This document shows, one piece after another, positions 1-64,000 of a stretch of DNA of 64,000 nucleotides. Position numbers and translations under genes: made by a program. The stretch lies in the IMG/VR virus record IMGVR_UViG_3300027419_000030, positions 5,062 through 69,061 of that record; one strand, 5' to 3'. Origin of the DNA: a virus (Duplodnaviria > Caudoviricetes). Positions within the stretch are counted from its first letter, which is position 1; the number at the start of each line of letters is the position of its first letter. The notes under the pieces were generated by a model, which worked only from the letters and a program-made list of their open reading frames with translations, ran no database searches and had not been told where the DNA came from.

Positions 1-45
1 GAAAACTTATATGACAACACGGTAAACACAATAAAAGAAATACCA

Positions 46-471
46 TTGATGACATATAAATTAGAATTTATGATTTATAACGAACCATGCACACATACCA
101 TAATAAAAGAAGGAAGATGCAAAAAGTGTGGAAGAATAGTATCAAAAACAAATTGCGACCATGAAAAACACATAGACGAGGAAAAATTAATACAATTATA
201 CACAACAACAAATAAAACGATAAAAGAATTATCAGTAATATTTAAAATATCTGAAACAACTATATACAATAAACTAAAAAAACTAGGAATAAAAACAAAT
301 ACAAAAACAGGAATAAATATAACAAAATTGAAGAAAGTTGAAATAGATAAACAATGGTTAGAGAAACAACACATAACAAACAAAAAAACACAATATGAAA
401 TAGCAGATATACTAAATACATCACAACCAACGATATCAAAAAAGTTAAAGCAATACAATATAAAAAAATAA
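46..471 (+). CDS. DNA-binding protein with N-terminal Cys/His cluster and two tandem HTH motifs
   Basis: Two HTH-like segments (TIKELSVIFKISETTIYNKLKKLGI; TQYEIADILNTSQPTISKKLKQYNI); CxH..CKKC..C motif. Confidence 0.55.
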   Translation: MMTYKLEFMIYNEPCTHTIIKEGRCKKCGRIVSKTNCDHEKHIDEEKLIQLYTTTNKTIKELSVIFKISETTIYNKLKKLGIKTNTKTGINITKLKKVEIDKQWLEKQHITNKKTQYEIADILNTSQPTISKKLKQYNIKK

Positions 472-474
472 ATT

Positions 475-500
475 AGCGCCTCGCCTGCAGGCGAGGCGCT
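475..500. repeat. Perfect 26-bp palindrome AGCGCCTCGCCTGCAGGCGAGGCGCT, representative of the dispersed GC-hairpin family
   Basis: Directly visible; followed by TTAAGGAGG RBS of thyA. Confidence 0.95.
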
Positions 501-513
501 TTAAGGAGGAAAA

Positions 514-1260
514 ATGAAACTATCTAAGACCAACAGGGTAAGAAGTACAAATTTACAGAATGCATGGTATGAAGCAATCAAATTTGTACTATCAGATGGG
601 ATAGATCTCTGCTTCGGCTCGCCAAGCGAGCCAAAACATTGTAAGGACACAATACAAGAAGTAATTTTAACAGGACACGCACTAAGACAAATTGAAGATC
701 ATATAGTACATCCACAATACAAATTCGGTGGAAATTTACTGGAAGAATATTGCAAGGAATTTACAAGAGAATTTTTAACAGAATACTACAAAAAAGAAAT
801 AAACGAGAGATTTGATTATTTATACTACGACAGATTAACAGAATATGCAGGAGTAAGTGATCATGAAGGACCAATAAATCAATTACATAATATGAAAGAA
901 TTGCTGAAATCACAAATAGATTCAGAAATGGCATCAAATTTCTGCCAAGCAATTACATGGGAAGCAGAAAGAGATGGAACTTATGATACAACATCGCCTT
1001 GCCTGCAACGAATTTGGATGCGTTGGTATAAACCAAATATAATTGATGTACATTACTCGTGGAGATCGCGTGATTTATACGGAGCATGGCCTAGTAACAT
1101 AGTAGCATTAACAGAAATGCTAAATAGAGAAGTAATAGCACCAAATTCGTGTATAATTGGGAGGATCATAGACTACTCAGATTCTTTACACATCTACGAT
1201 TACGACTTAAAAGAAGCAAGAAAAGTAAAAGAAATACCAGAATTTCACGGAGTTATTTAA
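514..1260 (+). CDS. thyA: Thymidylate synthase, archaeal ThyA type
   Basis: Catalytic PCLQ, RSRD..GAWPSN (Asn typical of dUMP specificity), DSLHIY; GGAGG RBS. Confidence 0.88.
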   Translation: MKLSKTNRVRSTNLQNAWYEAIKFVLSDGIDLCFGSPSEPKHCKDTIQEVILTGHALRQIEDHIVHPQYKFGGNLLEEYCKEFTREFLTEYYKKEINERFDYLYYDRLTEYAGVSDHEGPINQLHNMKELLKSQIDSEMASNFCQAITWEAERDGTYDTTSPCLQRIWMRWYKPNIIDVHYSWRSRDLYGAWPSNIVALTEMLNREVIAPNSCIIGRIIDYSDSLHIYDYDLKEARKVKEIPEFHGVI

Positions 1261-1485
1261 ATGAAAACAAAAGAATTACAAGCAAAAGAACGAAAAAATG
1301 CAATGAATAAATGGATAGCATACAACGAAGATAAAACAAAAACAAAATTAACAATTGAAGAAATAGATGCATTTGAAACAGGATTCAATATGGGATGGAA
1401 AAGAAGACCAGCAAAAATACTATTAGAAGGAGAAATAGTAATAAGACACATAAAAGGAATACTTAAAAAGAAGGAACAAAAATGA
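1261..1485 (+). CDS. Hypothetical protein
   Basis: Abuts thyA; codon bias matches neighbours; ATGA overlap with next gene. Confidence 0.5.
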   Translation: MKTKELQAKERKNAMNKWIAYNEDKTKTKLTIEEIDAFETGFNMGWKRRPAKILLEGEIVIRHIKGILKKKEQK

Positions 1486-1955
1486 TTAATTACGGAAAAA
1501 TACTATTAATGCACGAAAAAGACAATCCATCAACTTTTTTACGTGCAACTTACTTGTTTAGCAACGTTGGAGATTTAGTTAAGTGCTACGGAAGAAGCAT
1601 TAGATTTCCAGAAGACAAAAAATTATATGAAGCAGAAATGAAATTAGCAATTGCAGATATTTTAATGCAGTGCAGAATGGGATTGGAAGAAAAAGGATAT
1701 AAACAAATAGAAATAAGCAAATTGGACACAAAAAATGAAACCATAGAAGAATCAATAAGAATCGTAGCATTTAATGCAGGAGGTATTGTATATGAAGATA
1801 AACACATGAGTTTACCGGGAAATCTAATAAGAATAATAATAGAATGTTATGTACTATGCGAATTACTAGGAGAAAAAGGAGAAGATATAGAACATTTAGG
1901 ATTTATACACGTAATGGAACGATTTCAAGAATTCGAAAGAAGAGGATGGAAATGA
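1482..1955 (+). CDS. Possible degenerate MazG-like all-alpha NTP pyrophosphatase
   Basis: NVGDLVK...EMKLAIADILMQ resembles the MazG ExGEL...ELAD pattern; lies between thyA and polB. Confidence 0.35.
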   Translation: MINYGKILLMHEKDNPSTFLRATYLFSNVGDLVKCYGRSIRFPEDKKLYEAEMKLAIADILMQCRMGLEEKGYKQIEISKLDTKNETIEESIRIVAFNAGGIVYEDKHMSLPGNLIRIIIECYVLCELLGEKGEDIEHLGFIHVMERFQEFERRGWK

Positions 1956-4498
1956 AAATACAAATTTTAGATGCAAATTACAAATACGACGAAAAAAGAA
2001 ATCCAATAATACAACTTTTTGGAAAACTTTCAAATGGAGAAAGCATAACAAAGAAAATAACAGGATTTAGACCCTATTTCTATTGCGGCCTCTCGCGAGA
2101 GGCCGCAGTAGAGGAAGTTAAAGACGAGTTAGTTAATATGGGAGTAGATATAGAAGAAGTACAGCGATACGAATCGATAGGCTACCAGACTTCTAAGAAA
2201 CTTATGCTTAAAGTAATAGCAATTGATCCTAAAGAAGTAAGATCACTAAGGGAACGAGTAAAAAAGATCAACGGAATAGAAGAAGTATTCGAAACGGATA
2301 TACTTTTCAAAAACCGTTTCATGATAGACAAAAATTTAGGCGGAATGAAGTGGGCAGAAGTACCAAACCAAGAAGAATTTACAGAATCAGAAATTAAATC
2401 ACTAGAAATAAAAGAAAACATGCCACTACGACTAATGAGCATAGATATAGAATGCCTACCAAAACAAAACGGCGCTATGCCAACATCATCAGAAGATCCT
2501 ATCATTCTAACGAGCCTCGCTTTCAGCGAGGCTTATAATGAAACAACGAACTTAGTTCTAGTAGGAAAATTAACCAACCAAAGTTCTGAGAATACGCTCT
2601 CGTTCGCAAACGAGAGCGAATTGTTGGAAAATTTAATGTTAATAATAGAAGATTACGATCCTGATATGATTGTAGGATATAACTCGAATGAATTCGATTT
2701 TCCATATATGGAAACACGCGCAAAAAAGCTAGGTATACGAGCTTCCATCGGGCGCGATGGAAGCTCTCTTTACACTAAGAAAATTGTACTTAACACGAAT
2801 GTAATGGTAACTGGTAGAGTCATTATTGATCTATTGCCTATTTTAAGAAGCTCTAATGAGGATAAGTACAAATTCAAAAGTTACACGCTTAAAAATGTAG
2901 CAAAAAAACTACTAAAGCTTGAAAAACTTGATGTGGACCCAAAAGAAATGAGAGGATTATGGGAAAATGAAGGAGAAGATTTAAAGAATTTCATAGAATA
3001 CTCTAGGAGAGATGCTGTAATCACACTGGACCTGCTACTAGAAATGAAATTAGTAGAAAGATATACAGAAATGGCTAAAGCAAGCGGATCACTATTACAA
3101 GACATAGCAAATGGTGGACAATCTGGAATGATTGAGAACCTATTGCTACGCAGGTTTAAATCACACGATAGAGTAGTACCACCAAAGCCAGATTCAGAAA
3201 CTTCAGATGAAAGATTCGATGATAGCGAATCACTAAAAGGAGGAGCAGTATTAGACCCAGAAAAGGGACTAGTAGAAGATATAATTATATTAGATTATAA
3301 ATCTCTATACCCAACATTAATGATGGCATACAATATATGCTATTCAACAATTTCAAACTCGCCTTCAGGCGAGTTTGAAGGAGTAAAAGCACCAATGGGG
3401 GGAGGAGAATTTGTAAAAACAGAAACATTGAAAGGAATAGTACCAGAAATTTTAGAAGAATTATTGGATAAAAGAATAAAAATTAAAAAACAAATGAAAT
3501 TGGCAACAGGAGCACAAAAGGAATTACTGGATGCAGAACAATATGCAATAAAAATACTTCTAAACAGCTTCTATGGGTATTCAGGATACCAGAGAGCTAG
3601 ATTATACGACCTAAGAATAGCAAACGCAGTAACTAGCTTCGGAAGAGAAAACATTAAAAAAACAACAGACTTAATAAACGAGATGGAAAAAATAGATGAA
3701 TATTCATTCAGAGTAATATACTCCGATACAGATAGCGTATTTATTAAAGTAATAAGCAAAGAAAACAAAATTTCATTGGAAAAAGCAGAAAAATTGGGAG
3801 ATATAATAGGAAAAGAAATAACTAAAAACTTGCCAGAACCAATGGAACTGGTGTATGAAACATTTGCAAGAAGAGGAATATTGCTTGCAAAGAAAAGATA
3901 TGCAATGTGGATTTTTGATAAAACAAGAAAAGGATATGAAGATAAATTAAAAATAAAAGGAATAGAAACAGTACGAAGGGACTGGTGTAATTTAACTTCA
4001 AACACACTAAAAACATGCTTAGATTTAATCTTAAAGGAAGGGAAAATAGCAGAAGCAATTGCATTAGCAAAAGAGAAAGTAGAAAGACTACAAAACTTTA
4101 ACTTAACCAAGGATTCGAGCTTGCTCGAAGACTTGGTGATCACGAAACGATATACGAAAGGAGCAAAAGCATATAAGAACAAACAGCCACATATACAATT
4201 AGTAGAACGAATGAAAGAAAGAGGAGACACACCACCAAACATAGGAGATAGAGTACCATACATTATAATACGTGGAAAATCTGGAGGTAAAAGACAAAAG
4301 GATCTATTTGTAAATCGCGCAGAAGATCCAAACTACATAATAAAACACGGAATTCAAATAGACACAGAATATTACATAAACAAACAATTGCTTCCACCAC
4401 TATTAAGAATATTTTCCACTTTAAACTCTGCCGCGCCAACAGGCGCGGCAGAGTTTGTAATAAAAGATAGAAAACAAAAAACTTTGGAGGATTGGTAA
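1952..4498 (+). CDS. polB: Family B DNA polymerase, archaeal cellular type, with 3'-5' exonuclease and C-terminal PIP box; no intein
   Basis: ExoI SIDIEC, ExoII GYNSNEFDFPY, DYKSLYP, KILLNSFYGY, YSDTDS, KKRYA, KGIETVRRDW, C-terminal QKTLEDW; start placed at the ATG overlapping the upstream TGA. Confidence 0.97.
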   Translation: MKIQILDANYKYDEKRNPIIQLFGKLSNGESITKKITGFRPYFYCGLSREAAVEEVKDELVNMGVDIEEVQRYESIGYQTSKKLMLKVIAIDPKEVRSLRERVKKINGIEEVFETDILFKNRFMIDKNLGGMKWAEVPNQEEFTESEIKSLEIKENMPLRLMSIDIECLPKQNGAMPTSSEDPIILTSLAFSEAYNETTNLVLVGKLTNQSSENTLSFANESELLENLMLIIEDYDPDMIVGYNSNEFDFPYMETRAKKLGIRASIGRDGSSLYTKKIVLNTNVMVTGRVIIDLLPILRSSNEDKYKFKSYTLKNVAKKLLKLEKLDVDPKEMRGLWENEGEDLKNFIEYSRRDAVITLDLLLEMKLVERYTEMAKASGSLLQDIANGGQSGMIENLLLRRFKSHDRVVPPKPDSETSDERFDDSESLKGGAVLDPEKGLVEDIIILDYKSLYPTLMMAYNICYSTISNSPSGEFEGVKAPMGGGEFVKTETLKGIVPEILEELLDKRIKIKKQMKLATGAQKELLDAEQYAIKILLNSFYGYSGYQRARLYDLRIANAVTSFGRENIKKTTDLINEMEKIDEYSFRVIYSDTDSVFIKVISKENKISLEKAEKLGDIIGKEITKNLPEPMELVYETFARRGILLAKKRYAMWIFDKTRKGYEDKLKIKGIETVRRDWCNLTSNTLKTCLDLILKEGKIAEAIALAKEKVERLQNFNLTKDSSLLEDLVITKRYTKGAKAYKNKQPHIQLVERMKERGDTPPNIGDRVPYIIIRGKSGGKRQKDLFVNRAEDPNYIIKHGIQIDTEYYINKQLLPPLLRIFSTLNSAAPTGAAEFVIKDRKQKTLEDW

Positions 4499-4500
4499 TT

Positions 4501-4565
4501 GCGCCGCGCCAGTTGGCGCGGCGCTTTTAGGAACCACCCGCACGCGAGGCGCGCGGGTTTTTTTT
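4501..4565 (+). terminator. Double hairpin followed by T-run downstream of polB
   Basis: GCGCCGCGCCA-GT-TGGCGCGGCGC, then imperfect CCCGC..GCGGG and T8; between convergent genes. Confidence 0.55.
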
Positions 4566-4870
4566 CACTTCGGCCAGATAAACCAAAATACGTATCTTGC
4601 AGCGAAATCGACAACTGTGAAACCACCAGCAAGAGCTATAAGAGCTTTGATGTTATTAGAATCTTTAACCAAATTCCAGCCACATTTTGAAACTCGGAAA
4701 AAAAGCAAATAATTATCGGTTTCACGTTGCTTTGATTCGATACGAGACATGCAACTACATACAATAGACATTTGATTAAGAATAGCTGTTAATATCTGCG
4801 GAACGTGTTCTTGATCTATAGTTGTAGGATCTATGCCTTCAAGGAAATTCGTAGTATGATTAGATGACAT
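4565..4870 (-). CDS. Hypothetical protein
   Basis: AGGAG RBS before ATG at 4870. Confidence 0.45.
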   Translation of the reverse strand: MSSNHTTNFLEGIDPTTIDQEHVPQILTAILNQMSIVCSCMSRIESKQRETDNYLLFFRVSKCGWNLVKDSNNIKALIALAGGFTVVDFAARYVFWFIWPK

Positions 4871-4884
4871 GGCAACTCCTAAAT

Positions 4885-5124
4885 TCACTTCTTTGCTCCA
4901 ATAAACGCACCCAACAAGAATATCGCGAGATCTTTGATAACATTAACATAAGTTAAATCGCGACCAAAATAAGCAGAAACAATATCAGTGAAAACGAGTG
5001 CAATCAACAGCAATACAAGCAATGAATAGAACCGGAATCCACTGGTTTTCCATCCATTGATATCCATAGTTCCTTCGACGAATGACACCTCAACAGGAAC
5101 ATCAAAGGGAATTTCTTCAGCCAT
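4885..5124 (-). CDS. Small two-TM membrane protein (holin-like or virion membrane protein)
   Basis: Two hydrophobic helices (FYSLLVLLLIALVFT; VIKDLAIFLLGAFIG) and basic C-terminus. Confidence 0.55.
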   Translation of the reverse strand: MAEEIPFDVPVEVSFVEGTMDINGWKTSGFRFYSLLVLLLIALVFTDIVSAYFGRDLTYVNVIKDLAIFLLGAFIGAKK

Positions 5125-5132
5125 ACAATGAA

Positions 5133-5348
5133 ATGAGAATTACAAGTATAAAAAATGAAGTGATCGAAAAAGTAAAGTATGAACTAATCGAACCACGCCA
5201 ACAAGATTTATTTCGGAGCTTGGAAGATCTAGCCAGCTTCAAGCAAGATGGCCGACGCATCGGCCAAAAGAAGGCCGAGGCCATAATAAATCTGCTGCAT
5301 TCGGAAAGGCCGAGCAAGAATGATCCACATATCAAGGAGAGAGCATGA
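5133..5348 (+). CDS. Small helix-hairpin-helix-like protein, possibly a fragment
   Basis: FRSLEDLA...RIGQKKAEAI resembles XPF/Hef/UvrC C-terminal HhH. Confidence 0.35.
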   Translation: MRITSIKNEVIEKVKYELIEPRQQDLFRSLEDLASFKQDGRRIGQKKAEAIINLLHSERPSKNDPHIKERA

Positions 5349-5360
5349 TTCCAAAACGCT

Positions 5361-7118
5361 TCACGTTACGACTCCGATCAAGTTAATCTCAGAAAATGCA
5401 ATCGTGTTGCCAATGGTGGTTTGTGGCACCACTTGTATCGAAATAATGTTACTGGTTTTCCAATCGGTGCCACCAGCAGCCAAAGCCCACATGTCGGCAT
5501 ACAAGTCGCACCATGCGCTAGTGTCGACGGCGACCGGATATCGCAATGGGGTGGTATAGTAGTAACTTGTGCTAACAGTTGGATGGGCCGCGGTAGTGTA
5601 ATAGATACGAAATCCTCCGTAGGTGGGATATCCATGAATATATTTATATTTAATATGCACATATCGCATGAATAACCCTGGATAGGAAGTGGTATTAATA
5701 TTGATTTTGGGGTACGCGCTCGTCGAGGACGTTAATTGTATTGTACCATTCGGCGCATACGTAATTGTAGCATCTTCCGCCACTAATCCAGTGCGATTTT
5801 GCCAGTCGAAATGCAATAACCTTTTTGTATATCTAGCGGTTTGAGTTACATCGTTGGGTATTCCAGACATATTAAAGTTGTTGCGAGAGATAGTATCTTT
5901 CCCAGATCCTCGTATAATTATAGAATATGGACGTTTGCACTCATTATCCTCGATAATGGTGGAATCGGCGTTAGAGCCCGTGATGATATGATATGGCACG
6001 GTGGATGAAGCACTTCCACCGAAATGGCATCCCCGGATAATATTTTCAAATCCACTGTTTACGGTGGCGATGGGATGTCCACCATCCACTCTCTGCACAT
6101 CGCACCTGTCGATGAGATTATTCGCAGGGCCAGAAGCATTCGTTCCACCGGAGATATTGATGTTATATGCAGTCCCGACATCTTCAAAATAACTTCGATA
6201 GATTGTGTTATATGATGGCGCATAGGTAGACAATGATGCATTTTTCAGGATTAACAAATTGCCAATATCGTTACCCTCCAGTTCCATGTAGCTGAATGAG
6301 TTCGAAGTACCTTCCTCGATCAAGAGTCCATAGTCATTATCATTGGCCATGCAATGCAAAAATGTATTTTCTATATTAGCTCCATATTTCATGGATGTTA
6401 ATTTCATCGCATATATATTATCCCTGAAATATGAGTTCTCAAATGAATTCAATATGCAGAAATCATCGAGTATGAGTCCATTTCTGCAATTATAAATTTT
6501 TACCGAATCAAGGATCTTGGTTCGGATGGTGTAATTCAATCTGACCCCATCGACAGACTTATCAATCCCATTAATGCCGAGATGCTTAATTTCCATTCCA
6601 CGCCAATCACTATTAGTTGTGCCGTTAAATCTACAATCGAATATAGGTCTGGTAAGTCCAGTACCTTTCGCGATGATCGTGCCGGTGTAACCCTGGCCCT
6701 CAAATATCATCTGTTTATATCTATATTTTGACTGGTTTATCGAGGTACTGCAATAGAATGTCCCGTATCCGATATCAAGCTTGTTTACGCCAGTCGTCTC
6801 ATAAGCATGCATTGCCAATTTGCCGAAGTCATCGGTCTGATTAATTAAGCACCCGGTCGCATTAAACAACAAATACATACCGGAGCGGGATATGACTTGG
6901 CAACTGACCGGCTTGGTGGAATTATAATCGTCTAACAAGCGGCCATTGAAGTCGATATCACTACCAGAGGCATCGAAAGTCAAATTACTGACATTTTTTA
7001 TGTCATGACCCTGCATATCATTATCACCAATGAAAGTAGTACCGGGCTGCGTCCATGCACTAACAATTCCAAACATCGATACGACGATTGATAATAACAC
7101 AACAAGTTTTTTAATCAT
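5361..7118 (-). CDS. Signal-peptide-bearing parallel beta-helix (pectate-lyase-like) protein, spike or surface protein
   Basis: N-terminal MIKKLVVLLSIVVSMFGIVSA; repeated I/L-x-N-C/S beta-helix coils; aromatic-rich C-terminal beta domain. Confidence 0.7.
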   Translation of the reverse strand: MIKKLVVLLSIVVSMFGIVSAWTQPGTTFIGDNDMQGHDIKNVSNLTFDASGSDIDFNGRLLDDYNSTKPVSCQVISRSGMYLLFNATGCLINQTDDFGKLAMHAYETTGVNKLDIGYGTFYCSTSINQSKYRYKQMIFEGQGYTGTIIAKGTGLTRPIFDCRFNGTTNSDWRGMEIKHLGINGIDKSVDGVRLNYTIRTKILDSVKIYNCRNGLILDDFCILNSFENSYFRDNIYAMKLTSMKYGANIENTFLHCMANDNDYGLLIEEGTSNSFSYMELEGNDIGNLLILKNASLSTYAPSYNTIYRSYFEDVGTAYNINISGGTNASGPANNLIDRCDVQRVDGGHPIATVNSGFENIIRGCHFGGSASSTVPYHIITGSNADSTIIEDNECKRPYSIIIRGSGKDTISRNNFNMSGIPNDVTQTARYTKRLLHFDWQNRTGLVAEDATITYAPNGTIQLTSSTSAYPKININTTSYPGLFMRYVHIKYKYIHGYPTYGGFRIYYTTAAHPTVSTSYYYTTPLRYPVAVDTSAWCDLYADMWALAAGGTDWKTSNIISIQVVPQTTIGNTIAFSEINLIGVVT

Positions 7119-8020
7119 TTAAATGCACCCCATTTAAAGTTAGCATTACTACTTAGAGTAACGCCACCAACAAATCTAACAACAAACTCAGTAGAAGTAA
7201 TATCAGAATCAAGGATCTGAATAGGAGCCTCACATCCAAGGCCAGGAGAAACAGAAACATGAAGAGGAACAGAACCACATAAATGGGTAACATGTACATG
7301 ATCTTGTCCAGCTAAAATTGTACCAGAACCATTATTAAATGCGCCGACAAAAGCACACCAAGAAATTTCGGCATCACCAGCAAGAATAACACCACCAACA
7401 AATCTGATAATAAATTCGGTATCAGTTATTTCAGAATCGAGGATTTGAACAAATGCTTCACATCCAAGACCAGGAATGAATGAAATAAAATTCGGAATTG
7501 AACCACATGAATGCAAAACATGAACATGATCGGAACCAGCAGGAATAGTAGCAATACCAGGAATAATGGAAGTAATTGCGGCAGCAGAAGGACCAGGAAT
7601 ACCAGCATAATTTTTCCAAAGACCAACAAAATCAGAAGCTATGGGAGGAGAAAGGGGAGAAGCTGTAGTCTTAAATGCAACATAGTCAAGACCTGATCCA
7701 GGTACAAGGGAAAAATCAGTACCAATATCATCGGAAGCAAATGCAACATAAGAATAAGAAGAGGAACCAGAAGAACCGGGAACACCTTGACCTCCTTGAA
7801 CGCCTTGAGTACCTTTATAATTTTTCCAAAGTCCTACAAAATCGCCAACCGCCGGAGTAAGAACGGAATAAGAAACTTTGAGAGCTACATAATCAAGAAG
7901 AGGATCAAACGTCGTAGTAAAATCAGTTCCAACATCATCAGAGGCCCATGCAATATAGAGATAAGCAGGAGCACCAGGAGCACCCTGAGCTATTGTAACT
8001 GGATTACTAAAGAGCACCAT
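7115..8020 (-). CDS. Fibre/receptor-binding protein with internal duplications and short collagen-like linker
   Basis: Two copies of YxAx-ASDDxGTDF...DFVGLWKNY, GTQGVQGGQG linker, two C-terminal copies of DHVHV..CGS.P...PGLGCEA..QILDS; start placed at ATG 8020. Confidence 0.65.
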   Translation of the reverse strand: MVLFSNPVTIAQGAPGAPAYLYIAWASDDVGTDFTTTFDPLLDYVALKVSYSVLTPAVGDFVGLWKNYKGTQGVQGGQGVPGSSGSSSYSYVAFASDDIGTDFSLVPGSGLDYVAFKTTASPLSPPIASDFVGLWKNYAGIPGPSAAAITSIIPGIATIPAGSDHVHVLHSCGSIPNFISFIPGLGCEAFVQILDSEITDTEFIIRFVGGVILAGDAEISWCAFVGAFNNGSGTILAGQDHVHVTHLCGSVPLHVSVSPGLGCEAPIQILDSDITSTEFVVRFVGGVTLSSNANFKWGAFK

Positions 8021-8076
8021 ATAAAAGAAAGTAGAGATCCCCAAATTTAAATACCTTCGCAATACAAAAGAAATAT

Positions 8077-9546
8077 GTGCCTCTACCAATTGACCAAGGA
8101 AACGCATTGCCATCGATGATACAAGAATTTGATGGATTTTCTACGGACACGGTAGACACGAATAGGTGGGATACGCCAACAGTTGTTGGATCGACGGCGA
8201 TCCAACAATCGGGGGGAGAACTTGTTTTTTCAAATAATGGAACAGGAACAAAAGGAATTTCTTACGTAGAAACTATACGAAAATTCGGAAAAAATTGGAG
8301 AAAATCAGTAGATCTTAAATTGGCAACAACAACTGGCGCAAGTGGAGAAATTTCATTAGTTTTATACAAGGACGCAAACAACTACATCAAAATGGGACCG
8401 TATAAATCTGCTACAGTAGATTGTAATGCATATCTAAGGTATAAAGTAGCAGGTAGCGCAGAACAATTAGTACCTTTAACTTCAGATGTAGTAAACAATG
8501 CAGAATTTAGCACATATACATTCGGAATAATAAGCGATACCATACTTTGTTATTATGATGGAATTTTAGTAACTTCTATTCCATTTGGAACAATGTTTAA
8601 TTTCACAGCAAGAATAGAAGCAGGGACAGGAGCAAATACGGACACATTAAGTGCAAAAGCAGATGATTATGAAACATTAAATCATTTAGATACGCTTCTG
8701 ATTACAATAGGGGCAATAGTAAAAGATATTCATGATACTATGGGAACTTCTATGGTAACAGACATTAGCGGAAATATAACTTTAACAGATACTACAGAAG
8801 TGTTCGTAACTTTTACGCAAGCAACCTACGGAACCAAGTTTCGCATAAATCTTTTTGGAGATTTAGAAGGGCAAAGGATAGATTCGGCGGGTTTAACTCC
8901 AAACGGCGGAGCTTTCGTAGATTATACTGCAATGGCTAACAATTTAGTGTCAAATTCCATTCCATTAGTAAATACTCCAACAGCGGGAGATTGTTTCTAT
9001 TTCAAATCATTAACACAATTCCATTCTTTAGATGTTTACATGGAAAGTGGCGCAGGAAACACGGATAATACAATAATTTGGGAATATTGGAATGGTTCAG
9101 CATGGGCAACACTAACGCCTACATCCGATGGAACCGTATATAATACATATAAATTCGGAAAAAGTGGTAGAGTAATTTGGGCAACTAATACCACGCTCTT
9201 ATCTGGTTACTACCAGATAAGAGCAAGAGTAACTACGGCAGGAACTTCAAAGCCTGTAGCAACGCACATTCAAGCTAATGTAGATGGAGAAACAGGATTT
9301 GATGCATTAGCAAGCGCTTTTAGTACACTTACGCTTTCGATTTATCGAAAGCGTGGTGATGGTTCATATGCATCAATGCCAACAGAAGTAGGATTACCAT
9401 ACACACAATGCATATTATACAGAAATTTAGCAATAACCGATTTACCGGCATGGTCCGATATAAAAATTGGCCTGAAGCTGTCGGCTGCGCCGACAGCTCA
9501 AATAACTATTCCATACAACGGATTTATTGAGACGATAGAAGTTTAG
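8077..9546 (+). CDS. Virion beta-rich protein (lectin/ConA-like domains), oriented opposite to neighbours
   Basis: Thr/Gly/aromatic-rich all-beta composition; GTG start; divergent from 8020. Confidence 0.55.
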   Translation: MPLPIDQGNALPSMIQEFDGFSTDTVDTNRWDTPTVVGSTAIQQSGGELVFSNNGTGTKGISYVETIRKFGKNWRKSVDLKLATTTGASGEISLVLYKDANNYIKMGPYKSATVDCNAYLRYKVAGSAEQLVPLTSDVVNNAEFSTYTFGIISDTILCYYDGILVTSIPFGTMFNFTARIEAGTGANTDTLSAKADDYETLNHLDTLLITIGAIVKDIHDTMGTSMVTDISGNITLTDTTEVFVTFTQATYGTKFRINLFGDLEGQRIDSAGLTPNGGAFVDYTAMANNLVSNSIPLVNTPTAGDCFYFKSLTQFHSLDVYMESGAGNTDNTIIWEYWNGSAWATLTPTSDGTVYNTYKFGKSGRVIWATNTTLLSGYYQIRARVTTAGTSKPVATHIQANVDGETGFDALASAFSTLTLSIYRKRGDGSYASMPTEVGLPYTQCILYRNLAITDLPAWSDIKIGLKLSAAPTAQITIPYNGFIETIEV

Positions 9547-9730
9547 TACCAAATTTTTTAAACAATTCATCAATATCTACTCCATAGGGAGTAGATTTTT
9601 CAACAGACTCAAGAATAGATTTAGAAATCTCTAACTCCTCTGGCGAAGCCAGAGGAGAAGAAGTAATTTTATTGGAAGGAACTACGATACCGAACGGAGG
9701 GAAGGATCGCGGGACAGATGGTTGAGACAT
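9524..9730 (-). CDS. Hypothetical protein
   Basis: Fills the gap after the large fibre gene; overlaps its end. Confidence 0.35.
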   Translation of the reverse strand: MSQPSVPRSFPPFGIVVPSNKITSSPLASPEELEISKSILESVEKSTPYGVDIDELFKKFGTKLLSSQ

Positions 9731-12498
9731 ATATGTCCTTTAGTGGTAATAGTATAAGTTTCTTGCTGCAAAATGCTCTCAGCACCTACACCAGAGGGAT
9801 TGAGAATACTATCACCAGAACCACCAGATCCAGCGTTACCAATATCTCCTACGAGAGCATCAGGAGATGAGTAAAACATCAAATCCGCAGTATCTTTATC
9901 AGTACCATTCCGGGGATTATAGAGATACAGGAACGTAAATCCAGAAACTACAAGATTTTGATAAACTTGATCGGTAACTGGATAATAATGCCAAAAAACA
10001 TTAGGATATAGCATTTCAGTATCATCATCAGGGAACAAGTCAACAGCTTCGCTTCCAACTGCCGGAACCACAGTCCCGGCAGGGGTAATATAGCGATAAA
10101 CAGGATGATATACACTGGTGTGAGCACCATACCCTTTACCGGACCATATGAAAACGATGTTTCCTTTATTATCTATGAATGATTGACCTGAGAATTGATT
10201 ATATCCAGACGCAGCCTTATTTGGACTAAGATTTGTAGCTGCGCTCCAAATCTCGGTAACAACGGAGCGTTTTCGGTAGAAAACTTCTTTGATAGCAGTA
10301 CCTGCATCAGTCCATTTACAGTAAAACAGAAAAACATTACAATCCTTGTCAGTAATAATGTTTCCAGGAAATCCTACATACGAATCAGTATCAACATTTT
10401 CAACAGCACCCCAAGAACCACCAGAATACTTACAATATTCAAGAGATTGGTTAGTAGTAGCATTAAACCACGCCGTATGGATATCGCCTTGCGAGTCGAT
10501 ATCCATAGAGGGATAAAGCATGTGGTTATCGGAAGTTGTTAGGTCTACTCTAGCTCCAAGGGAGCCGGAAGTGAGTTTTTTGTAACAAATCCTGGCTCTG
10601 CCGAGATTAGTGTTAAGACCCTGAGCAGCCCACAGAAAATGCAAATTATCATTACCATCAGCCAAACAAACTCCTTCAAATGAAGGATAATACTTTTTTA
10701 TCAAACTTATATTTACGACAGCAGCTTGAACACCGAGAGGAGAAATGTATCTATAAAATAAATCATTACCATGCCGAGTGCAATCTATTTGAGTATCAAC
10801 GCGCCAAGTTCTAGGCATGATTCGAGAAACTAGATTGGAATATGGATTAAATGCGATATTATAATTATGCGTATGAGAACATGTAGCATATTGTGTATTA
10901 TAACCAGATAAACTAATTCTATTATTGCACCCACCGGAGGTGGGTGCAATAATAGAAGTAACAATATCATCATGGTCATGAGTAAGAACACCACTGAGAT
11001 CAGAATATGTTGATTTGCCGACAAAATGCTTTCCATTAAGAGTTTCACCAGTAGCAGATAAAGATGTCATTGAAGTAAGCAAAGATGCGCTTCCAAGCAA
11101 TAAAAGAGCATTTTGAGCAATAACGGTTAGAGGAGAAGTAACTTTACCAAGAATAAGACCATATGCAGGAGGATTATTAGAAGCATAACTATTATAAAGT
11201 GATCCAGAATGCTCGTGAGAACACTTAGAAACTTGACTACCAGACGTACCGCCAGATAAACAATACTGATTACCATTAAAATTATAAGTTACAAGATGTC
11301 TATGCTGCAAAGCACCAACAACAGTTCCAACATCATCAGAACAATAAATAAAATAGTTATCCTGATCAGAATAGCGCGAATATCCAACGGGAACGTCAGA
11401 ATTAAATGGAACTATTATATCGGCAGGAAGAGATGTAGGAATTCCATAATAACGGAGCAATTTAAGAGATCTGCTAACAGGAAGAGATGAAGCATTTCCA
11501 ATACTGGTATTATGAGCGGTATGATGCCAACCAAATATAGCAGAATCGCCGCCATAGCCTTCCCATAGCTTATCAACACTACCATTGACTTCTCCACCGG
11601 AAATGGAAGCTCCATGCTGATGAAGATTGTATGCATCAGGATCGCTACCAAGAGCAGGATAGGTAGTACCTTCTTCGCCTCCAAGGAGACGATGATAACC
11701 TACGCCACCAGCGCCAGATACCAATTCAAAGCCATCGGGAGTAGAACCGCCACAGAAAAGCCAATAAGTAGGAAAAGTGACAAGATCGTTTCTAGTATAC
11801 GTTATGTGAATGCCATTATTCTTGTCGCAAGTGATGGAAGGCATGATATAATGCTGTCCATCGTCGTTATCGACGATGGTAGCAACCCACTTTTCGCCAC
11901 CATTAGTAGATTTTAGGTAAACTACGCGAGAAAGACCAGAAATAATATAAGAACAGACTGCATGAATAGAACCATCCGGAGTTTTTACTATATGCCTGGC
12001 AGAAACAGGAAATAAAATCATCTGAGATTGCATTAATGAACCAGAAAGCCAGGATGTGATGGCAGGAAATTGGATGGCAGCCGCAATAATAACATTGGTA
12101 GAAGCAATATCAGTAACTACATTCTTATGCCAATCATCCGACAAATTGTCATCGCTTTGCGCAGGAAGATCCACAGAGGCCCCTATATCCTGAACGAAGG
12201 GAGCATCACCAACAAACACTTGCTGGACACCAGCAGGACCAATTGAAGCCTTATGCCATATCTCGGACTCATTGAGGCCTGTAGCATAATTAGAAAGCCA
12301 CGCCGGAACAGGCTCACTGGCTAAATCGAGAACACGTTGATCAACTGGAATAAGTTTAGAGGAAACAAGAGCAGGATCAATAGCAGTCCTATAATTTAAG
12401 ACAGGATCATTGGTAGGATTAGTAATAATTATTGCAGAAATTTCTTTAGACTCAGAAAGAGATTGAGCCATCTTAGTCTGAACATGAGCCTGATCCAC
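9682..12498 (-). CDS. Large spike/fibre protein with beta-propeller-like segments and repeated His-x-His needle modules (probable start 12471)
   Basis: S-x-N/D-G-G-x-x-W BNR-like motif; multiple HxH motifs (HQH, HRH, HEH, HDH, HTH) as in trimeric phage fibre tips; D-x-x-G-x-I-H propeller repeats. Confidence 0.65.
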   Translation of the reverse strand: MDQAHVQTKMAQSLSESKEISAIIITNPTNDPVLNYRTAIDPALVSSKLIPVDQRVLDLASEPVPAWLSNYATGLNESEIWHKASIGPAGVQQVFVGDAPFVQDIGASVDLPAQSDDNLSDDWHKNVVTDIASTNVIIAAAIQFPAITSWLSGSLMQSQMILFPVSARHIVKTPDGSIHAVCSYIISGLSRVVYLKSTNGGEKWVATIVDNDDGQHYIMPSITCDKNNGIHITYTRNDLVTFPTYWLFCGGSTPDGFELVSGAGGVGYHRLLGGEEGTTYPALGSDPDAYNLHQHGASISGGEVNGSVDKLWEGYGGDSAIFGWHHTAHNTSIGNASSLPVSRSLKLLRYYGIPTSLPADIIVPFNSDVPVGYSRYSDQDNYFIYCSDDVGTVVGALQHRHLVTYNFNGNQYCLSGGTSGSQVSKCSHEHSGSLYNSYASNNPPAYGLILGKVTSPLTVIAQNALLLLGSASLLTSMTSLSATGETLNGKHFVGKSTYSDLSGVLTHDHDDIVTSIIAPTSGGCNNRISLSGYNTQYATCSHTHNYNIAFNPYSNLVSRIMPRTWRVDTQIDCTRHGNDLFYRYISPLGVQAAVVNISLIKKYYPSFEGVCLADGNDNLHFLWAAQGLNTNLGRARICYKKLTSGSLGARVDLTTSDNHMLYPSMDIDSQGDIHTAWFNATTNQSLEYCKYSGGSWGAVENVDTDSYVGFPGNIITDKDCNVFLFYCKWTDAGTAIKEVFYRKRSVVTEIWSAATNLSPNKAASGYNQFSGQSFIDNKGNIVFIWSGKGYGAHTSVYHPVYRYITPAGTVVPAVGSEAVDLFPDDDTEMLYPNVFWHYYPVTDQVYQNLVVSGFTFLYLYNPRNGTDKDTADLMFYSSPDALVGDIGNAGSGGSGDSILNPSGVGAESILQQETYTITTKGHICLNHLSRDPSLRSVS

Positions 12499-12555
12499 GC
12501 TTCAAGTATCTGCGCGGCAGATACTTGAAGGTTTGTGAGATAAAAAAAAAGTAAA

Positions 12556-12855
12556 TTACTTCCAGAAACTGCCGAGATGAGATAACGCAGTCTGGAAGAC
12601 GGAAACGATACCACGGTAAGCGGGCTTACCAAGTGCGGCATATGCTTCAGCAAAGCCGGAATTCAATTCATCGCCAGTAATCTGATCATCTTCAAGAATT
12701 GCATTAATTTTAGAAAGACCTTCTTCAGCATCAAGAAGCATTGACTTAAATTCATCCTTCTGCTCTTCAGTCATCTTATTAAACTGCGCAGAAATGGAAG
12801 CTGCGCCAAAGTCTTCGAACAATCCAGCCATAAGCATAAATACGTATGAAAACAC
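12556..12855 (-). CDS. Hypothetical alpha-helical protein
   Basis: Clean ORF with C/G-ending codon bias of structural genes. Confidence 0.5.
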   Translation of the reverse strand: MFSYVFMLMAGLFEDFGAASISAQFNKMTEEQKDEFKSMLLDAEEGLSKINAILEDDQITGDELNSGFAEAYAALGKPAYRGIVSVFQTALSHLGSFWK

Positions 12856-12876
12856 TTAAACGTTTCGGAGGAAAAA

Positions 12877-13014
12877 ATGAACGAAGAAGAAATAAGAGAA
12901 AGATGTGGATGTGGAGGAGAAATGGGAGGAACCAATAGAGAAGGAGAACAGAGAGAAATGCCAAAAACAAGCACATGCGCATGCGCATGCGACTGCATAG
13001 AAGATCCGCACTAG
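12877..13014 (+). CDS. Small Cys-rich protein (45 aa), below ORF-track cutoff
   Basis: GGAGG RBS + ATG; MNEEEIRERCGCGGEMGG...TSTCACACDCIEDPH; followed by hairpin. Confidence 0.55.
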   Translation: MNEEEIRERCGCGGEMGGTNREGEQREMPKTSTCACACDCIEDPH

Positions 13015-13019
13015 CCGCA

Positions 13020-13181
13020 CTATCCGCGCTCATGCGGGAGCGCGGATAAGGGAACTTTTCGTACAAGCGGATGAAATATCAGTTTCTCTACTCCTGGTTC
13101 ACGCGAAACGGGAACCATGACGGGATTTACCTCACCAATCACATTGGAATTGATTTTTTTAGTTATTTCAGTAGTTTTCAT
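13020..13181 (-). CDS. Small hypothetical protein (53 aa)
   Basis: GAGGT RBS; ATG overlaps stop of upstream beta-helix gene. Confidence 0.4.
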   Translation of the reverse strand: MKTTEITKKINSNVIGEVNPVMVPVSREPGVEKLIFHPLVRKVPLSALPHERG

Positions 13182-14152
13182 GCAACATACCTCGGAATAA
13201 ACGACGATCCTTGGAAATGCGGGTATGAGAGAGGCGAATAATCGTAGTTGTAGTAGCATTGAACCGGAACATCGGCTATTCCGTCGTGATTTACATCTTG
13301 ATACCAACCAGAATACCCAAAGAAGTTATTATTTATGAAATTTCCACTAACTTGCTGATCAGAATTCATATCACAGATATCAATAGAAGAATTGGCAAAA
13401 AACATGTTACCGACTATAGTATGAAGCCCATTGGCTTTTACTTCAAAGTAAATTCCGTTATAACACGAGTCAAAAACATTCTTTTTAATAAGAAATCTTT
13501 GAGCATTATTCAAGTTGCAACCTTGCCCGGCAGTAGCTACAGTTCCAAACTTCTCAATATAGTTTTCCTCTATAACACCGTCTACTGAAGGATTTAATGC
13601 ACCATCGCAACGTACGCCAATCGTATTTAAACCATAAAGCCCACTCAAATGATTATTGCGAAGCAAAATCTTGTCACAATCATTTAAAAGAACAGCCGTA
13701 CGTTGAGCTAATCCATCAGAATTTACTTCTACATAACAATCATGTATTTTATGTCCAGGACCAGTAGCCTCCAATGCATTAGAATTGGTAGATACGAGTG
13801 CAATACCTTCGATTTCTGAATATCCCACTTGCAACGCAAGTGGGACACCAGAAAGAGGAGAAATTTGAACTTTATCTACTCCGGCCTGAACTACTCCGTG
13901 AATAATTACATTTTCTTTATCTATTACGACATTTTCCTGATAAGTTCCACTTTTAACCCAGATTTCCATCCAAGATTCGAGAATATCTGTAGCACCAGCG
14001 AAAGTTTCCTTAGGGCGATCCCATGAATAACCATCATTTTTATCGCTTGCATTTGATGCACTTTGATCTACGTAGATCGAAGTGCTTCCACCTTTAGAAA
14101 AATTAAGTTTTCCACTGGCATTTCTAATAGATGAGATACCTTTAGCTGGCAT
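13178..14152 (-). CDS. Parallel beta-helix (NosD/pectate-lyase-like) virion protein
   Basis: YVDQSASNASDKNDGYSWDRPKETFAGA, VKSGTYQENVVI and repeated I-x-x-N-x-F coils. Confidence 0.75.
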   Translation of the reverse strand: MPAKGISSIRNASGKLNFSKGGSTSIYVDQSASNASDKNDGYSWDRPKETFAGATDILESWMEIWVKSGTYQENVVIDKENVIIHGVVQAGVDKVQISPLSGVPLALQVGYSEIEGIALVSTNSNALEATGPGHKIHDCYVEVNSDGLAQRTAVLLNDCDKILLRNNHLSGLYGLNTIGVRCDGALNPSVDGVIEENYIEKFGTVATAGQGCNLNNAQRFLIKKNVFDSCYNGIYFEVKANGLHTIVGNMFFANSSIDICDMNSDQQVSGNFINNNFFGYSGWYQDVNHDGIADVPVQCYYNYDYSPLSYPHFQGSSFIPRYVA

Positions 14153-14155
14153 TTA

Positions 14156-14620
14156 TTAAATCACCAACTCAGTAGTAAGAATCTGCTCATCTAAGTAGGA
14201 AAGTACCTTCTTTATCATAGGAGAAGTAATAAACTCATCAACTTCTTTATCGGTCCACTCACCAGGGGTGGCGTCTAGGGAAAATACCAAATTAGCATTA
14301 GAAGACCATAATAAACAGGCAAAGATTCTAGTTTCACCTAACTGATAATTAATAAATTCATCAGGGCCTAATATCGCAGGCTTGGAAGATCCTTTTTCAT
14401 TATGAATAGTTCTGTAATACAGATAATTATCTCCAGAACCACCAGCGTGGTTATGAATCATCAGGCTCTTAGCAGGAACTTTGAATCCTTGAGATTCATC
14501 TCCGATGAAATTACAAAAATAAATCTCGCCATCACCGCCTTGAGTAAACTCGTGGCGAGTGACAACGAAATGACCTTGATTATATCTACTGGATATCGCC
14601 ATCGAGGTAAATCCTACCAA
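14156..14620 (-). CDS. Probable small beta-sandwich virion protein
   Basis: In structural operon; beta-strand pattern. Confidence 0.45.
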   Translation of the reverse strand: MVGFTSMAISSRYNQGHFVVTRHEFTQGGDGEIYFCNFIGDESQGFKVPAKSLMIHNHAGGSGDNYLYYRTIHNEKGSSKPAILGPDEFINYQLGETRIFACLLWSSNANLVFSLDATPGEWTDKEVDEFITSPMIKKVLSYLDEQILTTELVI

Positions 14621-14948
14621 GGAACCTGAAATTAGCTATAACGCTGGCACCGGCTCCATAGCAAGAAATGGCCTGTCCTGGCGCGATAGGATAATTACAG
14701 ATAGGAATGCCTTTAGGAGCATAGAAGGTAGACACTGAATTTGCATCTTTTCCGCCAATCTCAAGCCGAGAATCACCACCTTCAGATACGATCATAAAAA
14801 ATTCAGCATCAGGAGGAACTTGAATAGCCTGCGCATATCCATTATTAACCAACCTAAAGCCACCAATATCCCTTAGAGCCGTTTCACGGCGCGTAGGAAC
14901 GCGCCGGGAAAGGGGAGTTTCAGGCTCGATCAAATCTTCTCCGAACAT
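14586..14948 (-). CDS. Probable small beta-sandwich virion protein (single jelly-roll-like)
   Basis: 120 aa with alternating hydrophobic pattern; directly downstream of capsid-like gene. Confidence 0.4.
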   Translation of the reverse strand: MFGEDLIEPETPLSRRVPTRRETALRDIGGFRLVNNGYAQAIQVPPDAEFFMIVSEGGDSRLEIGGKDANSVSTFYAPKGIPICNYPIAPGQAISCYGAGASVIANFRFLGRIYLDGDIQ

Positions 14949-14951
14949 GGT

Positions 14952-15935
14952 CTAAAGCACTCCTGCCTGGATGGATTTCGCGGTCTTGGGGTAATCAGTA
15001 ACCAATTTCTGTGCAGCACTGCGGGCAACTGCGGAATTAAACGGCAAATTCCACTTGATGTGGTCGGCTACATTCAATTTTCTAGTGCCATAGATAAAAC
15101 CACATGGAACAGTATTTGCACCTGTACCAGTTGCAGATTCTACACGCACTTCAAGTGATTTGATACACGGAACGTAGCATTTCATGTAAAATTGATCAGC
15201 CATGCCAGTTACATCGAGTTTCATATAACTTGCATCAATATCACGATCAACGACAACAAATGTATCTGATGCAGTACCAGCAGCAAAACAGGAAGTGTCA
15301 AACATAACTCCAAGAAGAACAATCAATTGAGAATTCGGATTGGGAATATTAATCTTGGAACCACCAATGATAGATTCGGCACCAGCGGCCATAGCAGTCA
15401 TATTCTTTTCAACGCAAATTACTTCATCAAACATTTTTGCAGGATCTATATTAAGCAAGCTTTGATGATATGGGATAGTTCCAAGAGAAAGGTTATCTTC
15501 GAGCTTAAGCATTTCGGAAATTGCGACTTCATCAGTGTCTAGCTGTATTTTTTCTCGGAGCTTATCCACGGGGAGAGGCCTTCTGAAAGTCATATTCCAG
15601 CGAGAGCGGACATTGGTAGTAGGACCGCCTGCGGTCATAATTCCAGTGAAATCGAGAGTTTCCCTGGCAGTAATTTTAACGTACCTGCCAGGATCGCGCA
15701 AAGTTTGAGCATTAGATCTGATTCGCGCACGTTCGGAGGAATCTGCGGAGATTACGAGATCAAGATTTGCCGTCTGAGTAAAAACCTCTGGATTCTCTAC
15801 AACGCATCTCCTATCATTGAGTAGATAGGATGCAATTTGTTCGCCGCTAGTGCTTATAGAATCTTCATTGATGCATTCTATAAGCATCTCAGGGAAATAT
15901 TTTGTCTTCGCAGGATCAATTATAGGATTAGCCAT
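14952..15935 (-). CDS. Capsid-like all-beta protein (candidate second or minor jelly-roll capsid protein)
   Basis: 327 aa, two beta-rich halves each followed by a short helical segment; first gene of a structural operon; fold is inference only. Confidence 0.4.
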   Translation of the reverse strand: MANPIIDPAKTKYFPEMLIECINEDSISTSGEQIASYLLNDRRCVVENPEVFTQTANLDLVISADSSERARIRSNAQTLRDPGRYVKITARETLDFTGIMTAGGPTTNVRSRWNMTFRRPLPVDKLREKIQLDTDEVAISEMLKLEDNLSLGTIPYHQSLLNIDPAKMFDEVICVEKNMTAMAAGAESIIGGSKINIPNPNSQLIVLLGVMFDTSCFAAGTASDTFVVVDRDIDASYMKLDVTGMADQFYMKCYVPCIKSLEVRVESATGTGANTVPCGFIYGTRKLNVADHIKWNLPFNSAVARSAAQKLVTDYPKTAKSIQAGVL

Positions 15936-16048
15936 ACACTAGAACAGAAAGCCGATTAGATTTAAGGGGAATAGAAACAGACAGAAACAAACAATGAAAA
16001 GTAGATACAATCAAAACAGTTAAATATAAGAAAAACATAGTATTAGGC

Positions 16049-16321
16049 ATGGCATCATTAGGAAGAATGAAGATTTACAACCAAAGTGGCACATTCCGAG
16101 CAACGATGCCTAAAGAATGGATAGGATCAAACAGAATTAAATCGAAAGATGGATTGGACATAATAGTAACACATGCAATAATAGTATTGCCGCCGAGAGA
16201 ATTAAATAACGAGGAAATGGAGGAGGTAGTACGGGACTTCAGACAGCTAATAAAAGCAAGATCGATACTTCTAGCCTCAAAGACCCAAGAAACGACCCAA
16301 AATACACCGAAGGGCTTGTAA
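16049..16321 (+). CDS. AbrB/SpoVT-like transcription regulator
   Basis: GTFRATMPKEWI...I..KDGLDI pattern; divergent from structural operon. Confidence 0.55.
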   Translation: MASLGRMKIYNQSGTFRATMPKEWIGSNRIKSKDGLDIIVTHAIIVLPPRELNNEEMEEVVRDFRQLIKARSILLASKTQETTQNTPKGL

Positions 16322-16496
16322 AAACAATAGAAGAGCTAGAGAAAGTGTTAAATAGTTTGAAAAAGAACGAGATTGTACTTTATAACGCGAGCAAGGGGCC
16401 GCTACTTATGAAGAATAATCCTAGAAACAGATGCGAAAAAGGAAAAGAAACAGGATTAGTCAGAATTCAGATAGATTACATGGAGATGAATTAAAA

Positions 16497-16937
16497 ATGG
16501 CAGCACAAGGAACTTCAGCACAGCCTTACATTCCAGGAAGCGCAAAGACGGCAGTACCGCAGAAGCAAGTAACTCAGACAGTAGCAAAGAAGGAGCTTAC
16601 ACGAGATTTGCTTGTGAAGGCGGTTACAGATGAGAAGAATCTGCGAACAATCGCACAGGAAACAGGAAATACCATTCATGATGTGAGAGAGGCACTTAAG
16701 TCAAACGGACTTAAGACGGCATCGATGAAGGACGGCGCAGGAAAACTCGGTTTCCGAGAACTTAACAAGGTCTTCAGCACAATCCAGGCAGGAACCGGGA
16801 ATGTAGCCGGAATTGTAGCCGCAACGGGCCTAAGCGAAGTAGTAGTCAAGGTAGCCATCAGAAAGCTAAAGCGCGACGGAGATATCATAGACTCCCTCTC
16901 CGTTCCACAGGCTGCTGCTACGCAGCAGTCAATGTAA
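16497..16937 (+). CDS. Protein with two HTH/wHTH motifs
   Basis: LRTIAQETGNTIHDVREAL and VAGIVAATGLSEVVVKVAIRKLKRDGDI; start placed at ATG 16497. Confidence 0.55.
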   Translation: MAAQGTSAQPYIPGSAKTAVPQKQVTQTVAKKELTRDLLVKAVTDEKNLRTIAQETGNTIHDVREALKSNGLKTASMKDGAGKLGFRELNKVFSTIQAGTGNVAGIVAATGLSEVVVKVAIRKLKRDGDIIDSLSVPQAAATQQSM

Positions 16938-17027
16938 AAAAAAACGGAACGACAGAACGAACAGAAGAGGAACAAGCAAATTTTCTACTTTTAAGCGCCT
17001 CGCGCAAGCGAGGCGCTAGGAAGTTAC

Positions 17028-17333
17028 ATGGAAAATCCTGATAGCACGAAAGCAGTTCAGGACATGATGTTATTGCCTTATGCAAAAAAGATAGAAAAGA
17101 AGATTTCTATTACGAAGAAACGAGAAACTACTTCGAAAACACTACTTACGGCACAGGGCATAAGGCATGGAGAGAAATGCTGTCGGTGTGGCCTGAATTG
17201 CGAAGTAAAAAGGAAAGAATCGGTAGAATATGATCGAATCTTCAATGAAGATCCGATATATAAACTAGAAACATGCCCTAAACAGGGAAAACTTGAAAAA
17301 TTGCGAATAAAAAAGAAGGGAAGGAAGAAGTGA
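17028..17333 (+). CDS. Hypothetical protein, possible Zn finger
   Basis: CCRC.LNC...C motif. Confidence 0.45.
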   Translation: MENPDSTKAVQDMMLLPYAKKIEKKISITKKRETTSKTLLTAQGIRHGEKCCRCGLNCEVKRKESVEYDRIFNEDPIYKLETCPKQGKLEKLRIKKKGRKK

Positions 17334-17338
17334 TTTAA

Positions 17339-17620
17339 ATGGAACTTGAAGCGAAATTGGATGGAGTAGAAAGAAAGGAAAAGCTGATTCAGAGAAAAGA
17401 TGAAGCTACGGGACAGAAAGTAGACGACAAAGAAGTTTTTTACACAGCAAAATTCGCGATGAAGAAGATAAAACTAGAAAAAGATTCAGGAAACGTAAAA
17501 GAAGGAACTAGCGACCCTTGGCTGCGAATAACAATCTCTAGCTACGATGAAAAAGTATTCGAAAGCTTCAAGGACGCTAAAATGGGAGATCCTGTATTAA
17601 TCTCAGTGGATTTAGTCTAA
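17339..17620 (+). CDS. Hypothetical protein
   Basis: Clean ORF between hairpins. Confidence 0.5.
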   Translation: MELEAKLDGVERKEKLIQRKDEATGQKVDDKEVFYTAKFAMKKIKLEKDSGNVKEGTSDPWLRITISSYDEKVFESFKDAKMGDPVLISVDLV

Positions 17621-17668
17621 ATCGCGTCGCGCCTGTAGGCGCGACGCGAGAAGAGAGGAGGTAAAAAT

Positions 17669-18226
17669 ATGATAATTAAAAAGAATTTGTACAAAGTAAA
17701 AGAAAATTATTTCGGATTAGGAAGTTGTAATGTAACAACACCAATGGAAAATATAAAATTAACTATAACCGAATTAACAAAGGAAAAGAGGCAAATAAAC
17801 GAGGAAATGAGTGAAATACTGAATACTGTAGGAAAAGGAGCAAGTTTTATAGAGCACATGGGAGAAATTGATATAGAATTAGGAAACGTAGAACAGAAAT
17901 TACAGATAGAAGTGAATGAACTGAGAAGAATGAATAGTGAATACATAGACAGGATAAACAAATTGGAAGACAGATGCAAAAAAAGTTCAATGGAATATAA
18001 CAACGTAGTGTATAAATCAAGAGAAATAGTAAGTGAAGTAAGAAATCTACTGCATCAAATAGAATCAAGCACGGGATATGAAACAGAATACGCCGCAGGA
18101 TGGTGGTTTACTTCAAAAATAGTAATAAAACAGGATAAAGAAGGAAAACCAATGAAAATACTAAAGTGGAATAGATATTTAGATGCAGCAATAAACAACG
18201 TAGAGAGTGAAATAAATGGCAGTTAA
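17669..18226 (+). CDS. Coiled-coil hypothetical protein
   Basis: GGAGGT RBS; heptad E/K/L-rich pattern. Confidence 0.5.
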   Translation: MIIKKNLYKVKENYFGLGSCNVTTPMENIKLTITELTKEKRQINEEMSEILNTVGKGASFIEHMGEIDIELGNVEQKLQIEVNELRRMNSEYIDRINKLEDRCKKSSMEYNNVVYKSREIVSEVRNLLHQIESSTGYETEYAAGWWFTSKIVIKQDKEGKPMKILKWNRYLDAAINNVESEINGS

Positions 18227-19199
18227 ACTGGCATACCAGCTTTACTCGGTGAGACATCCAAGTGAAGCAGATTCTCGTCTTTTTTCTTCAGGACTTTTTG
18301 CATGGGTGGAAGCTTTCGCAAGATACGGGCGAGAAGCGATAATGAGTGCAGATATAAAGAAGGAAAATCTTGAAAATTACGACATTATACATGTAAACTA
18401 CACTCCAACAAACGAAACTTACATTACAGCACTGAGAAACGAGCTAGGAGAACACTCTGATACGAAGATAGTAGCAAATGTAGATTTCGGGAAAATGATG
18501 TGGAATTCTACGGACCCATTGGTCATGAAAGATCAACTTAGTCGGGCAGATATGGTATTCCACGTAGAAAGCACTGGCGCTAAAACGCTTGAACGGCTTT
18601 TAGGAAGAAAAGTTTATACAATTCCTCACCCGACAAACGTAGAAGACCTAAAGAAAGGTTTCACAGCAGAAAGATCGCCAGTAATAACCTGCCAATATCA
18701 CAGATATAGTGATACATGGACGGATTACTATTACGGATTAATGAACATAAAAAAAGAATATGATGTAAGCACAGCTTTATTGAATTACGAAGCTCCAAAA
18801 GGAGAACACGGCCCAAAAGTACCAATAATTTGTATGTTCAATAAGCTTGTAATGAAACTGCCTTATGCGACATACATTGACCTGTACTTGCGGCACTCTT
18901 TGGTAAATGTAGACATAACTTATGACTACACGTTCGGAAGAGGAGAAATTGATGCAGCAGCTTTGAAAATACCAACTATTGGTAGCTGCACAATAGAGGC
19001 CCAAAGAAATCTATGGCCGGAATTAGCAGTTACACCAGGGAAAGAATGGGAACTGGAAGATACAATGAGAAAGTTATTAGATAACACGAAATTTAGAGAG
19101 GAAATGGCACAGCAGGGATATGAAAGATGCGAAGCATATTCATTGAAGAGCAGTTATGAGAAGATGGTTACAGCTTTAGAAGAGGAGAAGTTGATATGA
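18216..19199 (+). CDS. Glycosyltransferase, GT-B fold
   Basis: YDIIHVNY, ADMVFHVES, TFGRGEIDAAALKIPTIGS (E-x7-E-like GT4 region). Confidence 0.75.
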   Translation: MAVKLAYQLYSVRHPSEADSRLFSSGLFAWVEAFARYGREAIMSADIKKENLENYDIIHVNYTPTNETYITALRNELGEHSDTKIVANVDFGKMMWNSTDPLVMKDQLSRADMVFHVESTGAKTLERLLGRKVYTIPHPTNVEDLKKGFTAERSPVITCQYHRYSDTWTDYYYGLMNIKKEYDVSTALLNYEAPKGEHGPKVPIICMFNKLVMKLPYATYIDLYLRHSLVNVDITYDYTFGRGEIDAAALKIPTIGSCTIEAQRNLWPELAVTPGKEWELEDTMRKLLDNTKFREEMAQQGYERCEAYSLKSSYEKMVTALEEEKLI

Positions 19200-19876
19200 A
19201 ATCTATCGAAAAACAAGAAAGAAAACTAAAAATATTACAAAATATCGTAGAATTGATAGAGGCATCATCAGAAATTGGAATGAATTATTCCAGTATTAGT
19301 ATAGAAAAAAGAAATAATTTTAAAAATGCATTGGAAAAATCACTAATACAATGCATGTTAATGCAAAAAGAAAACGGAATGCCAGAAAATTATGCAATGA
19401 AAGTGTATGAAAACGCAAACGAATGCTTGATAGGGGCACTGACAGCAGCAACACGTTTAATGAGCGAAGAAAACACCCAAAAACAAAACATGGAAATACA
19501 AACAATATGGAGCAACGTATTACAACTATGTGAAATGTTTAAAATAGACACGGTGGAAATTGAAAAAGAAAACAGAATGAAAATGGAACTTGTAGTAGGA
19601 AAATCGATAGTATTCAATTACGAAACAGGAATGATATCAACACAGATAAGAGCAAGAAAAAGAGATGGATATAAAAAACTAGGAGACAACGAAACAACAT
19701 ACCAGATACTAATAGAACTTAAAAAATTGGGATGGGCAACAGTAAAAATATGTGATGAAACATTGTCGATGATGAAATATAGCACAACAGAAAAACTAGA
19801 TGAAAACATAAAAAATTTACTGAAAGAATTAAACAAATTCGGAGAAACGATAGACATGTCATATATAAAGGAGTGA
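19196..19876 (+). CDS. Hypothetical protein
   Basis: Translationally coupled between two glycosyltransferases. Confidence 0.55.
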   Translation: MKSIEKQERKLKILQNIVELIEASSEIGMNYSSISIEKRNNFKNALEKSLIQCMLMQKENGMPENYAMKVYENANECLIGALTAATRLMSEENTQKQNMEIQTIWSNVLQLCEMFKIDTVEIEKENRMKMELVVGKSIVFNYETGMISTQIRARKRDGYKKLGDNETTYQILIELKKLGWATVKICDETLSMMKYSTTEKLDENIKNLLKELNKFGETIDMSYIKE

Positions 19877-20817
19877 TTGGTATTAAAGTTTTACTTTTAG
19901 CAGAAACAGATAATGCACAACAACATTTCCTATTGGCGCAAGCCATGCGGAAATATTTAGGGTGGGAAGCTAAATCAATGGTATGCAGGGAGACTTATTT
20001 AGGATATCCTACGGATTGGACAGTAGAAAAGGACATGGATGAAGCAGCAGAATACGCAAGAGACGCAGATCTGTTTATTTTGCAGGACCAATTGTTTGAT
20101 TTTGAAGAAATTCCTTTGAGAAAATGGGCAACTCACAAAAATACAATAATTAATGGTACAGGAAGTAGATTGCGCGAGAGAGTGGATTATTGGAGAATGG
20201 AACAATTCAGAGGTTGGAAGATCGTGCCGATGTTGTGTGACACTACACTTTCAACTAAGATATGCGCACCACCTTTTGAGAATTGGATAGTACCAATAGA
20301 AAGAATAAACGAATTAACGCAGGGAATAGAAAAAAATAACAAAATTTCGGTATGTCATGCACCAACAAAGATGAGATATAAAGGAACAGAACGATTTGAA
20401 AACACAATAAGTGGATACATCGAATCGGGAGAAATAGAATACAAGAGAATAACGGGTTTAACGTGGGAAGAAGCTATAAAAGAGAAGGCAAAGTATCACA
20501 TAGTATTTGATTCATTGGGAGATACACATTATAACGCCGGAAACTCCCTTGAGGGGTTAGTATTAGGGCAAACTGTAGTGAGCAATATAGATCCTTGGTG
20601 CTATTGCTTACATCCAGACTTGCCAATGGTAAGTGTATGGGGATACAAAAACGAACAAGAATTAGGAGACACGATAGCAGATGCAATAACATATGAACAA
20701 ACAGGAGGATTATTCGTAGGAAAAGAAAAAGCAAAAGAATGGGTAATGGAACACTTCGGAGCAAAGAATCAGATATTTAAATGGGCAAATTACATAAGGT
20801 GGGTGCAGGAAAAATGA
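19873..20817 (+). CDS. Glycosyltransferase, GT-B fold
   Basis: VCHAPTKMRYKGT, HIVFDSL...GNSLEGLVLGQTVVS pattern of GT4-like enzymes. Confidence 0.75.
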   Translation: MIGIKVLLLAETDNAQQHFLLAQAMRKYLGWEAKSMVCRETYLGYPTDWTVEKDMDEAAEYARDADLFILQDQLFDFEEIPLRKWATHKNTIINGTGSRLRERVDYWRMEQFRGWKIVPMLCDTTLSTKICAPPFENWIVPIERINELTQGIEKNNKISVCHAPTKMRYKGTERFENTISGYIESGEIEYKRITGLTWEEAIKEKAKYHIVFDSLGDTHYNAGNSLEGLVLGQTVVSNIDPWCYCLHPDLPMVSVWGYKNEQELGDTIADAITYEQTGGLFVGKEKAKEWVMEHFGAKNQIFKWANYIRWVQEK

Positions 20818-21080
20818 TACTTCAAGCAAAAATCAATTCAAAGTACCTAGATGACATACTATCCGGTAAAAAAACGCAAGAATTCCGGCAATTCACAGGA
20901 AATGACTATATGATGGTGGTTGACGAAACGGGACGAAAAGCACAACTAAGAATAAAAAGAATAGCAGAAGCATGTCCGGCCCTAGAGAAAGGAATAAAAG
21001 AAGTACACAAAGACATAAATTGGGACAGCACCGAACCAATTATGGTAATAGAAGTAGAACCAGTAAAATCTCCGCGCTGA
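20814..21080 (+). CDS. ASCH/PUA domain protein
   Basis: INSKYLDDILSGKKTQEFR ASCH signature. Confidence 0.75.
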   Translation: MILQAKINSKYLDDILSGKKTQEFRQFTGNDYMMVVDETGRKAQLRIKRIAEACPALEKGIKEVHKDINWDSTEPIMVIEVEPVKSPR

Positions 21081-21106
21081 AGCGCGGAGATTTGGAGGAA
21101 TTTTTA

Positions 21107-21394
21107 ATGAAAGGAAATCCAATTTGGACATTAGAAGAAATAGAACAGATAGTACGAGAATTAATAGCACAATCTGATCAGGGAGTACATATATTTGAAC
21201 TAAAAATTGAGTGTGTTCCAGTAGGAATAGCAGAACGGAAAATAATAATGTTAGTGGATTATTTGAAAACAAGAAGAATAATATACGAAGACAAGAAGGG
21301 GATATTGCACAAAAATCCAGATTACATCGAAAAGAAGAAAGAGGGAAGCCCATGTAAATTGTGTGAAGACGCATATAAGATATTAAATAGTTAG
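21107..21394 (+). CDS. Winged-helix-like protein
   Basis: GGAGG RBS; IIMLVDYLKTRRIIYEDKKG wing pattern. Confidence 0.45.
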   Translation: MKGNPIWTLEEIEQIVRELIAQSDQGVHIFELKIECVPVGIAERKIIMLVDYLKTRRIIYEDKKGILHKNPDYIEKKKEGSPCKLCEDAYKILNS

Positions 21395-21414
21395 GAAATC
21401 AAAGAGGCATTTTT

Positions 21415-21564
21415 ATGATACAGAAAAACGAAATAGCAAAAAACCTACGAGAAATCGCAGATAAAATAGAAAATGGAGAATATATACAAAACACGTCAAT
21501 GATGGTAACCCATACAGCAATAATGGGACCATACACGATAGAAATAAAATACGTGTCAAGATAA
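21415..21564 (+). CDS. Small hypothetical protein (49 aa)
   Basis: GAGG RBS; MIQKNEIAKNLREIADKIENGE. Confidence 0.45.
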   Translation: MIQKNEIAKNLREIADKIENGEYIQNTSMMVTHTAIMGPYTIEIKYVSR

Positions 21565-21622
21565 AAAAAATATATTCTCGCGCCAGCAGGCGCGAGAATA
21601 AAGAAGATTTGAAGGAATTTTT

Positions 21623-22078
21623 GTGACGATGACGCACAGACCTGAGTTGGACGATTACTTCATGGAGATTGCAAAGGTAGTAGCAAGAAGGTCTACATGC
21701 TTGCGACGAAAGGTTGGTGCAGTATTTGTCAAGGACAAAAGAATTTTGTCTACTGGATACAACGGCGTGCCAAAGGGTCTTCCTCACTGCGAGAACACCG
21801 GATGCCAGCGCGCAGATTATCCAAGCGGAACCTATCACGAAATTTGTCGGGCGGTACATTCAGAGCAGAACGCCATAGTCCAGGCTGCAATACACGGGGT
21901 AAGCATTGAGGGGGCGACCCTTTATTGTACTCATCAGCCATGTGCTCTATGCGCAAAAATGCTGATAAACGCAGGAATTGTGCGAGTAGTCTATGAAGAA
22001 GATTATCCTGATGATGGATCTCTTGGTTTTCTAAAACTTGCTGGAATAACAGTAAAAACCAGAAGAATAAATGATTAG
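21623..22078 (+). CDS. dCMP deaminase
   Basis: [28 protein letters not shown] zinc ligands. Confidence 0.93.
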
Positions 22079-22105
22079 ATTCTCGCGCATGATGGCGCGA
22101 GAATC

Positions 22106-22513
22106 CTAAAGATCCAGAGTTGTTCCTTCGCCAACCGCGGTATAGAACAGTACGAGATTCTTCTTGGCACTTCCTACAGCCATCTTCGCGGGAAGCGTGG
22201 TAGTTCTGTCGATTCTAATCCACCTACCGCCTTTCTCGAATCCGGCGACCTGAAGACCACTGACAACCTCACGATTATTAACTCCGCCAGTACCTCCAGT
22301 ACAGGTAGACCTACGAGAATAAAGTCCATCATTGGAGCCTACAGCGGCGGCAGTGAGAATAATATCCTCGATAGCAGGTGCCCTACTAGGAAGTCGAATC
22401 CACAGACCAGCGACACCGAACAGCGCGCCATAATACACGCCACCTGAATCGCTCTCATAAAAGGTGGTTTCCCCACTGGTAATAGAAGTGAGTTGCCACT
22501 CAAATTTAGCCAT
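22106..22513 (-). CDS. Small beta-rich virion protein
   Basis: GGAGGT RBS; immediately downstream of the major capsid-like gene. Confidence 0.5.
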   Translation of the reverse strand: MAKFEWQLTSITSGETTFYESDSGGVYYGALFGVAGLWIRLPSRAPAIEDIILTAAAVGSNDGLYSRRSTCTGGTGGVNNREVVSGLQVAGFEKGGRWIRIDRTTTLPAKMAVGSAKKNLVLFYTAVGEGTTLDL

Positions 22514-22515
22514 CT

Positions 22516-23745
22516 TTAGACCTCCTTCTCGTTAAGCTCATACCTGATACCACGAGAATAGACGCCAGCAGCATTGCGGTTAAGAGCACTCCACCCATCA
22601 ACAGCAGTTCCATCGTCCTTCTGTTCGATAGAGCCAATTTCGTTCCAGACGATAAACGGCTTGGGAAGCTTCGTAGGGCCAGCATATACGAACGTACCAG
22701 GATCTCTGGTAGCAGGCATGGCAAACGGGTTCTTCGCGGCCTGCACCTCGTACACCTGCTCAAGCTCGCGACCAGAGCGGCGCAGCCACAGATTCTTAAT
22801 TACGCCAGTGGGCGGATTCTTGAAACCAAGATGGGTAATCTTCAAGGCATCGCGCTTGGTAAAGTCCCAATAAAGCTCGTAATACTTATCCTGGACCTGC
22901 TGACTCTGCATTACGTACTGGTAATACTCATTTACCGTAGTATCTGCCATCTGTTTAGCAAAGACGGAGAAGACATGCAGCTTGGGCCTATCCTGCTCCA
23001 TGCCGCCAGGGAGCTTACCCCAATGTTCCTGCGGCTCAAATGTACCCTGTTCAGGAATCATATTCTTGATCGGGTTCGATGTGAGCTTAGACCTGACAGG
23101 CATCTTCTCAGCGACTTCGAGATCTCCGAGATCGAAATCACAGTTAAGAGTGTTTCCATCGTAATAGTGCTGACCTGTATAAGCGCTCTGGAACTTCAAG
23201 AGATCCTTGAGCTTCTGAACTCCCTGGACCTTGACCATCCACAATCTAACGGTGAGATCCTTGGTAAGAGCTACGCCGCCTTCGGTAGAAGGCGGGCAGG
23301 TAACTTCTACCTCAATTGCCTTACCACTTGGAACCTTCGGGCAAGCCTCTTCAGGCCGACCACCCATAAGCATGGGCAAACCAAAATTGATCGGCATAAC
23401 ACCATGTCTAAGGCCGACAGCCGCAAGAGGATCAGGCCGGAACGGGCTAAACCCAGGAGCAGTTAGCTCATTAAATACCTGATCATTATAGGACTGACCA
23501 CCAATATACACCTTAACGGTATCAAGATGCTCATACATGCCGTTCTTGACACCTGCAAATATCTCAAGTCCTGCAATTTCTCCGAAACCCTCGGACGGGA
23601 TTACAAGGGGCGTTGCCTGATTTTGCTGTTCGCCACTAACCTTATAGGCCGAAGCCTCACCAACCTTAGCAGCATTTCCTACTGCAAGATTCGTGGTGGC
23701 GAATGCAAAATTGAAGTCGAACGGTTCAACAACATACGCAGCGAT
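22516..23745 (-). CDS. Candidate major capsid protein (double jelly-roll-like); extended to a putative ATC start
   Basis: Frame open 69 codons upstream of the annotated ATG 23538 to an ATC 7 nt after GGAGG; strong C/G-ending codon bias; all-beta two-domain pattern; fold is inference. Confidence 0.5.
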   Translation of the reverse strand: MAAYVVEPFDFNFAFATTNLAVGNAAKVGEASAYKVSGEQQNQATPLVIPSEGFGEIAGLEIFAGVKNGMYEHLDTVKVYIGGQSYNDQVFNELTAPGFSPFRPDPLAAVGLRHGVMPINFGLPMLMGGRPEEACPKVPSGKAIEVEVTCPPSTEGGVALTKDLTVRLWMVKVQGVQKLKDLLKFQSAYTGQHYYDGNTLNCDFDLGDLEVAEKMPVRSKLTSNPIKNMIPEQGTFEPQEHWGKLPGGMEQDRPKLHVFSVFAKQMADTTVNEYYQYVMQSQQVQDKYYELYWDFTKRDALKITHLGFKNPPTGVIKNLWLRRSGRELEQVYEVQAAKNPFAMPATRDPGTFVYAGPTKLPKPFIVWNEIGSIEQKDDGTAVDGWSALNRNAAGVYSRGIRYELNEKEV

Positions 23746-23853
23746 TCAAATTCCTCCAAAATAAGACTGAAACGTGATTATATATAAACAAAATAGACTT
23801 AAACAGTAAATGAACGAAAACATAATATAGTAATAAAACAACATATACAAAGA

Positions 23854-24024
23854 ATGGCTAAAAAAGTACACATGGGAATACTGGTAGACGAAGACTATAA
23901 GGAGAGGTTTCAGAAATTGTGCATAGACCATAAGACTACAATGACAAAGGTGATGAAAGACGCGATACAAAACTTCATGGAAACTCATAAACCAAAAGAA
24001 GAGAAATACACAGGAATAATATGA
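23854..24024 (+). CDS. Ribbon-helix-helix regulator (56 aa)
   Basis: MAKKVHMGILVDEDYKERFQKLCIDHKTTMTKVMKDAIQNFM; divergent from capsid gene. Confidence 0.7.
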   Translation: MAKKVHMGILVDEDYKERFQKLCIDHKTTMTKVMKDAIQNFMETHKPKEEKYTGII

Positions 24025-24536
24025 ACGAAATAGAAATCAAATTATCAAGAGGAAAAACTGCATTAATAGACGAGATAGACGAAGATTTAACAAAATTGAA
24101 ATGGTGTACAAATCAATTCGGAAGAGAAACTAGCAAAGTTTGGTACGCACTACGAAAAGGACCGGAAAGGGACGGAAAACAGACAAGCACATTGATGCAT
24201 AGAGTAATACTGGAACGAATTTTAGGAAGAAAATTGGAAAAAGGAGAACAATGTGATCACATAAATCATGACGGATTAGATAATAGGAGGAATAATATAA
24301 GATTGGCAACGAAACAAGAAAATAATAGAAACATGTCAAAAAGCAGAAGTAATAAAACGAGTAAATACAAAGGAGTGTATTGGCACGCAGACAGAAACAA
24401 GTGGAGAGCAAGAATAGTAATAAATGAAAAATCGAAAAGTTTAGGATATTTCATAAATGAAAAAGAAGCAGCAAAAGCTTATAATAATGCAGCAACAGAA
24501 CTATTCGGCGAATTTGCAAAACTGAACGAGGTTTAA
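24021..24536 (+). CDS. HNH-AP2 homing endonuclease
   Basis: MHRVIL, CDHINHDGLDNRRNNIR, SKYKGVYW...KWRARI...LGYF...AAKAYN. Confidence 0.92.
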   Translation: MNEIEIKLSRGKTALIDEIDEDLTKLKWCTNQFGRETSKVWYALRKGPERDGKQTSTLMHRVILERILGRKLEKGEQCDHINHDGLDNRRNNIRLATKQENNRNMSKSRSNKTSKYKGVYWHADRNKWRARIVINEKSKSLGYFINEKEAAKAYNNAATELFGEFAKLNEV

Positions 24537-24540
24537 TAGA

Positions 24541-24933
24541 ATGAACAAGAAGCTTTTAATCTTAATCGCCATCGTCGCGACGATGGCGATAAGCATGGGA
24601 ACGCCATTAGACGCACTAAATAACGCGGGAAAAGTACAAAACGTAGGAGAAATTGACCTGAGAAACGCCAATCCAGCAGCATTCAACTCATCTGCATTCG
24701 AGAATGATAATGTAATGAAAGGAAAGCACTTCACATATTGGGATGACGCAAACGCAGAGGCTTTGAGATCAGAGAAAGCAAATTCTGATTGGGCAAATGC
24801 TACAACGAAGCTGTTTGATTCAACAAATGCGGGCTACGGAAATACTTCGCCTGTAGAATTGTCGGAAATAGTAGCACCAGAAGTTTCAGTGGAAGAATTT
24901 ATAGCTTCGCTAAACAGGAATGGAGGAAATTAA
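24541..24933 (+). CDS. Secreted or membrane-anchored hypothetical protein
   Basis: Signal peptide MNKKLLILIAIVATMAISMG. Confidence 0.6.
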   Translation: MNKKLLILIAIVATMAISMGTPLDALNNAGKVQNVGEIDLRNANPAAFNSSAFENDNVMKGKHFTYWDDANAEALRSEKANSDWANATTKLFDSTNAGYGNTSPVELSEIVAPEVSVEEFIASLNRNGGN

Positions 24934-25381
24934 AATGGCAGAAGATACGACTACAGCAAAGCAGAAAGTATTTGAAGGATATAAGTGTGGAAAATGCGGA
25001 TATCCAGTTAAATTCCTGAACGACGATGCAACTACAACACTTTGTTTCACTTGCGGAGTGAAAAATGATAGACCAAGTGTAGATGAAGAAGATAAAAACG
25101 GCTGGCTACCTTGTGATATTCCAGAAGGATTCGAATGGGAGCAGCCTAGTGGAATTGCAGGACAGGATGTACCACTGAAAAACGGAAAAGACGGCCTAAA
25201 ATACATAGACTACGATAGATTGGTAGCTCTTCCAATGAACGCGCAGGTAATCTACAAAGATGCATTCGCAAAAGATTGGACAAGAGCACAATGGATCATA
25301 GAAAAGGGGTCAGACCCAGCAACCGTAATGAAAAGAATGCGAAACGCGATGAAAAAACAAAGACCAGTAATCATACTGTGA
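24920..25381 (+). CDS. Zn-ribbon protein
   Basis: CGKC...CFTC. Confidence 0.55.
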   Translation: MEEIKMAEDTTTAKQKVFEGYKCGKCGYPVKFLNDDATTTLCFTCGVKNDRPSVDEEDKNGWLPCDIPEGFEWEQPSGIAGQDVPLKNGKDGLKYIDYDRLVALPMNAQVIYKDAFAKDWTRAQWIIEKGSDPATVMKRMRNAMKKQRPVIIL

Positions 25382-25430
25382 ACACCACGCGCCGCTTGCA
25401 AGCGGCGCGGGATTTTATTTTTGAGGTAAA

Positions 25431-25778
25431 ATGGCAGAAAAAGCAACTGTTATAGAATGCGCAATGTGCGGTACAGCAACGGAATTGGGAAAAGCTTGCA
25501 TAGGATTCGGGATAGAAGAACCAATAAGCCAATCACACTATTTTTGCAGTGAAGAATGTAGAAGTGAATTTACAATAGCAGAAACGGCGGCCAAAAACGG
25601 AGTTAATTACGAAATAAGACCAATAATTTGCAACGGAAGAAAGATGGAGTATAAAGAAGGGCTTTCTGAAGAGGACTTAGAAGCACTGAAGAAAGGAGAA
25701 GTAATAAAATGCATGGATGAGGAGCAATTTGCAATGGCAGTGTATATGGACCCATTTGGAGTAGTAAAGGAGTTTTAA
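25431..25778 (+). CDS. TRASH-like Zn-binding protein
   Basis: CAMC...YFCSEEC. Confidence 0.55.
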   Translation: MAEKATVIECAMCGTATELGKACIGFGIEEPISQSHYFCSEECRSEFTIAETAAKNGVNYEIRPIICNGRKMEYKEGLSEEDLEALKKGEVIKCMDEEQFAMAVYMDPFGVVKEF

Positions 25779-25811
25779 AAAGATTATGAATTTCGCGCTT
25801 CAGCGCGAAAT

Positions 25812-26291
25812 TCATGTACTGAAGCATTTTTGACACATTTTAAACTGAGTTTGCATTGCAGACACATTATCTATGGTGCAATAGAATTTATTGGACTTAC
25901 TAACTGAAAGAAGGCCATTATCTGTGAGCCACTTTACACACGCCATAACTGTAGACTTATCGAGTTTAGTTCCATCAACAATTTGCTGCAATGTCTGACA
26001 ATCCTTCTCGAACATGGCAGAAACAGCCTTTAAGTTATCAAGAGAAACCGCGTCACCAGAAGCAGCAGTGGTAGCAGGGAGAGTAACAGGTGTAGAAGGA
26101 GACGCAACTTCCGTTTCTTCAGCAGAAGAAACAAGATTACCTTCTTCTGTCTCAGATAGAGATTCGGCTACAGGAACAGTACCGAAACTAAATTCTTGTG
26201 TCGATTCCGTAGTACTTGAGGAGGAAACTTTAGTAGAATTATCAGTTGAAAACTCCTCAGTTATAATGCCTTCATCAAGGATATCAGCCAT
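25812..26291 (-). CDS. Acidic low-complexity protein with C-terminal winged helix
   Basis: LQQIVDGTKLDKSTVMACVKWLTDNGLL. Confidence 0.5.
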   Translation of the reverse strand: MADILDEGIITEEFSTDNSTKVSSSSTTESTQEFSFGTVPVAESLSETEEGNLVSSAEETEVASPSTPVTLPATTAASGDAVSLDNLKAVSAMFEKDCQTLQQIVDGTKLDKSTVMACVKWLTDNGLLSVSKSNKFYCTIDNVSAMQTQFKMCQKCFST

Positions 26292-26304
26292 ATTATATCA
26301 CCTA

Positions 26305-27018
26305 TTACGCATTTCTTGTATAAATTCCTACTTGGATCTTAGTGGTAGTCCCCCACGTGCGCGGGTTTCCATCAATATACATAGTTTTATTTATCGTAAT
26401 TTCCCTAGAAAGCCACGTAATTCCGCCAGGATCTACAACTGGAATAATAGAAGAGGCAAAATCTACGGAAACACTCTTTTTATATTGATCAGTTAGTTTC
26501 AAAGTCATCCAACCAGACCAAGTTTTATTACCAATATTCTTAAACTCATAAGAAAATGTAGTAATTCCATCAAAATTTAATGTAGACGGGACCATTTTAC
26601 GATTGCCGGTAGCTCTGAGAAGCGGCCTATCGAGTGTGTGAGTTTCTATGAGAGAATTTACATCATCAAGTACAGATTGTGCAGCAGTAGTAAGTTTGTC
26701 AGAGTAATCTTTGATATAAGTAGAAAAATCAGTAGCTTCAGCAGTAGTAGTAATAGTTTCATTATAATCTATAGAAGCATTTTGTGCGCGAGTGCTAAAT
26801 AGAGCTAGAGCTTCATTAATCTTGGAAAGAACTTCATTTCTAGTACCATTGAGCAACGTAGAAATAGCAGTCCTGAATTTAGTACCATCAACATATATTT
26901 TAACGGGATGGAGCTTAATATACGGGGCAGCTACATCTATAGCATGCCCTAATAGGGCATTAGCATCGCTATATGCAAGAGAAACCTGTGATTGTGCTAA
27001 TTCGAGAGAAGTAGTGAT
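26305..27018 (-). CDS. Helical protein with C-terminal Ig-like domain; extended to a putative ATC start
   Basis: Frame open 54 codons upstream of TTG 26856; the extension is homologous to the upstream paralog (HPVKIYVDGTKFR vs HPIYIDGSDYR). Confidence 0.55.
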   Translation of the reverse strand: MTTSLELAQSQVSLAYSDANALLGHAIDVAAPYIKLHPVKIYVDGTKFRTAISTLLNGTRNEVLSKINEALALFSTRAQNASIDYNETITTTAEATDFSTYIKDYSDKLTTAAQSVLDDVNSLIETHTLDRPLLRATGNRKMVPSTLNFDGITTFSYEFKNIGNKTWSGWMTLKLTDQYKKSVSVDFASSIIPVVDPGGITWLSREITINKTMYIDGNPRTWGTTTKIQVGIYTRNA

Positions 27019-28787
27019 GAAATCCCCCCAACGGTATTAACAATGATAGTAGGTATCACATTATCACCAAGTTCATCTAAATTATAAATCAAACTGCCAG
27101 GAACTATGATACTGAATGATTTGGTTTGGCCAGGAAGCAAAGATTCAAGTCCAAGGCGCTTGTTCCACTTGAAGTAAGGAACTTCATAATCACCAGTATA
27201 AGTTTCACCAGTTTCCTCAAGATAATTAGCAGCATAAGTATCGTAATCGACAGAAGAAGTAAGCCTTATACCAAACCAACCTTGCCATGCAGCCAAACCT
27301 ATATTTATTACATCGAATGTAAATTTGTTATTATAAACAGTGACATCATCACTAGTATCATCGGTATCTTTATCATCTACGTACGAAAGTGTTTTAGTTA
27401 TGCTGGCAGGCGCGGTACTAGCACCTGTGTATCTAAGCAAAGGTGGTTTTGTGTAATATTTATCAGTGACGCGAGTAAGATATGAAGATAAACCATCTGA
27501 AACGGTACTTAATTTAGTAGAATAAACAGTAAAGTAATTAGAAATTCGATCATTATACTTATTAATAGCAGTAGACAATTTGGATTCAATAGTAGCCAAC
27601 TGTTCTTCAGTTAGGCCAGGAACATTATTGTTGATATAGGAGATTACATCGGTCTGAAGAGATTCAAGAAATGAACTATAATTAGAACTAATAACATCAG
27701 TTTTAGTATTATACTCATTGATTATAGAATTAACTTCATCAGATAATAACTGAGAAGCACCATTTACAACAGTGGCTTTACCATTTCTATAATCAGAACC
27801 ATCGATATAAATGGGATGATAGGCATCTTTGAAATATCTATCAATGATCTTGATGGTCCCATTAGCTCGTTCAGATAAGGAAGACACCAAATTATTGAGG
27901 TTATTGCGAATTCTAATAGATTCGGTGAACATCTTGGATGAAAGAACGGTAATAGCAACAGCGAAAGCATAATCTGCTTTGTTATACAAATCGGATGAGA
28001 GATTAGTAAAAAGAGCAGATATATTTGCATTTGACGAAGCCAATGCAGAACTTATACTGGCTTGACTAGAAACTATGAGATTTTCAGCAGAAGAAGACCA
28101 ATATTTATATAATGAAATTGAATCATTATACGAAGTATTAGCTTTATCAATGGCATCATTATATGTATCTGAAATTTCTGTCAAAATGTTATTTACATCA
28201 GAATAAAAACTCGGAGGAAGAGTTTTATAGGAAGCATAAATAGACTTCAATCTATCTATGGACTCTTGAGCGTGCTTATCAGCACGCTCAATTGAACCAA
28301 GATACGAATCTGTTAGATAATTAATATAATACTCGGAAGCTTTAGTCTGGGCAACGGTTAAAGCGGAAGAAAACTTGGTGCTTGCAGAAGTAATGAGATT
28401 TCCGACTTTAGTAGTGGCTTCTGTGGAATAGGAAGATATATGAGAAGAAAGAGAAGTTATTTCACTCTGTATAGAATCAAGTTGCTGCTGGGAAGTAATC
28501 ATTGAATTAGAAACGTACCTATTTATGGATTGAGAGCACTTTTCAACAGCAGCAGACAAATCTACAACGAAATCTCCATAAATTCCAGACGTAGAATCAC
28601 CGATGCCAAGCGAAAAAGCAACAGTAACTTTATCAAACACATCAGTAGACGTAATAGGCTCGTAAGGAACTGCTTGGATCTGAGAAATGATGGGATTCAC
28701 TAAAGAATCGAGCTTTTTCTGAAATCGTGCAACAGATTGATCTATATCAGAATCAAATATTGCACGAATTTCAGATAAACTATTCAT
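26997..28787 (-). CDS. Ser-rich helical/coiled-coil protein with C-terminal Ig-like domain (virion)
   Basis: Long amphipathic S/A/Y-rich helices; FTFDVINIGLAAWQGWFGIRLT motif. Confidence 0.6.
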   Translation of the reverse strand: MNSLSEIRAIFDSDIDQSVARFQKKLDSLVNPIISQIQAVPYEPITSTDVFDKVTVAFSLGIGDSTSGIYGDFVVDLSAAVEKCSQSINRYVSNSMITSQQQLDSIQSEITSLSSHISSYSTEATTKVGNLITSASTKFSSALTVAQTKASEYYINYLTDSYLGSIERADKHAQESIDRLKSIYASYKTLPPSFYSDVNNILTEISDTYNDAIDKANTSYNDSISLYKYWSSSAENLIVSSQASISSALASSNANISALFTNLSSDLYNKADYAFAVAITVLSSKMFTESIRIRNNLNNLVSSLSERANGTIKIIDRYFKDAYHPIYIDGSDYRNGKATVVNGASQLLSDEVNSIINEYNTKTDVISSNYSSFLESLQTDVISYINNNVPGLTEEQLATIESKLSTAINKYNDRISNYFTVYSTKLSTVSDGLSSYLTRVTDKYYTKPPLLRYTGASTAPASITKTLSYVDDKDTDDTSDDVTVYNNKFTFDVINIGLAAWQGWFGIRLTSSVDYDTYAANYLEETGETYTGDYEVPYFKWNKRLGLESLLPGQTKSFSIIVPGSLIYNLDELGDNVIPTIIVNTVGGISSLLLSN

Positions 28788-29683
28788 TCGAAGAGCCTCG
28801 GTATGCCCAACCTGCCACTATTTTCAGGAATATTAAAGACTGGTGATGGAGATGAAGACGGATACAACGAAGATGCACGCGAATTATTTTGCTGCTGATC
28901 ACGTTTCTTCTTTTCGTCTTCAACTTCCTTCTTAAGATCTCCACGAGTCTTAAACATCATATTCTTGAACATTTTTCGCGAAATTACAGCATCTCCGTCC
29001 TTGAGCGCAGCCTCGCCGATGTCAAGCGCCTGATCCTGAATATGCTTAACAATATCAGGATCAAGAGAATCAATCATGTCATCTGAAAATGACTGCAAAG
29101 CCTGCCTGGTAGAAGGATCGGGAAACAATCCAGAAGCGAAATCGGCAAGGAAACTAAGACCAAGCGTAACCGTAGCATCCCCAACAGGCTTAAGCGAAAG
29201 AGCCTTAGCGATCTGAATTCCCTTCGGCAACCACTTAGGAAGCGTAGCAGCAACAACCGGACCGACACTAAGCCGCTCCTGCAGCGCAGGAGCGGGATAT
29301 GATGGGGCAATTTGTTCCTGCGCCTGTGGCGCAGGAACGGAGGGAGCATAGGGGAGCCTACCTGTGCGTTTGGCGGCGTTGTCCATAGCATGACACACGT
29401 TACAGTTCATGAGGATGAACGGAGTATCTTCGCCATCAACAATCTCTTCCAGAGTATAGCGATCTTTGGGATAATCACAGAATGCAATCCTGGTACCGCC
29501 TTTGCCAGCATCAGCAGATGGATCAAAGCCCATATAATAATAAATTCCTGTAGGCTTACCACTATGACCTTTATATTCATACTGCTGCGGGTCTTGTACA
29601 TTATTGGCCGAAGGGCTAAAGGCCCGCCAGGTATCGCCATTATCCCCAACGAGGATACCATTCTTACCCTTGTACGTTTCCAT
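28784..29683 (-). CDS. Hypothetical virion protein with Pro-rich linker
   Basis: Translationally coupled in minus-strand operon. Confidence 0.55.
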   Translation of the reverse strand: METYKGKNGILVGDNGDTWRAFSPSANNVQDPQQYEYKGHSGKPTGIYYYMGFDPSADAGKGGTRIAFCDYPKDRYTLEEIVDGEDTPFILMNCNVCHAMDNAAKRTGRLPYAPSVPAPQAQEQIAPSYPAPALQERLSVGPVVAATLPKWLPKGIQIAKALSLKPVGDATVTLGLSFLADFASGLFPDPSTRQALQSFSDDMIDSLDPDIVKHIQDQALDIGEAALKDGDAVISRKMFKNMMFKTRGDLKKEVEDEKKKRDQQQNNSRASSLYPSSSPSPVFNIPENSGRLGIPRLFE

Positions 29684-30050
29684 CTATTTCACCATCACCA
29701 GGATCTCTACGAATTTCATCAACGAGTTTGATAACTACGGACTTGAATAGCTCAAATTCAGCGTCACTACTATTTATCATTTGCATAAGACTAGGCCAAT
29801 TGACATCAATGAATTGAATAAGAACCAAACCGATGCCTTTAATGTCCATGCCATTAATAGCCATTTTAATCTGATCGGCATACGAGATAAACATATCATT
29901 GCCACAAATAAGAGAAACAATATCATCGGAAGAAAGAATACGCATCTGAGCATATAACTCAACTGCATAATCCTCAGATGGGAAATTATCTGTATGCGAA
30001 ACATGGCCAAGCATGGTATAAACTATGGGATTAACTAAAACTTCGCCCAT
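29664..30050 (-). CDS. Hypothetical protein
   Basis: Coupled in operon. Confidence 0.5.
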   Translation of the reverse strand: MGEVLVNPIVYTMLGHVSHTDNFPSEDYAVELYAQMRILSSDDIVSLICGNDMFISYADQIKMAINGMDIKGIGLVLIQFIDVNWPSLMQMINSSDAEFELFKSVVIKLVDEIRRDPGDGEIDGNVQG

Positions 30051-30052
30051 AA

Positions 30053-31270
30053 CTAGAACCTCGTAGCAACTGCGGTTGCGTCGGGAGACATTTTATGCTT
30101 TTTAAGCTCCTGACCACCAATTAAACCGTCAAATAGCTTACCAGCCATAGATCCAGCAACATTCGCCATAGCAAGTCTACGTTTCTCACGAATCAACTCA
30201 AGATCTGATTTCTTTTCAGCTTGAGTGAGCTGATGATCTAATTTCCTATCCTCTCGCGCGATTTCAGCCCTGGCGCGCTCCCATTCGGGAGTATCGGTAG
30301 TTATTTTTAAGCCATTGGATCGAGCCTCTTCAATAACTTCGCGATACTGGGGACGAGGTTGGGAAAGAGCAGTTTCGAGACGTTTGATGTGTTCTCTCAT
30401 ATACTCACGATCTTTATCGATCATATCCATTTGCAATTTTGATTTATCTTCCATTAATTTGGTGTTTGCATCCTTCAAGTCGTCAATAAGCTTCTTGGTC
30501 TGGTCCTGGGAATCCTTAAACAAATTAGTAAATGCATCAGTCGTAGTTTTATTGATTTCCTTGAATTTATCAATAACTTCGACAACACTTGGAGTTCCAG
30601 AAACAAGATTTGAAGAAGATTGAGGATTAACTGCCTTCTGGATATCCATACCAGCCTTCAACTGATCAACAATCATAGAACTAACATCTCTTATGATGGA
30701 AACAGGATCGGAAGAAACGGGAGATGGAACAGGAGCAGCAGACGGAGGAAACTGCCGGGGGACGCCACCGGGCACATTAACAGGTGACGAAAGCCACGCA
30801 GGAGGCTCATTAAGAAACTTGAGCTTTGCGTCGTCGGAGTCGAGATTTTTAAGAGCAGTATCGATTATTGCGGCCCTATCATTATGAGGTTGAAGAAGAC
30901 CACCGGGATTTATACCAGCAACAGCCACAGAAGAAGGAGAAGCAGTAGGATTTAAATTATTTCTAGTAGCATCTGCAAGCTCTTTTTCCTCCCTGGCCTT
31001 ATACGCCTTGCTCTGCGCAAGGGCCCCATCTACCATGTTCCACCTAAGTTTCTCGAAAGCATCTGAAATCATCTCATCCTGGATAGCACGCTTCATTTGA
31101 AGCGGATCTTTGGGAATTCCACCATCTGAGAGCGAAATAGTAGGAGGAAGAGCAGAAACGGGATCAGATTGAATGGCCTTTGAAGCAATATCAATGGGAT
31201 TTTGATCACTGAGATCTTTTTCTTTCTTGGAAGATTCAGACTTTTCTTTTTCCTTTTCTTTGACAGCCAT
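30053..31270 (-). CDS. Pro-rich/coiled-coil protein with amphipathic C-terminus (possible virion membrane-associated protein)
   Basis: First gene of operon; coiled coil followed by MANVAGSMAGKLFDGLIGG. Confidence 0.55.
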   Translation of the reverse strand: MAVKEKEKEKSESSKKEKDLSDQNPIDIASKAIQSDPVSALPPTISLSDGGIPKDPLQMKRAIQDEMISDAFEKLRWNMVDGALAQSKAYKAREEKELADATRNNLNPTASPSSVAVAGINPGGLLQPHNDRAAIIDTALKNLDSDDAKLKFLNEPPAWLSSPVNVPGGVPRQFPPSAAPVPSPVSSDPVSIIRDVSSMIVDQLKAGMDIQKAVNPQSSSNLVSGTPSVVEVIDKFKEINKTTTDAFTNLFKDSQDQTKKLIDDLKDANTKLMEDKSKLQMDMIDKDREYMREHIKRLETALSQPRPQYREVIEEARSNGLKITTDTPEWERARAEIAREDRKLDHQLTQAEKKSDLELIREKRRLAMANVAGSMAGKLFDGLIGGQELKKHKMSPDATAVATRF

Positions 31271-31323
31271 ATTGGATACTAAGGTAGAAAGAGATATATT
31301 TAGGTTACTACTCTAATAGATAC

Positions 31324-31677
31324 ATGGAAACTAAAAAAACAATAAAAAGGAGGAAGCAGAAGACACGTAGGAAGGGAAAAAACGACAATTCTACGGCGTG
31401 GGAGAGATTACCAAAAACGCCATCAGGAAAACAGGTAAAGATACAATTCTATGTGAATGCAAACCAGATTGAACGATATAAAAGAGCTGGAATGATTGCA
31501 TCAGAAATGGACAAGGTTTTAAGAGGGGAAGGAATAATAAGAAACACGCCAGGAATGTTCTGTGAAGATTGTTGTAGGAGAGGTGCGGAATATTGGGAAA
31601 AGATGTTCGAGAAAATAGTAATAGCAGAGAAGGAGGGAAAAGATGCCGTCTCATCCAATTCACATAATTCTCGATGA
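31324..31677 (+). CDS. Basic hypothetical protein
   Basis: Clean ORF divergent from operon. Confidence 0.45.
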   Translation: METKKTIKRRKQKTRRKGKNDNSTAWERLPKTPSGKQVKIQFYVNANQIERYKRAGMIASEMDKVLRGEGIIRNTPGMFCEDCCRRGAEYWEKMFEKIVIAEKEGKDAVSSNSHNSR

Positions 31678-31942
31678 GATTCTATTCGGCAGAGGAAATT
31701 TCTTTCCAGAAGTACATAAATATATGGATCAAGCGCAACCATATATGCAATCTAATCACAGAAAGTATTTTCACGACATGCAAGCGGTGTATGATGTATA
31801 TTATATGATGGGAGAAAACTATACTGCTATGCTTTCGGCATATTTTCACATAATTTTAGATTCAGTAAGCGATGAAGTAGGTCAAGATCACGCAGTTATG
31901 GAACTTGTTAGTAGATTACAAAGAGGAGAGATACAAATATGA
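31643..31942 (+). CDS. His-rich small protein
   Basis: HPIH...HRKYFHD...H motifs; GGAGG upstream. Confidence 0.5.
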   Translation: MPSHPIHIILDEILFGRGNFFPEVHKYMDQAQPYMQSNHRKYFHDMQAVYDVYYMMGENYTAMLSAYFHIILDSVSDEVGQDHAVMELVSRLQRGEIQI

Positions 31943-32298
31943 ATGAAATTAAGGAAAAAAAGTGTCCAAGATGCGAAATGGACAACATGTTTGCAGGAAT
32001 TGCTATAGCGAACGTGGCATGTGGAACAATAAAAAACGAAGAAAAGCAAGGAGCTTGTATGGAATGGGCAAACGGAATAGACCCAACAAAGATGAGCGCC
32101 GAGCAAATTTTAGAGGAAACTTATGATAGAGCAGGAATAAACGGAATTGCGGCATTCCCGGAAATCCACAACGCAATGGTAAGAAAGCTAATAATAAAGA
32201 AGGTAGGACAGAAACTTGAAAAAGGAATAGCAGTAACAAAAGAAGAACAGGAACTATACAATAGATACACGAAAAAAGAAGAAGCAAGAGGGTTATAA
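31939..32298 (+). CDS. Cys-containing hypothetical protein
   Basis: CPRC, AC, AC. Confidence 0.5.
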   Translation: MNEIKEKKCPRCEMDNMFAGIAIANVACGTIKNEEKQGACMEWANGIDPTKMSAEQILEETYDRAGINGIAAFPEIHNAMVRKLIIKKVGQKLEKGIAVTKEEQELYNRYTKKEEARGL

Positions 32299-32299
32299 G

Positions 32300-33109
32300 A
32301 TGGCATCAATAACAGCAGAAGACCTACAAGCTTTCGGAGCAGCAAATGGTCTAAAAATAATGGACCATAGGGACGCAATGGATTGGGCAAAGAACCTGAA
32401 TAGAAATAACGGGCTTTGCCCATGTGGAAAAGTGTGCCCGTGTAATGATTGCACATGTAAATTTTACGAGACAATAGAGAACATTAATGAGGAACAAGAC
32501 ATGATTATAAAGAACGATGAGATAGCAGGAGCAGTAGAAACGCTGGAAGATGCAAAAGGATTACTGCTATCGATAGACACGACGACAACGATGGAAGATG
32601 CCATAGAAACAATAGACGCAGCAAAGGAGTTAGTAGAAAAAGACGCAGAAGCACACAAATGCGGTGAATGTGAAAAGTACATGCAAGGTTACGCAAGAAA
32701 ACTTGCTTTCCTGAAATCAGAATGCGAAAAAGATCCACTGGCATGCGCACTGGAAAGGAATGATGCACTGCATAGGGCAGACCTGATGCAACAAACTTTC
32801 ATCGGAGCAGACGCGGATTTAGCAAAGATGGAAGAGGAAAAGAACGAACAGCAAAGACCAGAGACAGGCAAAACCGAAGAAAAAACCGAAACGGCGTTAG
32901 AAGAGAATGAAACACAAGTGATAAAACCGTTCCATGAATGCGTAAGCGATTCAATGGCGGAGTTAGCAGACGAGATACCAGGAAGACCAACGAGAATGTG
33001 TGTAAGTACAAAAAGATGTGGAAAAACGACACCGAAGACGAAAGAAGAAGCAATGGCAGAATGTTTGAAATCACAAGAGGAGAGAGAAAATGGACAAAAT
33101 TCTAGTTAA
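32300..33109 (+). CDS. Cys-rich protein with N-terminal ferredoxin:thioredoxin-reductase catalytic-like motif
   Basis: AFGAANGLKI...WAKNLNRNNGLCPCGKVCPCNDCTCKFYE resembles the FTR CPC..CPC..CHC pattern with shortened spacing. Confidence 0.4.
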   Translation: MASITAEDLQAFGAANGLKIMDHRDAMDWAKNLNRNNGLCPCGKVCPCNDCTCKFYETIENINEEQDMIIKNDEIAGAVETLEDAKGLLLSIDTTTTMEDAIETIDAAKELVEKDAEAHKCGECEKYMQGYARKLAFLKSECEKDPLACALERNDALHRADLMQQTFIGADADLAKMEEEKNEQQRPETGKTEEKTETALEENETQVIKPFHECVSDSMAELADEIPGRPTRMCVSTKRCGKTTPKTKEEAMAECLKSQEERENGQNSS

Positions 33110-33431
33110 AATAATTTTATGTATGAACGGGCAATTGCCATTGCCAGCAAGCGGAATAGCAAAGAAATTGGCAAAAGAAAAGAAAATAAACGTAAGAACG
33201 TGCGCAGAACGGATAAAATATAGATTAGATGCTCTAATAGAAGCAGGAATGGTAGAATCATTCAAATCTGGAAATAGGAATTTGTATAAGTTAGCAGAAA
33301 CAATAGAAATATTAGATGGAACGATAGTACTGAAAGACGCCGAAGGAACAGAGCTTTATACAGAGGAAAAGAAGCTACTGAGAATGATAGATGAAAATGG
33401 TGAAGTGGTTCTAAGCATATTAGAAGAGTAA
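33090..33431 (+). CDS. Winged-helix protein
   Basis: ASGIAKKL...RLDALIEAGMVESFKSGNRNLYKL. Confidence 0.6.
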   Translation: MDKILVKIILCMNGQLPLPASGIAKKLAKEKKINVRTCAERIKYRLDALIEAGMVESFKSGNRNLYKLAETIEILDGTIVLKDAEGTELYTEEKKLLRMIDENGEVVLSILEE

Positions 33432-33493
33432 AAACATTTTTTAGTACATTTCTTTTTATATGACAGAAACAAAGAAGAACTTGGTGCATAATA

Positions 33494-33709
33494 ATGTCGA
33501 AGACTATTAAACCAGGAGAGATGGGAGATCCGTCTCTGAGAATTGGCATCAAGAAGGGCGGAATGGGCATGAGGTTCCTGCACGTAACAGGCGGAAACCC
33601 GGATAAGATCAAGGCGCAGCAGGGAGTTCTTACTAGCTGTGCAAAGGCCGCAAAGGGCCTGAAGGGAATAGCCTTCAAGGACTCTGTAAAGAAATGTTTG
33701 AAACGCTAG
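33494..33709 (+). CDS. Small basic protein (possible virion DNA-binding/core protein)
   Basis: Lys/Gly-rich; codon bias like the capsid gene. Confidence 0.45.
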   Translation: MSKTIKPGEMGDPSLRIGIKKGGMGMRFLHVTGGNPDKIKAQQGVLTSCAKAAKGLKGIAFKDSVKKCLKR

Positions 33710-33720
33710 GTAAAAACTGA

Positions 33721-33748
33721 ATGATGCGACTTTTTAACGTCGCATTAT
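33721..33748. terminator. Hairpin between convergent genes
   Basis: ATGCGAC-TTTTTAAC-GTCGCAT. Confidence 0.4.
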
Positions 33749-34879
33749 CTATTTTGGTAGAAATTTTTTAGCAATTAACCATTTTCTGTCAAGTTTAGGA
33801 ATATCAAGCATAGATATGAAATTAAAAAACTTGAGAGCATTTTTACCATATATACCATAAGAATAGCAACTAGAATAATCATATTTATAAATTAAACTGC
33901 CACACGAAAGAAGAGATTCGATAACAAATTTTATCCATTCTAAAACAGAAAATGTACCAAGTAACCGAATATGTAATTGATCATAAAAACGGAACTTATA
34001 CGACAATTTATTAGAATATACAGTACCATCACCATCAATTAAACCGACAATATACGCAAGTTTATATTTAGTACATTCGAGATTTGGAGGCATAAGAGTA
34101 AGAGACTTTTTAGGTGTTATGTTATATATTTCTTTTAGAGAAGTAACAATTTCTTCGGAATATAATTGTAAAACACAAACATCGTGAAATTTGCCAGTAT
34201 CAACGAATTTACCATCAACCATAGTATGAAAAGGAACGTTTCTAACAGAAACCGGAAAATCGTATCCAATGCATTTACGAAACTTGTCGAGATGATCAAC
34301 ATCATTAATAGATAACTGAATTCTAAGCACGTGCTTAAAAATGTTGCCATCGGCAGCAATAAAACCTGCCCAATATGCTGATTCTTCAGTAACTTTATCA
34401 AAGTAATTGCGATTAAATACATGATTATAACTAGGACGCTTAATAACACCAAGAGTAGCACCACGATTGGAAACAGAAGGAATAGTTCTTTTAAGTCTAT
34501 CGCTGATGAATTGAAGAGATTCATGCGATTTATACATAGATTTGAGAATTTCATCATCTTCGGGAGTCCAATAACGATTAGTACGTTTCAAATTGAGAAA
34601 ATGTGCCCTATTAGCAATAGAACCGGGCTTGCGATTGAGTAAAATAGCAATTTCATTAACACTTTTGGTAGAATAACTAGATTTAAGAATTTCGTCTTCT
34701 TCAGGAGTCCATTTTAAATTAACCTTGATTCCGAGCTTAATAGCACGATTTTTAATAGAAGAATAAGAACGATCGAGCATAGATAGCAATTCATCTGGAG
34801 AAACTTTGCCATAAAAAGAATGCAATATGGCATCTTCTTCAGAAGTCCAATTAGGAGCAGTAGGATTAAAATTACGCAT
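33749..34879 (-). CDS. Free-standing LAGLIDADG homing endonuclease with N-terminal Myb-like repeats
   Basis: Three WTxEEDxIL repeats; WAGFIAADG and YIVGLIDGDG motifs; start at ATG 34879. Confidence 0.88.
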   Translation of the reverse strand: MRNFNPTAPNWTSEEDAILHSFYGKVSPDELLSMLDRSYSSIKNRAIKLGIKVNLKWTPEEDEILKSSYSTKSVNEIAILLNRKPGSIANRAHFLNLKRTNRYWTPEDDEILKSMYKSHESLQFISDRLKRTIPSVSNRGATLGVIKRPSYNHVFNRNYFDKVTEESAYWAGFIAADGNIFKHVLRIQLSINDVDHLDKFRKCIGYDFPVSVRNVPFHTMVDGKFVDTGKFHDVCVLQLYSEEIVTSLKEIYNITPKKSLTLMPPNLECTKYKLAYIVGLIDGDGTVYSNKLSYKFRFYDQLHIRLLGTFSVLEWIKFVIESLLSCGSLIYKYDYSSCYSYGIYGKNALKFFNFISMLDIPKLDRKWLIAKKFLPK

Positions 34880-34978
34880 AGTAGTATAGATACTCAATAG
34901 TATAAAAAGAATATGGTACAATAAGAGTAAGAAATAAAATGAGATATATTGAAATACAAGCATTTAGCATAGTGTACT

Positions 34979-35332
34979 ATGCGACCAAGTATCACGGAAG
35001 ACATAGAAGACCATCCGGGAAAGATGAGACTTTCTATAGGAAACCTGGAAATTTACGTAGATGAAGTATTAAACATTCCAGTAGGAATGGTTTTTTCGGC
35101 AATTGATGATAAAACAAAGAAACCGAAGATATGCACATTAACTTATGGCGGAGTTTTGATAGAAGAATTTAATAGCAGCACAACACCGAAAATGCTACAT
35201 GAAATGGTAGAAATGCAGCAGAAAAATGCGTTTGATATGGCAAACATGATAATAGCAAAAGATAATGCAATGGAGGAAGCAAGAACAGCCAAGGAAAAAA
35301 CAGAAGAAGACAGAAATAGGGACGTAAGCTAA
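34979..35332 (+). CDS. Hypothetical protein
   Basis: Clean ORF. Confidence 0.5.
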   Translation: MRPSITEDIEDHPGKMRLSIGNLEIYVDEVLNIPVGMVFSAIDDKTKKPKICTLTYGGVLIEEFNSSTTPKMLHEMVEMQQKNAFDMANMIIAKDNAMEEARTAKEKTEEDRNRDVS

Positions 35333-35508
35333 TGAACGAACCGTCTTTATGGGAGTTCAGAGGAGAATTCGATGAAGACGGAGAAATAGAATTTTTAGAA
35401 ATAAGAGAAGTATTAGAATTGCCTGTAGAATGGGAATACACGATATTTCTGCAAGAACAAAGCGAACAATACATAAAAGGATTTGAGATATTGGCCGGAA
35501 TGGGTTAA
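35332..35508 (+). CDS. Small acidic protein (58 aa)
   Basis: TAATG coupling to the previous gene. Confidence 0.45.
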   Translation: MNEPSLWEFRGEFDEDGEIEFLEIREVLELPVEWEYTIFLQEQSEQYIKGFEILAGMG

Positions 35509-35509
35509 T

Positions 35510-36724
35510 TCAGAACTTTTCTAAAGTGAATACTACACCAACGGTCTTGTCTATAACTGGAATAACAGATTCTTCTTCAGTTTTGTACTCCTCGGAGGAA
35601 ACAGAAACCTTAACAGGAACATCCAAAGGCAATTCTACAGTAACAGGAGAGCGACCAGAAATAACACCGTCTATGGAAACAATTGCGTGTGAATCAAATG
35701 GAACTGTACTTATGGCGATAAATCCAGTTTCGACAGGAATCTTAGGAAGCACAAAAACGGGCAACTGCATCTTCTCAGCAGAAATCTCATACTCCTCGCG
35801 CAGCGAGGAGTAGCCAGGAAAGGATGCTATAAATACGTATTTTCCTATAGGTAATTCTATTTCACAGGGAGTTACATCTTTATTTTGCTTAACTTCTTCG
35901 CCAACTTTACCATAGTGGACAACTGCGTGTGGAGGCTTGGAAAGGATTTTAACTGAGCCAATTTCGGGATATCCAATTAAGCACTTCTTAGCAGCCTGCT
36001 TGAACTCTACTGGATCTACGAAATGATTCTTCTCGAACTTTAAATTAGGTTCTGTATAGCAATTGCCGATGCTCCATAGAGCAAAATTGGTATCTTCGAA
36101 GTAGACGGTGCCCAAGACACGGCCATATAGATCATTGGGAGTATGACGGTCATAGTACACGGTAACTTCTTTATTGAGCCAGAACGCAGCAGTGGCAGAA
36201 AGAACCTTTTTGCCGCGAGAAGTACCAGCTTCAGGAGTATCAATGCCAGCAATACGCACGATACGTTTCTGCGTGAGGGAACCAGTATCATCCATGTACT
36301 GAGAAACTGAAATGGTATCTCCATCAGTAACAGCAATAATTTTTCCTTTGAAACTGCGACCAACATCCGTATCATTCTCGTCACCGACCGGGAGAGGAGA
36401 ATTGATGCTAGGAGTAACTATGGTAGCCTCAAGAAAATCGATTTGTCTATCAATGGATTCATTTTTGTATGCATAATATTTGGATTCGTCAGCAAGTAAT
36501 TTAGATTCATTATCGTTGATGAATTTTTTAAATATGTCAAAATCCTTAGACAAGGCCAGCAGGTCTTGTCTGGCGGCAGTGTAGAGACCGGAAGGATCTT
36601 GATGGTACTGCTCAGCATTGCGAGCATCGTCCTGAATCTTGCGGATAGCATCGATGCCCTTGAGAATGTCCTGTAGCCTCTGGCGGGCCTCTGCGACAGG
36701 AGTACTACTGTAACCTGTGACCAT
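35510..36724 (-). CDS. Thermonuclease (SNase) fused to N-terminal helical domain and two PEGA domains
   Basis: VTDGDTI, RIAGIDTPE, DLYGRVLG; C-terminal PEGA-like repeats (S.P..A.V..dG...G..P....LP.G.Y). Confidence 0.85.
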   Translation of the reverse strand: MVTGYSSTPVAEARQRLQDILKGIDAIRKIQDDARNAEQYHQDPSGLYTAARQDLLALSKDFDIFKKFINDNESKLLADESKYYAYKNESIDRQIDFLEATIVTPSINSPLPVGDENDTDVGRSFKGKIIAVTDGDTISVSQYMDDTGSLTQKRIVRIAGIDTPEAGTSRGKKVLSATAAFWLNKEVTVYYDRHTPNDLYGRVLGTVYFEDTNFALWSIGNCYTEPNLKFEKNHFVDPVEFKQAAKKCLIGYPEIGSVKILSKPPHAVVHYGKVGEEVKQNKDVTPCEIELPIGKYVFIASFPGYSSLREEYEISAEKMQLPVFVLPKIPVETGFIAISTVPFDSHAIVSIDGVISGRSPVTVELPLDVPVKVSVSSEEYKTEEESVIPVIDKTVGVVFTLEKF

Positions 36725-36982
36725 TTAATTCAGCATCCTTGTCTTCAGATTTGGAAGGAAGAAGAGACTCGCATAGGACAGATCTACGAGGAGAAGTAGA
36801 TCGGGATACGCCAACAGGAATCTCAACAGTAATCATAGGAGAGATATTTATGTGAAGGGTGTATAAAAGGTTTGACTATGACAATGACAAATGAACAAAA
36901 ATTGAAGGACGAAATCAAGAAAGCTAAAAAGGAAGTGGAGAACACGATAAATAAAGCAAAAGAAGCAGGGAGGAGAAAGTAA

Positions 36983-39900
36983 ATGACATTTGCATTTAAA
37001 ACAGTAGAAAATTATACAGAATCTATAAAAACATCAAGCGGATTATCAAATTTCATATCACAGGCAAAAATTTCACTAGATAACTCGACATATACAAAGG
37101 CACTGAACAATTATGTGGCATCTTTGCCAGCACTATCTTTGAAAACGATAAACAACATACAAGTAGCTGATTCAGTAAGCAAAATAATAGAGGACGCAAC
37201 AAAAGGAGTAACAGATATAACAAACGGACTAAAAACATCAGTAGTGCAACAAGCACTTTCAGGATTGAGTTACGAAGCAAGTAAACAATTGGATAGTATA
37301 GTAGTACAATATAATACATTAACATCTACAGCATCAGTAGAATTGCAAACGCAATTACTAAATGATGCAATAACGGGAATAAGCACAATAAAAACAAACG
37401 CATTAAACATAGCAAACAAAGTAATAACTAAAAATGCACTAGAAACTACGAAAATCATAGAAGTAGCATTAACTAAATTACAAACACAATTACTAAAAGA
37501 TAAAGGATATTCTGGAACAGTATTGATAAGCAAGATGACATTACCTGAAGGAACAATGTATTTCAAAACAGAAGATTTGCAGAAGAAACCAGAACTATTA
37601 AAGACGTTGTTAGAAAGCGGTAAAATAACACAAGCACAATTGAATAGTGGAGGAATAGAAGCAAAAACGATAATGGAAGATTATTTGACATATATGTCAA
37701 AACACCAATCAGAATCATCAATATTGCCAGTGCTTAAGAGTGAAACAACAATAACACAAGCAAATTTAGGATCAGAAATAGGAAAATCAACAATTTCAGA
37801 CGAAGTAGCAAAAGGAAATTACAGTACACCAACTTTTGGAATAACGCCAGAATCTTTCAGCGGAACAGCAGAAATAGAAGGACCATTTTCGGAGAATGAA
37901 TATTATTGGGCAACTACAACAAAAGAAGGACTAAAAGTAGGAAAAGTATTATATGATGGGTATGAAAAAACAGGAGTAGGAGCAAAAGGAACATTAGTAA
38001 AGGGAGATATACTAAATAAATTGGCAAACGAAGAAAAAATAGATGAAAACAATTGGACGGTAGTAACAGAAGGAACAAAATTAGGAGAACATTATAGACT
38101 GAATGAAATAAGTGATTCTGGGGAACTATTAGCACATTTGGTTTCAGCACAGACATATGGAGGAGAAGCGAAGATAAATTCATCAGTGGCAGTGACATTA
38201 ACAAAAACGACAGCAGAAGGAGGAGTAAAAGAAATAAAAGTAGCTCAGTCAGTATTGAGAAGCAATTTAAGCGACTACGAAAAAAGCGGATACGATGTAT
38301 CAGAGATAAAAAATGTAATAAAAACAGAACAAGCGGCACAGATAACACTAGATAAGTACAATGAATCGATGAAAGCCGCAATAGCACTAAAAACTGGAAT
38401 AAACACAGGAAATGCACTATCGATTGCAGATGGAAAAATAACAGTGTATGGACAAGACGTATCATATGCAGTAAAACCAGAATCATATACGATGGATAGC
38501 TGGACAAAAATGGCAAACTCTGTAATATCAGAGTCACCAGAAACAGATGTAATATCAACAACACTGAAATCTACACTATCTACGATGCTGAATTTGTATA
38601 TGGATAGAGACACGAAATTGGCAAACGCGGGACTGGGTACGCAAGAAATAGTGAACACTGCATATACAGGAGATTGGTCTTTAACAAAAGTGCTGACATT
38701 TTGGGGAAGAGAATTATATTCTGGTGTAGGATCGATATTGTACGGAACAGAAGCAATATCACCAGATATTGCTTTAAATGGAGTTTATGAATTTAAAACA
38801 ACGGATACTGGGTTGAAATTGGCAAATACGTGGGCGAGTGAATGGGCAACAACTGGAAAAATAACAAATAACATAGGATTGACAGTAAACGACGCAAAAA
38901 CATTCGTATTGCAGAACGCAGACACGAATAGCCTGAACAGCATATTGAAAACACAGCAACATGATTTAGCAGTACTCATTTACAACCCGGTAACACAATC
39001 ATCAGTGATAGACGCATATGGGTCAGATATCACGAAACAGATACAAAACACCATAACATTAACTAAATCAGACATAGAATCTGCAAACACTGACGTAATA
39101 ATATATGGAATTCAAGAAATATTAAGTCAAAATATAACAGGAACACCATTGGATATACTGATAACATTGGGAGGAGGAGGAGTAATAGGAATAGAAGGAG
39201 ACATAATAGGAAAAATAAGTAAAGTATCACTTTCTGGTGCATCAACAATAGCAAAAGCGACTTCGGAAATAAGCGATTTCGCAAAATTCGTGAAAGATGC
39301 AGGAATAACGATATCAACGACGACTGATAAATTAAAAATATCAGACGTAGTCTCAAAATCGCTGCTAGAATCGGCAGGAGTATCAAAAACACTACTAGTA
39401 CCAACAACCGAAGTAGGATGGATAGCAAAAGCTTCTGACGTAGGAATTACCGAGGTACTATCAAGTGGAAAACTGATAGATTGGGAACCTTTGTCAGTAG
39501 TACAAGATATATCAAAAAGCTTCGAGAAAGCAGTAGACAATCCAATAAACTCGAAGATATTTGTAGATTCACTAGTAAAAACGGACGTAGCAGTAGTGAA
39601 ATCAACTCTAGCGGAGTTGATTTCAATAGATCCAGTAGCAATAAGCAACGTAATAGAAACAGGAATAAAACTATCAGACGAAGCAACGGGAACAGTAGTA
39701 AAAGCAATACTAAAAGACGCAAATAGCTTATTTGTAGACACATCTTTGGCATTCGCCAAAGAGATTTCAACGACGGCTGTAGGAGATTCTACGGTAGCGG
39801 GAAAATTACTTTTCGATGCAAGCGAAATATTAGGAAGAACGCCGGTTGAAAACATGGTAACGACCGCATTAGAACATGGAACAGAAAATTACAACTTAAT

Positions 39901-41356
39901 AACAAATGCACTGGAAGAAATGAAGAAACTGGATACACAAGGTGCAGTTTCGATACCAACGACAAGTGTAAGTGGTGCAACAAGGGCAATTTCTGGTGCG
40001 GAACTGGAATTAGTGAATATAATGCCAGAAAACGTGGCAGATAAGATAGTTAGATACAGCGGAACAAGCGAATTACGAAAGATAAACAACGTAGAAGACA
40101 TAGCAAAACTGAATGTAGACGAAATAAACTATCTAACAACTGAAAAAGGAATAACAAAGTCAGATTTAGAGAAATATATAACGAAAGCAAAAGAAATATT
40201 GAATCCTACAGAAGCAGTAACAAAAATAGAAGATTACACTAAAACAACAGACTTGTATAAGAGATGGAACACCGTAGAAGAACAGAAAATGAAAGAATTT
40301 GGAATAACACAAACAGAAACAAGTAAACTGAACGATAAAGGAGAACAAGTAATAGAACTACAATACGAATTTGATACAAAGACAATAAATACGCTAACAG
40401 ATAAAGAATTCACTTCACTAATGAGAAATAATAGATCACTACTGACACAGGTGATGGAACAATCGGATTTAGCAGAAATAGAAAAATTGGGAATATCCAC
40501 TAAGAGAAAAGCAGAAATCAAAGCAGAATTTTGGAATGAATTAACTGGAACTATAGAAAAGATGGAAAAAGCAAAGCTTGTTGCACCATCTTCAGATATT
40601 AACGAATTATACGAAATACGAACAGCATTAATGAACAACAAAGAAGCAATCGAGCTAACTTATGCAAAACAACTGAAAGAAGAAGGAAAAGCAACGGTAG
40701 AAACACTATCTTCAGTAAAAAGAGCAAGAGAAGCAGTAAACAACGTAGACGAACTGATAGAAATAAAGAAAACGCAGATAGAAAAAGCAACTACGCCAGT
40801 GATAGAAATAGAACAAATAAAAGAAGCACTGAAACCAGGAAAAGCAACACCAAAAGAAGCAGCAACAAATGCGATTGCACAATTAAAGAAAGGAAATATA
40901 GAAGATGCAGCAAAAGCTCTAGCGGAATCAAGTACACACAAGCAAACGATACTTTTAGCAGGAAAAAACACAGATACTTATGCAGACACTAGTGTGACGA
41001 AGATACTTAGAATGACAAATGAAGGAGCACCAGAAACTTTAGTAAACCAAATGGCAAAAGAAAGATCACAATACGCATTAGAAACACTTTCAAAGAAGAG
41101 TAACGACATGAAAAAGACGGCATTCAAGATTTCAGAAGGAATGCAGTTGAACTCGGACGAGTTAAAAGCACTTTGGAAGCCAGAAAATAGAGAATTGGCA
41201 TTCGATGCAATGTGGCATGAGAAAAATCCTACTTCATTGACAGACGAATTAGTAAGAGACGCTTTAACACGGAATAACGCAGACGAATTGGCACAGTTAA
41301 AGAAAGAAATGCAAGAAGAATTGACTGCTTGCATAAATAGAGGAGAGTGTATTTAG
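36983..41356 (+). CDS. Giant (1457 aa) mostly helical protein, probable internal virion protein
   Basis: Long ORF with no enzyme motif recognised; first gene of a tightly coupled four-gene operon. Confidence 0.6.
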   Translation: MTFAFKTVENYTESIKTSSGLSNFISQAKISLDNSTYTKALNNYVASLPALSLKTINNIQVADSVSKIIEDATKGVTDITNGLKTSVVQQALSGLSYEASKQLDSIVVQYNTLTSTASVELQTQLLNDAITGISTIKTNALNIANKVITKNALETTKIIEVALTKLQTQLLKDKGYSGTVLISKMTLPEGTMYFKTEDLQKKPELLKTLLESGKITQAQLNSGGIEAKTIMEDYLTYMSKHQSESSILPVLKSETTITQANLGSEIGKSTISDEVAKGNYSTPTFGITPESFSGTAEIEGPFSENEYYWATTTKEGLKVGKVLYDGYEKTGVGAKGTLVKGDILNKLANEEKIDENNWTVVTEGTKLGEHYRLNEISDSGELLAHLVSAQTYGGEAKINSSVAVTLTKTTAEGGVKEIKVAQSVLRSNLSDYEKSGYDVSEIKNVIKTEQAAQITLDKYNESMKAAIALKTGINTGNALSIADGKITVYGQDVSYAVKPESYTMDSWTKMANSVISESPETDVISTTLKSTLSTMLNLYMDRDTKLANAGLGTQEIVNTAYTGDWSLTKVLTFWGRELYSGVGSILYGTEAISPDIALNGVYEFKTTDTGLKLANTWASEWATTGKITNNIGLTVNDAKTFVLQNADTNSLNSILKTQQHDLAVLIYNPVTQSSVIDAYGSDITKQIQNTITLTKSDIESANTDVIIYGIQEILSQNITGTPLDILITLGGGGVIGIEGDIIGKISKVSLSGASTIAKATSEISDFAKFVKDAGITISTTTDKLKISDVVSKSLLESAGVSKTLLVPTTEVGWIAKASDVGITEVLSSGKLIDWEPLSVVQDISKSFEKAVDNPINSKIFVDSLVKTDVAVVKSTLAELISIDPVAISNVIETGIKLSDEATGTVVKAILKDANSLFVDTSLAFAKEISTTAVGDSTVAGKLLFDASEILGRTPVENMVTTALEHGTENYNLITNALEEMKKLDTQGAVSIPTTSVSGATRAISGAELELVNIMPENVADKIVRYSGTSELRKINNVEDIAKLNVDEINYLTTEKGITKSDLEKYITKAKEILNPTEAVTKIEDYTKTTDLYKRWNTVEEQKMKEFGITQTETSKLNDKGEQVIELQYEFDTKTINTLTDKEFTSLMRNNRSLLTQVMEQSDLAEIEKLGISTKRKAEIKAEFWNELTGTIEKMEKAKLVAPSSDINELYEIRTALMNNKEAIELTYAKQLKEEGKATVETLSSVKRAREAVNNVDELIEIKKTQIEKATTPVIEIEQIKEALKPGKATPKEAATNAIAQLKKGNIEDAAKALAESSTHKQTILLAGKNTDTYADTSVTKILRMTNEGAPETLVNQMAKERSQYALETLSKKSNDMKKTAFKISEGMQLNSDELKALWKPENRELAFDAMWHEKNPTSLTDELVRDALTRNNADELAQLKKEMQEELTACINRGECI

Positions 41357-43849
41357 ATGGTGGGAAAATGTGATGATTTAAGAGATGCATTATCAAAACT
41401 GAGTGGAGAAGAAAAGGAAGAAGTACTGAATTACGGAAAGAACAAACTAGATGAAATTTTAAATCCACTAAGAGAATTGGAAAAGGAAGCAGCAGAAAAA
41501 ATATCAGATCCAATAAGAACAGAAGAAATAGCAAAAGAAATAACGAAATACGGTGAAGATAAAACAACGAATTCACCTGGACAAAAACTAAACGCACTAC
41601 TGACAGGAGATGCACAGGTACAATCATATTTAGGTACACTAAACACATCAGAATATGCAACATTACGTGAGCAAGTGGCAAACTGGTTCGGAGCAGAATT
41701 CGGAACTAAAGGGGCAATGGGTAGAAATTTCGAGAATGCATACAAAACACAGAGACTAAAAAACCTAGAAGCGAATTATAGAACAGTATTAGGATCGCAA
41801 ATAGATGAAATGAAATCGGCAGGATTCTTGAAAGGAGGGGATTTAACAGCAATAGACACATGGGAATCGCGAATGGATGATATAGTAAAAATAAAGAATA
41901 GTACAGCATATAAATCACTGGACGCGAGCACACGGCAGCTAGATACTGTGGATAAAGTGGATATTGCTCTATCAAAGATAGACAATACAGTAGAAGCAAC
42001 AAAATTGGCAGTAAGAGGAAATGTTTCGCCGGAAACTGAAAGAACAATAAGAGCACAATTAGAAGCGAAGAAGATAAATGAAGTAGATTTGGCGAAATGG
42101 AGAGAAGAAGCAGATTTTATACAGAGTTACGATTACTCAAAGCTAACAAGAGAAAACGCAGTAGCAGAATATGATGTAATAAAAAGAAATGTGGGACAGC
42201 CAGTAGCAGACGATATATTCAGAAGAGATGCAATAAAAGAAATACAAGACATAGATCAGGAGCTAGCGGAAACAGGAAAAGCAGAAGAAATATTGTTTGG
42301 AAAAGGACTGAATAAACAGGAAAATAGAGTAATAGATAACATAGTAAACGGAAAAGGAGTAGAAGACACAGACTTGGAAGTAATAAAAAACATATCGGAT
42401 AAGATAACAGCAGAAGGATGGGATAAAGTAAAAAGAGCATTGAGAAAAATAGACACTCTGAAAACAGAAGATAAAATACGAATAATAGGAGGAGAAAAAA
42501 ACAGTAAATCGATATTTGGATCAACAACATCGATAGTAAAGGGAGGAATGGGAGCAACAACAATAGCAGTGACGTTTTTATATGCAATACCACAATCTCT
42601 TCTATGGTTCGGAACATCTACACCAACGAACATAGCGGAAATGCAAGGATTGTATGAACAATTCAAGACAGGAGACGAAAATCCACAATCTTTGATGGAA
42701 AAGATACTATGTGAGAAATGCATAAACGATATAAATAGTTATCTAAACCATTGGAACAACTTAATGGATGAATTGCCATACAGTTTATTTTTATCGATAC
42801 CATACTACGGAGATTACATAAGAGCTTATATAGACAAGCCGATGAAAAGTAATATGGAATCAATTAACAGCAATTACAAAAGAATGTTCATAGAATTGAA
42901 GAATTTAGGACTAGTAACAGAAGATTCAAGCACACTTGGGTTTAGAGCAACAACCGAAGAAGAAAAAGAAGAATTTTATGCAGAAAATAGAAAAGCACTT
43001 TATGAGACAAAAGACGCGGATTGGATAAAGAAATATTCGAACGGAGATGAAACGAAACTTGCACCAGACGGATCTACACTCGATCAAGCAACAATGGAAG
43101 CATTATATCACTACTGGAAAGGTGACGGAACAGTAGATTATGCAACTTTAAACTTATTGAGAGGGGGGTTGGGAGATGATGCGAAAGAGTGGAAGAATAG
43201 CAAGGGAGATAAGACATTTGTAGATGAAATTTTGGCATGGGGAGATTCAAAAACGACAAAGTCTTCTGGAACTACGACGACAGGAGCAAAAACTGAAGCA
43301 GAATTGGTAGAAATTGCAGTAAAAAACGCAATGAAGCGCGATGGAATTTCAGAAGAAGCGGCTAGAAGAAATTTGGAGATAGAAATTACATATCTGAAGG
43401 AAAAGGGAGGAACAACTAGATTAGCCGCATTGGAAAAAATAACAGGAATAGGAGGATCTTCAGGAGGAATGACAGCAGCTACAGGAACTTCTACATCTTC
43501 GTCATCGGGAGAAGTAAGTTTACCTTCGGATGGAGAAAGTGTGTATGGAAGATCACTGTTGGACAAAAAGAAATACTCGGAATTGAGTTCGGGAGAAAAA
43601 GAAAAGGTAAATGCAGGGTTCACGGACGAAGAAACGGGAGAATTGCAATATGATAAGATAAAAGAAAAAGACACTACGGTAACGATGAAAGAAGTAGCAA
43701 AATCCGGTGAAGGAACGGGATTTGTGAAACCTTATGTGGAGAAAAATCTAAACTCAATGACGGCAGACGAAGTAAGAGACGCAGCAGACACGGATGCTAC
43801 GGAAACAGCAAATGCAATTCTTGAAGCTGCGTGCGGAGGTGGTAGTTAA
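41357..43849 (+). CDS. Large (830 aa) helical protein with central hydrophobic segment
   Basis: TM-like GGMGATTIAVTFLYAIPQSLLWFG; coupled. Confidence 0.6.
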   Translation: MVGKCDDLRDALSKLSGEEKEEVLNYGKNKLDEILNPLRELEKEAAEKISDPIRTEEIAKEITKYGEDKTTNSPGQKLNALLTGDAQVQSYLGTLNTSEYATLREQVANWFGAEFGTKGAMGRNFENAYKTQRLKNLEANYRTVLGSQIDEMKSAGFLKGGDLTAIDTWESRMDDIVKIKNSTAYKSLDASTRQLDTVDKVDIALSKIDNTVEATKLAVRGNVSPETERTIRAQLEAKKINEVDLAKWREEADFIQSYDYSKLTRENAVAEYDVIKRNVGQPVADDIFRRDAIKEIQDIDQELAETGKAEEILFGKGLNKQENRVIDNIVNGKGVEDTDLEVIKNISDKITAEGWDKVKRALRKIDTLKTEDKIRIIGGEKNSKSIFGSTTSIVKGGMGATTIAVTFLYAIPQSLLWFGTSTPTNIAEMQGLYEQFKTGDENPQSLMEKILCEKCINDINSYLNHWNNLMDELPYSLFLSIPYYGDYIRAYIDKPMKSNMESINSNYKRMFIELKNLGLVTEDSSTLGFRATTEEEKEEFYAENRKALYETKDADWIKKYSNGDETKLAPDGSTLDQATMEALYHYWKGDGTVDYATLNLLRGGLGDDAKEWKNSKGDKTFVDEILAWGDSKTTKSSGTTTTGAKTEAELVEIAVKNAMKRDGISEEAARRNLEIEITYLKEKGGTTRLAALEKITGIGGSSGGMTAATGTSTSSSSGEVSLPSDGESVYGRSLLDKKKYSELSSGEKEKVNAGFTDEETGELQYDKIKEKDTTVTMKEVAKSGEGTGFVKPYVEKNLNSMTADEVRDAADTDATETANAILEAACGGGS

Positions 43850-45426
43850 TGGCATGTGCAGCAGGTGCTTACGCAAGAGCACTGAAATCTCTAACAGATA
43901 AAGGAATGTCTGATAAAGAAGCAGTAAATTTGTTGAGTAAAGGAGACAATTTCAAAGATGTGGTAGAAGAAGGAATAAAAGATGGGTCAATAGGAGCTAC
44001 GGAACTGAACGGGTTACTAACAAACTCATACACTAGCGAGAACGTAGCAGCAATGCTAGTAGAAATACAACCGAAAGAAAATTTGTTAAAAATAAAAGCA
44101 GATTTGGTGGAAAGTGGAGCATGGAAAACAATAGAAACTCAAACAGGATTTGAAGCGTGGACAAAATTGCCAGGAAAGTTTGACTGGAACAAGGCAAATG
44201 ACGATGAATATCTACTACAATACATACAAGCAGGTGATAAAGAAGCACTGAAGATAGTAGAATATGCAAAAAGTGAAGCAAAAAAAGGAAATGTAAAAAC
44301 ACTGGTAAGTTTGATAGGAGATTTGTCTAAGGCGAGCGTATCAGAAACAAAGAAACTACTAAATGATGACGCAGAATTGAAAGATCCATATGAAAAATTC
44401 TTCAGTGACTACAAAAATATAGCACAAGAAGATATATCAATAGATTCACTTTACGGAACACTATCATGGGTAGACTACACCGGAACAGAATATAAGTTTA
44501 ATGTAGTAGACAGCAACGGGAAAGTATGGTCACCAACAGAAAATGACGGAAAAGGCGGATATATAAGTCAGGAATTAATACCATCTGAATTTAAGACGCA
44601 AAGCGACTATAAAAGCGCAACATTCACATTAGATAAAGCAAAATACGCAAAAGAATTTGTTTTAGGCGTGGAAGGAAAAACTGCCGACGAAGTACAGCAG
44701 ATAATGCTAGAAAAAGGATTCCTAACAAAAGATGGGGCAGTAAACTTACTAAACGAAGATTTCTATACATGTGTAGGAACTTTATGTGGAGCACAGCAAC
44801 AAGCAGAATCAGGAGGAAACGGAAGCGGGGGAGGAGGAGAAAGCAAGAGTTACGGAAGCACAACGAAAACAGAATCAACAACTGAAGCACTGTACGTAGA
44901 ATGCGATGTGCCAGCAGCAGTGGTGATAGATAAAGGAAACGGAATGCAGTTAGGTTCGGTAAACACGACAATAACAATGAAAAAAGGAAGCTATACAATA
45001 CAGGTAAAGGCGACAGGATACAAAACAAGGGAAACTCCGGTAACAATAGGAGATTATCCTGTATCAAAGACGATGAACCTAACAAAAATAGGGCCAAGCA
45101 TCTCTACATTCATAAGAGGAATAGGAGGAATACAATATCTAACAAAAAAGAAGTATCTTTACCTGTATTGCATATACATGATGAGAATTACAAGTGCTTA
45201 TGAGTGGAAAACATTTGCTGAAACGGTAACTACGGTAGATAGTAGTGCATTACCTACAATTATTTCAAAAAATGACGTATTATATGTGTACTATTTAGCA
45301 AATGGAGATATAACTTCAGCGCAGGCACTAGTAGACGCGGGAAGTGTAACATTACTAGATGCGGATGGAGGAGAAACAGCAGAAACTGTAAATGCGGACG
45401 AAATAGGAATATCGGGAGGAATCTAA
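43849..45426 (+). CDS. 525-aa protein with PEGA domain
   Basis: PAAVVID.....G......MKKGSYTIQVKATGY; TAATG coupling. Confidence 0.6.
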   Translation: MACAAGAYARALKSLTDKGMSDKEAVNLLSKGDNFKDVVEEGIKDGSIGATELNGLLTNSYTSENVAAMLVEIQPKENLLKIKADLVESGAWKTIETQTGFEAWTKLPGKFDWNKANDDEYLLQYIQAGDKEALKIVEYAKSEAKKGNVKTLVSLIGDLSKASVSETKKLLNDDAELKDPYEKFFSDYKNIAQEDISIDSLYGTLSWVDYTGTEYKFNVVDSNGKVWSPTENDGKGGYISQELIPSEFKTQSDYKSATFTLDKAKYAKEFVLGVEGKTADEVQQIMLEKGFLTKDGAVNLLNEDFYTCVGTLCGAQQQAESGGNGSGGGGESKSYGSTTKTESTTEALYVECDVPAAVVIDKGNGMQLGSVNTTITMKKGSYTIQVKATGYKTRETPVTIGDYPVSKTMNLTKIGPSISTFIRGIGGIQYLTKKKYLYLYCIYMMRITSAYEWKTFAETVTTVDSSALPTIISKNDVLYVYYLANGDITSAQALVDAGSVTLLDADGGETAETVNADEIGISGGI

Positions 45427-46173
45427 ATGACATTATACGATTCCAGGAAAAAAACACTTGCAGAGGAATTCGGCAAAGGAACAAACAAGTGTATAACAGA
45501 TGAAAGCTGGATGCAGGCAAGTTTACAAAGCTTAAACGGAATTTTCAAGATTTATACAGAAGACATGGAATGGTTATATAGTGAGAGAGAATTTTGTGCA
45601 ACAGATGTGGAAGAAACTAAAACAGTACAAGGAGTTGTAATAAACGCAGGAGGAATAAAGGCAAATGTAACAATAGACGGAATAGTAAAAGGAACTACAG
45701 ACACAATAGTATATTTAGATGCGGGAGCATATGAAGCAACTATTTCAAAAACAGGATATGTATCACAGGACATAGCATTCGTGGTGACAGCAGGAAACTA
45801 CGATAAACAATACGTTACATTAGAAAAAGAAGCAGAAGAAACGGAAGAAGTAGAAACAACACCAATAATAGGAGCAATTTTAAGGGCAACTTTGAGAGAG
45901 GGATCTAGTACAGTACCAGAACCAGTCGTATTAGGAGACACAAACTGGTTTGGGTGGGAATTTGAAAATGTGGGAGACACCACATGGAAAGGAATGGTAG
46001 GAGTAAAAATAACGGACGAAACGGGAAACATTTTCTCGTACACCGGAGATAGCACAAAGAAACAATCAATTTTGGCAAAAGAAATAAAGAAACTATGGGT
46101 AACAACAACAGTTACAGGGATAAACGTAGACGAAGACTTAGAAATAAAAGCACTTTTGACAAAAACGGGATAA
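45427..46173 (+). CDS. PEGA plus Ig-like domain protein
   Basis: ANVTIDGIVKGTT...LDAGAYEATISKTGY; FENVGDTTWKG motif. Confidence 0.65.
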   Translation: MTLYDSRKKTLAEEFGKGTNKCITDESWMQASLQSLNGIFKIYTEDMEWLYSEREFCATDVEETKTVQGVVINAGGIKANVTIDGIVKGTTDTIVYLDAGAYEATISKTGYVSQDIAFVVTAGNYDKQYVTLEKEAEETEEVETTPIIGAILRATLREGSSTVPEPVVLGDTNWFGWEFENVGDTTWKGMVGVKITDETGNIFSYTGDSTKKQSILAKEIKKLWVTTTVTGINVDEDLEIKALLTKTG

Positions 46174-46355
46174 AACTCGTATTTATGCGGTGCGAAGGAG
46201 TAACGCACCGCATATATCGAGCGAGGGATAGCAGCCGCATCGTAAAGCAAGGAAACCAATGCGACAACAACCTAAACGTTTTTTCAGGATATAAATTTAA
46301 CTATTAGCATCAGGCGACCACAAGTATTATAAAGAAGTATTGCGAATAAGTATTC

Positions 46356-46784
46356 ATGCAACCAGAAGTGATAGCAGCAAGAAAACAGAGAAAATCGCCA
46401 AGATCGGTGATGGAACTGGAATTGGAAATATTGAAGGAACTAGAAAACAAAGATCTGAAAAAAACAGCGATAGCGGGAAAAGCGGAAATAAATTACATGT
46501 TGGCAACAAGTATATTAGAGGATATAGAAAAAAGAAAACTAATAACAAGAAATCGTGAGGATGGAATATACTCGATAACAACAAAAGGATTGCAAACAAT
46601 TGAAATAGACAAAATAGATGATGATACGAAAACGGAAATAATAACAATAGCAATGAATATGGCAGAAAAAGGAACAAGATTTGGTAAAGACTGCCAATTT
46701 TGTAAAAAAGAAAACGGGCAACATGATGAAAATTGTGAAATACGGAAGTTATGGAAATCGTTGAAAATGGGGATATATGGATGA
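46356..46784 (+). CDS. Archaeal winged-helix transcription regulator
   Basis: RSVMELELEILKEL...KKTAIAGKAEINY...L...KLI...YSITTKG. Confidence 0.7.
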   Translation: MQPEVIAARKQRKSPRSVMELELEILKELENKDLKKTAIAGKAEINYMLATSILEDIEKRKLITRNREDGIYSITTKGLQTIEIDKIDDDTKTEIITIAMNMAEKGTRFGKDCQFCKKENGQHDENCEIRKLWKSLKMGIYG

Positions 46785-46865
46785 AAATTGAAGTAGAAAC
46801 AGGAAACGTAGAAATTAAAATAAAGAAAATATTAGGAACAGAAAAAGAGAATTTGAGGTAATAGG

Positions 46866-47537
46866 ATGAGTCAGGCATTAAGAGATAAGCAAGGAAACTA
46901 CATAATAAACGGAATAAAGCACAAATCAGTTACAACTATAATTCATGAAGAGTTCCCAAGGGCAGAATTAGATGCGTGGAAAGAAAGAACGCCGGATTGG
47001 CCGGAATATTCAAGGAAAGCGAGAATTTATGGAATATTCATGCACATGCAATTGCAGGGAATGATTTCTGATATTCCGGTAGAAGTACCAGACTATTTAC
47101 CATTTTGGGAATGGCCAGAAGACATGGAAGAAGAATTGCAAGGAAGAATAGAACAATGGGAAGCACTAAACTTGGTTTTAGGCAAACCAAACTTGATAGA
47201 GCACACAATTACAATAAAAGAATACGACGATAATGGAGATTTAACGGTAGCGAGCGCAGGAACATGGGATTTTTGGGGTCCGGTGGATGGAGTAAAAGCA
47301 CTTTTGGATTGGAAATCTTCAAAGAGGCCACAAAAAGCACACAGATTACAGGCCGGAGCATATTACATAGGAGCACTGCAAGCAGGTTTAGAAGTAGAAA
47401 AATTCGTGATACCTTATATAAGAAAAAATAACGCGCAGATAGTGGAATTGATGCCAGAAGAGCTTGAAGAAGAGGGAGAAAAATTCTTGGAGCTTGCGCG
47501 GAGAGCTTATATCAAAGCAAATGCTAAGTATGCCTAA
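46866..47537 (+). CDS. PD-(D/E)XK exonuclease (phage recombination type)
   Basis: SVTTII, AGTWDF...LLDWKSS, QAGAY. Confidence 0.8.
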   Translation: MSQALRDKQGNYIINGIKHKSVTTIIHEEFPRAELDAWKERTPDWPEYSRKARIYGIFMHMQLQGMISDIPVEVPDYLPFWEWPEDMEEELQGRIEQWEALNLVLGKPNLIEHTITIKEYDDNGDLTVASAGTWDFWGPVDGVKALLDWKSSKRPQKAHRLQAGAYYIGALQAGLEVEKFVIPYIRKNNAQIVELMPEELEEEGEKFLELARRAYIKANAKYA

Positions 47538-47633
47538 TGTACATTTTTGAGAGAATAAAAGAAGAATCGAGTTGCAGCGACGTTACCAGCGCCGAAGCAA
47601 CTGAACTAACCACCAAGACAGGGGAACTATCGA

Positions 47634-50624
47634 ATGGCCGACAATACTACTGAAGACGCTAAAGTATTTAAAAATAACGGTAAAATTTCTATTCCTAAGC
47701 AGTTGAGAGACTTTTCAGGCGCAAGATTTATTCTAATAGACAAAATCGAAGGGAAAGGAAAGAAACCAAAACAGAGAAAATGGACAACAGAGAAAAACTA
47801 TCCAGCAACAGAAGCTATTTTGCTTGGGCACATTCGCGGAGGAGGAAACTATGGAATCGCGACGGGTTTAGGATGGTTGCACTGCTTTGATGCGGATGAA
47901 TACGAAAGACTGAAGGAACTTGGAATAATAGCAAAGCTGCCACAGACACTAACAATAAGAACAGGCAGAACTAGCAGCGAAGGAAGGCATTACTGGTACT
48001 TAATAGAAGGAATGCAGAAGAGAATCGTGTTTTTTGACCAGGAATTAAGAGATCCAGACAATGAAGAAGAATTCTTGCACCTAGGAGAAGTGCAATCAAA
48101 AGGAAACTACGCAATTGGACCAAACAGCATACACATTTCAGGAAAAAAGTATGAAATAATAGACGATTCACCAATTGCTACATTGAAATATGAAGATTTA
48201 ATAGAAATACTAAAACCACTGAGGCTGAAAAAGAAAGACGACAGGCCAAAAGAGACTTACAGAAATGGATGTGAGCAACATTCACACAGCGAAGTAGACA
48301 TAGAAAGAGTTGCATGGCCTACGGGAGATGTACAAAAGAGAATAGGAACAAATGGAACAGAATTTGTAGGATCTCACCCGAAACACGGATCTAAAACGGG
48401 AAAAAACTTTTCTATAAACCCATCAAAGGGGATTTGGCACTGCTTTAGATGCGAATCTGGTGGAGGTTGGGTAGAGCTTCTTGCGGTAATGGAAGGAATA
48501 ATTTCTTGTGAACAGGCAGGAAAAAATTGCCTCTCAAAGAAACAGTACCGGGAAGTAATGCAAAGAGCGGAAGAATTGGGCTTAATAGAAGAAAATATAG
48601 TAGACGCGCCAATTGCAGAAGTACAAATGCCACGCGAAGAACTGGTTTCTATCCCTAGACGCGCACCTGACGGAGACATGGTTGTTTTAGTGGCTCCTCC
48701 GAGAACTGGGAAGACGCATAGCGTGGTACAGTGGCTTGCGGACGCAGGAAATGGGAACTACATAACTCATAATCACGCAATTGTAGAACACGCGATAAAA
48801 ATAGCAAAAGAATTGGGGATGCGAGGGGTAGTTTGGGTTATCGGAATGAACCAACCAGGAGCTTGCATCTATTCAGGAGAAAGGAAGTGTTCGGAATGTG
48901 CATTAAAGCATGGAAAAGACAATCACTTCGAGCTGATATCGGCAGCGACAAAGTTATTAAAAGAGAAAGAAGTTTTGACCGCAAAAGATATACCAAAAAA
49001 TTATTGTCCATATTACATATTAAAGATCGCTGAACAACATGCAAACTACTGCTTTACGGTAGTAAATAACATAAACTCTATAGTTCCAAGAAAAATGGTG
49101 ATTTTGGACGAAGAACCGACTTTGAGCCACTTTTATGCTACGTCGATAGAAATAGCATCGGTTAGAAACAGACCTGGGAAAAACAGAAGCGATAATTTCA
49201 TACTTCAATCAGATAAATTACAACATGAATTAAAAATGATATTAAAAGAAGGAAAAAAGAGAAATCTAAAAGAATATGCAGAAATTATAAATAAACTTTC
49301 TGAAATGATAGTAAGTTTAGAAGAAAACAATAATAATATAGACAACTTGGAGATAGAAATGGAAGGGTTGTTAAAAACATTTGAACCGAAACATCGAGAA
49401 GTGAGAGAGGAAGGGAATCAATCCGAAGGAGACGATTTGTCACTAGAAACATGTATAAGATGTCTTGGGCACTTATACAAGGAATGCCCGATCTCGATAG
49501 TAAACAAAGCGGGAGGATACAGATCTATTTACATTTTAGGGGATGAAAGAAAAACGAATTATGCAATGGATTGGCTAAAATTCACAGAAAAGGTAATAAT
49601 TATAGGAGCAACAAAGGCTGAACTATTTGCAAAAGAATTTGGTGGTAGAGTAATAGAAATAAAAGACTTCAGATACAATGATAGATTCATGATACTTGGG
49701 ATAGAAAAAGATAAAGGAATAGAAAGCGATAGCCGAGGAAAGAAGAAAGCAGAAAAGAAGAAAATATTAGAAATAATAAATGCTATATGGGAAAATTCGG
49801 AAAAGAATAAGAGAAATTCTTTATTGGTGCTAACGGGATCAAAAAGAGAACAAAGAAATGTGGTAGAAAGAATACAAGGCGCGACTGCAATCAGAAATGA
49901 AAGAGAAAATGGTATGCAGTGGGAAATGTTGAGTGGAAAACCACTGGTAATGTACCAAAACTCAGTGATTTCGAGAGGATTAGACGTAGACCAGATAAAT
50001 ACAATGATAGTATATGGATGCGATTTTGCACAACCGTTCTGGAAAGTAGCAGATCCAGGAATAGCATCAGCAATAATAAGTGATGAAACGACAAATTCTG
50101 TATTGAGAATATCATCAACGCTGAGAAATGACGAAAAGACACTGAAATTGGTAGTAATGCCGGAAAGCGATGTAAGAAAAGTAAAATACCTAAGCGATAA
50201 AACAAAAATAAACGAAAAGGCAGACACCGTAGCAAAAATGATAATAAAACTAGGAGTAAGTAGTAGGATAGAAAAAACAGGAAGGCTTGAGACAAAAATA
50301 ACATCGACGGGAATAGAAAGTTTTAGAGGTAAAGAGAAGTTTTATGAGATAAAATCGAGTGTGGGAGACATGGTAGATGATAAAGAAAAAGAGTCGGTGA
50401 TGGAGCAAATACTGAAGTTCATGAGAGATCAGAGAAGATGCAAGAAAAAAATGGTAAATAGCTCGAAAATCTTACACGAACTCGGAAAAAGATGCAGCAA
50501 GAATTTGGTAATATCTGCGATGCAAGAATTGTATGCAATGGGAGAGATACGAATGGAAACGCACGGGATGGAAAAGAAGTGGTCTCTGAAGGTGTCAAAA
50601 ATTGAGGATAATCGAAAAAGCTGA
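47634..50624 (+). CDS. Replication protein: bifunctional prim-pol + Zn-binding domain + divergent SF2-like helicase
   Basis: NYGIATG..HCFDAD, GRHYWY, GNYAIGPNSIH; HPKH...WHCFRCESGGG; APPRTGKT, LDEEP, SRGLD. Confidence 0.8.
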   Translation: MADNTTEDAKVFKNNGKISIPKQLRDFSGARFILIDKIEGKGKKPKQRKWTTEKNYPATEAILLGHIRGGGNYGIATGLGWLHCFDADEYERLKELGIIAKLPQTLTIRTGRTSSEGRHYWYLIEGMQKRIVFFDQELRDPDNEEEFLHLGEVQSKGNYAIGPNSIHISGKKYEIIDDSPIATLKYEDLIEILKPLRLKKKDDRPKETYRNGCEQHSHSEVDIERVAWPTGDVQKRIGTNGTEFVGSHPKHGSKTGKNFSINPSKGIWHCFRCESGGGWVELLAVMEGIISCEQAGKNCLSKKQYREVMQRAEELGLIEENIVDAPIAEVQMPREELVSIPRRAPDGDMVVLVAPPRTGKTHSVVQWLADAGNGNYITHNHAIVEHAIKIAKELGMRGVVWVIGMNQPGACIYSGERKCSECALKHGKDNHFELISAATKLLKEKEVLTAKDIPKNYCPYYILKIAEQHANYCFTVVNNINSIVPRKMVILDEEPTLSHFYATSIEIASVRNRPGKNRSDNFILQSDKLQHELKMILKEGKKRNLKEYAEIINKLSEMIVSLEENNNNIDNLEIEMEGLLKTFEPKHREVREEGNQSEGDDLSLETCIRCLGHLYKECPISIVNKAGGYRSIYILGDERKTNYAMDWLKFTEKVIIIGATKAELFAKEFGGRVIEIKDFRYNDRFMILGIEKDKGIESDSRGKKKAEKKKILEIINAIWENSEKNKRNSLLVLTGSKREQRNVVERIQGATAIRNERENGMQWEMLSGKPLVMYQNSVISRGLDVDQINTMIVYGCDFAQPFWKVADPGIASAIISDETTNSVLRISSTLRNDEKTLKLVVMPESDVRKVKYLSDKTKINEKADTVAKMIIKLGVSSRIEKTGRLETKITSTGIESFRGKEKFYEIKSSVGDMVDDKEKESVMEQILKFMRDQRRCKKKMVNSSKILHELGKRCSKNLVISAMQELYAMGEIRMETHGMEKKWSLKVSKIEDNRKS

Positions 50625-50664
50625 AGGACCGCTCTCGATTTTTATTCGAATTTTGTGTAGAAAT

Positions 50665-50843
50665 GAACCGATATGAGGAGGCATTTCTATTGGTAACGAT
50701 ATCGATTTTGATTATTCGACGTACCTTATAATTAGCAAGAGGGCGTGTACAAAAGTACACAAAATGAGTTTATCCCTTATAGTAGATAAATGCGAAAGGA
50801 ACCGATATCAAGAGGCATTTCTATTGGTAATGATATCGATTTT
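50665..50843. repeat. Two 45-bp direct repeats (50665-50709, 50799-50843; 42/45 identical)
   Basis: GAACCGATAT-N4-AGGCATTTCTATTGGTAA(C/T)GATATCGATTTT, immediately downstream of the prim-pol/helicase gene. Confidence 0.85.
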
Positions 50844-51002
50844 CAGTAACAGTCTAAAATCGCTATGCTGTGATGTAAAATTGCAAAATCGTTGTTGAAG
50901 CGAGGTACGAGGGAAAATGAAAAGTAGGAGGGGGATAATGATTTCACATACGAAGAATACAAATCGAGAAATGAACGGAAAGACGGGATGAGATAGCAGA
51001 AC

Positions 51003-51269
51003 ATGAATAGTGAAGGAATCTGTATGAGAAGACGTATTAGTAACGAAAATGGGAAAAACAGGAAAAGAAGAACGTTGGTAACATTTATACAAGAAATACA
51101 AAGAGAAGATATGAACAGCGTGTTTGTTTATGCTATACGGATAAAAAACGGTTACTACAGTATACTAAGCTTTCATGAAAAGACAGAAGAAAAGATAAAT
51201 ATACTAAAAGAATTACAGAAAGAATTAAAAAAACGAAAGTCTGATGTAATTATTTTGACGATGTTTTAA
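51003..51269 (+). CDS. Hypothetical protein
   Basis: ORF in putative origin region. Confidence 0.35.
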   Translation: MNSEGICMRRRISNENGKNRKRRTLVTFIQEIQREDMNSVFVYAIRIKNGYYSILSFHEKTEEKINILKELQKELKKRKSDVIILTMF

Positions 51270-51560
51270 ACTATTTTATTTTTCTTTGTTTTTAGAGTTT
51301 TTTTTTTATTTTTTAGTTTTTTAGGTTTTTTATGAGTTTTTTTGGGTTTGCTATAATAGGGGTAATAGGTGAGAAAAGAAAAAGAAGAAAGAAAGAAAAG
51401 AGAAAGGAAGATGAGAAGAAAGAAGAAAGAAAAGAAAGGATGAATAGAGAGGAGTTAGAGTAGGATAGAGAATGATGAAGGGGAGGGGGAGTATGTGGAT
51501 TATAGCGTACGAAAATGGTAAAAGTGAAATTTAATAGAAAATGAATGGAGTTGAATTGAA

Positions 51561-51767
51561 ATGAATGCAAATGCATTGGTTTTGGTGTGTGTAATACTTG
51601 TAGGAGCAGTAGGATGGATGGGATTAGACGAGGATTGCCAAAAGATAGAAAATGTAGGAAACATTGATGAAACACGCGTAATACATGAGGATTACGCGGT
51701 GGATGGATTGGAAATGCATGTAGAGTACATGAATCTGAGCAACGTAGTAGCAGATGAGGTGATTTAA
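51561..51767 (+). CDS. Small protein with N-terminal hydrophobic helix
   Basis: ALVLVCVILVGAVGW. Confidence 0.4.
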   Translation: MNANALVLVCVILVGAVGWMGLDEDCQKIENVGNIDETRVIHEDYAVDGLEMHVEYMNLSNVVADEVI

Positions 51768-51768
51768 G

Positions 51769-52035
51769 ATGATGAATCGTAGGGAAATGATAGACAGAAT
51801 GATAGCAACTTACATTACAGATTACGCGGAATTGCTTGAGTTAGCAAGGGATGAATCGAGAGAGGATTTCAGGATGATATGGAAGCATCAGGCGGAGATA
51901 TCTAAGGAGATCGTAGTAGCTCTGAGGAGACAGGATATTGATAGGGCGATTGGTCTGCTTGGGGAGTACAGGAGATGCAATAATGCGCTCGATATTTACT
52001 TATCGGACTGTATGATGGCGGGTGAGTTTCAGTAG
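51769..52035 (+). CDS. Hypothetical helical protein
   Basis: GAGGTGA RBS. Confidence 0.5.
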   Translation: MMNRREMIDRMIATYITDYAELLELARDESREDFRMIWKHQAEISKEIVVALRRQDIDRAIGLLGEYRRCNNALDIYLSDCMMAGEFQ

Positions 52036-52204
52036 CAGAAGAGGGTACTTTAATTGTAGGGCACTCTAGGGCCTCTTCCTGGCACTTGCCTTCCATAGTA
52101 GGCAAGTGTGAGGTAAGCCTGGTAAAAGCCTGGATTTCGTGGGATAGGCCCGGAAATCCGGGAAGTTAGTAAGGGACTTAGGATGAAACAAAAGGTGATT
52201 AGAA

Positions 52205-52555
52205 ATGGACAAGATTGTAGAGATTGAAAAGATTGCATGGAGTGAGCTAAGTGGAGGTGCTTGGCCTTCGCACAGTCAAGTAGTGAGATTTGCAGCATTG
52301 CGGATGATGCATGGAACGGTAAGAGTAGACAAGGATGGTAATCTGGCAGGAGAGCGAGATTTCGTCACTCATAGCCTGGTAGTAGCAATGGAATTATCTG
52401 AGGGGTTGAAGAAATCAACAAGAGAAGGACAGAAAAATAACATGAGTAGGGGCGCTCATGAGCAGTTTTTATGGCTCATGAACTACTCTGATCCATGTAG
52501 TTGGGGACTGGAAAACGGGAGATGGTGGAATGAAAATAGTGACTTAAAAGAATGA
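52205..52555 (+). CDS. Hypothetical protein
   Basis: AGGTGA RBS. Confidence 0.45.
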   Translation: MDKIVEIEKIAWSELSGGAWPSHSQVVRFAALRMMHGTVRVDKDGNLAGERDFVTHSLVVAMELSEGLKKSTREGQKNNMSRGAHEQFLWLMNYSDPCSWGLENGRWWNENSDLKE

Positions 52556-52711
52556 ATCGAGCAATGAAGGAAGGTGGGGAATCAAGGAGGCGGGTGGCCT
52601 ATTATAGCCACCAAACCAACCTCCCCAAAAAACCAAAAAAAAAAAAACATCATAAAAAAAAAAAATTAAGAAATAAATCAAAAAATAAAATAAAATAATA
52701 AGGTGAATTCA

Positions 52712-53290
52712 ATGGAACTTTCAAGAGAAACCAAGATAGTATTAATCACAATAGCAAGCATATCCGCTATAATTACCTTCGCAGTCCACGACTGCAAAGG
52801 CCAATTAAGCTCAAAAGAAATTGAAACCATGGGGTATTACACCAAAGGAAATTGCACCCTAATCAACGACATAGAACCATCAATCAATCATTCTCTAATC
52901 AAAAAAGTAAACAATCTACTAAACTCATATAAATACACCAAAGAATACCAAGAAAACATATTCGATTGCTCCGATCGAGCAGTAGTTTGTTTCAAACTAC
53001 TCCAAGCCGAAGGCTTGGAACCTAAATTAGCTTATAGATTCTCAAACAAAGGAGCGCATACATGGATCATAGCATTCGATAAATGGAAAAAAGGAATCTT
53101 CGTAGAATGTTGCTACACGGAAGACAACAAACTCGGAAAACTTGTAAATGGAAACTCGAAATACTTCGAGTATGACTCAGCATGGCTCATGGAGCCAAGC
53201 GAGTATGAAACATACTTCAAAGACATCGAAAAAACATCGCTTACGATGAATAGGAATAACGACTACATGAATTATATCGAACGACTTTAG
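52712..53290 (+). CDS. Membrane-anchored transglutaminase/papain-like cysteine protease
   Basis: N-terminal TM; FDCSDRA (Cys) and HTWI (His) motifs. Confidence 0.55.
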   Translation: MELSRETKIVLITIASISAIITFAVHDCKGQLSSKEIETMGYYTKGNCTLINDIEPSINHSLIKKVNNLLNSYKYTKEYQENIFDCSDRAVVCFKLLQAEGLEPKLAYRFSNKGAHTWIIAFDKWKKGIFVECCYTEDNKLGKLVNGNSKYFEYDSAWLMEPSEYETYFKDIEKTSLTMNRNNDYMNYIERL

Positions 53291-53319
53291 TTTTTTGAAA
53301 TTAAAAGGAGTTGATTAAA

Positions 53320-53652
53320 ATGGATATAAAAGAAAGCAATTTCAGAAATTTTAAAGGAAAAAATGGAATTAGTATCGCTAATTCTCAGCCAAAACCGGAA
53401 AAATATGAAGTATATAAGCCTCTTCAGCCTGGATGGAAACTTGTAAATGATTGGAAAGCAAGAATCATTAGTAACGAAGAATATGAAGTAATCTACAGAA
53501 AGCAAATTCTAGGAAAATTAAATAGAGAACAAGTAATGAAAGATTTAAATGGAAAAACATTACTTTGCTGGTGTACTGGATCTTTTTGTCATAGATTCAT
53601 AGTTCTAAGATGGTTAAATGAACATGAACCACACGCACTTTCAGGAGAATGA
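53320..53652 (+). CDS. DUF488/DUF4326-like protein
   Basis: YRKQIL...LNGKTLLCWC....CHRFIV. Confidence 0.6.
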   Translation: MDIKESNFRNFKGKNGISIANSQPKPEKYEVYKPLQPGWKLVNDWKARIISNEEYEVIYRKQILGKLNREQVMKDLNGKTLLCWCTGSFCHRFIVLRWLNEHEPHALSGE

Positions 53653-53704
53653 TAAAATCATCAGCGCCCCGCCAGCAGGCGAGGCACTTTAGGAGGTCGA
53701 TTGA

Positions 53705-54184
53705 ATGAAAATTGGTATAGTAGGCCACGGAAGCAATAAATTTGATTCAAGAACAACTCTAATAGCTAAAAATCTAATAAGAAAGATACTTTCTTCAAGC
53801 AAAGACAACATCTTAGTATCCGGTCACTCGCCAGTAGGAGGAATTGACATATGGAGTGAAGAAATAGCCAAAGAATTAAACCTAGAAATGGATATAAAAA
53901 CACCTAAACAAAACACTTGGAACGCAGAATATGGATACAAGCAACGAAACTTGGACATAGCACATAATTCAGACGAAGTACACGTAATCCTCGTATCAGA
54001 ATATCCAAAAGGATACAAAGGATTGCGTTTTAATGAATGCTATCATTGTGCGAAGCACAATGAAGCAAAGATAAGAAATCACATAAAATCGGGTGGTTGT
54101 TGGACCGGGTGGGAAGCAATAAAAGCAGGAAAACACGTATATTGGCATATCATCAGCGCCTCGCCAGCGGGCGAGGCGCTTTGA
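53705..54184 (+). CDS. SLOG-superfamily (YspA/DprA-like) nucleotide-binding protein
   Basis: IGIVGH, LVSGHSPVGGIDIWSEEIA, RNLDIAHNSD, GGCWT. Confidence 0.65.
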   Translation: MKIGIVGHGSNKFDSRTTLIAKNLIRKILSSSKDNILVSGHSPVGGIDIWSEEIAKELNLEMDIKTPKQNTWNAEYGYKQRNLDIAHNSDEVHVILVSEYPKGYKGLRFNECYHCAKHNEAKIRNHIKSGGCWTGWEAIKAGKHVYWHIISASPAGEAL

Positions 54185-54232
54185 AAAGCTTTCCGCACGC
54201 GAGCGGGGAGGGGGGGATAGGAGGTTTTAGAA

Positions 54233-54394
54233 ATGGTAAGAATTTTCGTAGAAAAGAGGACATATGACTATATTGCATACTTGGAAACGAAAAATAAATG
54301 GGAAGCAGGAAAAACCGAAGAAGAAACGATAGGAAAACTACTGATAACACGGCAAAAAGAACTAGGAATAGAATTAATATCAATTAAACGTTAG
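54233..54394 (+). CDS. Small hypothetical protein (53 aa)
   Basis: GGAGGT RBS; MVRIFVEKRTYDYIAYLE. Confidence 0.5.
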   Translation: MVRIFVEKRTYDYIAYLETKNKWEAGKTEEETIGKLLITRQKELGIELISIKR

Positions 54395-54446
54395 GAATCA
54401 AACAGCCTAGCCGCGCCTGTTGGCGCGGCTAGGCTTTAAGGAATCA

Positions 54447-54542
54447 AACGAACTACGCTTTTCTTAAAGCTTGCGGCGCTCGAAACGCGCCGTTCCTTCG
54501 GCTCTGATGAGCCTCAGCAAGCATTAAGAAGCGTAGTTCGTT
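54447..54542. other. Y-shaped (three-way junction) intergenic inverted-repeat structure
   Basis: Stem CGAACTACGC/GCGTAGTTCG + TTCTTAA/TTAAGAA + GCTTGC/GCAAGC capped by hairpins GGCGC-TCGAAAC-GCGCC and GGCTC-TGAT-GAGCC. Confidence 0.75.
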
Positions 54543-54639
54543 CGGTTGGAAGCAAAAAGAATAGAAATAAAAAAAGAAATAAGAAACTCGCGCCTGTTGG
54601 TGCGAGTTTCTAAAGGTAATTGTAAGGATGTGACTTAAA

Positions 54640-55152
54640 ATGGCTAAAGCAAGCAAGAAAGCAACTGAAATGAATTTGATCGACAACGTAGTAGAGGAAA
54701 GCAATGAAGAAATGAGAAAAGGAAGCATTTTCTTCATTATGGGAGCAAAACCGGAACAAGTAGTAATAACCGGAGCAGCTTTGAGAACTCAAACCTATAA
54801 AAAAGGTGATGCAAACGTAATTGATCTAAAGATCGTTACGGAAGACGAACGAGTACAAATAGCAACAATCCCGCAATTTGCAAAATTTGCATACAACGAC
54901 ACTGCTCGACTTCTAAAAAAGCATGGAGTAAAAATCACCGCCCGCTATCCAGCAGGTGTAAAAGCAGACCTTAAGATGTATAAATGGGTAGCTACGCCAG
55001 CAATTCCAATCGTAATTACTCCAAACGAATTCAACGACAGAATCTGGATCGGAAGAATCAAAGAAATTCCAATTCCAGTTGAAGCTCCACTAGGGGTAAA
55101 TCTCCTCGATGAAATCGAGGATGAAGTAAGCACCCAGGAGATCTCTGCATGA
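54640..55152 (+). CDS. Hypothetical protein
   Basis: Clean ORF after hairpin. Confidence 0.55.
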   Translation: MAKASKKATEMNLIDNVVEESNEEMRKGSIFFIMGAKPEQVVITGAALRTQTYKKGDANVIDLKIVTEDERVQIATIPQFAKFAYNDTARLLKKHGVKITARYPAGVKADLKMYKWVATPAIPIVITPNEFNDRIWIGRIKEIPIPVEAPLGVNLLDEIEDEVSTQEISA

Positions 55153-55478
55153 GCAGAGATCTCGTAGGAGAAATTGTAGAAGAACAAAGAAGAAACTACA
55201 ATCAATCTTTTTTACGACAACTAGGAACATCGGAAGAGCAATTAGAAGATGGATTCCTTAAAATTTATGAAACCTGTTGCTCATTCGAAAACCAGGAACT
55301 AGTAAAAATGGGCCAAAGAGGCTCAGTTTACACAGATGACGAAGCTTTTGAAGATAATTTCAACCATGCAAAATGGAAAAAAGAACAAATCTACGACGTA
55401 AAAAAGAACGAATACGACGTAGTAAGAGCCAGAAGAATATTCAACAGCATTCGCGCCCAGCAGGGCGCGAATGCTTAG
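55149..55478 (+). CDS. Hypothetical protein
   Basis: ATGA coupling; C-terminus encoded by a hairpin. Confidence 0.55.
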   Translation: MSRDLVGEIVEEQRRNYNQSFLRQLGTSEEQLEDGFLKIYETCCSFENQELVKMGQRGSVYTDDEAFEDNFNHAKWKKEQIYDVKKNEYDVVRARRIFNSIRAQQGANA

Positions 55479-55726
55479 GAGATTTTACATGTCAGCAAAT
55501 AAATGCTATATTGGTAGAAGAAATGGCACGAATGACAGAAGGAAAAATAATTAACGCATATAACATATTTGATATATGTGTAGACACATATCCAAAGTAT
55601 CAGGGATACAAATTAAATGAGTTACCATTTGCAAATTTAAAAGATGCAATAAAATTTGCACAATTACAATATTCAGAGTACGGAATACGATTCAAATGGA
55701 CACAAGTAAACAAGGAGGAATAAAGC

Positions 55727-55939
55727 ATGACGAAATCAGGAACAATGACAAATAAAAAAGCAAACAATACACTAAAAGAAAGTGCAAATTACATAGCATT
55801 CCTAAGAGCGAAACAGATAACAAAAGAAACACAGAAACAAAACACAAAAACAAAAATAGTAACACTACCAAAACGACCAGCAATACCAAAAAACCGAAGT
55901 GAACGAAGAGCAATGCACAAAAAACCAAAAGGAACATGA
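55727..55939 (+). CDS. Small basic protein
   Basis: GGAGG RBS. Confidence 0.4.
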   Translation: MTKSGTMTNKKANNTLKESANYIAFLRAKQITKETQKQNTKTKIVTLPKRPAIPKNRSERRAMHKKPKGT

Positions 55940-56085
55940 TAAAATAAGCTCGCGCCAACAGGCGCGAGCTTACATAATAATGACAATCATAAATCCGCCA
56001 GAGATCTACATAGGTGTTTGACGAATATTCCACCTAGAGATTCAGCTTTTTAAGAGTTTCTAGGTAATAATAGGAGGAATACAAA

Positions 56086-56337
56086 ATGAAAAACAACGAA
56101 GCATTAATCGCACTACGATGTTGGATAAAAGAAAAAGATACACCAATAATCGTAATAATAGCAAAAGATGGACGAACACTAGAAACAATAAAACACGAAA
56201 ACATTAAAACAGATGAAGACATAAACGGATTCAAAAATTTCAAATACAATGGAATAACAAAATACGACATAAGCATATCAGAAAAAGAATACAATGAAAG
56301 ATTCACAAAATTAGCAAAATTGCATGGAAATATATGA
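56086..56337 (+). CDS. Hypothetical protein
   Basis: GGAGG RBS. Confidence 0.45.
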   Translation: MKNNEALIALRCWIKEKDTPIIVIIAKDGRTLETIKHENIKTDEDINGFKNFKYNGITKYDISISEKEYNERFTKLAKLHGNI

Positions 56338-56615
56338 AAATACTACTACTTATAATTGCGTTCGCACTCGCAAGCGCGAACGCACAGAGCATAGATGTGA
56401 GCTTCAGCAGCAGCAATAGAGTAAACATAGACACATCAGAATTGCAATTAGATTACGATGATACATTATACATCAATGGAGAAATTTGGAACGGAAAAAA
56501 AACATGGATAGATCAAGAAGGTACATTTTTTAATGAAACTTGGTTGAACGAAAAACTGCACCAGAAAAAGATAGTATGGATAAACGGAACACAAGTGATA
56601 ACAATAGGAGACTAA
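56334..56615 (+). CDS. Secreted hypothetical protein
   Basis: Signal peptide MKILLLIIAFALASANA. Confidence 0.55.
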   Translation: MKILLLIIAFALASANAQSIDVSFSSSNRVNIDTSELQLDYDDTLYINGEIWNGKKTWIDQEGTFFNETWLNEKLHQKKIVWINGTQVITIGD

Positions 56616-56619
56616 AAAA

Positions 56620-57042
56620 ATGAAAGCAATATTGCATGTAGAAAAAAGCGTAGTACGCGGAGAAAAGAAAATACGAATAACAAAATTTGAAAACTTTCTA
56701 TCAGATAAAGAAACACCGATGAAATACCTAAAAGGATTCGACAAATGGCCAGAAACAGACGGACCAGCAATGGGAATGACAGATAAAAACACATTAGACA
56801 TATACATTCCAAAAAATGCATCCACAAAAATTCTGGAAAAATTCGAAGTAGAATTAAAAGAAAATCCAAAGAATCCAGGAATAAAACAAATTAGTATAGC
56901 AATTAGACAAGAAATAACAGAAGATGAACTAACAGAATTGCTTACATGGATGAAACACGCGGGAGCAAGATTAACAAAAATAAACAAAAAACTAGCAGAA
57001 GAAAATAGAGGATGGGAAGGACCAGAAACATTTGAAATTTAA
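56620..57042 (+). CDS. Hypothetical protein
   Basis: GGAG RBS. Confidence 0.5.
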   Translation: MKAILHVEKSVVRGEKKIRITKFENFLSDKETPMKYLKGFDKWPETDGPAMGMTDKNTLDIYIPKNASTKILEKFEVELKENPKNPGIKQISIAIRQEITEDELTELLTWMKHAGARLTKINKKLAEENRGWEGPETFEI

Positions 57043-57085
57043 ACTTTAAGCGCCCCGCGCAGCGGGGCGCTTCAGAGGTTTTACT

Positions 57086-57616
57086 ATGCCAAGCTCGCAA
57101 TTTTCTCAAATCCCAGAAATAATGGGACTAGTAAACCAAATTTCGCCAAATAGCATCCTAGATGTAGGATGCGGTAACGGAAAATATGGTTTTCTTTGTA
57201 GGGAACTTTTAACTTACTGGCTAGGAAAAAAAGAAATAAAAATCGATGCAATTGAAGTATTTCCATCATATATAGGTCCAATGCAACAAGAAATTTATGA
57301 TGAAATTTATGGAGGAGAAGCAATATCATGGCTAAAAAAGATGTCAAATAAATCGTACGACTTAATCATAGCAATAGACATCCTAGAACACTTCGAAAAA
57401 GCAGATGGCTACGAATTCTTGTCTCAATTAAAACGTGTAGGAAAACATGTAATCATAAGCACCCCAAAAACCCCATCAAAACAGGGACCAGTTTTCGGAA
57501 ACTCATATGAAGAACACAAATCCAAATGGCTCCCATCGGAGATGGGAGCCAAGAGAGAAAACGTAACAAAAAACGAAGAAAATTATATAGTATTTCTTAT
57601 TTGCCAAATGGAGTAA
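57086..57616 (+). CDS. Class I SAM-dependent methyltransferase
   Basis: [12 protein letters not shown]; [12 protein letters not shown]. Confidence 0.88.
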
Positions 57617-57621
57617 TATTT

Positions 57622-58413
57622 ATGTGTAACGGAATAGCGATAATTGCAATAAAAACAGAAACTAGCATAAATGTATTCTGTGATCCTGAAAACGGTTCAC
57701 ACGATGCATTACTCAGTAAATATGTGTATGTAGAAAAGCATAACAACTACATAAAAATCGAATATATATATCCGGGAGAACTTAGGCTTGATTGCCCGGA
57801 CACAGAATGTAGAAACGCTGCACTAAAAACGGGACTTGTAGAACTCGCTGGTTTAAATGATACACTAAGAATAAAAACATGCGTATTATCAAAGATCGCA
57901 TCAAAAATGCCTACGATCACAAATTGGCCAAAAAAATTGATGCAAGGAGCAGACCTGTCCGGAGCAAACCTGTCCGGAGCAAACCTGTCCGGAGCAAACC
58001 TGTCCAGAGCAAACCTGTCCGGAGCAAACCTGTCCGGAGCAAACCTGTCCAGAGCAAACCTGTCCGGAGCAAACCTGTACGAAGCAAACCTGTCCGGAGC
58101 AAACCTGTACGAAGCAGACCTGTCCGGAGCAAACCTGTCCGGAGCAAACCTGTCCAGAGCAAACCTGTCCAGAGCAAACCTGTACGAAGCAGACCTGTCC
58201 AGAGCAAACCTGTACGGAACAAACCTGTCCGGAGCAAACCTGTACGAAGCAGACCTGTCCGGAGCAAACCTATCCAGAGCAGACCTGTACGGAGCAAACC
58301 TATCCAGAGCAGACCTGTACGGAGCAAACCTGTCCAGAGCAGACCTGTACGGAACAGTATTAAGCGATGAACAAAAAGAACTTGCAAAAAAACAAGGAGC
58401 GATTAACATTTAA
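57622..58413 (+). CDS. Pentapeptide-repeat protein
   Basis: 27 x A(N/D)L(S/Y)(G/R/E) repeats. Confidence 0.92.
57946..58350. repeat. 15-bp coding tandem repeat x27 (consensus GGAGCAAACCTGTCC)
   Basis: Directly visible; 405 bp. Confidence 0.95.
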
Positions 58414-58520
58414 TGAAGGAAACAGGAAAAGAGCAAAAAAATTATCCAAATAAAGAAACAACAATAAAAAAACTTTAATTGCTCCCGCGCTTGCAAGCGC
58501 GGGAGCTAAGAGGAATTTTT

Positions 58521-58691
58521 ATGGGAATTACTTGTTTATGTAAACGATTCTTCACAGAACCATTGCCTGAAAAATGCAATAGATGTGGAAGAACATTAAT
58601 TAAAACAAATGCAAAACAAATTCCACCACAAATCAACAAAGCAAACTTTGGATTTTCAATAAGACTTACGAGACATATAAGGAGGCAGTGA
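58521..58691 (+). CDS. Small Zn-ribbon protein whose stop codon is supplied by the adjacent IS-like end
   Basis: CLC...CNRC; TGA lies within GTGAAC at 58688. Confidence 0.45.
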   Translation: MGITCLCKRFFTEPLPEKCNRCGRTLIKTNAKQIPPQINKANFGFSIRLTRHIRRQ

Positions 58692-58990
58692 ACTCCTCCC
58701 ACGCCCTGAAGGGCGGGGCTTCCCTGCTACTTCCTCGTTTTTGTGCCGTCATAGCCCTCTGGCATCGGGGCACGTTTTGCGGGAATTTTCGGTTTCCCCA
58801 TCATCGCAGAGATTTGGCTTATCCAGGGACCTTCTGCTCGGCTCTTTTCCGCGTAAGGAATCATTGAGCGCATAGGGACATATTAGGGGGTGTTCCCTCC
58901 CTAGAGTTGCGCGTATATCTCCACGCAACGCACCTTATCAGGGCGCAGATCTTCCAGGTAGCACTTTGAGCCTCCAAGGAATCATGTCAT
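58688..58990 (-). ncRNA. Putative structured omega-RNA-like non-coding RNA
   Basis: About 300 nt, no ORF found, TATA-like TTATATAT on the minus strand at 59013-59020, ends at the IS605-type right end. Confidence 0.4.
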
Positions 58991-59025
58991 AAGTTATATG
59001 TAGTAGTTCCCAATATATAATACTT

Positions 59026-59169
59026 ATGCTAACCACATTACAAGTTAGAACGGAAACCAGGGATCGCCTGAAATCAATAGGCCATAAGGGCGAAAGCTAT
59101 GACGCAATCATTAATCGGTTACTGGATAGCGAAACTAAGGGAAGGACTCCGCTTTCATCCCCACCCTAA
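59026..59169 (+). CDS. Small RHH/antitoxin-like protein (47 aa) inside the mini-element
   Basis: MLTTLQVRTETRDRLKSIGHKGESYDAIINRLLD; apparently leaderless, TATA-like TTATAT about 27 nt upstream. Confidence 0.7.
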   Translation: MLTTLQVRTETRDRLKSIGHKGESYDAIINRLLDSETKGRTPLSSPP

Positions 59170-59214
59170 AGGATGGGGACTTCCCGCTTCGTCCTTTCCA
59201 ATCCTAGGAGTTAA

Positions 59215-59397
59215 ATGCCAGGAACAGGAATAAGAAAAGAAACAATTTTAGAAGCAATATTAAAAAACGTGCACGATAGATTTAATGATATATTATACGA
59301 AAAAATAGAAACACAGGATCTTAAAGTAACATTAACAAAGAAAAATGAAGAACACATAAACTTAGACGAAATAGACAGAATAACAGTAGAATACTAA
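59215..59397 (+). CDS. Small hypothetical protein
   Basis: AGGAG RBS. Confidence 0.45.
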   Translation: MPGTGIRKETILEAILKNVHDRFNDILYEKIETQDLKVTLTKKNEEHINLDEIDRITVEY

Positions 59398-59436
59398 CCG
59401 CGCTCGCCTATTGGCGAGCGCAATTTAGGAGGAAAT

Positions 59437-59766
59437 ATGACTATTTCTAAAGAAGATTTGATGAAATTAACAGAAAACATGACAGAAGTGGATTCAGCAA
59501 TTTCAGAACATTGGTTACAAGAAGTAGAGAAACTTGGTTTTGATAGACACGACATTATTTATAGTTACGGATATAGTTACAAAGGAAACTCATTTGGAAA
59601 ACCATTAAATTTACCATTGGAATTTATAAAACTACTAGAGCAAACAACAATTACAATAAGAGACATAGATGGAAAAAAATTGGGAATAGGAAGAGAATAC
59701 ACACTAGCAGATTTCATCAAATCATTTCTAACAAACACAGATAAATGGGAGATAAGATTGAAATGA
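59437..59766 (+). CDS. Hypothetical protein
   Basis: Hairpin + GGAGG RBS. Confidence 0.5.
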   Translation: MTISKEDLMKLTENMTEVDSAISEHWLQEVEKLGFDRHDIIYSYGYSYKGNSFGKPLNLPLEFIKLLEQTTITIRDIDGKKLGIGREYTLADFIKSFLTNTDKWEIRLK

Positions 59767-60272
59767 TGAAATTAAAACTATTATCAGGAGACATTAACTG
59801 GAAAATATTTGGAGCGAAATGGATAACAAAGAAACTAAACAACGAAGATTTTGATTATTGGTTGATTGTATCATTCATGAATTTCGAAGAAGAAACTAGT
59901 GAAAAATGCAATGGAAATAAATATGTAGTAGAAATTCATGCAGTTGCACCATCACAAGTACCAGAAGAAGAGCTAAAAAGAGCAATTGAATCATGCGGAA
60001 GAGAAACACGAGAAAATGAATTAACAGAAGAAATAAAAGCAGAATTGCTGGAAGAATATGGAATAAGTGCAAACTTGAAAACATTATATGGAAACAACGC
60101 AAATAAATTAATGAAAGAAGCAAGAAAAGACCTCAATTTAGTCGAAGGACTATTTGGATTCTTCATGGACAAACCAGAAAATCAAATAGGCTCAACAGGA
60201 TGGGACATAATAAAAGGAGATTTGATGGCAGGACTTTATAAGCCTCGCGGCCCGCTGGCCGCGAGGCTTTAG
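59763..60272 (+). CDS. Hypothetical protein
   Basis: ATGA coupling; C-terminus encoded by a hairpin. Confidence 0.5.
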   Translation: MMKLKLLSGDINWKIFGAKWITKKLNNEDFDYWLIVSFMNFEEETSEKCNGNKYVVEIHAVAPSQVPEEELKRAIESCGRETRENELTEEIKAELLEEYGISANLKTLYGNNANKLMKEARKDLNLVEGLFGFFMDKPENQIGSTGWDIIKGDLMAGLYKPRGPLAARL

Positions 60273-60281
60273 GAGGAAAAC

Positions 60282-60713
60282 ATGACTAAATCTAAAGCAC
60301 AATTACAAAAAGAAATACAAGAAAAAGAAAAAGCAATAAAATCACTGAAAAAAATACTAAAACCTGGAGATACTATTTTCACAAAATTAAATTATTGCTC
60401 AAGCAATGGAATGACAAGAGCAATTTCACTTATAGTAATGCGAAATAACGAACCATTAGACATTTCATACGATGCAGCAATAGCAATGGGAGATAAATTA
60501 CATAAAACACACGACGGAATAACAATTGGAGGATGTGGAATGGACATGGGATTTGCATTAGTTTATAATTTATCAAGTACACTATACAGAAATGGATTCA
60601 ACTGCATAGGAGAAAAGAAATGCCCATCAAACGATCATGTAAATGGGGACAGAAATTACAATAAACACAAACACAATTCTAGTGGATATGCATTACGACA
60701 GAGATGGTTATAA
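60282..60713 (+). CDS. Hypothetical protein
   Basis: Hairpin + GGAGG RBS; GGCGMDMGF motif. Confidence 0.55.
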   Translation: MTKSKAQLQKEIQEKEKAIKSLKKILKPGDTIFTKLNYCSSNGMTRAISLIVMRNNEPLDISYDAAIAMGDKLHKTHDGITIGGCGMDMGFALVYNLSSTLYRNGFNCIGEKKCPSNDHVNGDRNYNKHKHNSSGYALRQRWL

Positions 60714-60769
60714 AAATCGTCGCTTAAAATGAAGGCCCGCGCAAAGCGCGGGCCTTCATCGGAGGTTTT

Positions 60770-61378
60770 ATGATTACACTTTACACAGGAGATAACTACG
60801 AAAGTAAAGCAATTAGAATAGTATTAGAAGAAAAACACATAGAATTTAAAGAAAAACAAATAGAAACAACTACAGAAAACGAACTAAAACGATTAGCAAC
60901 TGAAATACGTTCAATAAGACCAAAATTAACACAATATGGACCAGAAAATAGATGGGATTTTAACGAATTAATTTTATCTCCAATTCTAAAAACAGAATTC
61001 GGAACATTCCCTTGGTGGCACCTAAGAACAAACTTAGATCAAGTAATAACAAAAATAAAAGCAAACCAAAAACCAGAAAAAAAGAAACTAAAAATTAAAA
61101 GAATCAGAAAAAACCAAAACTCACAGAGCATTTGCCTAACGGCAAATGCTCTAGGAAGAATAAACGTAACGATACTGCGTGCATTGCACGGAGCAAACAT
61201 AGTAGATTTAGTAAATAGCTGGTCGCTAGAAGAGCGAACAACTTTCATGATAGCATGGAGACTTTGCCAACATCAAAAAAGGAACGAACTGCGAATATTC
61301 GCAGATATGCTAGAAAACAAAGCAAAAACATCAGACCCTTACGAAGAAAAGAATAACGAATGGATTGGATCAATTTAA
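60770..61378 (+). CDS. Hypothetical protein
   Basis: Hairpin + GGAGG RBS. Confidence 0.5.
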   Translation: MITLYTGDNYESKAIRIVLEEKHIEFKEKQIETTTENELKRLATEIRSIRPKLTQYGPENRWDFNELILSPILKTEFGTFPWWHLRTNLDQVITKIKANQKPEKKKLKIKRIRKNQNSQSICLTANALGRINVTILRALHGANIVDLVNSWSLEERTTFMIAWRLCQHQKRNELRIFADMLENKAKTSDPYEEKNNEWIGSI

Positions 61379-61420
61379 GCTAGTCGGCATACGGGCCGAC
61401 TAGCTATAAAAGAGATAACT

Positions 61421-62206
61421 ATGATAACAATGCGGAATTACAATCAATGGGTTTTATGGAGTGAAAAAGAGAGATCAGGAAAAAAGACTAAAATTCCACT
61501 AGGAAAAAATGGGAGAGCTACCAATGTAACAAATCCTATATGTTGGAAATCTTTTGACCAGGCATTAGAAGAAAAATTAGCACATCCAGAACTTTTTGAT
61601 GGAATCGGTTTCTGTTTCTCAGAAAATGATCCATATCTAGGAATAGACTTAGACGATGTAAAAAAATGGTATGGATGGGAGGAAATTATAAAAAAACTAG
61701 ATAGTTACACAGAAACAAGCCCTTCAGGAAATGGATATCACATTATAGTAGAAGGTTTCATACCAGGAGAGATAAACGCAAGAAAAATAGGTTCACATGA
61801 AACTGGCGGAATAGAAATGTACGATTCCGGGAGGTACTTTACAGTAACTTTAGATCCATTGGACGGAAGAGAAGAAATAAAAAAGAATCAAGAAGGAATA
61901 GCATGGCTTTTTAATTCAATCGACGACAAAGGACTAATCTCAAAACTTATGAATAAACCATACGCAAAGAAACTACAATTGTTATGGGAAAATCGTTTCA
62001 CACTGGCTGGCTACGCCAGCCAATCAGAAGCGGAACTTGCGTTCTGTAGAATTCTGGCAAACAACGGTGCACCAGCACATCAAATAGATAGAATCTATAG
62101 GAAAACTAAGCTATTTCGACAGAAATGGCTTGAGAAAAGAGGAAACACGACTTATGGAAAAGCAACACTGGAATTAGCAACAAATGGAGATAATAAAAAT
62201 GAATGA
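61421..62206 (+). CDS. AEP primase-polymerase (NrS-1-like) with C-terminal helical bundle
   Basis: QWVLW...KIP, GIGF...GIDLDD, YTETSPSGNGYH, IEMYDSGRYFTVT, SQSEAE. Confidence 0.85.
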   Translation: MITMRNYNQWVLWSEKERSGKKTKIPLGKNGRATNVTNPICWKSFDQALEEKLAHPELFDGIGFCFSENDPYLGIDLDDVKKWYGWEEIIKKLDSYTETSPSGNGYHIIVEGFIPGEINARKIGSHETGGIEMYDSGRYFTVTLDPLDGREEIKKNQEGIAWLFNSIDDKGLISKLMNKPYAKKLQLLWENRFTLAGYASQSEAELAFCRILANNGAPAHQIDRIYRKTKLFRQKWLEKRGNTTYGKATLELATNGDNKNE

Positions 62207-62459
62207 TTTAGAAATAACAAAACTAGTACTGAGTAGAATGGATAGAAATGCAAATAATTTGGAAGAAGCATTAGGAGTAACTGATGAACGAGAAAAAGAA
62301 TTGATAGAAAATGTAAAAAAAGTAAAAAATCTAGTATTCCAACCAGGAGATCAAGTAAAAAATGAAACAATATACATATTGGAACAATGTAAAACACCAG
62401 GAGAATTACTTTTAACAATGACACATCTAGGAGCAGCACTATTAGCAGCAACAATTTAA
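62199..62459 (+). CDS. Hypothetical protein
   Basis: GGAG RBS. Confidence 0.45.
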   Translation: MNDLEITKLVLSRMDRNANNLEEALGVTDEREKELIENVKKVKNLVFQPGDQVKNETIYILEQCKTPGELLLTMTHLGAALLAATI

Positions 62460-62510
62460 TCAGCCAGCGCAGCAGAGCGGGCTGATTTAAATAAGTTTAA
62501 ATAGTATGAC

Positions 62511-62837
62511 ATGCAATATAGGAAGAATATGAAAGCAATCTTAGTTGGCACGAATAAATGCCTGGACAGCATACGACAAGGAACAAAAGCAGTAGCATTG
62601 GCTTTTAGACCATCAGGAAAAGATCTAATGGAAATTATTCAAAAAGGGAAAAATATTAAAACAATATTTATTGAACCAAGCCAAATGAAGACTATGGGAA
62701 AAACTGCAATGAAATTTGCAGAAATGCAGGGAATTTCGATCATAGAATCACCAAAGAAATTCCAAGGAACTAGAATAGACATTAATGGACCAGAAATTGA
62801 AATCGAAGATGAACTATTAGTAAAAAAGCAGGAGTGA
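62511..62837 (+). CDS. DUF1699-like protein (family I know from Methanosarcinales)
   Basis: LAFRPSGKDL...IKTIFIEPS..KT......F.EMQGISIIE...G.R.DIN. Confidence 0.7.
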   Translation: MQYRKNMKAILVGTNKCLDSIRQGTKAVALAFRPSGKDLMEIIQKGKNIKTIFIEPSQMKTMGKTAMKFAEMQGISIIESPKKFQGTRIDINGPEIEIEDELLVKKQE

Positions 62838-62843
62838 AAATAA

Positions 62844-64000
62844 TTGACTAAGACATCGGATGTAACATTGCCAGAATTCATTGCAGCAGTAAAGAACACA
62901 AACAGCAAGATTTACGCAGAAGTTAAAAATGCAGACAAAGTAATAGAAGATATCTGGAAGGAAAATGGGAAATATTCAGTACAAACAAGCATTTCTTTCT
63001 CGATTAAACGCCTTAAGAAGGCAAAAGAAGATGAATCTGCAACTGAGGTAGTAGGAATCTTGTATGGAGCAAGAGAAATCGGAGAATCGGGAAAAGGACC
63101 AACAGTTTACGGACTTCTTCAAGGAAAGAAAGGAATTGAAGTACAGGCATGGCGTGGAGAAGTGGACACAGGTGATAAAAAGATTCGAGTTCCATCGATG
63201 TGCGCAGCAAGATTGCTAATTGCGCAAGAAGAAAATGATGGAAGAAAGACATGGTGGATCAAGAACGTAATTAAGCGAGATCCAAAGACGAATGATCAAA
63301 TTATTGAACAAATCAAAAATTGGGGAGCAGTTTTAACCCTGGACGGAGTAAGAAAGCTAATCAAAAACACAAACCCAATGCCAGTTGTAATTTGCTCTGT
63401 AGTAATTGCCGGAGCAAATGCAATGTCGGAATATAACAACAAAGACAATAAATACGATCTATGGAGCCAAACATGGCAAAAATCGGCAGAAGAAGGAAAA
63501 GAAACTAAACTGGTTGCAGAAGGACCACGAGTTTCTTTGAGAACGAAAGCAGACAACGGAACTATGGCCTGGATTCGTGTAAATCCACCAAGAAACGGAT
63601 CAGGTGTAACAAAAATAGAGGTAGAAGATTTTAATGAGATCTGCCAGGATGTAACAGCAAGATTCGATAACCAGGAAGATCAGGCAGCGTTTCTAGGATC
63701 AGCCCTAGATGAGAGAAAAATCATCGTAGTAGGCTCTATTTCGGGAATCAGGGGAGATGCAGACACCGGATACACAGTAAACATCAACGCACTGGCATTG
63801 CTTGACGGAAACTTGATCGAGCCAACAGAACTTGTAATCGGCCAGCAGCAACTTGCTAAACTTGCTCCTGCTACGCAGGAGCAAGTAGAGGAAGAAAAAC
63901 CAATCGAAGAAGCTCCTACAGGAGCAATAGATGAACCAGCACCAGCACCAGCACCAGCACCAGCACCAGCACCAGCACCAGCACCAGCACCAGCACCAGC
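62844..64000 (+). CDS. Probable multi-OB-fold ssDNA-binding protein with Pro-Ala tail (truncated by window end)
   Basis: TTG start after GGAGTGA; open to the window end; beta-rich domains then acidic/PA linker; absent from ORF track because it has no stop. Confidence 0.45.
   Translation, partial: MTKTSDVTLPEFIAAVKNTNSKIYAEVKNADKVIEDIWKENGKYSVQTSISFSIKRLKKAKEDESATEVVGILYGAREIGESGKGPTVYGLLQGKKGIEVQAWRGEVDTGDKKIRVPSMCAARLLIAQEENDGRKTWWIKNVIKRDPKTNDQIIEQIKNWGAVLTLDGVRKLIKNTNPMPVVICSVVIAGANAMSEYNNKDNKYDLWSQTWQKSAEEGKETKLVAEGPRVSLRTKADNGTMAWIRVNPPRNGSGVTKIEVEDFNEICQDVTARFDNQEDQAAFLGSALDERKIIVVGSISGIRGDADTGYTVNINALALLDGNLIEPTELVIGQQQLAKLAPATQEQVEEEKPIEEAPTGAIDEPAPAPAPAPAPAPAPAPAPAP
63936..64000. 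repeat. (CCAGCA)n hexamer tandem repeat encoding (Pro-Ala)n
   Basis: At least 10 perfect units, running off the window. Confidence 0.95.

Follow-up and report, generated by a model that had tools for sequence, protein, structure and literature searches.

In Haloferax, 503 transcript ends have a hairpin upstream of them, and a hairpin that was tested halted 59% of transcripts (PMC7237163). The PeSLs of T4-type phages and the "hairpin rule" of giant viruses are among the closest known kinds of element to the ones described here. About a third of the genes of the uncultured virus examined in this study end in a very stable, perfectly paired, GC-rich hairpin, and these hairpins most likely serve as transcript-end signals in a clade of archaeal viruses whose probable host is Methanothrix. 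The window analyzed, meaning the whole 64-kb stretch, belongs to a genome of 69,061 bp; features below lie on the plus strand unless given as minus or unstranded.

A sequence-only reading of the window had proposed a family of 33 hairpins, with a dinucleotide-shuffled control as a check. An inverted-repeat scan for perfect stems of at least 9 bp with loops of 0-9 nt returned 58 hairpins in the whole genome, 52 of them within the window, far above the background of 2.5 ± 1.3 (maximum 5) in 50 dinucleotide-preserving shuffles. All 33 noted sites fold, their RNA energies lying between -14.0 and -32.5 kcal/mol; the stem is perfect over at least 9 bp in 29 of them, the four imperfect ones being those at 53663, 54582, 56357 and 62458. 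A further 23 perfect hairpins were identified in the window. Stem lengths range from 9 to 19 bp and loops are mostly 3-4 nt, and as single-stranded DNA the hairpins reach -13 to -21 kcal/mol (z -4 to -12). Gene-end hairpins are mostly GC-rich. Their density along the genome is very uneven, with almost none between 30 and 50 kb. The giant-protein genes at 37-46 kb had been described as free of hairpins, which holds for GC-rich ones, but three perfect AT-rich palindromes lie within the 1457-aa gene (37684..37701, 38751..38774 and 39597..39625).

The core CGCC-N4-GGCG, put earlier at about a dozen copies, was counted 12 times against 0.18 expected. The outer arms, said to differ completely, are indeed mostly unrelated, but they also form small families, with five pairs sharing at least 9 nt against 0.2 expected. 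Loop length and arm sequence vary while the arms stay complementary across relatives, in agreement with the suggested selection on structure rather than on a fixed protein site. Additionally, the loop-closing pair is 5'-C..G-3' in 70% of cases and the reverse G..C in 2%, despite G exceeding C on this strand, a bias which argues for real single-strand folding under selection. Triloops of the G-N-A type, which form very stable DNA mini-hairpins, account for 17 of 44 triloops. Among sense-strand stem mismatches, G-T (7) is not commoner than A-C (13), and thus leaves no RNA signature.

The host is among the methane-producing archaea, with Methanothrix as the probable genus. Viral PolB shares 50-55% identity with that of Methanothrix, and the viral genome contains a multi-copy mobile element of Methanothrix. 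The archaeal setting assumed at the outset was borne out, as was the absence of RNase III, since none is encoded by the virus; the search of the viral genome for RNA-processing families likewise returned no Cas6-like protein and no other member. The hairpins are a clade-wide viral trait that is kept in relatives at 56-70% identity, with densities of 5.7-7.0 per 10 kb in those whose primase identity is 56-57%. In a haloarchaeal tailed virus the density is 0.4 per 10 kb. The sampled DNA of the host lineage is without them: 379 kb from Methanothrix and other Methanosarcinales contained 16 hairpins against 14.8 expected, and the core CGCGCC-N4-GGCGCG, found six times in the virus, does not occur in a 3.6-Mb Methanothrix chromosome. 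Thus, a host factor that reads such hairpins is not evident.

The proposal that the hairpins punctuate gene boundaries was upheld in part, with 35 of 66 located at or adjoining gene ends and 31 inside genes; gene calls were crude, which leaves some error in the junction counts. The stop codon falls from 33 nt before to 28 nt after the start of the stem (mostly -4 to +15), and a gene-end hairpin typically precedes a ribosome-binding site, 10-20 nt before the next start codon. The order stop, hairpin, ribosome-binding site and ATG, reported for most junctions between 53.6 and 62.5 kb, was found at about 14 of 20 and not at the remainder. Across four fairly independent genomes (G0, G1, L106 and L107), hairpins occupy 8 of 27 convergent, 32 of 195 tandem and none of 25 divergent junctions (convergent versus divergent, p=0.004), and with the close relative added the counts are 15 of 39 convergent versus 1 of 36 divergent (p=1e-4). 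Archaeal TATA boxes were found upstream of the first genes of operons, and the promoter gaps containing them have no hairpins. Such a distribution, with hairpins between convergent or tandem genes and hardly ever between divergent ones, agrees with a 3'-end element and speaks against promoters of the phage N4 type. The preference for gene 3' ends, together with the lack of hairpins in long promoter gaps, also speaks against an element acting purely as DNA. Amongst the four roles first proposed, an mRNA 3'-end or processing element fits this placement best. Archaeal RNA polymerase is known to need oligo-T. The hairpins are without oligo-T tails: T5 occurs within 60 nt of only 9 of 32 hairpin sites versus 13 of 66 gene ends that have no hairpin, and separate oligo-T signals are present at other gene ends.

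Individual sites illustrate this arrangement. The convergent junction between the polB stop at 4498 and a minus-strand gene ending at 4565 holds an unstranded hairpin (4501..4524), past which lies a second GC-rich stem with T8 at about 4531-4565. The convergent gap 9546/9682 contains two unstranded hairpins, one followed by T5 (9575..9596) and one whose stem is retained in three of three genomes while its loop varies (9635..9657); a further convergent junction, 25778/25812, carries 25786..25815 (unstranded). On the minus strand, 12500..12530 separates two genes and shows two base pairs changed on both sides across three genomes, 13021..13048 lies in the gap between genes 12556-12855 and 13178-14152, and 14882..14911 lies 40 nt past the stop of gene 14952-15935. 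On the plus strand, the hairpin at 475..500, 3 nt past stop 471 and 13 nt before ATG 514, forms a family with those at 16994 and 54155. The hairpin at 16987..17024 (perfect core 16994-17017) sits between stop 16937 and ATG 17028, and a relative at 70% identity carries a different hairpin at this gene end; the same replacement is seen at 25388..25409, which is followed by T-runs. The stem of 17622..17649 starts 1 nt past stop 17620, 21066..21093 has the stop codon in its loop and is identical in the close relative, 24565..24590 is a palindrome 28 nt past stop 24536, and 46184..46214, with a 9-nt loop, lies 10 nt past stop 46173. An unstranded hairpin with an 8-nt loop (52078..52113) is located near the end of gene 51769-52035.

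Within the densely punctuated right part of the window, the last codons of genes 53705-54184 and 59745-60272 form the hairpins 54155..54180 and 60240..60269, respectively, and those of another gene form 55446..55475, where the stop codon overlaps the next ribosome-binding site. A decayed copy of the 54155 hairpin with two mismatches lies upstream of gene 53705-54184 (53663..53690). Other gene-end hairpins are found at 54404..54435 (14-bp stem), 55138..55163 (across the stop of gene 54640-55152), 55945..55972, 59400..59421 (2 nt past the stop), 60729..60759, 61378..61405 and 62458..62488, the last being imperfect and placed at the stop of gene 62184-62459. The hairpin at 54582..54611 contains one G-T pair and lies 28 nt before ATG 54640, and the close relative and two other metagenomes lack its left half; a looser one with a 10-nt loop precedes ATG 56086 (56032..56065). 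At junction 57042/57084 the place of 57048..57072 (unstranded) is taken in the close relative by another perfect hairpin, and 58481..58506 follows the pentapeptide-repeat gene. The unstranded perfect palindrome at 63860..63886 has a 12-bp stem and an uncertain gene context at the window end.

Comparison with relatives indicated both retention and turnover. Hairpins kept in both close genomes have arms that are 91.7% identical, against 83.9% for the flanks, and the compensatory changes anticipated earlier were observed as both-sided base-pair changes at 12500, 54155 and 55945, the latter two being single changes relative to the close relative. In the 70%-identity relative, a 3' hairpin is found more often at genes that have one in this virus (8 of 19 vs 6 of 37, p=0.04; 10 of 22 vs 4 of 32, p=0.008), usually with a different sequence; retention at this distance is moderate, at 42-45%. 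Gene gain and loss, which had been named as a further comparison to make, is enriched at the hairpins: 34 of 56 indel or replacement boundaries relative to the close relative are located at hairpins, compared with 29-33% for gene boundaries as a whole (p<=2e-4). For example, the variable 151-aa gene 21623-22078 lies between two copies of one hairpin (21573..21600 and, unstranded at a convergent junction, 22078..22105), whereas in the close relative the gene is missing and one copy is present. Two copies of one hairpin also bracket variable genes at 53663/54155 and, in a relative, at 5104/5890. One convergent junction contains no, one or more added genes in three genomes, each added gene being followed by its own hairpin. 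In the close relative, extra genes with their own hairpins are present at 60729..60759, and another hairpin plus an extra gene takes the place of 61378..61405. Deletions ending at hairpins were also observed in other metagenomes, including one of 889 nt with its right edge at 58481..58506, and one contig skips only the hairpin at 61378..61405 (31 nt).

Palindromes inside genes are more abundant than the earlier reading conveyed. Perfect ones number 27 against 2.0 expected from a synonymous-codon shuffle (about 13-fold), compared with 19 against 1.5 in the close relative and a weaker 5 against 1.4 in the 70%-identity relative. They are mostly lineage-specific, and the six in polB, all in frame or in linkers, lie in variable parts of PolB: 2079..2112 (variable linker; both relatives have the same length and no palindrome), 2513..2533, 2584..2629 (perfect core 2595-2618), 2739..2766, 3352..3379 (variable loop) and 4423..4456 (GC-rich, 15-bp stem, variable C-terminal linker). 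Gene 8077-9546 contains 8183..8208 (lineage-specific), 9195..9224, 9331..9354 and, near its 3' end, 9476..9498, which is nearly retained in the 70%-identity relative. On the minus strand, gene 9682-12498 harbors a near-palindrome at 10476..10507 and palindromes at 10917..10957 and 11858..11879, and others occur at 13823..13845, 14058..14085 (a near-palindrome), 28266..28291, 29273..29295, 29314..29338 and 35790..35812, the last largely retained in three of three genomes. The remaining plus-strand cases are 52981..53001 (lineage-specific), 54043..54063, 56357..56384 (imperfect, just within gene 56334-56615), 57527..57551 (at the start of the pentapeptide-repeat gene) and 61125..61152. Arms of lineage-specific palindromes are 70% identical to the orthologue and their flanks 79%. 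The palindromes at 10917, 9331 and 2739 each combine an ancestral arm with a rewritten one, with length unchanged; in 2739..2766 the 3' arm encodes a conserved peptide and the 5' arm is the changed side. The 19-bp stem at 10917..10957 matches the orthologues at 14 of 19 positions in its left arm and 6 of 19 in its right, and would be the clearest example of a palindrome arising through inverted copying.

These rewritten arms bear on whether the palindromes have a function at all. As a mutational or selfish by-product, frequent errors of inverted copying (template switching) by the viral replisome could write functionless palindromes that survive where they do least damage, after stops and in variable protein loops, as the in-gene enrichment, the lineage specificity and the faster divergence of the arms would suggest. 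We consider this clearly improbable as a full account, given that long divergent promoter gaps, where palindromes should be harmless, have none, that hairpins kept between genomes are better conserved than the sequence around them, that gene-end positions are kept above chance across 30% divergence, and that the C..G closure bias points to selection for stable folding. Moreover, both arms have diverged equally from the orthologue at 2084 and 13823 (the latter with arms 50% and flanks 93% identical to the close relative), which a single copy event does not predict. A role as primarily DNA-level recombination sites of gene cassettes, acting through short homologies or through extruded or single-stranded hairpins with any RNA effect secondary, is possible but rather unlikely. 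The indel boundaries, the like hairpins bracketing variable genes, the junction with differing numbers of added genes and the metagenome deletions give the proposal partial support, as do perfect Watson-Crick stems with no G-U bias and with high stability as DNA; if each cassette consisted of a gene with its 3' hairpin, the hairpin-less divergent junctions would be explained too. The recombinase is where the proposal falls short, as the viral genome yielded neither a tyrosine recombinase nor a Y1 transposase nor an Hjc-type resolvase. No sequence is common to most hairpins, so homologous exchange would be possible only within the small families. In addition, whole-gene indels necessarily fall at gene boundaries, and both hairpins and indels are concentrated among small accessory genes, so their association may be indirect.

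The perfect, DNA-stable stems and the G-N-A triloops would equally suit sites at which a single-stranded hairpin loads or primes the viral PrimPol-helicase or an NrS-1-like primase-polymerase. The virus encodes a 996-aa PrimPol/zinc-ribbon protein and another protein with an NrS-1 polymerase helix-bundle domain, and its plus strand stays A-rich in regions whose genes have the opposite orientation, which suggests asymmetric replication. Such signals are nevertheless very unlikely, and the earlier suggestion of primase sites gained no support: placement tracks gene ends and junction type rather than spacing or strand, long promoter gaps are devoid of hairpins, loop composition has no clear genome-strand bias beyond base composition, the 30-50 kb region is almost empty, and the arms share no sequence for a primase to recognize. 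The N4-like promoters also suggested, which would be served by a virion RNA polymerase among the 37-46 kb giant proteins, are extremely improbable. Hairpins do lie shortly before ribosome-binding sites and start codons, and the giant proteins match no known family. However, hairpins are missing from divergent promoter gaps and present at convergent ends, where nothing starts, and first genes of operons have TATA boxes instead; no T7-like polymerase domain was found in the virus by a search whose control was likewise without a match.

Altogether, we give an even chance to the reading in which the hairpins are stem-loops at transcript ends, carried along with their genes and serving as recombination seams as well. 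Read into RNA, a hairpin would form a very stable stem-loop marking the 3' end of the upstream message, where it may attenuate or terminate transcription without oligo-T, block 3'-to-5' decay or guide processing. Within operons it would partly insulate neighboring genes, and at convergent gene ends a single palindrome could serve both directions. A hairpin that travels with its gene would also provide a seam for the gain, loss and exchange of small accessory genes among related viruses. Template-switch events may make and maintain the perfect pairing, and may seed the palindromes inside genes. Against transcript-end stem-loops, near-perfect Watson-Crick stems would suit a DNA-level element equally well, the oligo-T of the archaeal polymerase is not found after the hairpins, a terminator role leaves the 27 in-gene palindromes unexplained unless translation masks them, and neither a viral RNA-processing family nor a host reader came to light.

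Compared with known systems, the stems of 9-19 bp with loops mostly of 4 nt are unlike phage N4 promoters, which have stems of 5-7 bp and 3-nt loops. Bulged bases and conserved core sites, the defining features of attC, are also missing from the stems; attC is the integron site to which, along with PeSL-mediated shuffling, the recombination-site explanation was likened. The nearest counterparts are those of giant viruses and T4-type phages, and in the latter the PeSLs are likewise seams of gene exchange.

Perfect, GC-rich hairpins occur across the genome far more often than chance would allow. A scan for perfect stems of at least 9 bp with loops of at most 9 nt returned 58 hairpins genome-wide, compared with 2.5 ± 1.3 in dinucleotide shuffles. 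All 33 sites that the sequence-only reading had listed as hairpins did fold, with RNA energies of -14 to -32.5 kcal/mol, and 29 of these have perfect stems. Stems are 9-19 bp long and mostly GC-rich, loops are mainly 4 or 3 nt, and the hairpins are also very stable when folded as single-stranded DNA. The core CGCC-N4-GGCG, which had been estimated to recur about a dozen times, has 12 occurrences (0.18 expected).

Colinear relatives with approximately 85-90% (close) and 70% (distant) DNA identity to the virus contain 60 and 24 such hairpins, respectively. Two far relatives (56-57% primase identity) carry 5.7-7.0 per 10 kb in the same layout of stop codon, hairpin, ribosome-binding site and ATG. 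By comparison, 379 kb of DNA from Methanothrix and other Methanosarcinales held 16 hairpins against 14.8 expected, and the longer core CGCGCC-N4-GGCGCG, found six times in the 69-kb virus, was absent from a 3.6-Mb Methanothrix chromosome. A haloarchaeal tailed virus with a related family-B DNA polymerase (PolB) has 0.4 hairpins per 10 kb. Altogether, the hairpins are a feature of the virus clade and not of the host.

The virus record comprises 69,061 bp with a 66-bp terminal repeat, and the window corresponds to its bases 5062-69061. Recognizable products include PolB (1844-4498), a PrimPol/zinc-ribbon protein of 996 aa (47634-50624), a protein combining Myb-like and LAGLIDADG matches (33749-34963) and a pentapeptide-repeat protein (57526-58413) that is missing in some related strains; family matches are absent for most other proteins. 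Pfam matches among small proteins, not individually located, were to dCMP/cytidine deaminase, an HNH endonuclease with an AP2 domain, DUF1699, a winged-helix domain and DUF488-N3a. Pfam, PHROGs and the protein atlas gave no lead for the giant proteins at 36983-43849, and no tRNA genes were found. The known-phage collection held no near DNA match, and PolB identity there was only about 25%, to haloarchaeal viruses and cyanophages. The runs listed for window 53000-62900 are DNA contigs only, from groundwater and landfill metagenomes, and assemblies of sludge and digesters contain more distant relatives.

The virus very probably infects an archaeon of the genus Methanothrix. The best evidence is a shared mobile element at 58684-59217, an interval with at least 49 matching places in one Methanothrix chromosome at 81-93% identity (about nine copies of about 300 nt at 81-82%, and about 25 of a piece of about 90 nt at 84-93%), so that the virus carries a multi-copy host mobile element. 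Read depth in the source metagenome spikes 40-50-fold over this interval, and the element is MITE-like, with no large transposase adjoining the one host copy examined. Additionally, dozens of Methanothrix and Methanotrichaceae genomes encode a PolB with 50-55% identity to the viral enzyme, compared with 43-46% for other Methanosarcinales, and viral polB looks like a capture from the host lineage. The PolB C-terminus encoded on a 2,974-nt contig binned as Melioribacteraceae is 69% identical to that of the virus; this contig probably stems from a related virus and was placed in a bacterial MAG by mis-binning.

Archaeal TATA-like boxes lie approximately 25-30 nt upstream of the ATG at the first genes of operons (16021, 23778, 31294, 36845 and 46290), which implies leaderless mRNAs transcribed by the host RNA polymerase. 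Operon-internal genes have strong ribosome-binding sites, and sigma-70-like sites showed no excess over shuffles. On the plus strand A exceeds T, and G mostly exceeds C, throughout the window, including regions of minus-strand genes (flank A 0.33 vs T 0.26 there), and this asymmetry independent of gene direction hints at asymmetric replication. In a gene-poor region, an extreme oligo-T block (51270-51345) is followed by a near-pure purine stretch (about 51360-51500); candidate identities are a strong cluster of archaeal terminators and an origin-like region.

The hairpins had been described as punctuation of gene boundaries. This applies to 35 of 66 hairpins, which lie at or next to gene ends, but not to the 31 that crude ORF calls place inside genes, and only about a third of genes bear a hairpin. 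At gene ends the first stem base lies -33 to +28 nt from the stop codon, mostly -4 to +15 (negative where the stem starts before the stop codon), and the stem ends 10-20 nt upstream of the next start codon, directly upstream of the ribosome-binding site. The last codons are encoded within the hairpin at 54155, 55446 and 60240.

No result was more informative than that on junction type. Across four fairly independent genomes, hairpins are present at 8 of 27 convergent and 32 of 195 tandem junctions but at 0 of 25 divergent ones (convergent vs divergent, p=0.004), and adding the close relative gives 15/39 convergent vs 1/36 divergent. Divergent gaps are the longest non-coding stretches and contain TATA boxes. 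A promoter, or an element that is merely tolerated, would be expected there, and its absence therefore points to a gene 3'-end element and speaks against a promoter of the phage N4 type, a role that had been suggested from the sequence and that we now regard as hardly credible. The N4 promoter hairpin has a 5-7-bp stem and a 3-nt loop and is read by a T7-like virion RNA polymerase; the present stems are 9-19 bp with loops mostly of 4 nt.

The hairpin at the polB end is followed by a second, imperfect GC-rich stem with T8 (4531-4565) that resembles a canonical terminator. The 11-nt word CCGCACGCGAG stands just 3' of two different hairpins (4538 and 54193; 0.18 expected). A branched fold with a long closing stem and two small hairpins lies at 54442-54547, between hairpins 54404 and 54582, and contains the word CTGATGAG. 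A lax Rfam search of 54380-54640 gave chance-level hairpin matches only and no hammerhead despite that word, and no Rfam family reached its gathering score anywhere in the window.

In the current view, archaeal RNA polymerase terminates at runs of oligo-T with the aid of aCPSF1, and hairpins are regarded as marginal. At the viral hairpins, the sense strand shows no U-tract (about 7-9 nt) immediately 3' of the stem (T fraction 0.1-0.5, no run). A scan with the bacterial terminator consensus yielded 20 matches vs 12.6 ± 4.6 in shuffles, and the large hairpins among them scored on the strand opposite the neighbouring genes. Bacterial intrinsic (Rho-independent) termination was ruled out by the missing U-tract and the archaeal host, although the hairpins resemble such terminators in being GC-rich and in their place at tandem and convergent gene ends. 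The canonical archaeal signal was also rejected, as T5 occurs within 60 nt at only 9 of 32 hairpin gene ends vs 13 of 66 without a hairpin. Runs of at least five T are nevertheless present after 22% of gene ends, where 5% would be expected; they are a gene-end class of their own, barely tied to hairpins. A composite promoter-terminator was set aside, there being no consistent TATA-like box adjoining the hairpins.

Enzymes that might act on such structures were sought in six frames of the virus. RNase III (PF00636, PF14622) had no match at E≤1 while bacterial controls matched; the tyrosine recombinase family PF00589 was not found, with 14 of 14 control genomes matching; and neither a Y1 (RAYT/IS200-type) transposase (PF01797) nor an Hjc-type resolvase was found. 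T7-like RNA polymerase (PF00940) likewise gave no match, in a search whose control also matched nowhere.

Several observations suggested that the fold itself is maintained, as had been proposed from the differing but complementary arms. The loop-closing pair of gene-end hairpins is 5'-C..G-3' in 70% and G..C in 2%, despite G exceeding C on the strand. Small loops, whether of RNA or of DNA, are stabilised most by a C-G closing pair, and the bias therefore points to real folding of a single strand. For hairpins retained in both close genomes, identity is 91.7% in the arms vs 83.9% in the flanks, and against the 70% relative the values are 78% vs 52-60%. Additionally, a 3' hairpin tends to recur on the same gene in the 70% relative (8/19 vs 6/37, p=0.04; 10/22 vs 4/32, p=0.008), usually with a different sequence; this test uses one-gene orthology, the strict version with both neighbours conserved giving 1/5, too little power at 70% identity.

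Base-pair changes on both sides, in register, are present at 12500, 54155 and 55945; the two at 12500, from a three-genome in-register alignment, were equalled or exceeded in 58 of 500 shuffles and are weak alone. Covariation counts between two perfect stems were rejected as circular because every difference between perfect stems is two-sided, and arm-versus-flank identity and the three-genome alignment were used instead. A general rule that arms evolve faster than flanks was dropped, being true of only a subset of hairpins. The stems are nearly always perfectly Watson-Crick paired, and sense-strand mismatches comprise 7 G-T vs 13 A-C, so that G-T is not favoured and the usual RNA signature is missing. 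This wobble test provides neither support for, nor firm evidence against, selection at the RNA level. A-R-C-R tetraloops outnumber their complements 17 to 4 at plus-strand genes, which matches the A-rich composition, and there are few minus-strand cases.

Palindromes are also abundant inside genes, where 27 perfect ones were counted vs 2.0 in synonymous-codon shuffles (about 13-fold); the corresponding values are 19 vs 1.5 in the close and 5 vs 1.4 in the distant relative. Six lie in polB, in variable linkers or over a conserved peptide, with length unchanged. Lineage-specific palindromes are 70% identical to their orthologues, compared with 79% for the flanks. In the clearest cases, 10917, 9331 and 2739, one arm keeps the ancestral sequence and the other has been rewritten to complement it, the trace expected of templated inverted copying (template switching). 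We infer this origin from these few examples only, since both arms changed at 2084 and 13823. In-frame palindromes in an essential polymerase gene suggest that such changes are unusually frequent in this replication system, and inverted copying would be a fast route to rewriting gene boundaries and protein loops.

Hairpins also coincide with places where genes have come or gone. Against the close relative, indels and replacements of at least 80 nt have 56 boundaries, 34 of them with a hairpin within 35 nt, compared with a baseline of 29-33% of all gene boundaries (p≤2e-4). In this comparison whole-gene indels can only end at gene boundaries, and small accessory genes are where hairpins and indels alike are concentrated. 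The gene at 21623-22078 lies between two copies of one hairpin (21573 and 22078); the close relative has only one copy there and not the gene, and none of the added genes is present in the distant relative. The gene at 53705-54184 is likewise bracketed by two hairpin copies, as is a gene in the relative. Hairpin families are small, with five pairs sharing at least 9 nt in this genome, nine in the close relative and none in the distant one. In other metagenomes, contigs carry deletions that stop at 58475, immediately ahead of hairpin 58481; half of hairpin 54582 is missing through a loss of 40 nt, and hairpin 61378 is passed over by a skip of 31 nt. A single backward joint, in contigs of DNA runs, was explained by two similar flanking hairpin copies.

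These observations can be read in several ways. We give an even chance to the hairpins being RNA stem-loops at gene ends, where they would attenuate or terminate transcription or protect the message from 3' decay; moving together with their genes, they would also mark recombination seams. This reading is favoured because the placement rules fit a transcript 3'-end element best, and because there are precedents in Haloferax and in giant viruses. The proposal of cassette or recombination sites is partly sustained, by the enrichment of breakpoints at hairpins, but the six-frame searches found no recombinase, and a DNA-level role of this kind as the primary function seems unlikely. That the hairpins serve as replication or priming signals appears very unlikely.

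Palindrome-writing replication errors would account for the in-gene excess, but hairpins that were largely a non-functional product of them would be merely tolerated and expected in divergent gaps as well, and we consider this quite unlikely. A combined scheme, also unlikely, is a self-renewing cassette system that dispenses with a recombinase. Inverted copying by the viral replication machinery would continually write perfect GC-rich palindromes, and those falling after stop codons would be kept, both as message-ending or message-protecting elements, by a hairpin-dependent, oligo-T-independent route not known for archaeal transcription, and as joints for gene exchange between co-infecting viruses.

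A whole clade of methanogen viruses thus has very stable hairpins without a T-tail at about a third of its gene ends, a feature that the probable host lacks. Should the hairpins prove to form or protect the 3' ends of RNA, they would constitute a compact natural set of hairpin-dependent archaeal gene-end signals, useful for studying how archaea terminate transcription and degrade RNA, and a possible source of parts for methanogen genetics.

Gene-end hairpins are already a known kind of element, and several systems offer points of comparison. Integron attC sites, which recombine as folded single strands, have conserved core sites, an unpaired spacer and extrahelical bases and need the IntI recombinase. 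They share with the viral hairpins a position at the 3' end of the (cassette) gene and a structure conserved in place of sequence; the viral stems differ in being perfect, with no shared outer core and no tyrosine recombinase. REP/BIME elements of enterobacteria and pseudomonads, associated with RAYT transposases, stabilise upstream mRNA and attenuate transcription. They too are GC-rich palindromes outside genes, situated at 3' ends or where two genes converge, but they are high-copy and sequence-conserved with imperfect stems, whereas the viral hairpins are mostly unique and perfect, the virus has no Y1 transposase and its longer core is missing from the Methanothrix chromosome.

In Haloferax volcanii, hairpins lie upstream of 503 RNA 3' ends, and in an in vivo test 59% of transcripts were terminated by one hairpin without a T-stretch (Berkemer et al. 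2020, PMC7237163). The archaeal setting and the lack of a T-stretch are shared, but the Haloferax hairpins are cellular, heterogeneous and found by end-mapping, whereas those of the virus are known from sequence and are far longer, perfect and virus-specific.

In Mimiviridae, Pithovirus and related giant viruses, nearly all gene ends are marked by palindromes of unrelated sequence, the 'hairpin rule' (Byrne et al. 2009; Priet et al. 2015, PMC4402537). The likeness extends to palindromes directly after stop codons in an AT-rich viral genome, with structure and not sequence kept, and to a similar density (6.5 per 10 kb in the giant-virus locus here). That locus, from an unrelated giant virus (GVMAG-M-3300005987-10) retrieved through distant PolB similarity, has nine AT-rich palindromes in 13.7 kb, mostly with 0- or 1-nt loops, the classic pattern of the rule. 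The present virus differs in its GC-rich stems, loops of 3-4 nt, lack of an RNase III-like gene and hairpins at only about a third of genes, and polyadenylation at a cut hairpin would not be expected because the host is archaeal and the genes have ribosome-binding sites.

The promoter-early stem-loops (PeSLs) of T4-type phages (Arbiol et al. 2010, PMC2839356; Comeau et al. 2014, PMC4122927) are likewise stable stem-loops that follow a stop codon and precede the ribosome-binding site and start codon of the next gene. They are similarly concentrated among small accessory genes in variable regions, with variable genes enclosed by two copies of the element when a relative without the gene has just one, and with breakpoints of gene gain and loss at the elements in the pattern of PMC2839356. 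Unlike PeSLs, the viral hairpins have no promoter half (neither a TATA box nor a sigma-70 consensus alongside), and the host is archaeal, the palindromes perfect and many of them in-gene. A PeSL is moreover a motif of about 100 bp conserved among copies, allowing homologous exchange, whereas the viral hairpins are mostly unrelated and form small families only. A similar TATA-plus-inverted-repeat motif is reported ahead of many ORFs of the haloarchaeal virus HGTV-1, and the same pattern of gene gain and loss has been suggested for it (PMC3950731). The tie between the present hairpins and the gain or loss of genes carries the PeSL notion, in which regulatory cassettes serve as recombination seams, beyond T4-type phages to viruses of archaea. 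What is new relative to these systems is a methanogen virus clade whose host lineage lacks the hairpins, hairpins with neither oligo-T nor a promoter half, perfectly paired stems with fast turnover, and abundant in-frame palindromes that include the polymerase gene.

Follow-up and report, generated by a model that had tools for sequence, protein, structure and literature searches.

The window analyzed here, 64,000 nucleotides from an uncultured virus with a complete genome of 69 kb, carries near its beginning an intact gene for a family B DNA polymerase (polB). The product matches Pfam DNA_pol_B (1.5e-106) and the exonuclease domain (6e-33), is 52-54% identical to the PolB of Methanothrix/Methanotrichaceae, and retains intact motifs, i.e., Exo I (DIE), motif A (DYKSLYPT), motif C (YSDTDS), and the C-terminal QKTLEDW. 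Methanothrix is probably the host of this archaeal virus. The gene more likely starts at ATG 1952, which overlaps the upstream stop codon as ATGA, or at 1946, than at 1844. Its coding sequence contains six perfect palindromes and one imperfect palindrome. Five of these had been listed in an earlier note on this DNA, and all five were confirmed, with their coordinates and stems; the list lacked the perfect palindrome at 2739-2766 and the imperfect one at 4106-4137. The features of the polB region are as follows.

1952-4498, + strand: polB, family B DNA polymerase gene, intact
2084-2107, no strand assigned: perfect 24-bp palindrome encoding CGLSREAA, present in this strain only
2513-2533, no strand assigned: 9-bp stem with a 3-nt loop, encoding SLAFSEA, just past Exo I
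2595-2618, no strand assigned: 10-bp stem with a 4-nt loop, encoding TLSFANES; the viral T-[IL]-S is kept in the 5' arm
2739-2766, no strand assigned: 12-bp stem with a 4-nt loop, the sixth palindrome, over RASIGRDGSS
3352-3379, no strand assigned: 13-bp stem with a 2-nt loop, in a length-variable loop of the palm domain
4106-4137, no strand assigned: imperfect hairpin, 13 pairs and 2 mismatches, with a perfect core at 4113-4128
4423-4456, no strand assigned: 15-bp stem with an AACA loop, 42 nt upstream of the polB stop codon, in the linker before the C-terminal QKTLEDW
4501-4524, no strand assigned: intergenic hairpin 3 nt past the polB stop codon, with three compensated pair changes in three close strains
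4537-4565, + strand: imperfect 9-bp hairpin with T8 after it, lying between convergent genes and, in contrast to the perfect palindromes, terminator-like

Folded as RNA, the polB palindromes reach -16 to -31 kcal/mol, with z of -5 to -8. They are also where the gene uses its rare codons, as had been remarked earlier: the hairpins hold 3 of the 4 CTC codons in polB, both GCC codons, both GCG codons, and 5 of the 13 GAG codons, and GC3 is 0.64 within them compared to 0.24 outside.

The whole genome is rich in such structures. We counted 55 perfect hairpins (stem of at least 9, loop of at most 6), compared to 1.1 +/- 0.9 in dinucleotide shuffles. Coding sequence contains 28 of them, compared to 1.9 +/- 1.5 expected from 100 synonymous-codon shuffles, and polB contains 6 where the synonymous recodings, named earlier as a possible refutation, give the far lower figure of 0.07. 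The gene is also richer than the coding-sequence average (6 hairpins compared to 1.24; Poisson p = 0.002). Stem lengths range from 9 to 19 bp, and most stems are GC-rich within an AT-rich genome; about half of the hairpins fall inside coding sequence, with heterogeneous sequences and near-uniform codon phases (12/11/8) that show neither a clear bias nor a clear shortage of phase 3. A 5'-C...G-3' closing pair is found in 61 of 84 GC-rich hairpins, and 10-mers are common to 16 hairpin pairs, compared to 0.7 expected genome-wide, forming sequence-related subfamilies. Stems stop sharply, pairing past the first mismatch being near random (32%), and broken-pair counts are bimodal (0-1 or 3-13); the hairpins are perfect or absent in character. 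Rfam gave no match at the gathering score within the 64-kb window.

There is practically no prospect that chance, codon usage, or an assembly artifact produced these hairpins. Some peptides, e.g., I/V-G-R-D, do have a small intrinsic palindromic potential, and nothing else favors such an origin; the dinucleotide and synonymous-codon shuffles rule out chance and codon usage, and identical hairpins recur in independent assemblies from other samples, which contradicts an artifact.

The hairpins are specific to the virus, and its presumed host is nearly without them. Their density is 0.67 per kb here, compared to about 0.07 per kb in other PolB viruses, and Methanothrix-like contigs of the host type have 0-0.1 per kb, with a few up to 0.3. 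These almost hairpin-free contigs rule out the copying of a host-type signal by the virus. We found no close relative among deposited phage and archaeal-virus records, and the genomes of two relatives with 60% PolB identity (P0003 and P0004) were not found in viral or genome collections.

About half of the hairpin family sits between a stop codon and the Shine-Dalgarno box of the next gene, without a T-run. These boundary hairpins lie 2-16 nt past stop codons and 1-8 nt ahead of GGAGG plus ATG, and 24 of 86 gene 3' ends have a hairpin within 40 nt. The 3'-end copies named in the earlier note (21066, 54155, 55446, and 60240) are real and do lie on gene 3' ends, the last of them in the following form.

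60240-60269, + strand: boundary hairpin that provides the last codons of its gene, with TAG-GAGG and the next ATG directly after it

A downstream T-run on the + strand (at least 5 T in 8) follows only 1 of 50 hairpins. Intrinsic terminators are ruled out by this scarcity of T-runs and by boundary copies that run into GGAGG and ATG; within polB, the + strand has no terminator-like site, in agreement with the earlier argument that the signal is not a simple terminator. From position alone, the boundary hairpins most likely act on the polycistronic transcript, in processing, stability, or translation insulation, and not in termination. The palindrome at 4423 is most likely a hairpin of this boundary type embedded in the C-terminal linker.

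Alignment with homologs indicates that the polB palindromes are written into existing codons and add none. At 2513, 2595, and 2739 the gene has just as many codons as in a 66%-identical relative and in host-type PolBs, which bears out the proposal that the palindromes were made in place; the 66% relative and the Methanothrix PolBs have no palindrome at the polB sites. One arm at each of these three positions keeps residues of the family consensus, and the other departs from them to be its exact reverse complement. The 5' arm at 2513 keeps the family residues S-[ML]-A, and the 3' arm, off consensus (EPE/NQK), is its exact reverse complement; at 2739 it is the 3' arm that carries conserved residues (DGSS), and the 5' arm is altered to match. 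The palindromes at 2084, 3352, and 4423 are in length-variable loops, with no insertion specific to hairpin carriers, and the codon count at 4423 is one off from that of the 66% relative and the Methanothrix PolBs.

Such codon alignments rule out the insertion of a mobile element in polB. It has also been considered that the palindromes are small mobile elements inserted in frame, or that gene conversion from other hairpin copies replaced existing sequence, and we regard this as very improbable. The grouping of hairpins into sequence-related subfamilies would fit it, as would a core in common between polB 4423 and two intergenic hairpins, at 55945 and at the site given here.

54404-54435, no strand assigned: intergenic hairpin with a 20-nt core in common with polB 4423, in flipped orientation

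All three hairpins contain CGCGCC-AACA-GGCGCG, and the 20-nt core includes the loop. A fourth protein, P0002, has a different peptide at the 4423 site, one that, as far as a peptide can tell, is compatible with another palindrome there, and 18 of the 24 bases at 2084-2107 differ in a 92%-identical relative. However, the 2084 palindrome lies within a stretch that is diverged throughout (69-75% identity), so ordinary recombination explains the difference. No polB hairpin shows a hairpin-specific gain in length relative to relatives or host PolBs, family-consensus residues survive in one arm, and the five internal polB palindromes have unique local sequences with no core common to any other hairpin, only 4423 having relatives. 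Neither a transposase nor an integrase was found: Y1 (IS200-like) transposase PF01797 and tyrosine recombinase PF00589 are both absent from the complete genome.

Recombination could also enter in another way, with the hairpins as junctions or hot spots that bound exchangeable gene modules and the intragenic copies as scars or promoters of recombination; we consider this very unlikely. Between two genomes, 20 of 54 homology breakpoints are at most 40 nt from a hairpin, compared to 3.4 for random positions. Identity to the 92% relative jumps at 2084, from 69-75% to 83-87% and later to at least 90%, and the variable island beside polB starts exactly at hairpin 4501. The breakpoint excess is nevertheless gone when random gene ends are taken instead (15.1 expected, maximum 26), so that the association of breakpoints with hairpins is not above the gene-end baseline and was rejected. 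Most polB hairpins lie in sequence that is uniformly 90-95% identical, and no recombinase was recognized.

Compared among relatives, the polB hairpins are young. All are missing from the 66% relative, including that at 2595, which is the same in the 92% relative. The latter lacks the palindrome at 2084 and has a single synonymous mismatch (CTA) at 2513. In-gene copies are often strain-specific, with 11 of 27 coding-sequence hairpins lost in the 92% relative compared to 1 of 19 boundary hairpins (Fisher p = 0.008). The boundary copies are strongly conserved, with compensated pairs; 9 of their stems are intact compared to 3.4 expected under a neutral model. For coding-sequence hairpins the figures are 10 intact and 6.1 expected under an ascertainment-corrected, conservative neutral model (half-rate), which is not significant. 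The earlier suggestion that the signal might be required inside genes is not supported: the 66% relative has none of the polB palindromes, and conservation in coding sequence is not significantly above neutral.

Outside polB, the earlier note had pointed to in-gene copies at 24565 and 56357. The first is real and a perfect 26-mer; the second is real as well but imperfect here, its perfect form being found in a relative.

24565-24590, + strand: perfect 26-mer over codons 9-17 of a small gene (IAIVATMAI)

The position of this 26-mer is conserved as far as the 66% relative, where the stem has another sequence. Two other positions are likewise kept in that relative, 35790 as a shorter stem and 9635 with an identical stem, the latter in a weakly supported 68-codon open reading frame.

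These retained positions bear on the possibility, which we find doubtful though worth weighing, that the intragenic hairpins are selected functional signals to which the coding sequence is subordinated. As RNA, they could mark internal sites at which the transcript is processed or decays, make translation pause, or bind a viral protein; as DNA, they could serve the viral PrimPol/PolB replisome for priming or loading, or be cruciform targets. Along with 24565, 35790, and 9635, the enrichment in polB, the compensated changes within coding sequence at 4423, 4113, and 3352, and the closing-pair preference and common cores would all agree with function, and the virus specificity would suit a virus-encoded reader. 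Among hairpins that both genomes retain, stem divergence is 5.8% compared to a 13% background, and 4.9% compared to 25% at third codon positions, and those polB stems that are retained hardly differ between strains, which would fit function too. These low values are, however, conditioned on retention; without that filter, stem divergence is 12.8% compared to 13.1% for the background, and conservation in coding sequence is not significant under the half-rate model. The polB hairpins have neither positional conservation in the 66% relative nor a common sequence, and the near-uniform codon phases also speak against a signal. Mismatches in decaying stems are A.C in 11 cases and G.U in 2 (sense strand), showing no wobble tolerance of the RNA type; an excess of G.U in the sense strand was seen neither in decaying stems nor at stem ends; the A-rich coding strand confounds this comparison. 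Nor was any RNase III, Hjc, integrase, or Y1 transposase recognized.

A further functional reading would make the perfect GC-rich stem-loops a private nucleic-acid signal of this lineage, read by an unrecognized viral protein or by the viral PrimPol/PolB replisome, which would actively keep the arms identical, with the copies in polB and in other genes as working sites. We think this unlikely; if true, protein sequence would here be bent to a structural code, e.g., for RNA processing and decay or for priming and loading.

Another explanation, raised earlier as an alternative, is a template-switch process that makes palindromes, and it has left direct footprints: three loop inversions, compensated changes of multiple pairs, and one polarized overwrite of an arm. 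Template-switch mutations are known to leave loop inversions and compensated multi-base changes (PMC8794818). The loop is inverted with the stem kept at 4423 (AACA/TGTT), 3352 (TC/GA), and 29314 (TGT/ACA). At 4423 the inverted TGTT loop occurs in a third strain (L072) together with two compensated pairs. At 3352 this strain has TC in the loop, the 92% relative has the reverse complement GA, and the third strain is heavily different, with some changes compensated; a third strain also has a compensated synonymous pair change in the imperfect hairpin at 4106-4137. Between two genomes that are about 87% identical, 20 of 105 changed stem pairs are still Watson-Crick. A strict scan of this genome pair for reverse-complement copies yielded a single event, the loop inversion at 29314, since exact matching does not cope with so much divergence. 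Two further hairpins that changed in this strain lie outside polB.

10917-10957, - strand: 19-bp coding palindrome present in this strain only, polarized by three relatives
11858-11879, - strand: quasi-palindrome made perfect, with 6 of 9 pairs in two relatives

At 10917-10957, the downstream arm (GGCN[SN]RI) is conserved, and its reverse complement has taken the place of the five codons of the ancestral V-T-V-x-K, with length unchanged; the "template" arm itself has 5 strain-specific changes, above the background prediction. At 11858, this strain has four substitutions, 4 of 4 to G or C, and all improve pairing.

We lean, with slightly better than even confidence, towards an origin of the polB palindromes by copying of one hairpin arm onto the other during replication, followed by GC enrichment, which would make them tolerated by-products. 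The overwrite of an arm is seen directly in one hairpin outside polB; for polB it is suggested by the arm that keeps the consensus. Against this origin count the GC-rich stems, the closing-pair preference, and the common cores, which suggest selection or sequence-specific recognition rather than blind mutation, and also the enrichment in polB and the near constancy of its retained stems. While the viral DNA replicates, an inverted repeat that is nascent or imperfect would have one of its arms templated by the other, by template switching or by arm-to-arm conversion, and a perfect reverse-complement copy would be laid over neighboring codons with no change of length. Selection on the protein would let survive only those events that overwrite the less constrained arm. 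The same copying would then keep the arms perfect, make compensated changes, and occasionally flip the loop, and the stems would drift to G and C through selection for stability or GC-biased correction. The operon gap between a stop codon and the next ribosome-binding site would be the selected niche in which stems are conserved, and arm copying would most likely have left the five internal polB copies as tolerated by-products.

For coding palindromes in Nematomorpha, an origin by template switching or arm conversion has been proposed, and they are regarded as parasitic, not functional (2019, PMC6649704). The likeness is close. In polB, too, the inverted repeats are perfect, the protein gene is intact and working, both arms are translated, and no length is added; the perfect-or-absent pattern, with dynamic gain and loss between relatives, is common to both. 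The differences are that stems are 9-19 bp here and up to 284 bp in Nematomorpha (PMC6649704), that we deal with an archaeal virus with mostly GC-rich stems in an AT-rich genome, half of them intercistronic, that phase 3 is not clearly depleted (12/11/8), and that loop inversions and a polarized one-arm overwrite are seen directly. Coding palindromes would thereby be extended from hairworm mitochondria to an archaeal virus. Template switching is known to create and maintain hairpins (Monttinen and Loytynoja 2022, PMC8794818; Loytynoja and Goldman 2017, PMC5453318), and the one-step perfect stems, compensated multi-base changes, loop inversions, and preserved length seen here are like the mutations it makes. 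The mechanism is documented, as a rare event, in rRNA, miRNA, and clusters of human mutations (PMC8794818, PMC5453318); at the density seen here, in contrast, it would shape a whole viral genome, coding sequence included, and would be coupled to GC enrichment. This virus may offer a clean natural case for the idea that template switching, and not paired point mutation, builds and maintains stems.

In a compact and complete viral genome, the hairpins can be traced from creation to loss through three close strains and an outgroup, with visible stages that would comprise the one-step overwrite of five codons, the perfection of a quasi-palindrome, upkeep through compensated pairs and flipped loops, and loss. 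A replicative polymerase that is essential and derived from the host here tolerates palindromes in conserved segments, namely GRDGSS and the strand that follows Exo I. Annotators are warned that a GC-rich island or an odd peptide in an AT-rich viral gene can have a nucleic-acid origin.

Stable intercistronic hairpins without a U-tract are familiar from the C(UUCG)G hairpins of phage T4, REP/BIME elements, and chloroplast 3' inverted repeats, where they serve mRNA stability or processing and not termination. Phage and bacterial intercistronic stem-loops prefer a 5'-C...G-3' closing pair, and small loop inversions are known in chloroplast hairpins. The virus hairpins resemble these stem-loops in being stable and intercistronic, in lacking a U-tract, and in the C...G closing pair. 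All of these known elements are extragenic, and REPs form families of conserved sequence mobilized by RAYT transposases, whereas about half of the hairpins here are inside coding sequence, their sequences are heterogeneous, and there is no RAYT-type Y1 transposase (PF01797). Rickettsia RPE and the GC clusters of yeast mitochondria are, like the virus hairpins, GC-rich hairpins in an AT-rich genome, found at gene ends and translated in genes, but those elements add length and are family copies; in polB no codons are gained, and all but one of the six palindromes are unique local sequences. In Mimiviridae, the "hairpin rule" of Priet et al. (2015) reportedly involves virus-specific palindromes at gene 3' ends, AT-rich, cut by a viral RNase III, and polyadenylated; we know of no description of them within coding sequence. 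Virus-specific palindromes mark gene 3' ends here as well, although only at 24 of 86, and no RNase III gene or Hjc resolvase was found in the complete genome. If a viral factor does read the hairpins, they would be a new type of gene-punctuation system in archaeal viruses. Integron attC sites differ in that the present genome has no tyrosine recombinase (PF00589) and that no conserved GTTRRRY-type core was seen in the hairpin list. Among the other proteins of the genome, which include a PrimPol (47634-50624) and two nuclease-like proteins (35510-36724 and 46866-47537), Pfam gives a weak Cas4-like match and a staphylococcal-nuclease-like domain, and Pfam and PHROGs jointly indicate a Myb plus LAGLIDADG/HNH-like protein.

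The virus genome (G0; a 69,061-bp IMG/VR record with a 66-bp terminal repeat, rated complete, 38% G+C; the window spans its bases 5062-69061) has no close relative among deposited phage and archaeal-virus genomes. Its family B DNA polymerase gene (polB) is intact at 1952-4498. The nearest cellular relatives of the enzyme are PolBs of Methanothrix/Methanotrichaceae (52 to 54% identity), from which we infer that the host is probably Methanothrix. Three related sequences were compared: G2 (69,399 bp; PolB 92% identical as protein and ~90% as DNA), G1 (67,553 bp; 66%), and L072, an 8-kb contig holding the 3' half of a third strain's polB (94%). In a further relative, P0004 (59% PolB; 69,682-bp contig), polB encodes 1253 aa and, by precomputed Pfam hits, includes the intein-splicing domain PF14890.

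The earlier note's observation of palindromes within polB is confirmed. All five that it described, named here by their starts (2084, 2513, 2595, 3352, and 4423), are present, and the gene holds two more:

2739-2766, sixth palindrome, perfect
4106-4137, seventh palindrome, imperfect

As RNA, the polB palindromes have folding energies of -16 to -31 kcal/mol. Perfect hairpins (stem of at least 9, loop of at most 6) number 55 genome-wide, compared to 1.1 in dinucleotide shuffles; synonymous-codon shuffles give 1.9 for the 28 within coding sequence and 0.07 for the 6 in polB. A comparable density in synonymous recodings had been named as grounds for refutation; the shuffles give far fewer, and the claim is therefore not refuted. 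GC-rich codons rare in polB are, as proposed, concentrated in its hairpins, and hairpins are more frequent in polB than in coding sequence on average. The contrast to polB and to gene 8077-9546 is a group of four very large genes (36983-47537) whose codon bias exceeds that of all others in the genome: they have only three perfect hairpins in ~10 kb, all AT-rich and all in the first of the four.

We lean slightly toward reading the polB palindromes as coding palindromes formed in situ. Arm-to-arm copying would generate them in place and keep their arms perfect, protein constraint would then filter them, and the survivors would undergo GC-hardening, all as part of a hairpin family that is specific to the virus and has its conserved niche between cistrons.

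Codon alignments of the polB sites with G2, G1, L072, and seventeen PolBs revealed no hairpin-specific insertion, which supports the proposal that the palindromes were made in place; at these sites the sequence of G1 and of the host enzymes is AT-rich or ordinary and matches in length, and G1 lacks all of the palindromes. At 2513, 2595, and 2739, one arm keeps family-shared residues (S-[ML]-A, T-[IL]-S, and D-G-S-S, respectively), while the second, off consensus, exactly reverse-complements the first. Palindrome 2084 is also absent from G2, at a position where G0-G2 identity climbs from 69-75% to 83-87% and, further on, to 90% or more, so that this difference may reflect ordinary recombination. 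An AT-rich coding palindrome of 13 bp is found in the G2 polB (8241-8272, orthologous to ~4003-4034 of the window) and is absent in G0; gains thus continue independently in sister strains.

The alternative raised earlier, that template switching is acting on this genome, is supported by direct footprints. At three hairpins the loop is reverse-complemented and the stem is kept:

4423, loop AACA in G0 and TGTT in L072, plus two compensated pairs
3352, loop TC/GA
29314, loop TGT/ACA

The intergenic hairpin 4501 has three compensated pairs among three strains. At 10917-10957, three relatives, G1 among them, encode T-V-T-V-x-K-T-S-G-G-C-N-S-R-I; in G0, V-T-V-x-K is replaced by S-I-I-A-P, whose sequence exactly reverse-complements the conserved arm downstream, resulting in a perfect 19-bp stem with length unchanged. 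At 11858, a 6/9 quasi-palindrome was perfected by four changes, each towards G or C. Loop inversions, compensated pairs, and arm copies of this kind have been described for template-switch mutations (PMC8794818), and the same patterns were proposed for hairworm mitochondrial coding palindromes (PMC6649704). The 29314 inversion was the only event recovered by a strict automated scan of G0 against G2, since the two genomes are too diverged for exact matching.

GC-rich stems, a preferred closing pair, shared cores, and the richness of polB argue for more than mutation. Stems are mostly GC-rich although the genome is AT-rich, and the GC-rich hairpins have C-rich 5' arms; 61 of these 84 hairpins close with a 5'-C...G-3' pair and 3 with the opposite pair. 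Cores are shared between hairpins far above composition-matched random palindromes; in the polB set, only 4423 belongs to a shared-core subfamily (CGCGCC-AACA-GGCGCG, common to 54404 and 55945), and the five internal polB hairpins are unique in sequence. No sense-strand G.U tolerance was seen in hairpin stems; mismatches in decaying stems, read on the sense strand, are A.C in 11 cases and G.T in 2. The closing-pair, 5'-arm, and mismatch skews probably reflect the A-rich coding strand. No hairpin-specific enzyme family was recognized in the genome.

Between G0 and G2, divergence is 13% overall, 29% in hairpin loops, and 5.8% in stems, the last counted in retained hairpins only; 20 of 105 changed stem pairs are still Watson-Crick. 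Under a conservative neutral model (half rate, allowing for ascertainment), 19 hairpins are intact against 9.6 expected: 9 against 3.4 for copies at gene boundaries, and only 10 against 6.1 inside coding sequence. Coding-sequence copies were lost or absent in 11 of 27 cases, compared to 1 of 19 boundary copies (p = 0.008), and the suggestion that the signal is required inside genes finds no support for the polB copies. A handful of hairpins hold position down to G1, including the following:

24565, different stem in G1, in a well-supported gene
35790, shorter stem in G1, in a well-supported gene
9635, identical stem in G1, in a weakly supported ORF
12500, intergenic

In G0, G2, and G1, roughly one half of the hairpins is intragenic; the other half falls at gene boundaries, which make up ~10% of the sequence. 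Boundary copies sit 2 to 16 nt past a stop codon or encode a gene's last codons, with GGAGG and the next ATG within a few bases downstream and no T-run. They are intercistronic hairpins inside operons rather than terminators, and the earlier view that the palindromes are not simple terminators is supported. After polB, at 4537-4565, there is a terminator-like imperfect hairpin with T8. Hairpin density in host-type contigs and in other PolB-encoding viruses is about a tenth of that in G0 or less; the load characterizes this virus lineage.

A variable island (4525-8091) starts exactly at the hairpin following polB; it comprises 3.6 kb in G0, whereas its G2 counterpart (8761-17429) is 8.7 kb long and unrelated in sequence. 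L072 has a 620-bp segment (1327-1946) inserted right after the polB stop, upstream of its copy of 4501. A 1.6-kb segment of G0 (58687-60268), missing from G2, has the perfect hairpin 60240 at its right edge and the perfect hairpin 58481 ~180 nt ahead of its left edge; the empty site in G2 has one hairpin. A Y1 transposase is absent from the G0 genome.

The window also holds two primase-polymerase-type genes and a pentapeptide-repeat gene:

47634-50624, PrimPol, 996 aa, with a CHC2 zinc ribbon
61421-62206, 261-aa protein with an NrS-1 polymerase helix-bundle domain
57526-58413, pentapeptide-repeat protein, 295 aa (Pfam, 1.3e-54), possibly a DNA mimic

The first codons of the pentapeptide-repeat gene carry hairpin 57527-57551. 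Hairpin 55138-55163, conserved in G2, has the loop ATGA; these four bases hold the stop codon of gene 54640-55152 as well as the start codon of gene 55149-55478.

Follow-up and report, generated by a model that had tools for sequence, protein, structure and literature searches.

The complete 69,061-bp genome from which this 64,000-nt window was taken is best explained as that of a tailless, icosahedral dsDNA virus with a double jelly-roll (DJR) capsid protein, likely infecting Methanothrix, whose DNA enters the particle with neither a packaging ATPase nor a terminase (probability about 0.7). A tailless archaeal jelly-roll virus with a large genome had been proposed from the window; a DJR structural model, the complete 69-kb genome, and a DNA polymerase resembling that of Methanothrix support this proposal. 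The genome probably represents a lineage of large, ATPase-less archaeal DJR viruses, undescribed so far. A bolder claim stands slightly short of even odds: that this is a new high-rank prokaryotic DJR lineage of 42-84 kb, defined by a conserved gene pair, which encapsidates dsDNA by an undescribed mechanism free of ATPase and terminase.

Large DJR viruses are known only from eukaryotes. An archaeal DJR lineage of 42-84 kb, if confirmed, would mean that large DJR capsids arose in prokaryotes too, and would bear on ideas about the origin of giant eukaryotic viruses. Moreover, the lack of an ATPase in a 69-kb dsDNA virus poses a concrete, testable question about DNA entry.

In the proposed model, the shell would be built from trimers of a 409-aa DJR protein; its 327-aa partner, together with proteins of 135, 120, and 154 aa, would make up the five-fold vertices or serve as shell decoration; and the β-helix and His-x-His (HxH) proteins would act as spikes for binding or cutting the host envelope (Table 1). 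For replication, the virus would use a primase-helicase and an SF2 helicase of its own; this branch would also use a family B DNA polymerase (PolB) acquired from the host lineage. Entry of DNA into the particle would proceed without an FtsK/HerA/A32 ATPase or a terminase, a step proposed because the genome carries no such gene.

Table 1. Features of the genome, with positions counted from the first letter of the window
Feature	Position	Strand	Basis
PolB, cellular (Methanothrix-like) type	1844..4498	+	Pfam DNA_pol_B, E 1.5e-106
585-aa β-helix protein, tailspike-like	5361..7118	-	Atlas structural matches
938-aa possible fibre protein, five HxH motifs	9682..12498	-	HxH at residues 293, 399, 428, 507, 542
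324-aa right-handed β-helix, probable spike/receptor-binding protein	13178..14152	-	Pfam NosD, E 1.8e-4 (below curated cut-off)
154-aa protein encoded third in the 327-aa operon	14156..14620	-	78% identity in G002, 37% in G003
120-aa protein encoded second in the 327-aa operon	14586..14948	-	ORF; 56% identity in G002
327-aa partner of the putative capsid protein, two jelly-roll-like domains	14952..15935	-	AF2 model, ATG ORF, conservation
dCMP/cytidine deaminase	21623..22078	+	Pfam dCMP_cyt_deam_1, E 1.2e-26
135-aa candidate penton/minor capsid protein, encoded immediately past the capsid gene	22106..22513	-	Position, conservation
Putative major capsid protein, 409 aa, DJR fold	22516..23745	-	AF2 model, structural searches, conservation
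Six-gene low-complexity/coiled-coil/Cys-cluster module	25812..31270	-	405, 128, 299, 596, 183-241, 159 aa
996-aa primase-polymerase with CHC2 zinc finger and P-loop helicase	47634..50624	+	Pfam Prim-Pol, E 4e-10; Zn_ribbon_DnaG

The IMG/VR record has direct terminal repeats and a CheckV completeness of 100%; the virus genome is complete. The window covers 64,000 of its 69,061 bp, and the searches also took in the ~5 kb outside it. Two relatives, G002 and G003, measure 67.6 kb each, and two remote ones, G004 and G005, measure 42.4 kb and 53.8 kb, the latter with a 114-bp terminal repeat. Homologs sit on contigs of 51-84 kb; genome size in the lineage ranges from 42 to 84 kb.

The original prediction described two mostly-β ORFs as capsid-like jelly-roll proteins. 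Both ORFs are where it placed them, and both are genes rather than chance reading frames, because each has over 20 homologs, with identities of 36-90%. The first ATG in the longer frame yields a protein of only 340 aa (22516-23538). The frame stays open back to an ATC at 23745, which follows an in-frame TGA and lies 7 nt after GGAGG; translation apparently starts at this ATC. Homologs of 404-412 aa span 99-100% of the 409-aa reading, most of them with methionine at that start, and the 69-residue amino-terminal extension is therefore real. The context of the ATC start is kept in a relative with 70% identity.

The AF2 model of the 409-aa protein is mostly β (pLDDT 89.7, pTM 0.89). Its best viral Foldseek matches are PM2 P2 (probability 0.99), PBCV-1 Vp54, STIV, and PRD1 P3. 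VIA alignments extend over the full length: PRD1 P3 (Z 10.1-10.9, rmsd 4.5, 259 residues aligned over 2-408); STIV major capsid protein (MCP; Z 9.5-9.8); PBCV-1 (8.4); PM2 P2 (8.1); and also faustovirus and FLiP. In an unbiased VIA search of 48,161 PDB chains, made without the Foldseek pre-filter, the top matches were the known DJR set alone; above Z 8 the sole non-DJR entry was the SPV1 capsid protein, matched over a single domain, and an Orf virus D13-type scaffold reached Z 7.5. All of these Z scores are moderate, and sequence identity is 5-11%. As modelled, the protein is a full-length DJR, with two consecutive eight-stranded barrels in one chain; of the two predicted jelly-roll capsid proteins, this one stands.

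Cellular GH172/DUF2961 enzymes match the model equally well over its full length (Z 10.0-10.8, against 10.1-10.9 for viral capsid proteins), so the fold alone is no proof of a capsid role. Fold and genomic context together suggest that the protein probably forms the capsid. Its gene has the highest GC3 in the genome (0.52; the others have roughly 0.25-0.45), which together with the GGAGG before the start is a sequence signature of high expression. The protein matches nothing in Pfam, PHROGs, NCBIfam, or PDB sequences; tblastn of 50,697 phage and archaeal virus records found nothing; and residues 70-409 match no Pfam family up to E 0.1, DUF2961 and glycosidases included. The family comprises 125 clusters devoid of Pfam or PHROG matches, and its remote members likewise match no described MCP family.

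The DJR gene belongs to the core of five virus-like genomes. It and the 327-aa gene encode the only proteins common to this genome and G004/G005, in which the two genes lie in one block, separated by a small ORF and preceded by small hydrophobic proteins. Few membrane proteins are encoded near the DJR gene in the 69-kb genome. The 327-aa protein is found in G001-G003, and its 304-aa homolog in G004/G005 (E ~1e-10) is encoded one small gene after the capsid gene. Identity within the lineage is equal for the two proteins: 30-32% to G003, and 22-25% to G004/G005.

The AF2 model of the 327-aa protein is also mostly β (pLDDT 87.0, pTM 0.88), with sandwiches at ~1-121 and 167-286, a helical linker, and carboxyl-terminal helices. 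Its VIA matches cover single domains only, with Z up to 8.9, and include Ena and XepA; HHIV-2 chain b (8.1); SPV1 MCP (7.8); STIV A223 (7.2); and PRD1 P5 (6.8). Those to vertex proteins are weak (Z 6.8-7.2), and VIA found no full-length match to any DJR protein or two-MCP capsomer. The reading of this ORF, too, as a DJR capsid protein is rejected in favor of two separate jelly-roll-like sandwiches joined by helices. The protein is probably a vertex (penton or turret), accessory, or second shell protein, because this genome shares only it and the DJR protein with the remote relatives, where it is encoded just past the capsid gene.

Each of the two genes heads a run of small same-strand ORFs, as predicted: the 135-aa gene follows the capsid gene, and those for the 120-aa, 154-aa, and 324-aa β-helix proteins follow the 327-aa gene. 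The 135-aa protein has 66% identity in G002 and is represented in G003 by three tandem paralogs past the capsid gene; the remote relative L018 has a 139-aa ORF in this position. Pfam, PHROG, NCBIfam, and PDB sequences yielded no match for the 135-aa protein, and the 120-aa and 154-aa proteins have no family match in Pfam, PHROG, and further sequence searches.

The fibre-like and coiled-coil proteins anticipated nearby are present. The 324-aa β-helix protein, 71% identical in G002, also matches a PHROG "tail protein" (E 1.2e-3). The Atlas model of the 585-aa protein resembles β-helix, pectate-lyase, and tailspike clusters (TM 0.47-0.55; 0.52-0.55 for the β-helix and tailspike clusters), and residues 1-19 form a hydrophobic amino-terminal signal or anchor; it is no terminase or portal. 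Residues 2-658 of the 938-aa HxH protein have 73% identity in G002 and were not detected in G003; Pfam, PHROG, and further searches gave it no significant family match. The order of the six-gene module is kept in G002 and, weakly, in G003. Its proteins have only weak, coiled-coil-type Pfam and PHROG matches, among them a "tape measure" PHROG (E 2.5e-4) for the 596-aa coiled-coil-like protein, and their sequences show no resemblance to an HK97 capsid, portal, or ATPase; they are likely virion-associated or scaffolding proteins. Giant uncharacterised proteins of 1457, 830, and 525 aa also are conserved.

HK97-type genes, reported missing from the window, are missing from the entire 69,061-bp record as well. 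A six-frame search with Terminase_6N, Phage_capsid, and Phage_portal gave no match up to E 10; per-ORF Pfam and PHROG scans were negative for HK97 capsid, portal, and terminase; and no structural PHROG matched beyond the β-helix and coiled-coil cases. With jelly-roll structures for both proteins and no HK97 MCP, terminase, or portal gene elsewhere on the contig, the original prediction holds on these points. Its expectation of an A32 or FtsK-HerA packaging ATPase fails: the FtsK_SpoIIIE, Pox_A32, and DUF87 (HerA) profiles have no six-frame match in the 69,061 bp, and the FtsK profile has none in G002-G005. Only two proteins carry a Walker A motif, the primase-helicase and the SF2 helicase, here as in G002 and G003; the small P-loop protein encoded in G004/G005 is of AAA_24/Sak4-like type. 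Both absences are judged from sequence profiles and motif scans. The missing ATPase makes the case stranger, not weaker. Among DJR viruses, a packaging ATPase is lacking only in the very small Odin and FLiP groups (PMC5894146); its absence from a 69-kb dsDNA genome is unprecedented among them.

Three other readings were weighed. The 327-aa protein might be a second major capsid protein, in line with the original prediction of two capsid-like proteins, and might form a heteromeric lattice jointly with the DJR protein rather than the vertices. The equal conservation of the two genes, their near-adjacency in the remote relatives, and the resemblance of each 327-aa domain to single jelly-roll capsid proteins (SPV1, HHIV-2) speak for this reading. 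However, those matches cover one domain at Z scores within the range of chance fold similarity, and the gene's GC3 of 0.35 is ordinary, unlike that of the capsid gene. Moreover, full DJR proteins normally tile the facets alone as homotrimers, as do those of PRD1, STIV, and PBCV-1. A heteromeric lattice is therefore unlikely. Less likely still is that the DJR protein is a cellular-type enzyme or lectin (GH172/DUF2961-like) or a transient, D13-like scaffold, with a shell, maybe non-icosahedral, made of an unrecognised protein. GH172/DUF2961 is indeed the top or joint-top structural match, the D13-type scaffold is also matched, the lack of an ATPase would fit assembly around a nucleoprotein core, and the giant uncharacterised proteins and the six-gene module are conserved. 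Yet no DUF2961 or glycosidase profile matches, and the gene is core to five virus-like genomes and carries the strongest expression-type codon bias. Furthermore, its grouping with small proteins and a jelly-roll partner follows the usual DJR morphogenetic layout (PMC5894146), and no other capsid candidate emerged from Pfam, PHROG, or the sequences of the six-gene module.

It is very improbable that this is a tailed virus of HK97 type with a capsid, portal, and terminase diverged beyond the reach of profile searches. Many large ORFs are unannotated, one has the weak "tape measure" match, and the known viruses of Methanotrichales are head-tailed (PMC11576556); but the candidate ORFs are low-complexity, coiled-coil, or β-helix, even the permissive six-frame search was empty, and the genome carries a conserved DJR gene of high codon bias. 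A terminase, moreover, requires a Walker A ATPase, and the only two P-loop proteins here are both replication helicases.

Described prokaryotic DJR viruses have genomes of 7-18 kb (PMC5894146), and those of ANME-1 have ~10 kb (PMC9894754); the original prediction was right that known archaeal ones are far smaller, and the 69-kb genome is four to seven times the size of any described prokaryotic DJR virus. The Tectiliviricetes (PRD1/Tectiviridae, STIV/Turriviridae, and PM2/Corticoviridae) likewise have a single-chain, two-jelly-roll capsid protein, small and jelly-roll accessory proteins beside its gene, and spike-like proteins. Their genomes, however, fall within that 7-18 kb range, and they differ from the present virus in four further respects: here the FtsK/HerA ATPase is lacking; the capsid protein resembles none of the known MCP families in sequence; its gene has no small membrane-protein genes clustered nearby; and PolB is cellular-type, not protein-primed.

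By description, the Odin group (PMC5894146) also has a DJR capsid gene with no detectable packaging ATPase, occurs in sediment and anoxic metagenomes, and has only sporadic PolB and glycosyltransferase genes; within the DJR set, its genomes rank smallest, and those of the present lineage are ~10 times larger. The ANME-1 families Chaacviridae and Ixchelviridae (Coyopavirales), again compared by description, are archaeal DJR viruses of a Methanomicrobia-related host whose capsid proteins likewise lack known sequence relatives and were recognised only by AlphaFold2; they have linear genomes of 10-11 kb with inverted repeats and protein-primed PolB (PMC9894754), in contrast to 69 kb, direct terminal repeats, and a primase-helicase here. 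The GH172/DUF2961 proteins are cellular DJR proteins, whereas the present gene belongs to the core of virus genomes, not to a carbohydrate-use locus.

The 996-aa primase-helicase (Walker A, APPRTGKT) has 38% identity in G003. PolB is 50-54% identical, over 93-96% of its length, to the PolB of Methanothrix, Methanosaeta, and Methanotrichaceae, some of it on contigs of up to 3 Mb; among the best 120 matches, every named one is from Methanotrichaceae. The cellular-type PolB foreseen for the lineage is thus present and Methanothrix-like, but it is not a core gene, because it is missing from G003-G005. Its identity to chromosomal PolB of Methanothrix points to an archaeal host, most likely that acetoclastic methanogen, as judged from the sequence of this one non-core gene. 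If so, a tailless virus type would be added for a key acetoclastic methanogen; in the papers searched, only head-tailed viruses are described for Methanotrichales (PMC11576556). The bins of short contigs carrying the capsid gene bear three unrelated bacterial labels, and a search of genome contigs returned only a 2.9-kb contig, binned as a gammaproteobacterium. DNA of this genome occurs in groundwater runs, and small shares of its words in landfill runs.

The 409-aa protein, the putative capsid protein, is predicted to adopt a double jelly-roll (DJR) fold. Profile searches with this protein and with its 327-aa partner found no match in Pfam, PHROGs, NCBIfam or PDB sequences, and tblastn with the capsid protein found none among 50,697 deposited phage and archaeal virus records. 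The AlphaFold2 model, built from a 21-sequence alignment (pLDDT 89.7, pTM 0.89), was compared with the PDB by Foldseek, which placed PM2 P2 first (probability 0.99), followed by PBCV-1 Vp54, the iridovirus MCP, the STIV MCP, and PRD1 P3. VIA-align, run on the Foldseek candidates, aligned residues 2-408 of the model with PRD1 P3 (Z 10.9, rmsd 4.5, 259 residues); other full-length alignments were to the STIV MCP (Z 9.5), PBCV-1 (8.4), PM2 (8.1), faustovirus (7.8), and FLiP (7.3). A second search, of 48,161 PDB representatives and independent of Foldseek, gave as its top full-length matches GH172/DUF2961 (Z 10.8, 10.3, and 10.0), PRD1 P3 (10.1), and STIV (9.8), then PM2 and PBCV-1 (both 8.1); lower came PHM, the Orf virus D13-type scaffold, FLiP, phiCjT23, PNGase F, and ASFV p72. 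These matches are the known set of DJR proteins, viral and cellular, and the DJR fold of the model is solid.

Both open reading frames of the original prediction are present, on the minus strand; the 327-aa frame has an ATG start. The capsid frame begins less conventionally. Read from its first ATG it encodes 340 aa, but the frame stays open upstream to an ATC codon, directly after an in-frame TGA and 7 nt past a GGAGG. The full 409-aa reading can be aligned with homologs of 404-412 aa. Most of them have M in place of its first residue, I; in three further homologs (P0006, P0011, and P0015) the initiator M of the others is likewise replaced by I. A relative with a 70% identical protein shows the same arrangement: GGAGG, 7 nt, then ATC following a stop codon. 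The longer coordinates originally chosen for this gene are therefore correct, and ATC seems to serve as a conserved non-canonical start codon for the gene expressed most highly. GC3 of the capsid gene is 0.52, by far the highest in the genome (other genes, roughly 0.18-0.45), as expected of such a gene.

Coordinates of the features discussed (positions in the window unless an L-number, denoting a contig or locus, is given)
Feature	Coordinates	Strand	Remark
Capsid gene (409 aa)	22516-23745	-	ATC at 23745; from first ATG, 22516-23538
Start region of capsid gene	23743-23760	-	GGAGG and ATC
Start region in relative with 70%-identical protein	L003 about 9990-10003		GGAGG and ATC
Partner gene (327 aa)	14952-15935	-	
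120-aa gene	14586-14948	-	operon of partner gene
154-aa gene	14156-14620	-	operon of partner gene
135-aa gene	22106-22513	-	just downstream of capsid gene
Tandem paralogs of 135-aa gene in G003	L012:6908-7333; contig junction; L009:147-557		after capsid gene
585-aa gene	5361-7118	-	
PolB gene	1844-4498		
Homing-endonuclease-type genes	24021-24536; 33749-34963; L001:4408-5532		HNH+AP2 one adjoins capsid gene
Module shared with G003	25812-31270		
183- and 596-aa paralogs	26305-27030; 26997-28787		
Four abutting genes (1457, 830, 525, 248 aa)	36983-46173		
Last ORF of the window	62844-64000, joined to L001:1-90		
GC-rich hairpins	475-520; 16990-17030; 17620-17668; 53657-53704; 59395-59436; 60720-60769; others		upstream of + strand genes
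Regions compared for A-richness	16000-22000; 5361-15935		

The partner is a different kind of protein. In its AlphaFold2 model (pLDDT 87.0, pTM 0.88), residues of about 1-121 and 167-286 form two distinct beta-sandwiches, accompanied by a helical linker and by helices at the C terminus. Each structural match covers only one of its domains: the Ena spore appendage and XepA (Z 8.9, the highest value), HHIV-2 chain b (8.1), the SPV1 capsid protein (7.8), the STIV A223 turret protein (7.2), the PRD1 P5 knob (6.8), and CUB domains. A BFVD search with this model returned only generic beta-sandwich, receptor-binding, and tail-fibre matches, with TM up to 0.30. We rejected it as a DJR capsid protein, every match covering one domain. 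Thus both models bear out a jelly-roll character, but the proposed pair of capsid-like proteins stands only in part: AlphaFold2 and VIA-align support a DJR fold for the 409-aa protein, whereas the 327-aa protein is jelly-roll-like, without the DJR capsid fold. For the 135-aa protein, a profile search of its family against PDB sequences gave nothing meaningful, hhalign found no match to either large-protein family, and every match to Atlas features fell below 0.9. The relative genome G003 carries three tandem paralogs of this gene, which may be diversified vertex or decoration proteins.

More than 20 homologs were found for each of the two large proteins, at identities of 36-90%; contigs of 51-84 kb carry many of them. 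Both proteins are present in three IMG/VR relatives: G001, a near-identical genome of 69.4 kb; G002, of 67.6 kb, with a 70% identical capsid protein; and G003, of 67.6 kb and 48% GC, with terminal repeats and a 30% identical capsid protein. The window and G003 have in common the capsid, 327-aa, and 154-aa genes, two glycosyltransferase-like genes, the primase-helicase, the SF2 helicase, the 830-, 525-, and 248-aa genes, and one further module. A profile search of 1.84 billion representative proteins extended the capsid family to 125 clusters at E up to 1e-3, including a remote group of 340-390-aa proteins with no Pfam or PHROG match. Two IMG/VR genomes represent this group: G004 (42.4 kb, 61% GC) and G005 (53.8 kb, 43% GC, with a 114-bp terminal repeat). 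Of their proteins, only the capsid protein and a 304-aa partner homolog have detectable similarity to the window; they are encoded in a block ordered small hydrophobic proteins, capsid gene, 139-aa ORF, partner gene. This makes the 409- and 327-aa proteins, by sequence similarity, the core pair conserved across a wide lineage.

Genes of tailed viruses were sought throughout the 69,061-bp record. Six-frame searches at E up to 10 found no Terminase_6N, Phage_capsid, or Phage_portal match, and per-ORF scans found no HK97 capsid, portal, or terminase. The absence noted at the outset thus extends, as far as sequence searches reach, to the whole record. The 585-aa protein is a tailspike-like beta-helix, and low complexity, coiled coils, or Cys clusters mark the 405-, 596-, and 299-aa proteins; none of the four looks like a capsid, portal, or terminase protein. 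DJR capsids are normally accompanied by a packaging ATPase. The original prediction had proposed looking for an A32/FtsK-HerA enzyme; none was found in the full record by FtsK_SpoIIIE, Pox_A32, and DUF87 profiles or by a Walker A scan, Walker A motifs occurring only in the primase-helicase and SF2 helicase. Nor did the FtsK profile match in G002-G005. A small P-loop protein of G004 and G005 was rejected as a candidate: it is AAA_24/Sak4-like, a recombination protein. Prokaryotic DJR genomes span about 7-18 kb, and among them the packaging ATPase is absent only from the smallest, Odin and FLiP (Yutin et al. 2018, PMC5894146). A hydrophobic-segment scan showed no clear membrane-protein cluster, being swamped by antisense ORFs of the A-rich strand.

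We favor, at a probability of roughly 0.72, a tailless icosahedral virus of the DJR type whose genome measures 69 kb. In this reading, the 409-aa protein would act as major capsid protein; the partner and the small proteins encoded downstream would sit at the vertices or serve as accessory components of the shell; spikes would be formed by the beta-helix and HxH proteins; and packaging would follow an ATPase-independent route. Within this reading, the partner might instead be a second major shell protein, which we regard as unlikely. We infer the capsid role, because the cellular DJR enzymes of the GH172/DUF2961 group match the 409-aa fold as well as viral capsid proteins do. The same equality makes it conceivable, if improbable, that the DJR protein is an enzyme or scaffold in a particle of another, unrecognised kind. 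A tailed virus whose hallmark genes have diverged past detection is a far slighter prospect: the (pro)viruses so far associated with Methanotrichales, the order to which the host evidence leads, are head-tailed (a paper on archaeal sheaths, PMC11576556), yet the genome has no third P-loop ATPase. Structure predictions cover the 409- and 327-aa proteins. For the tailless DJR virus, a literature search found no description of prokaryotic DJR viruses this large, nor of tailless Methanothrix viruses. Only the kind of capsid is known already; not so the size of the genome, the lack of a packaging ATPase, or the conserved partner.

One gene outside the core, PolB, points to Methanothrix as host. Its product shares 50-54% identity with chromosomal PolB proteins in alignments that span 93-96% of its length, and some of these proteins are encoded on contigs of about 3 Mb; among the best 120 matches, those with names are all Methanothrix, Methanosaeta, or Methanotrichaceae. 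Identity to PolBs of haloarchaeal tailed viruses is only about 25%. This sequence affinity makes capture of the gene from the host lineage probable. Window DNA is present in groundwater sequencing runs, and landfill runs contain small shares of its sequence words; no RNA run is among those listed. In genome contigs, the capsid gene has a single match, on a 2.9-kb contig labelled Gammaproteobacteria, and capsid cluster members on short contigs carry the MAG labels Minisyncoccales and Bacilli. Because these three labels are unrelated, mutually inconsistent, and on short contigs, they were treated as probable mis-binning and not as evidence of a bacterial host. The Methanothrix-like PolB also occurs in G002 and was not found in G003, G004, or G005; the replication module is exchangeable within the lineage. 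A related PolB, P0073 (1253 aa), carries an intein domain.

Several homing-endonuclease-type genes (HNH+AP2, Myb-like+LAGLIDADG, and LAGLIDADG+HTH) are present; in G003, too, the capsid gene has a homolog of the HNH-AP2 gene as its neighbor. The 183-aa protein is paralogous to the beta domain at the C terminus of the 596-aa coiled-coil protein; homologs on L003 match both, and the G003 counterparts are 729 and 411 aa. Four abutting genes encode proteins without enzyme domains. The 525- and 248-aa products contain PEGA domains, the 830-, 525-, and 248-aa products are conserved in G003, and all four may be internal or ejected virion proteins.

The window takes up bases 5062-69061 of the 69,061-bp virus record, to which IMG/VR assigns direct terminal repeats; CheckV puts its completeness at 100%. 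A 66-bp stretch of an (ACCAGC)n coding repeat is common to both ends, and the last ORF of the window continues into this repeat, so the contig closes on itself through a gene. The "terminal repeat" is therefore a coding tandem repeat at which the assembly closed, and does not necessarily imply a physical genome end. Many + strand genes have a GC-rich perfect hairpin directly before their Shine-Dalgarno sequence and start codon; these hairpins may be terminators, processing sites, or something else. The + strand is A-rich whichever direction the genes run, third-position A being about 0.45-0.6 in most + strand genes versus about 0.11-0.26 in - strand genes. The pattern suggests that mutation is strongly biased by strand, for example because one strand remains single-stranded for long during replication.
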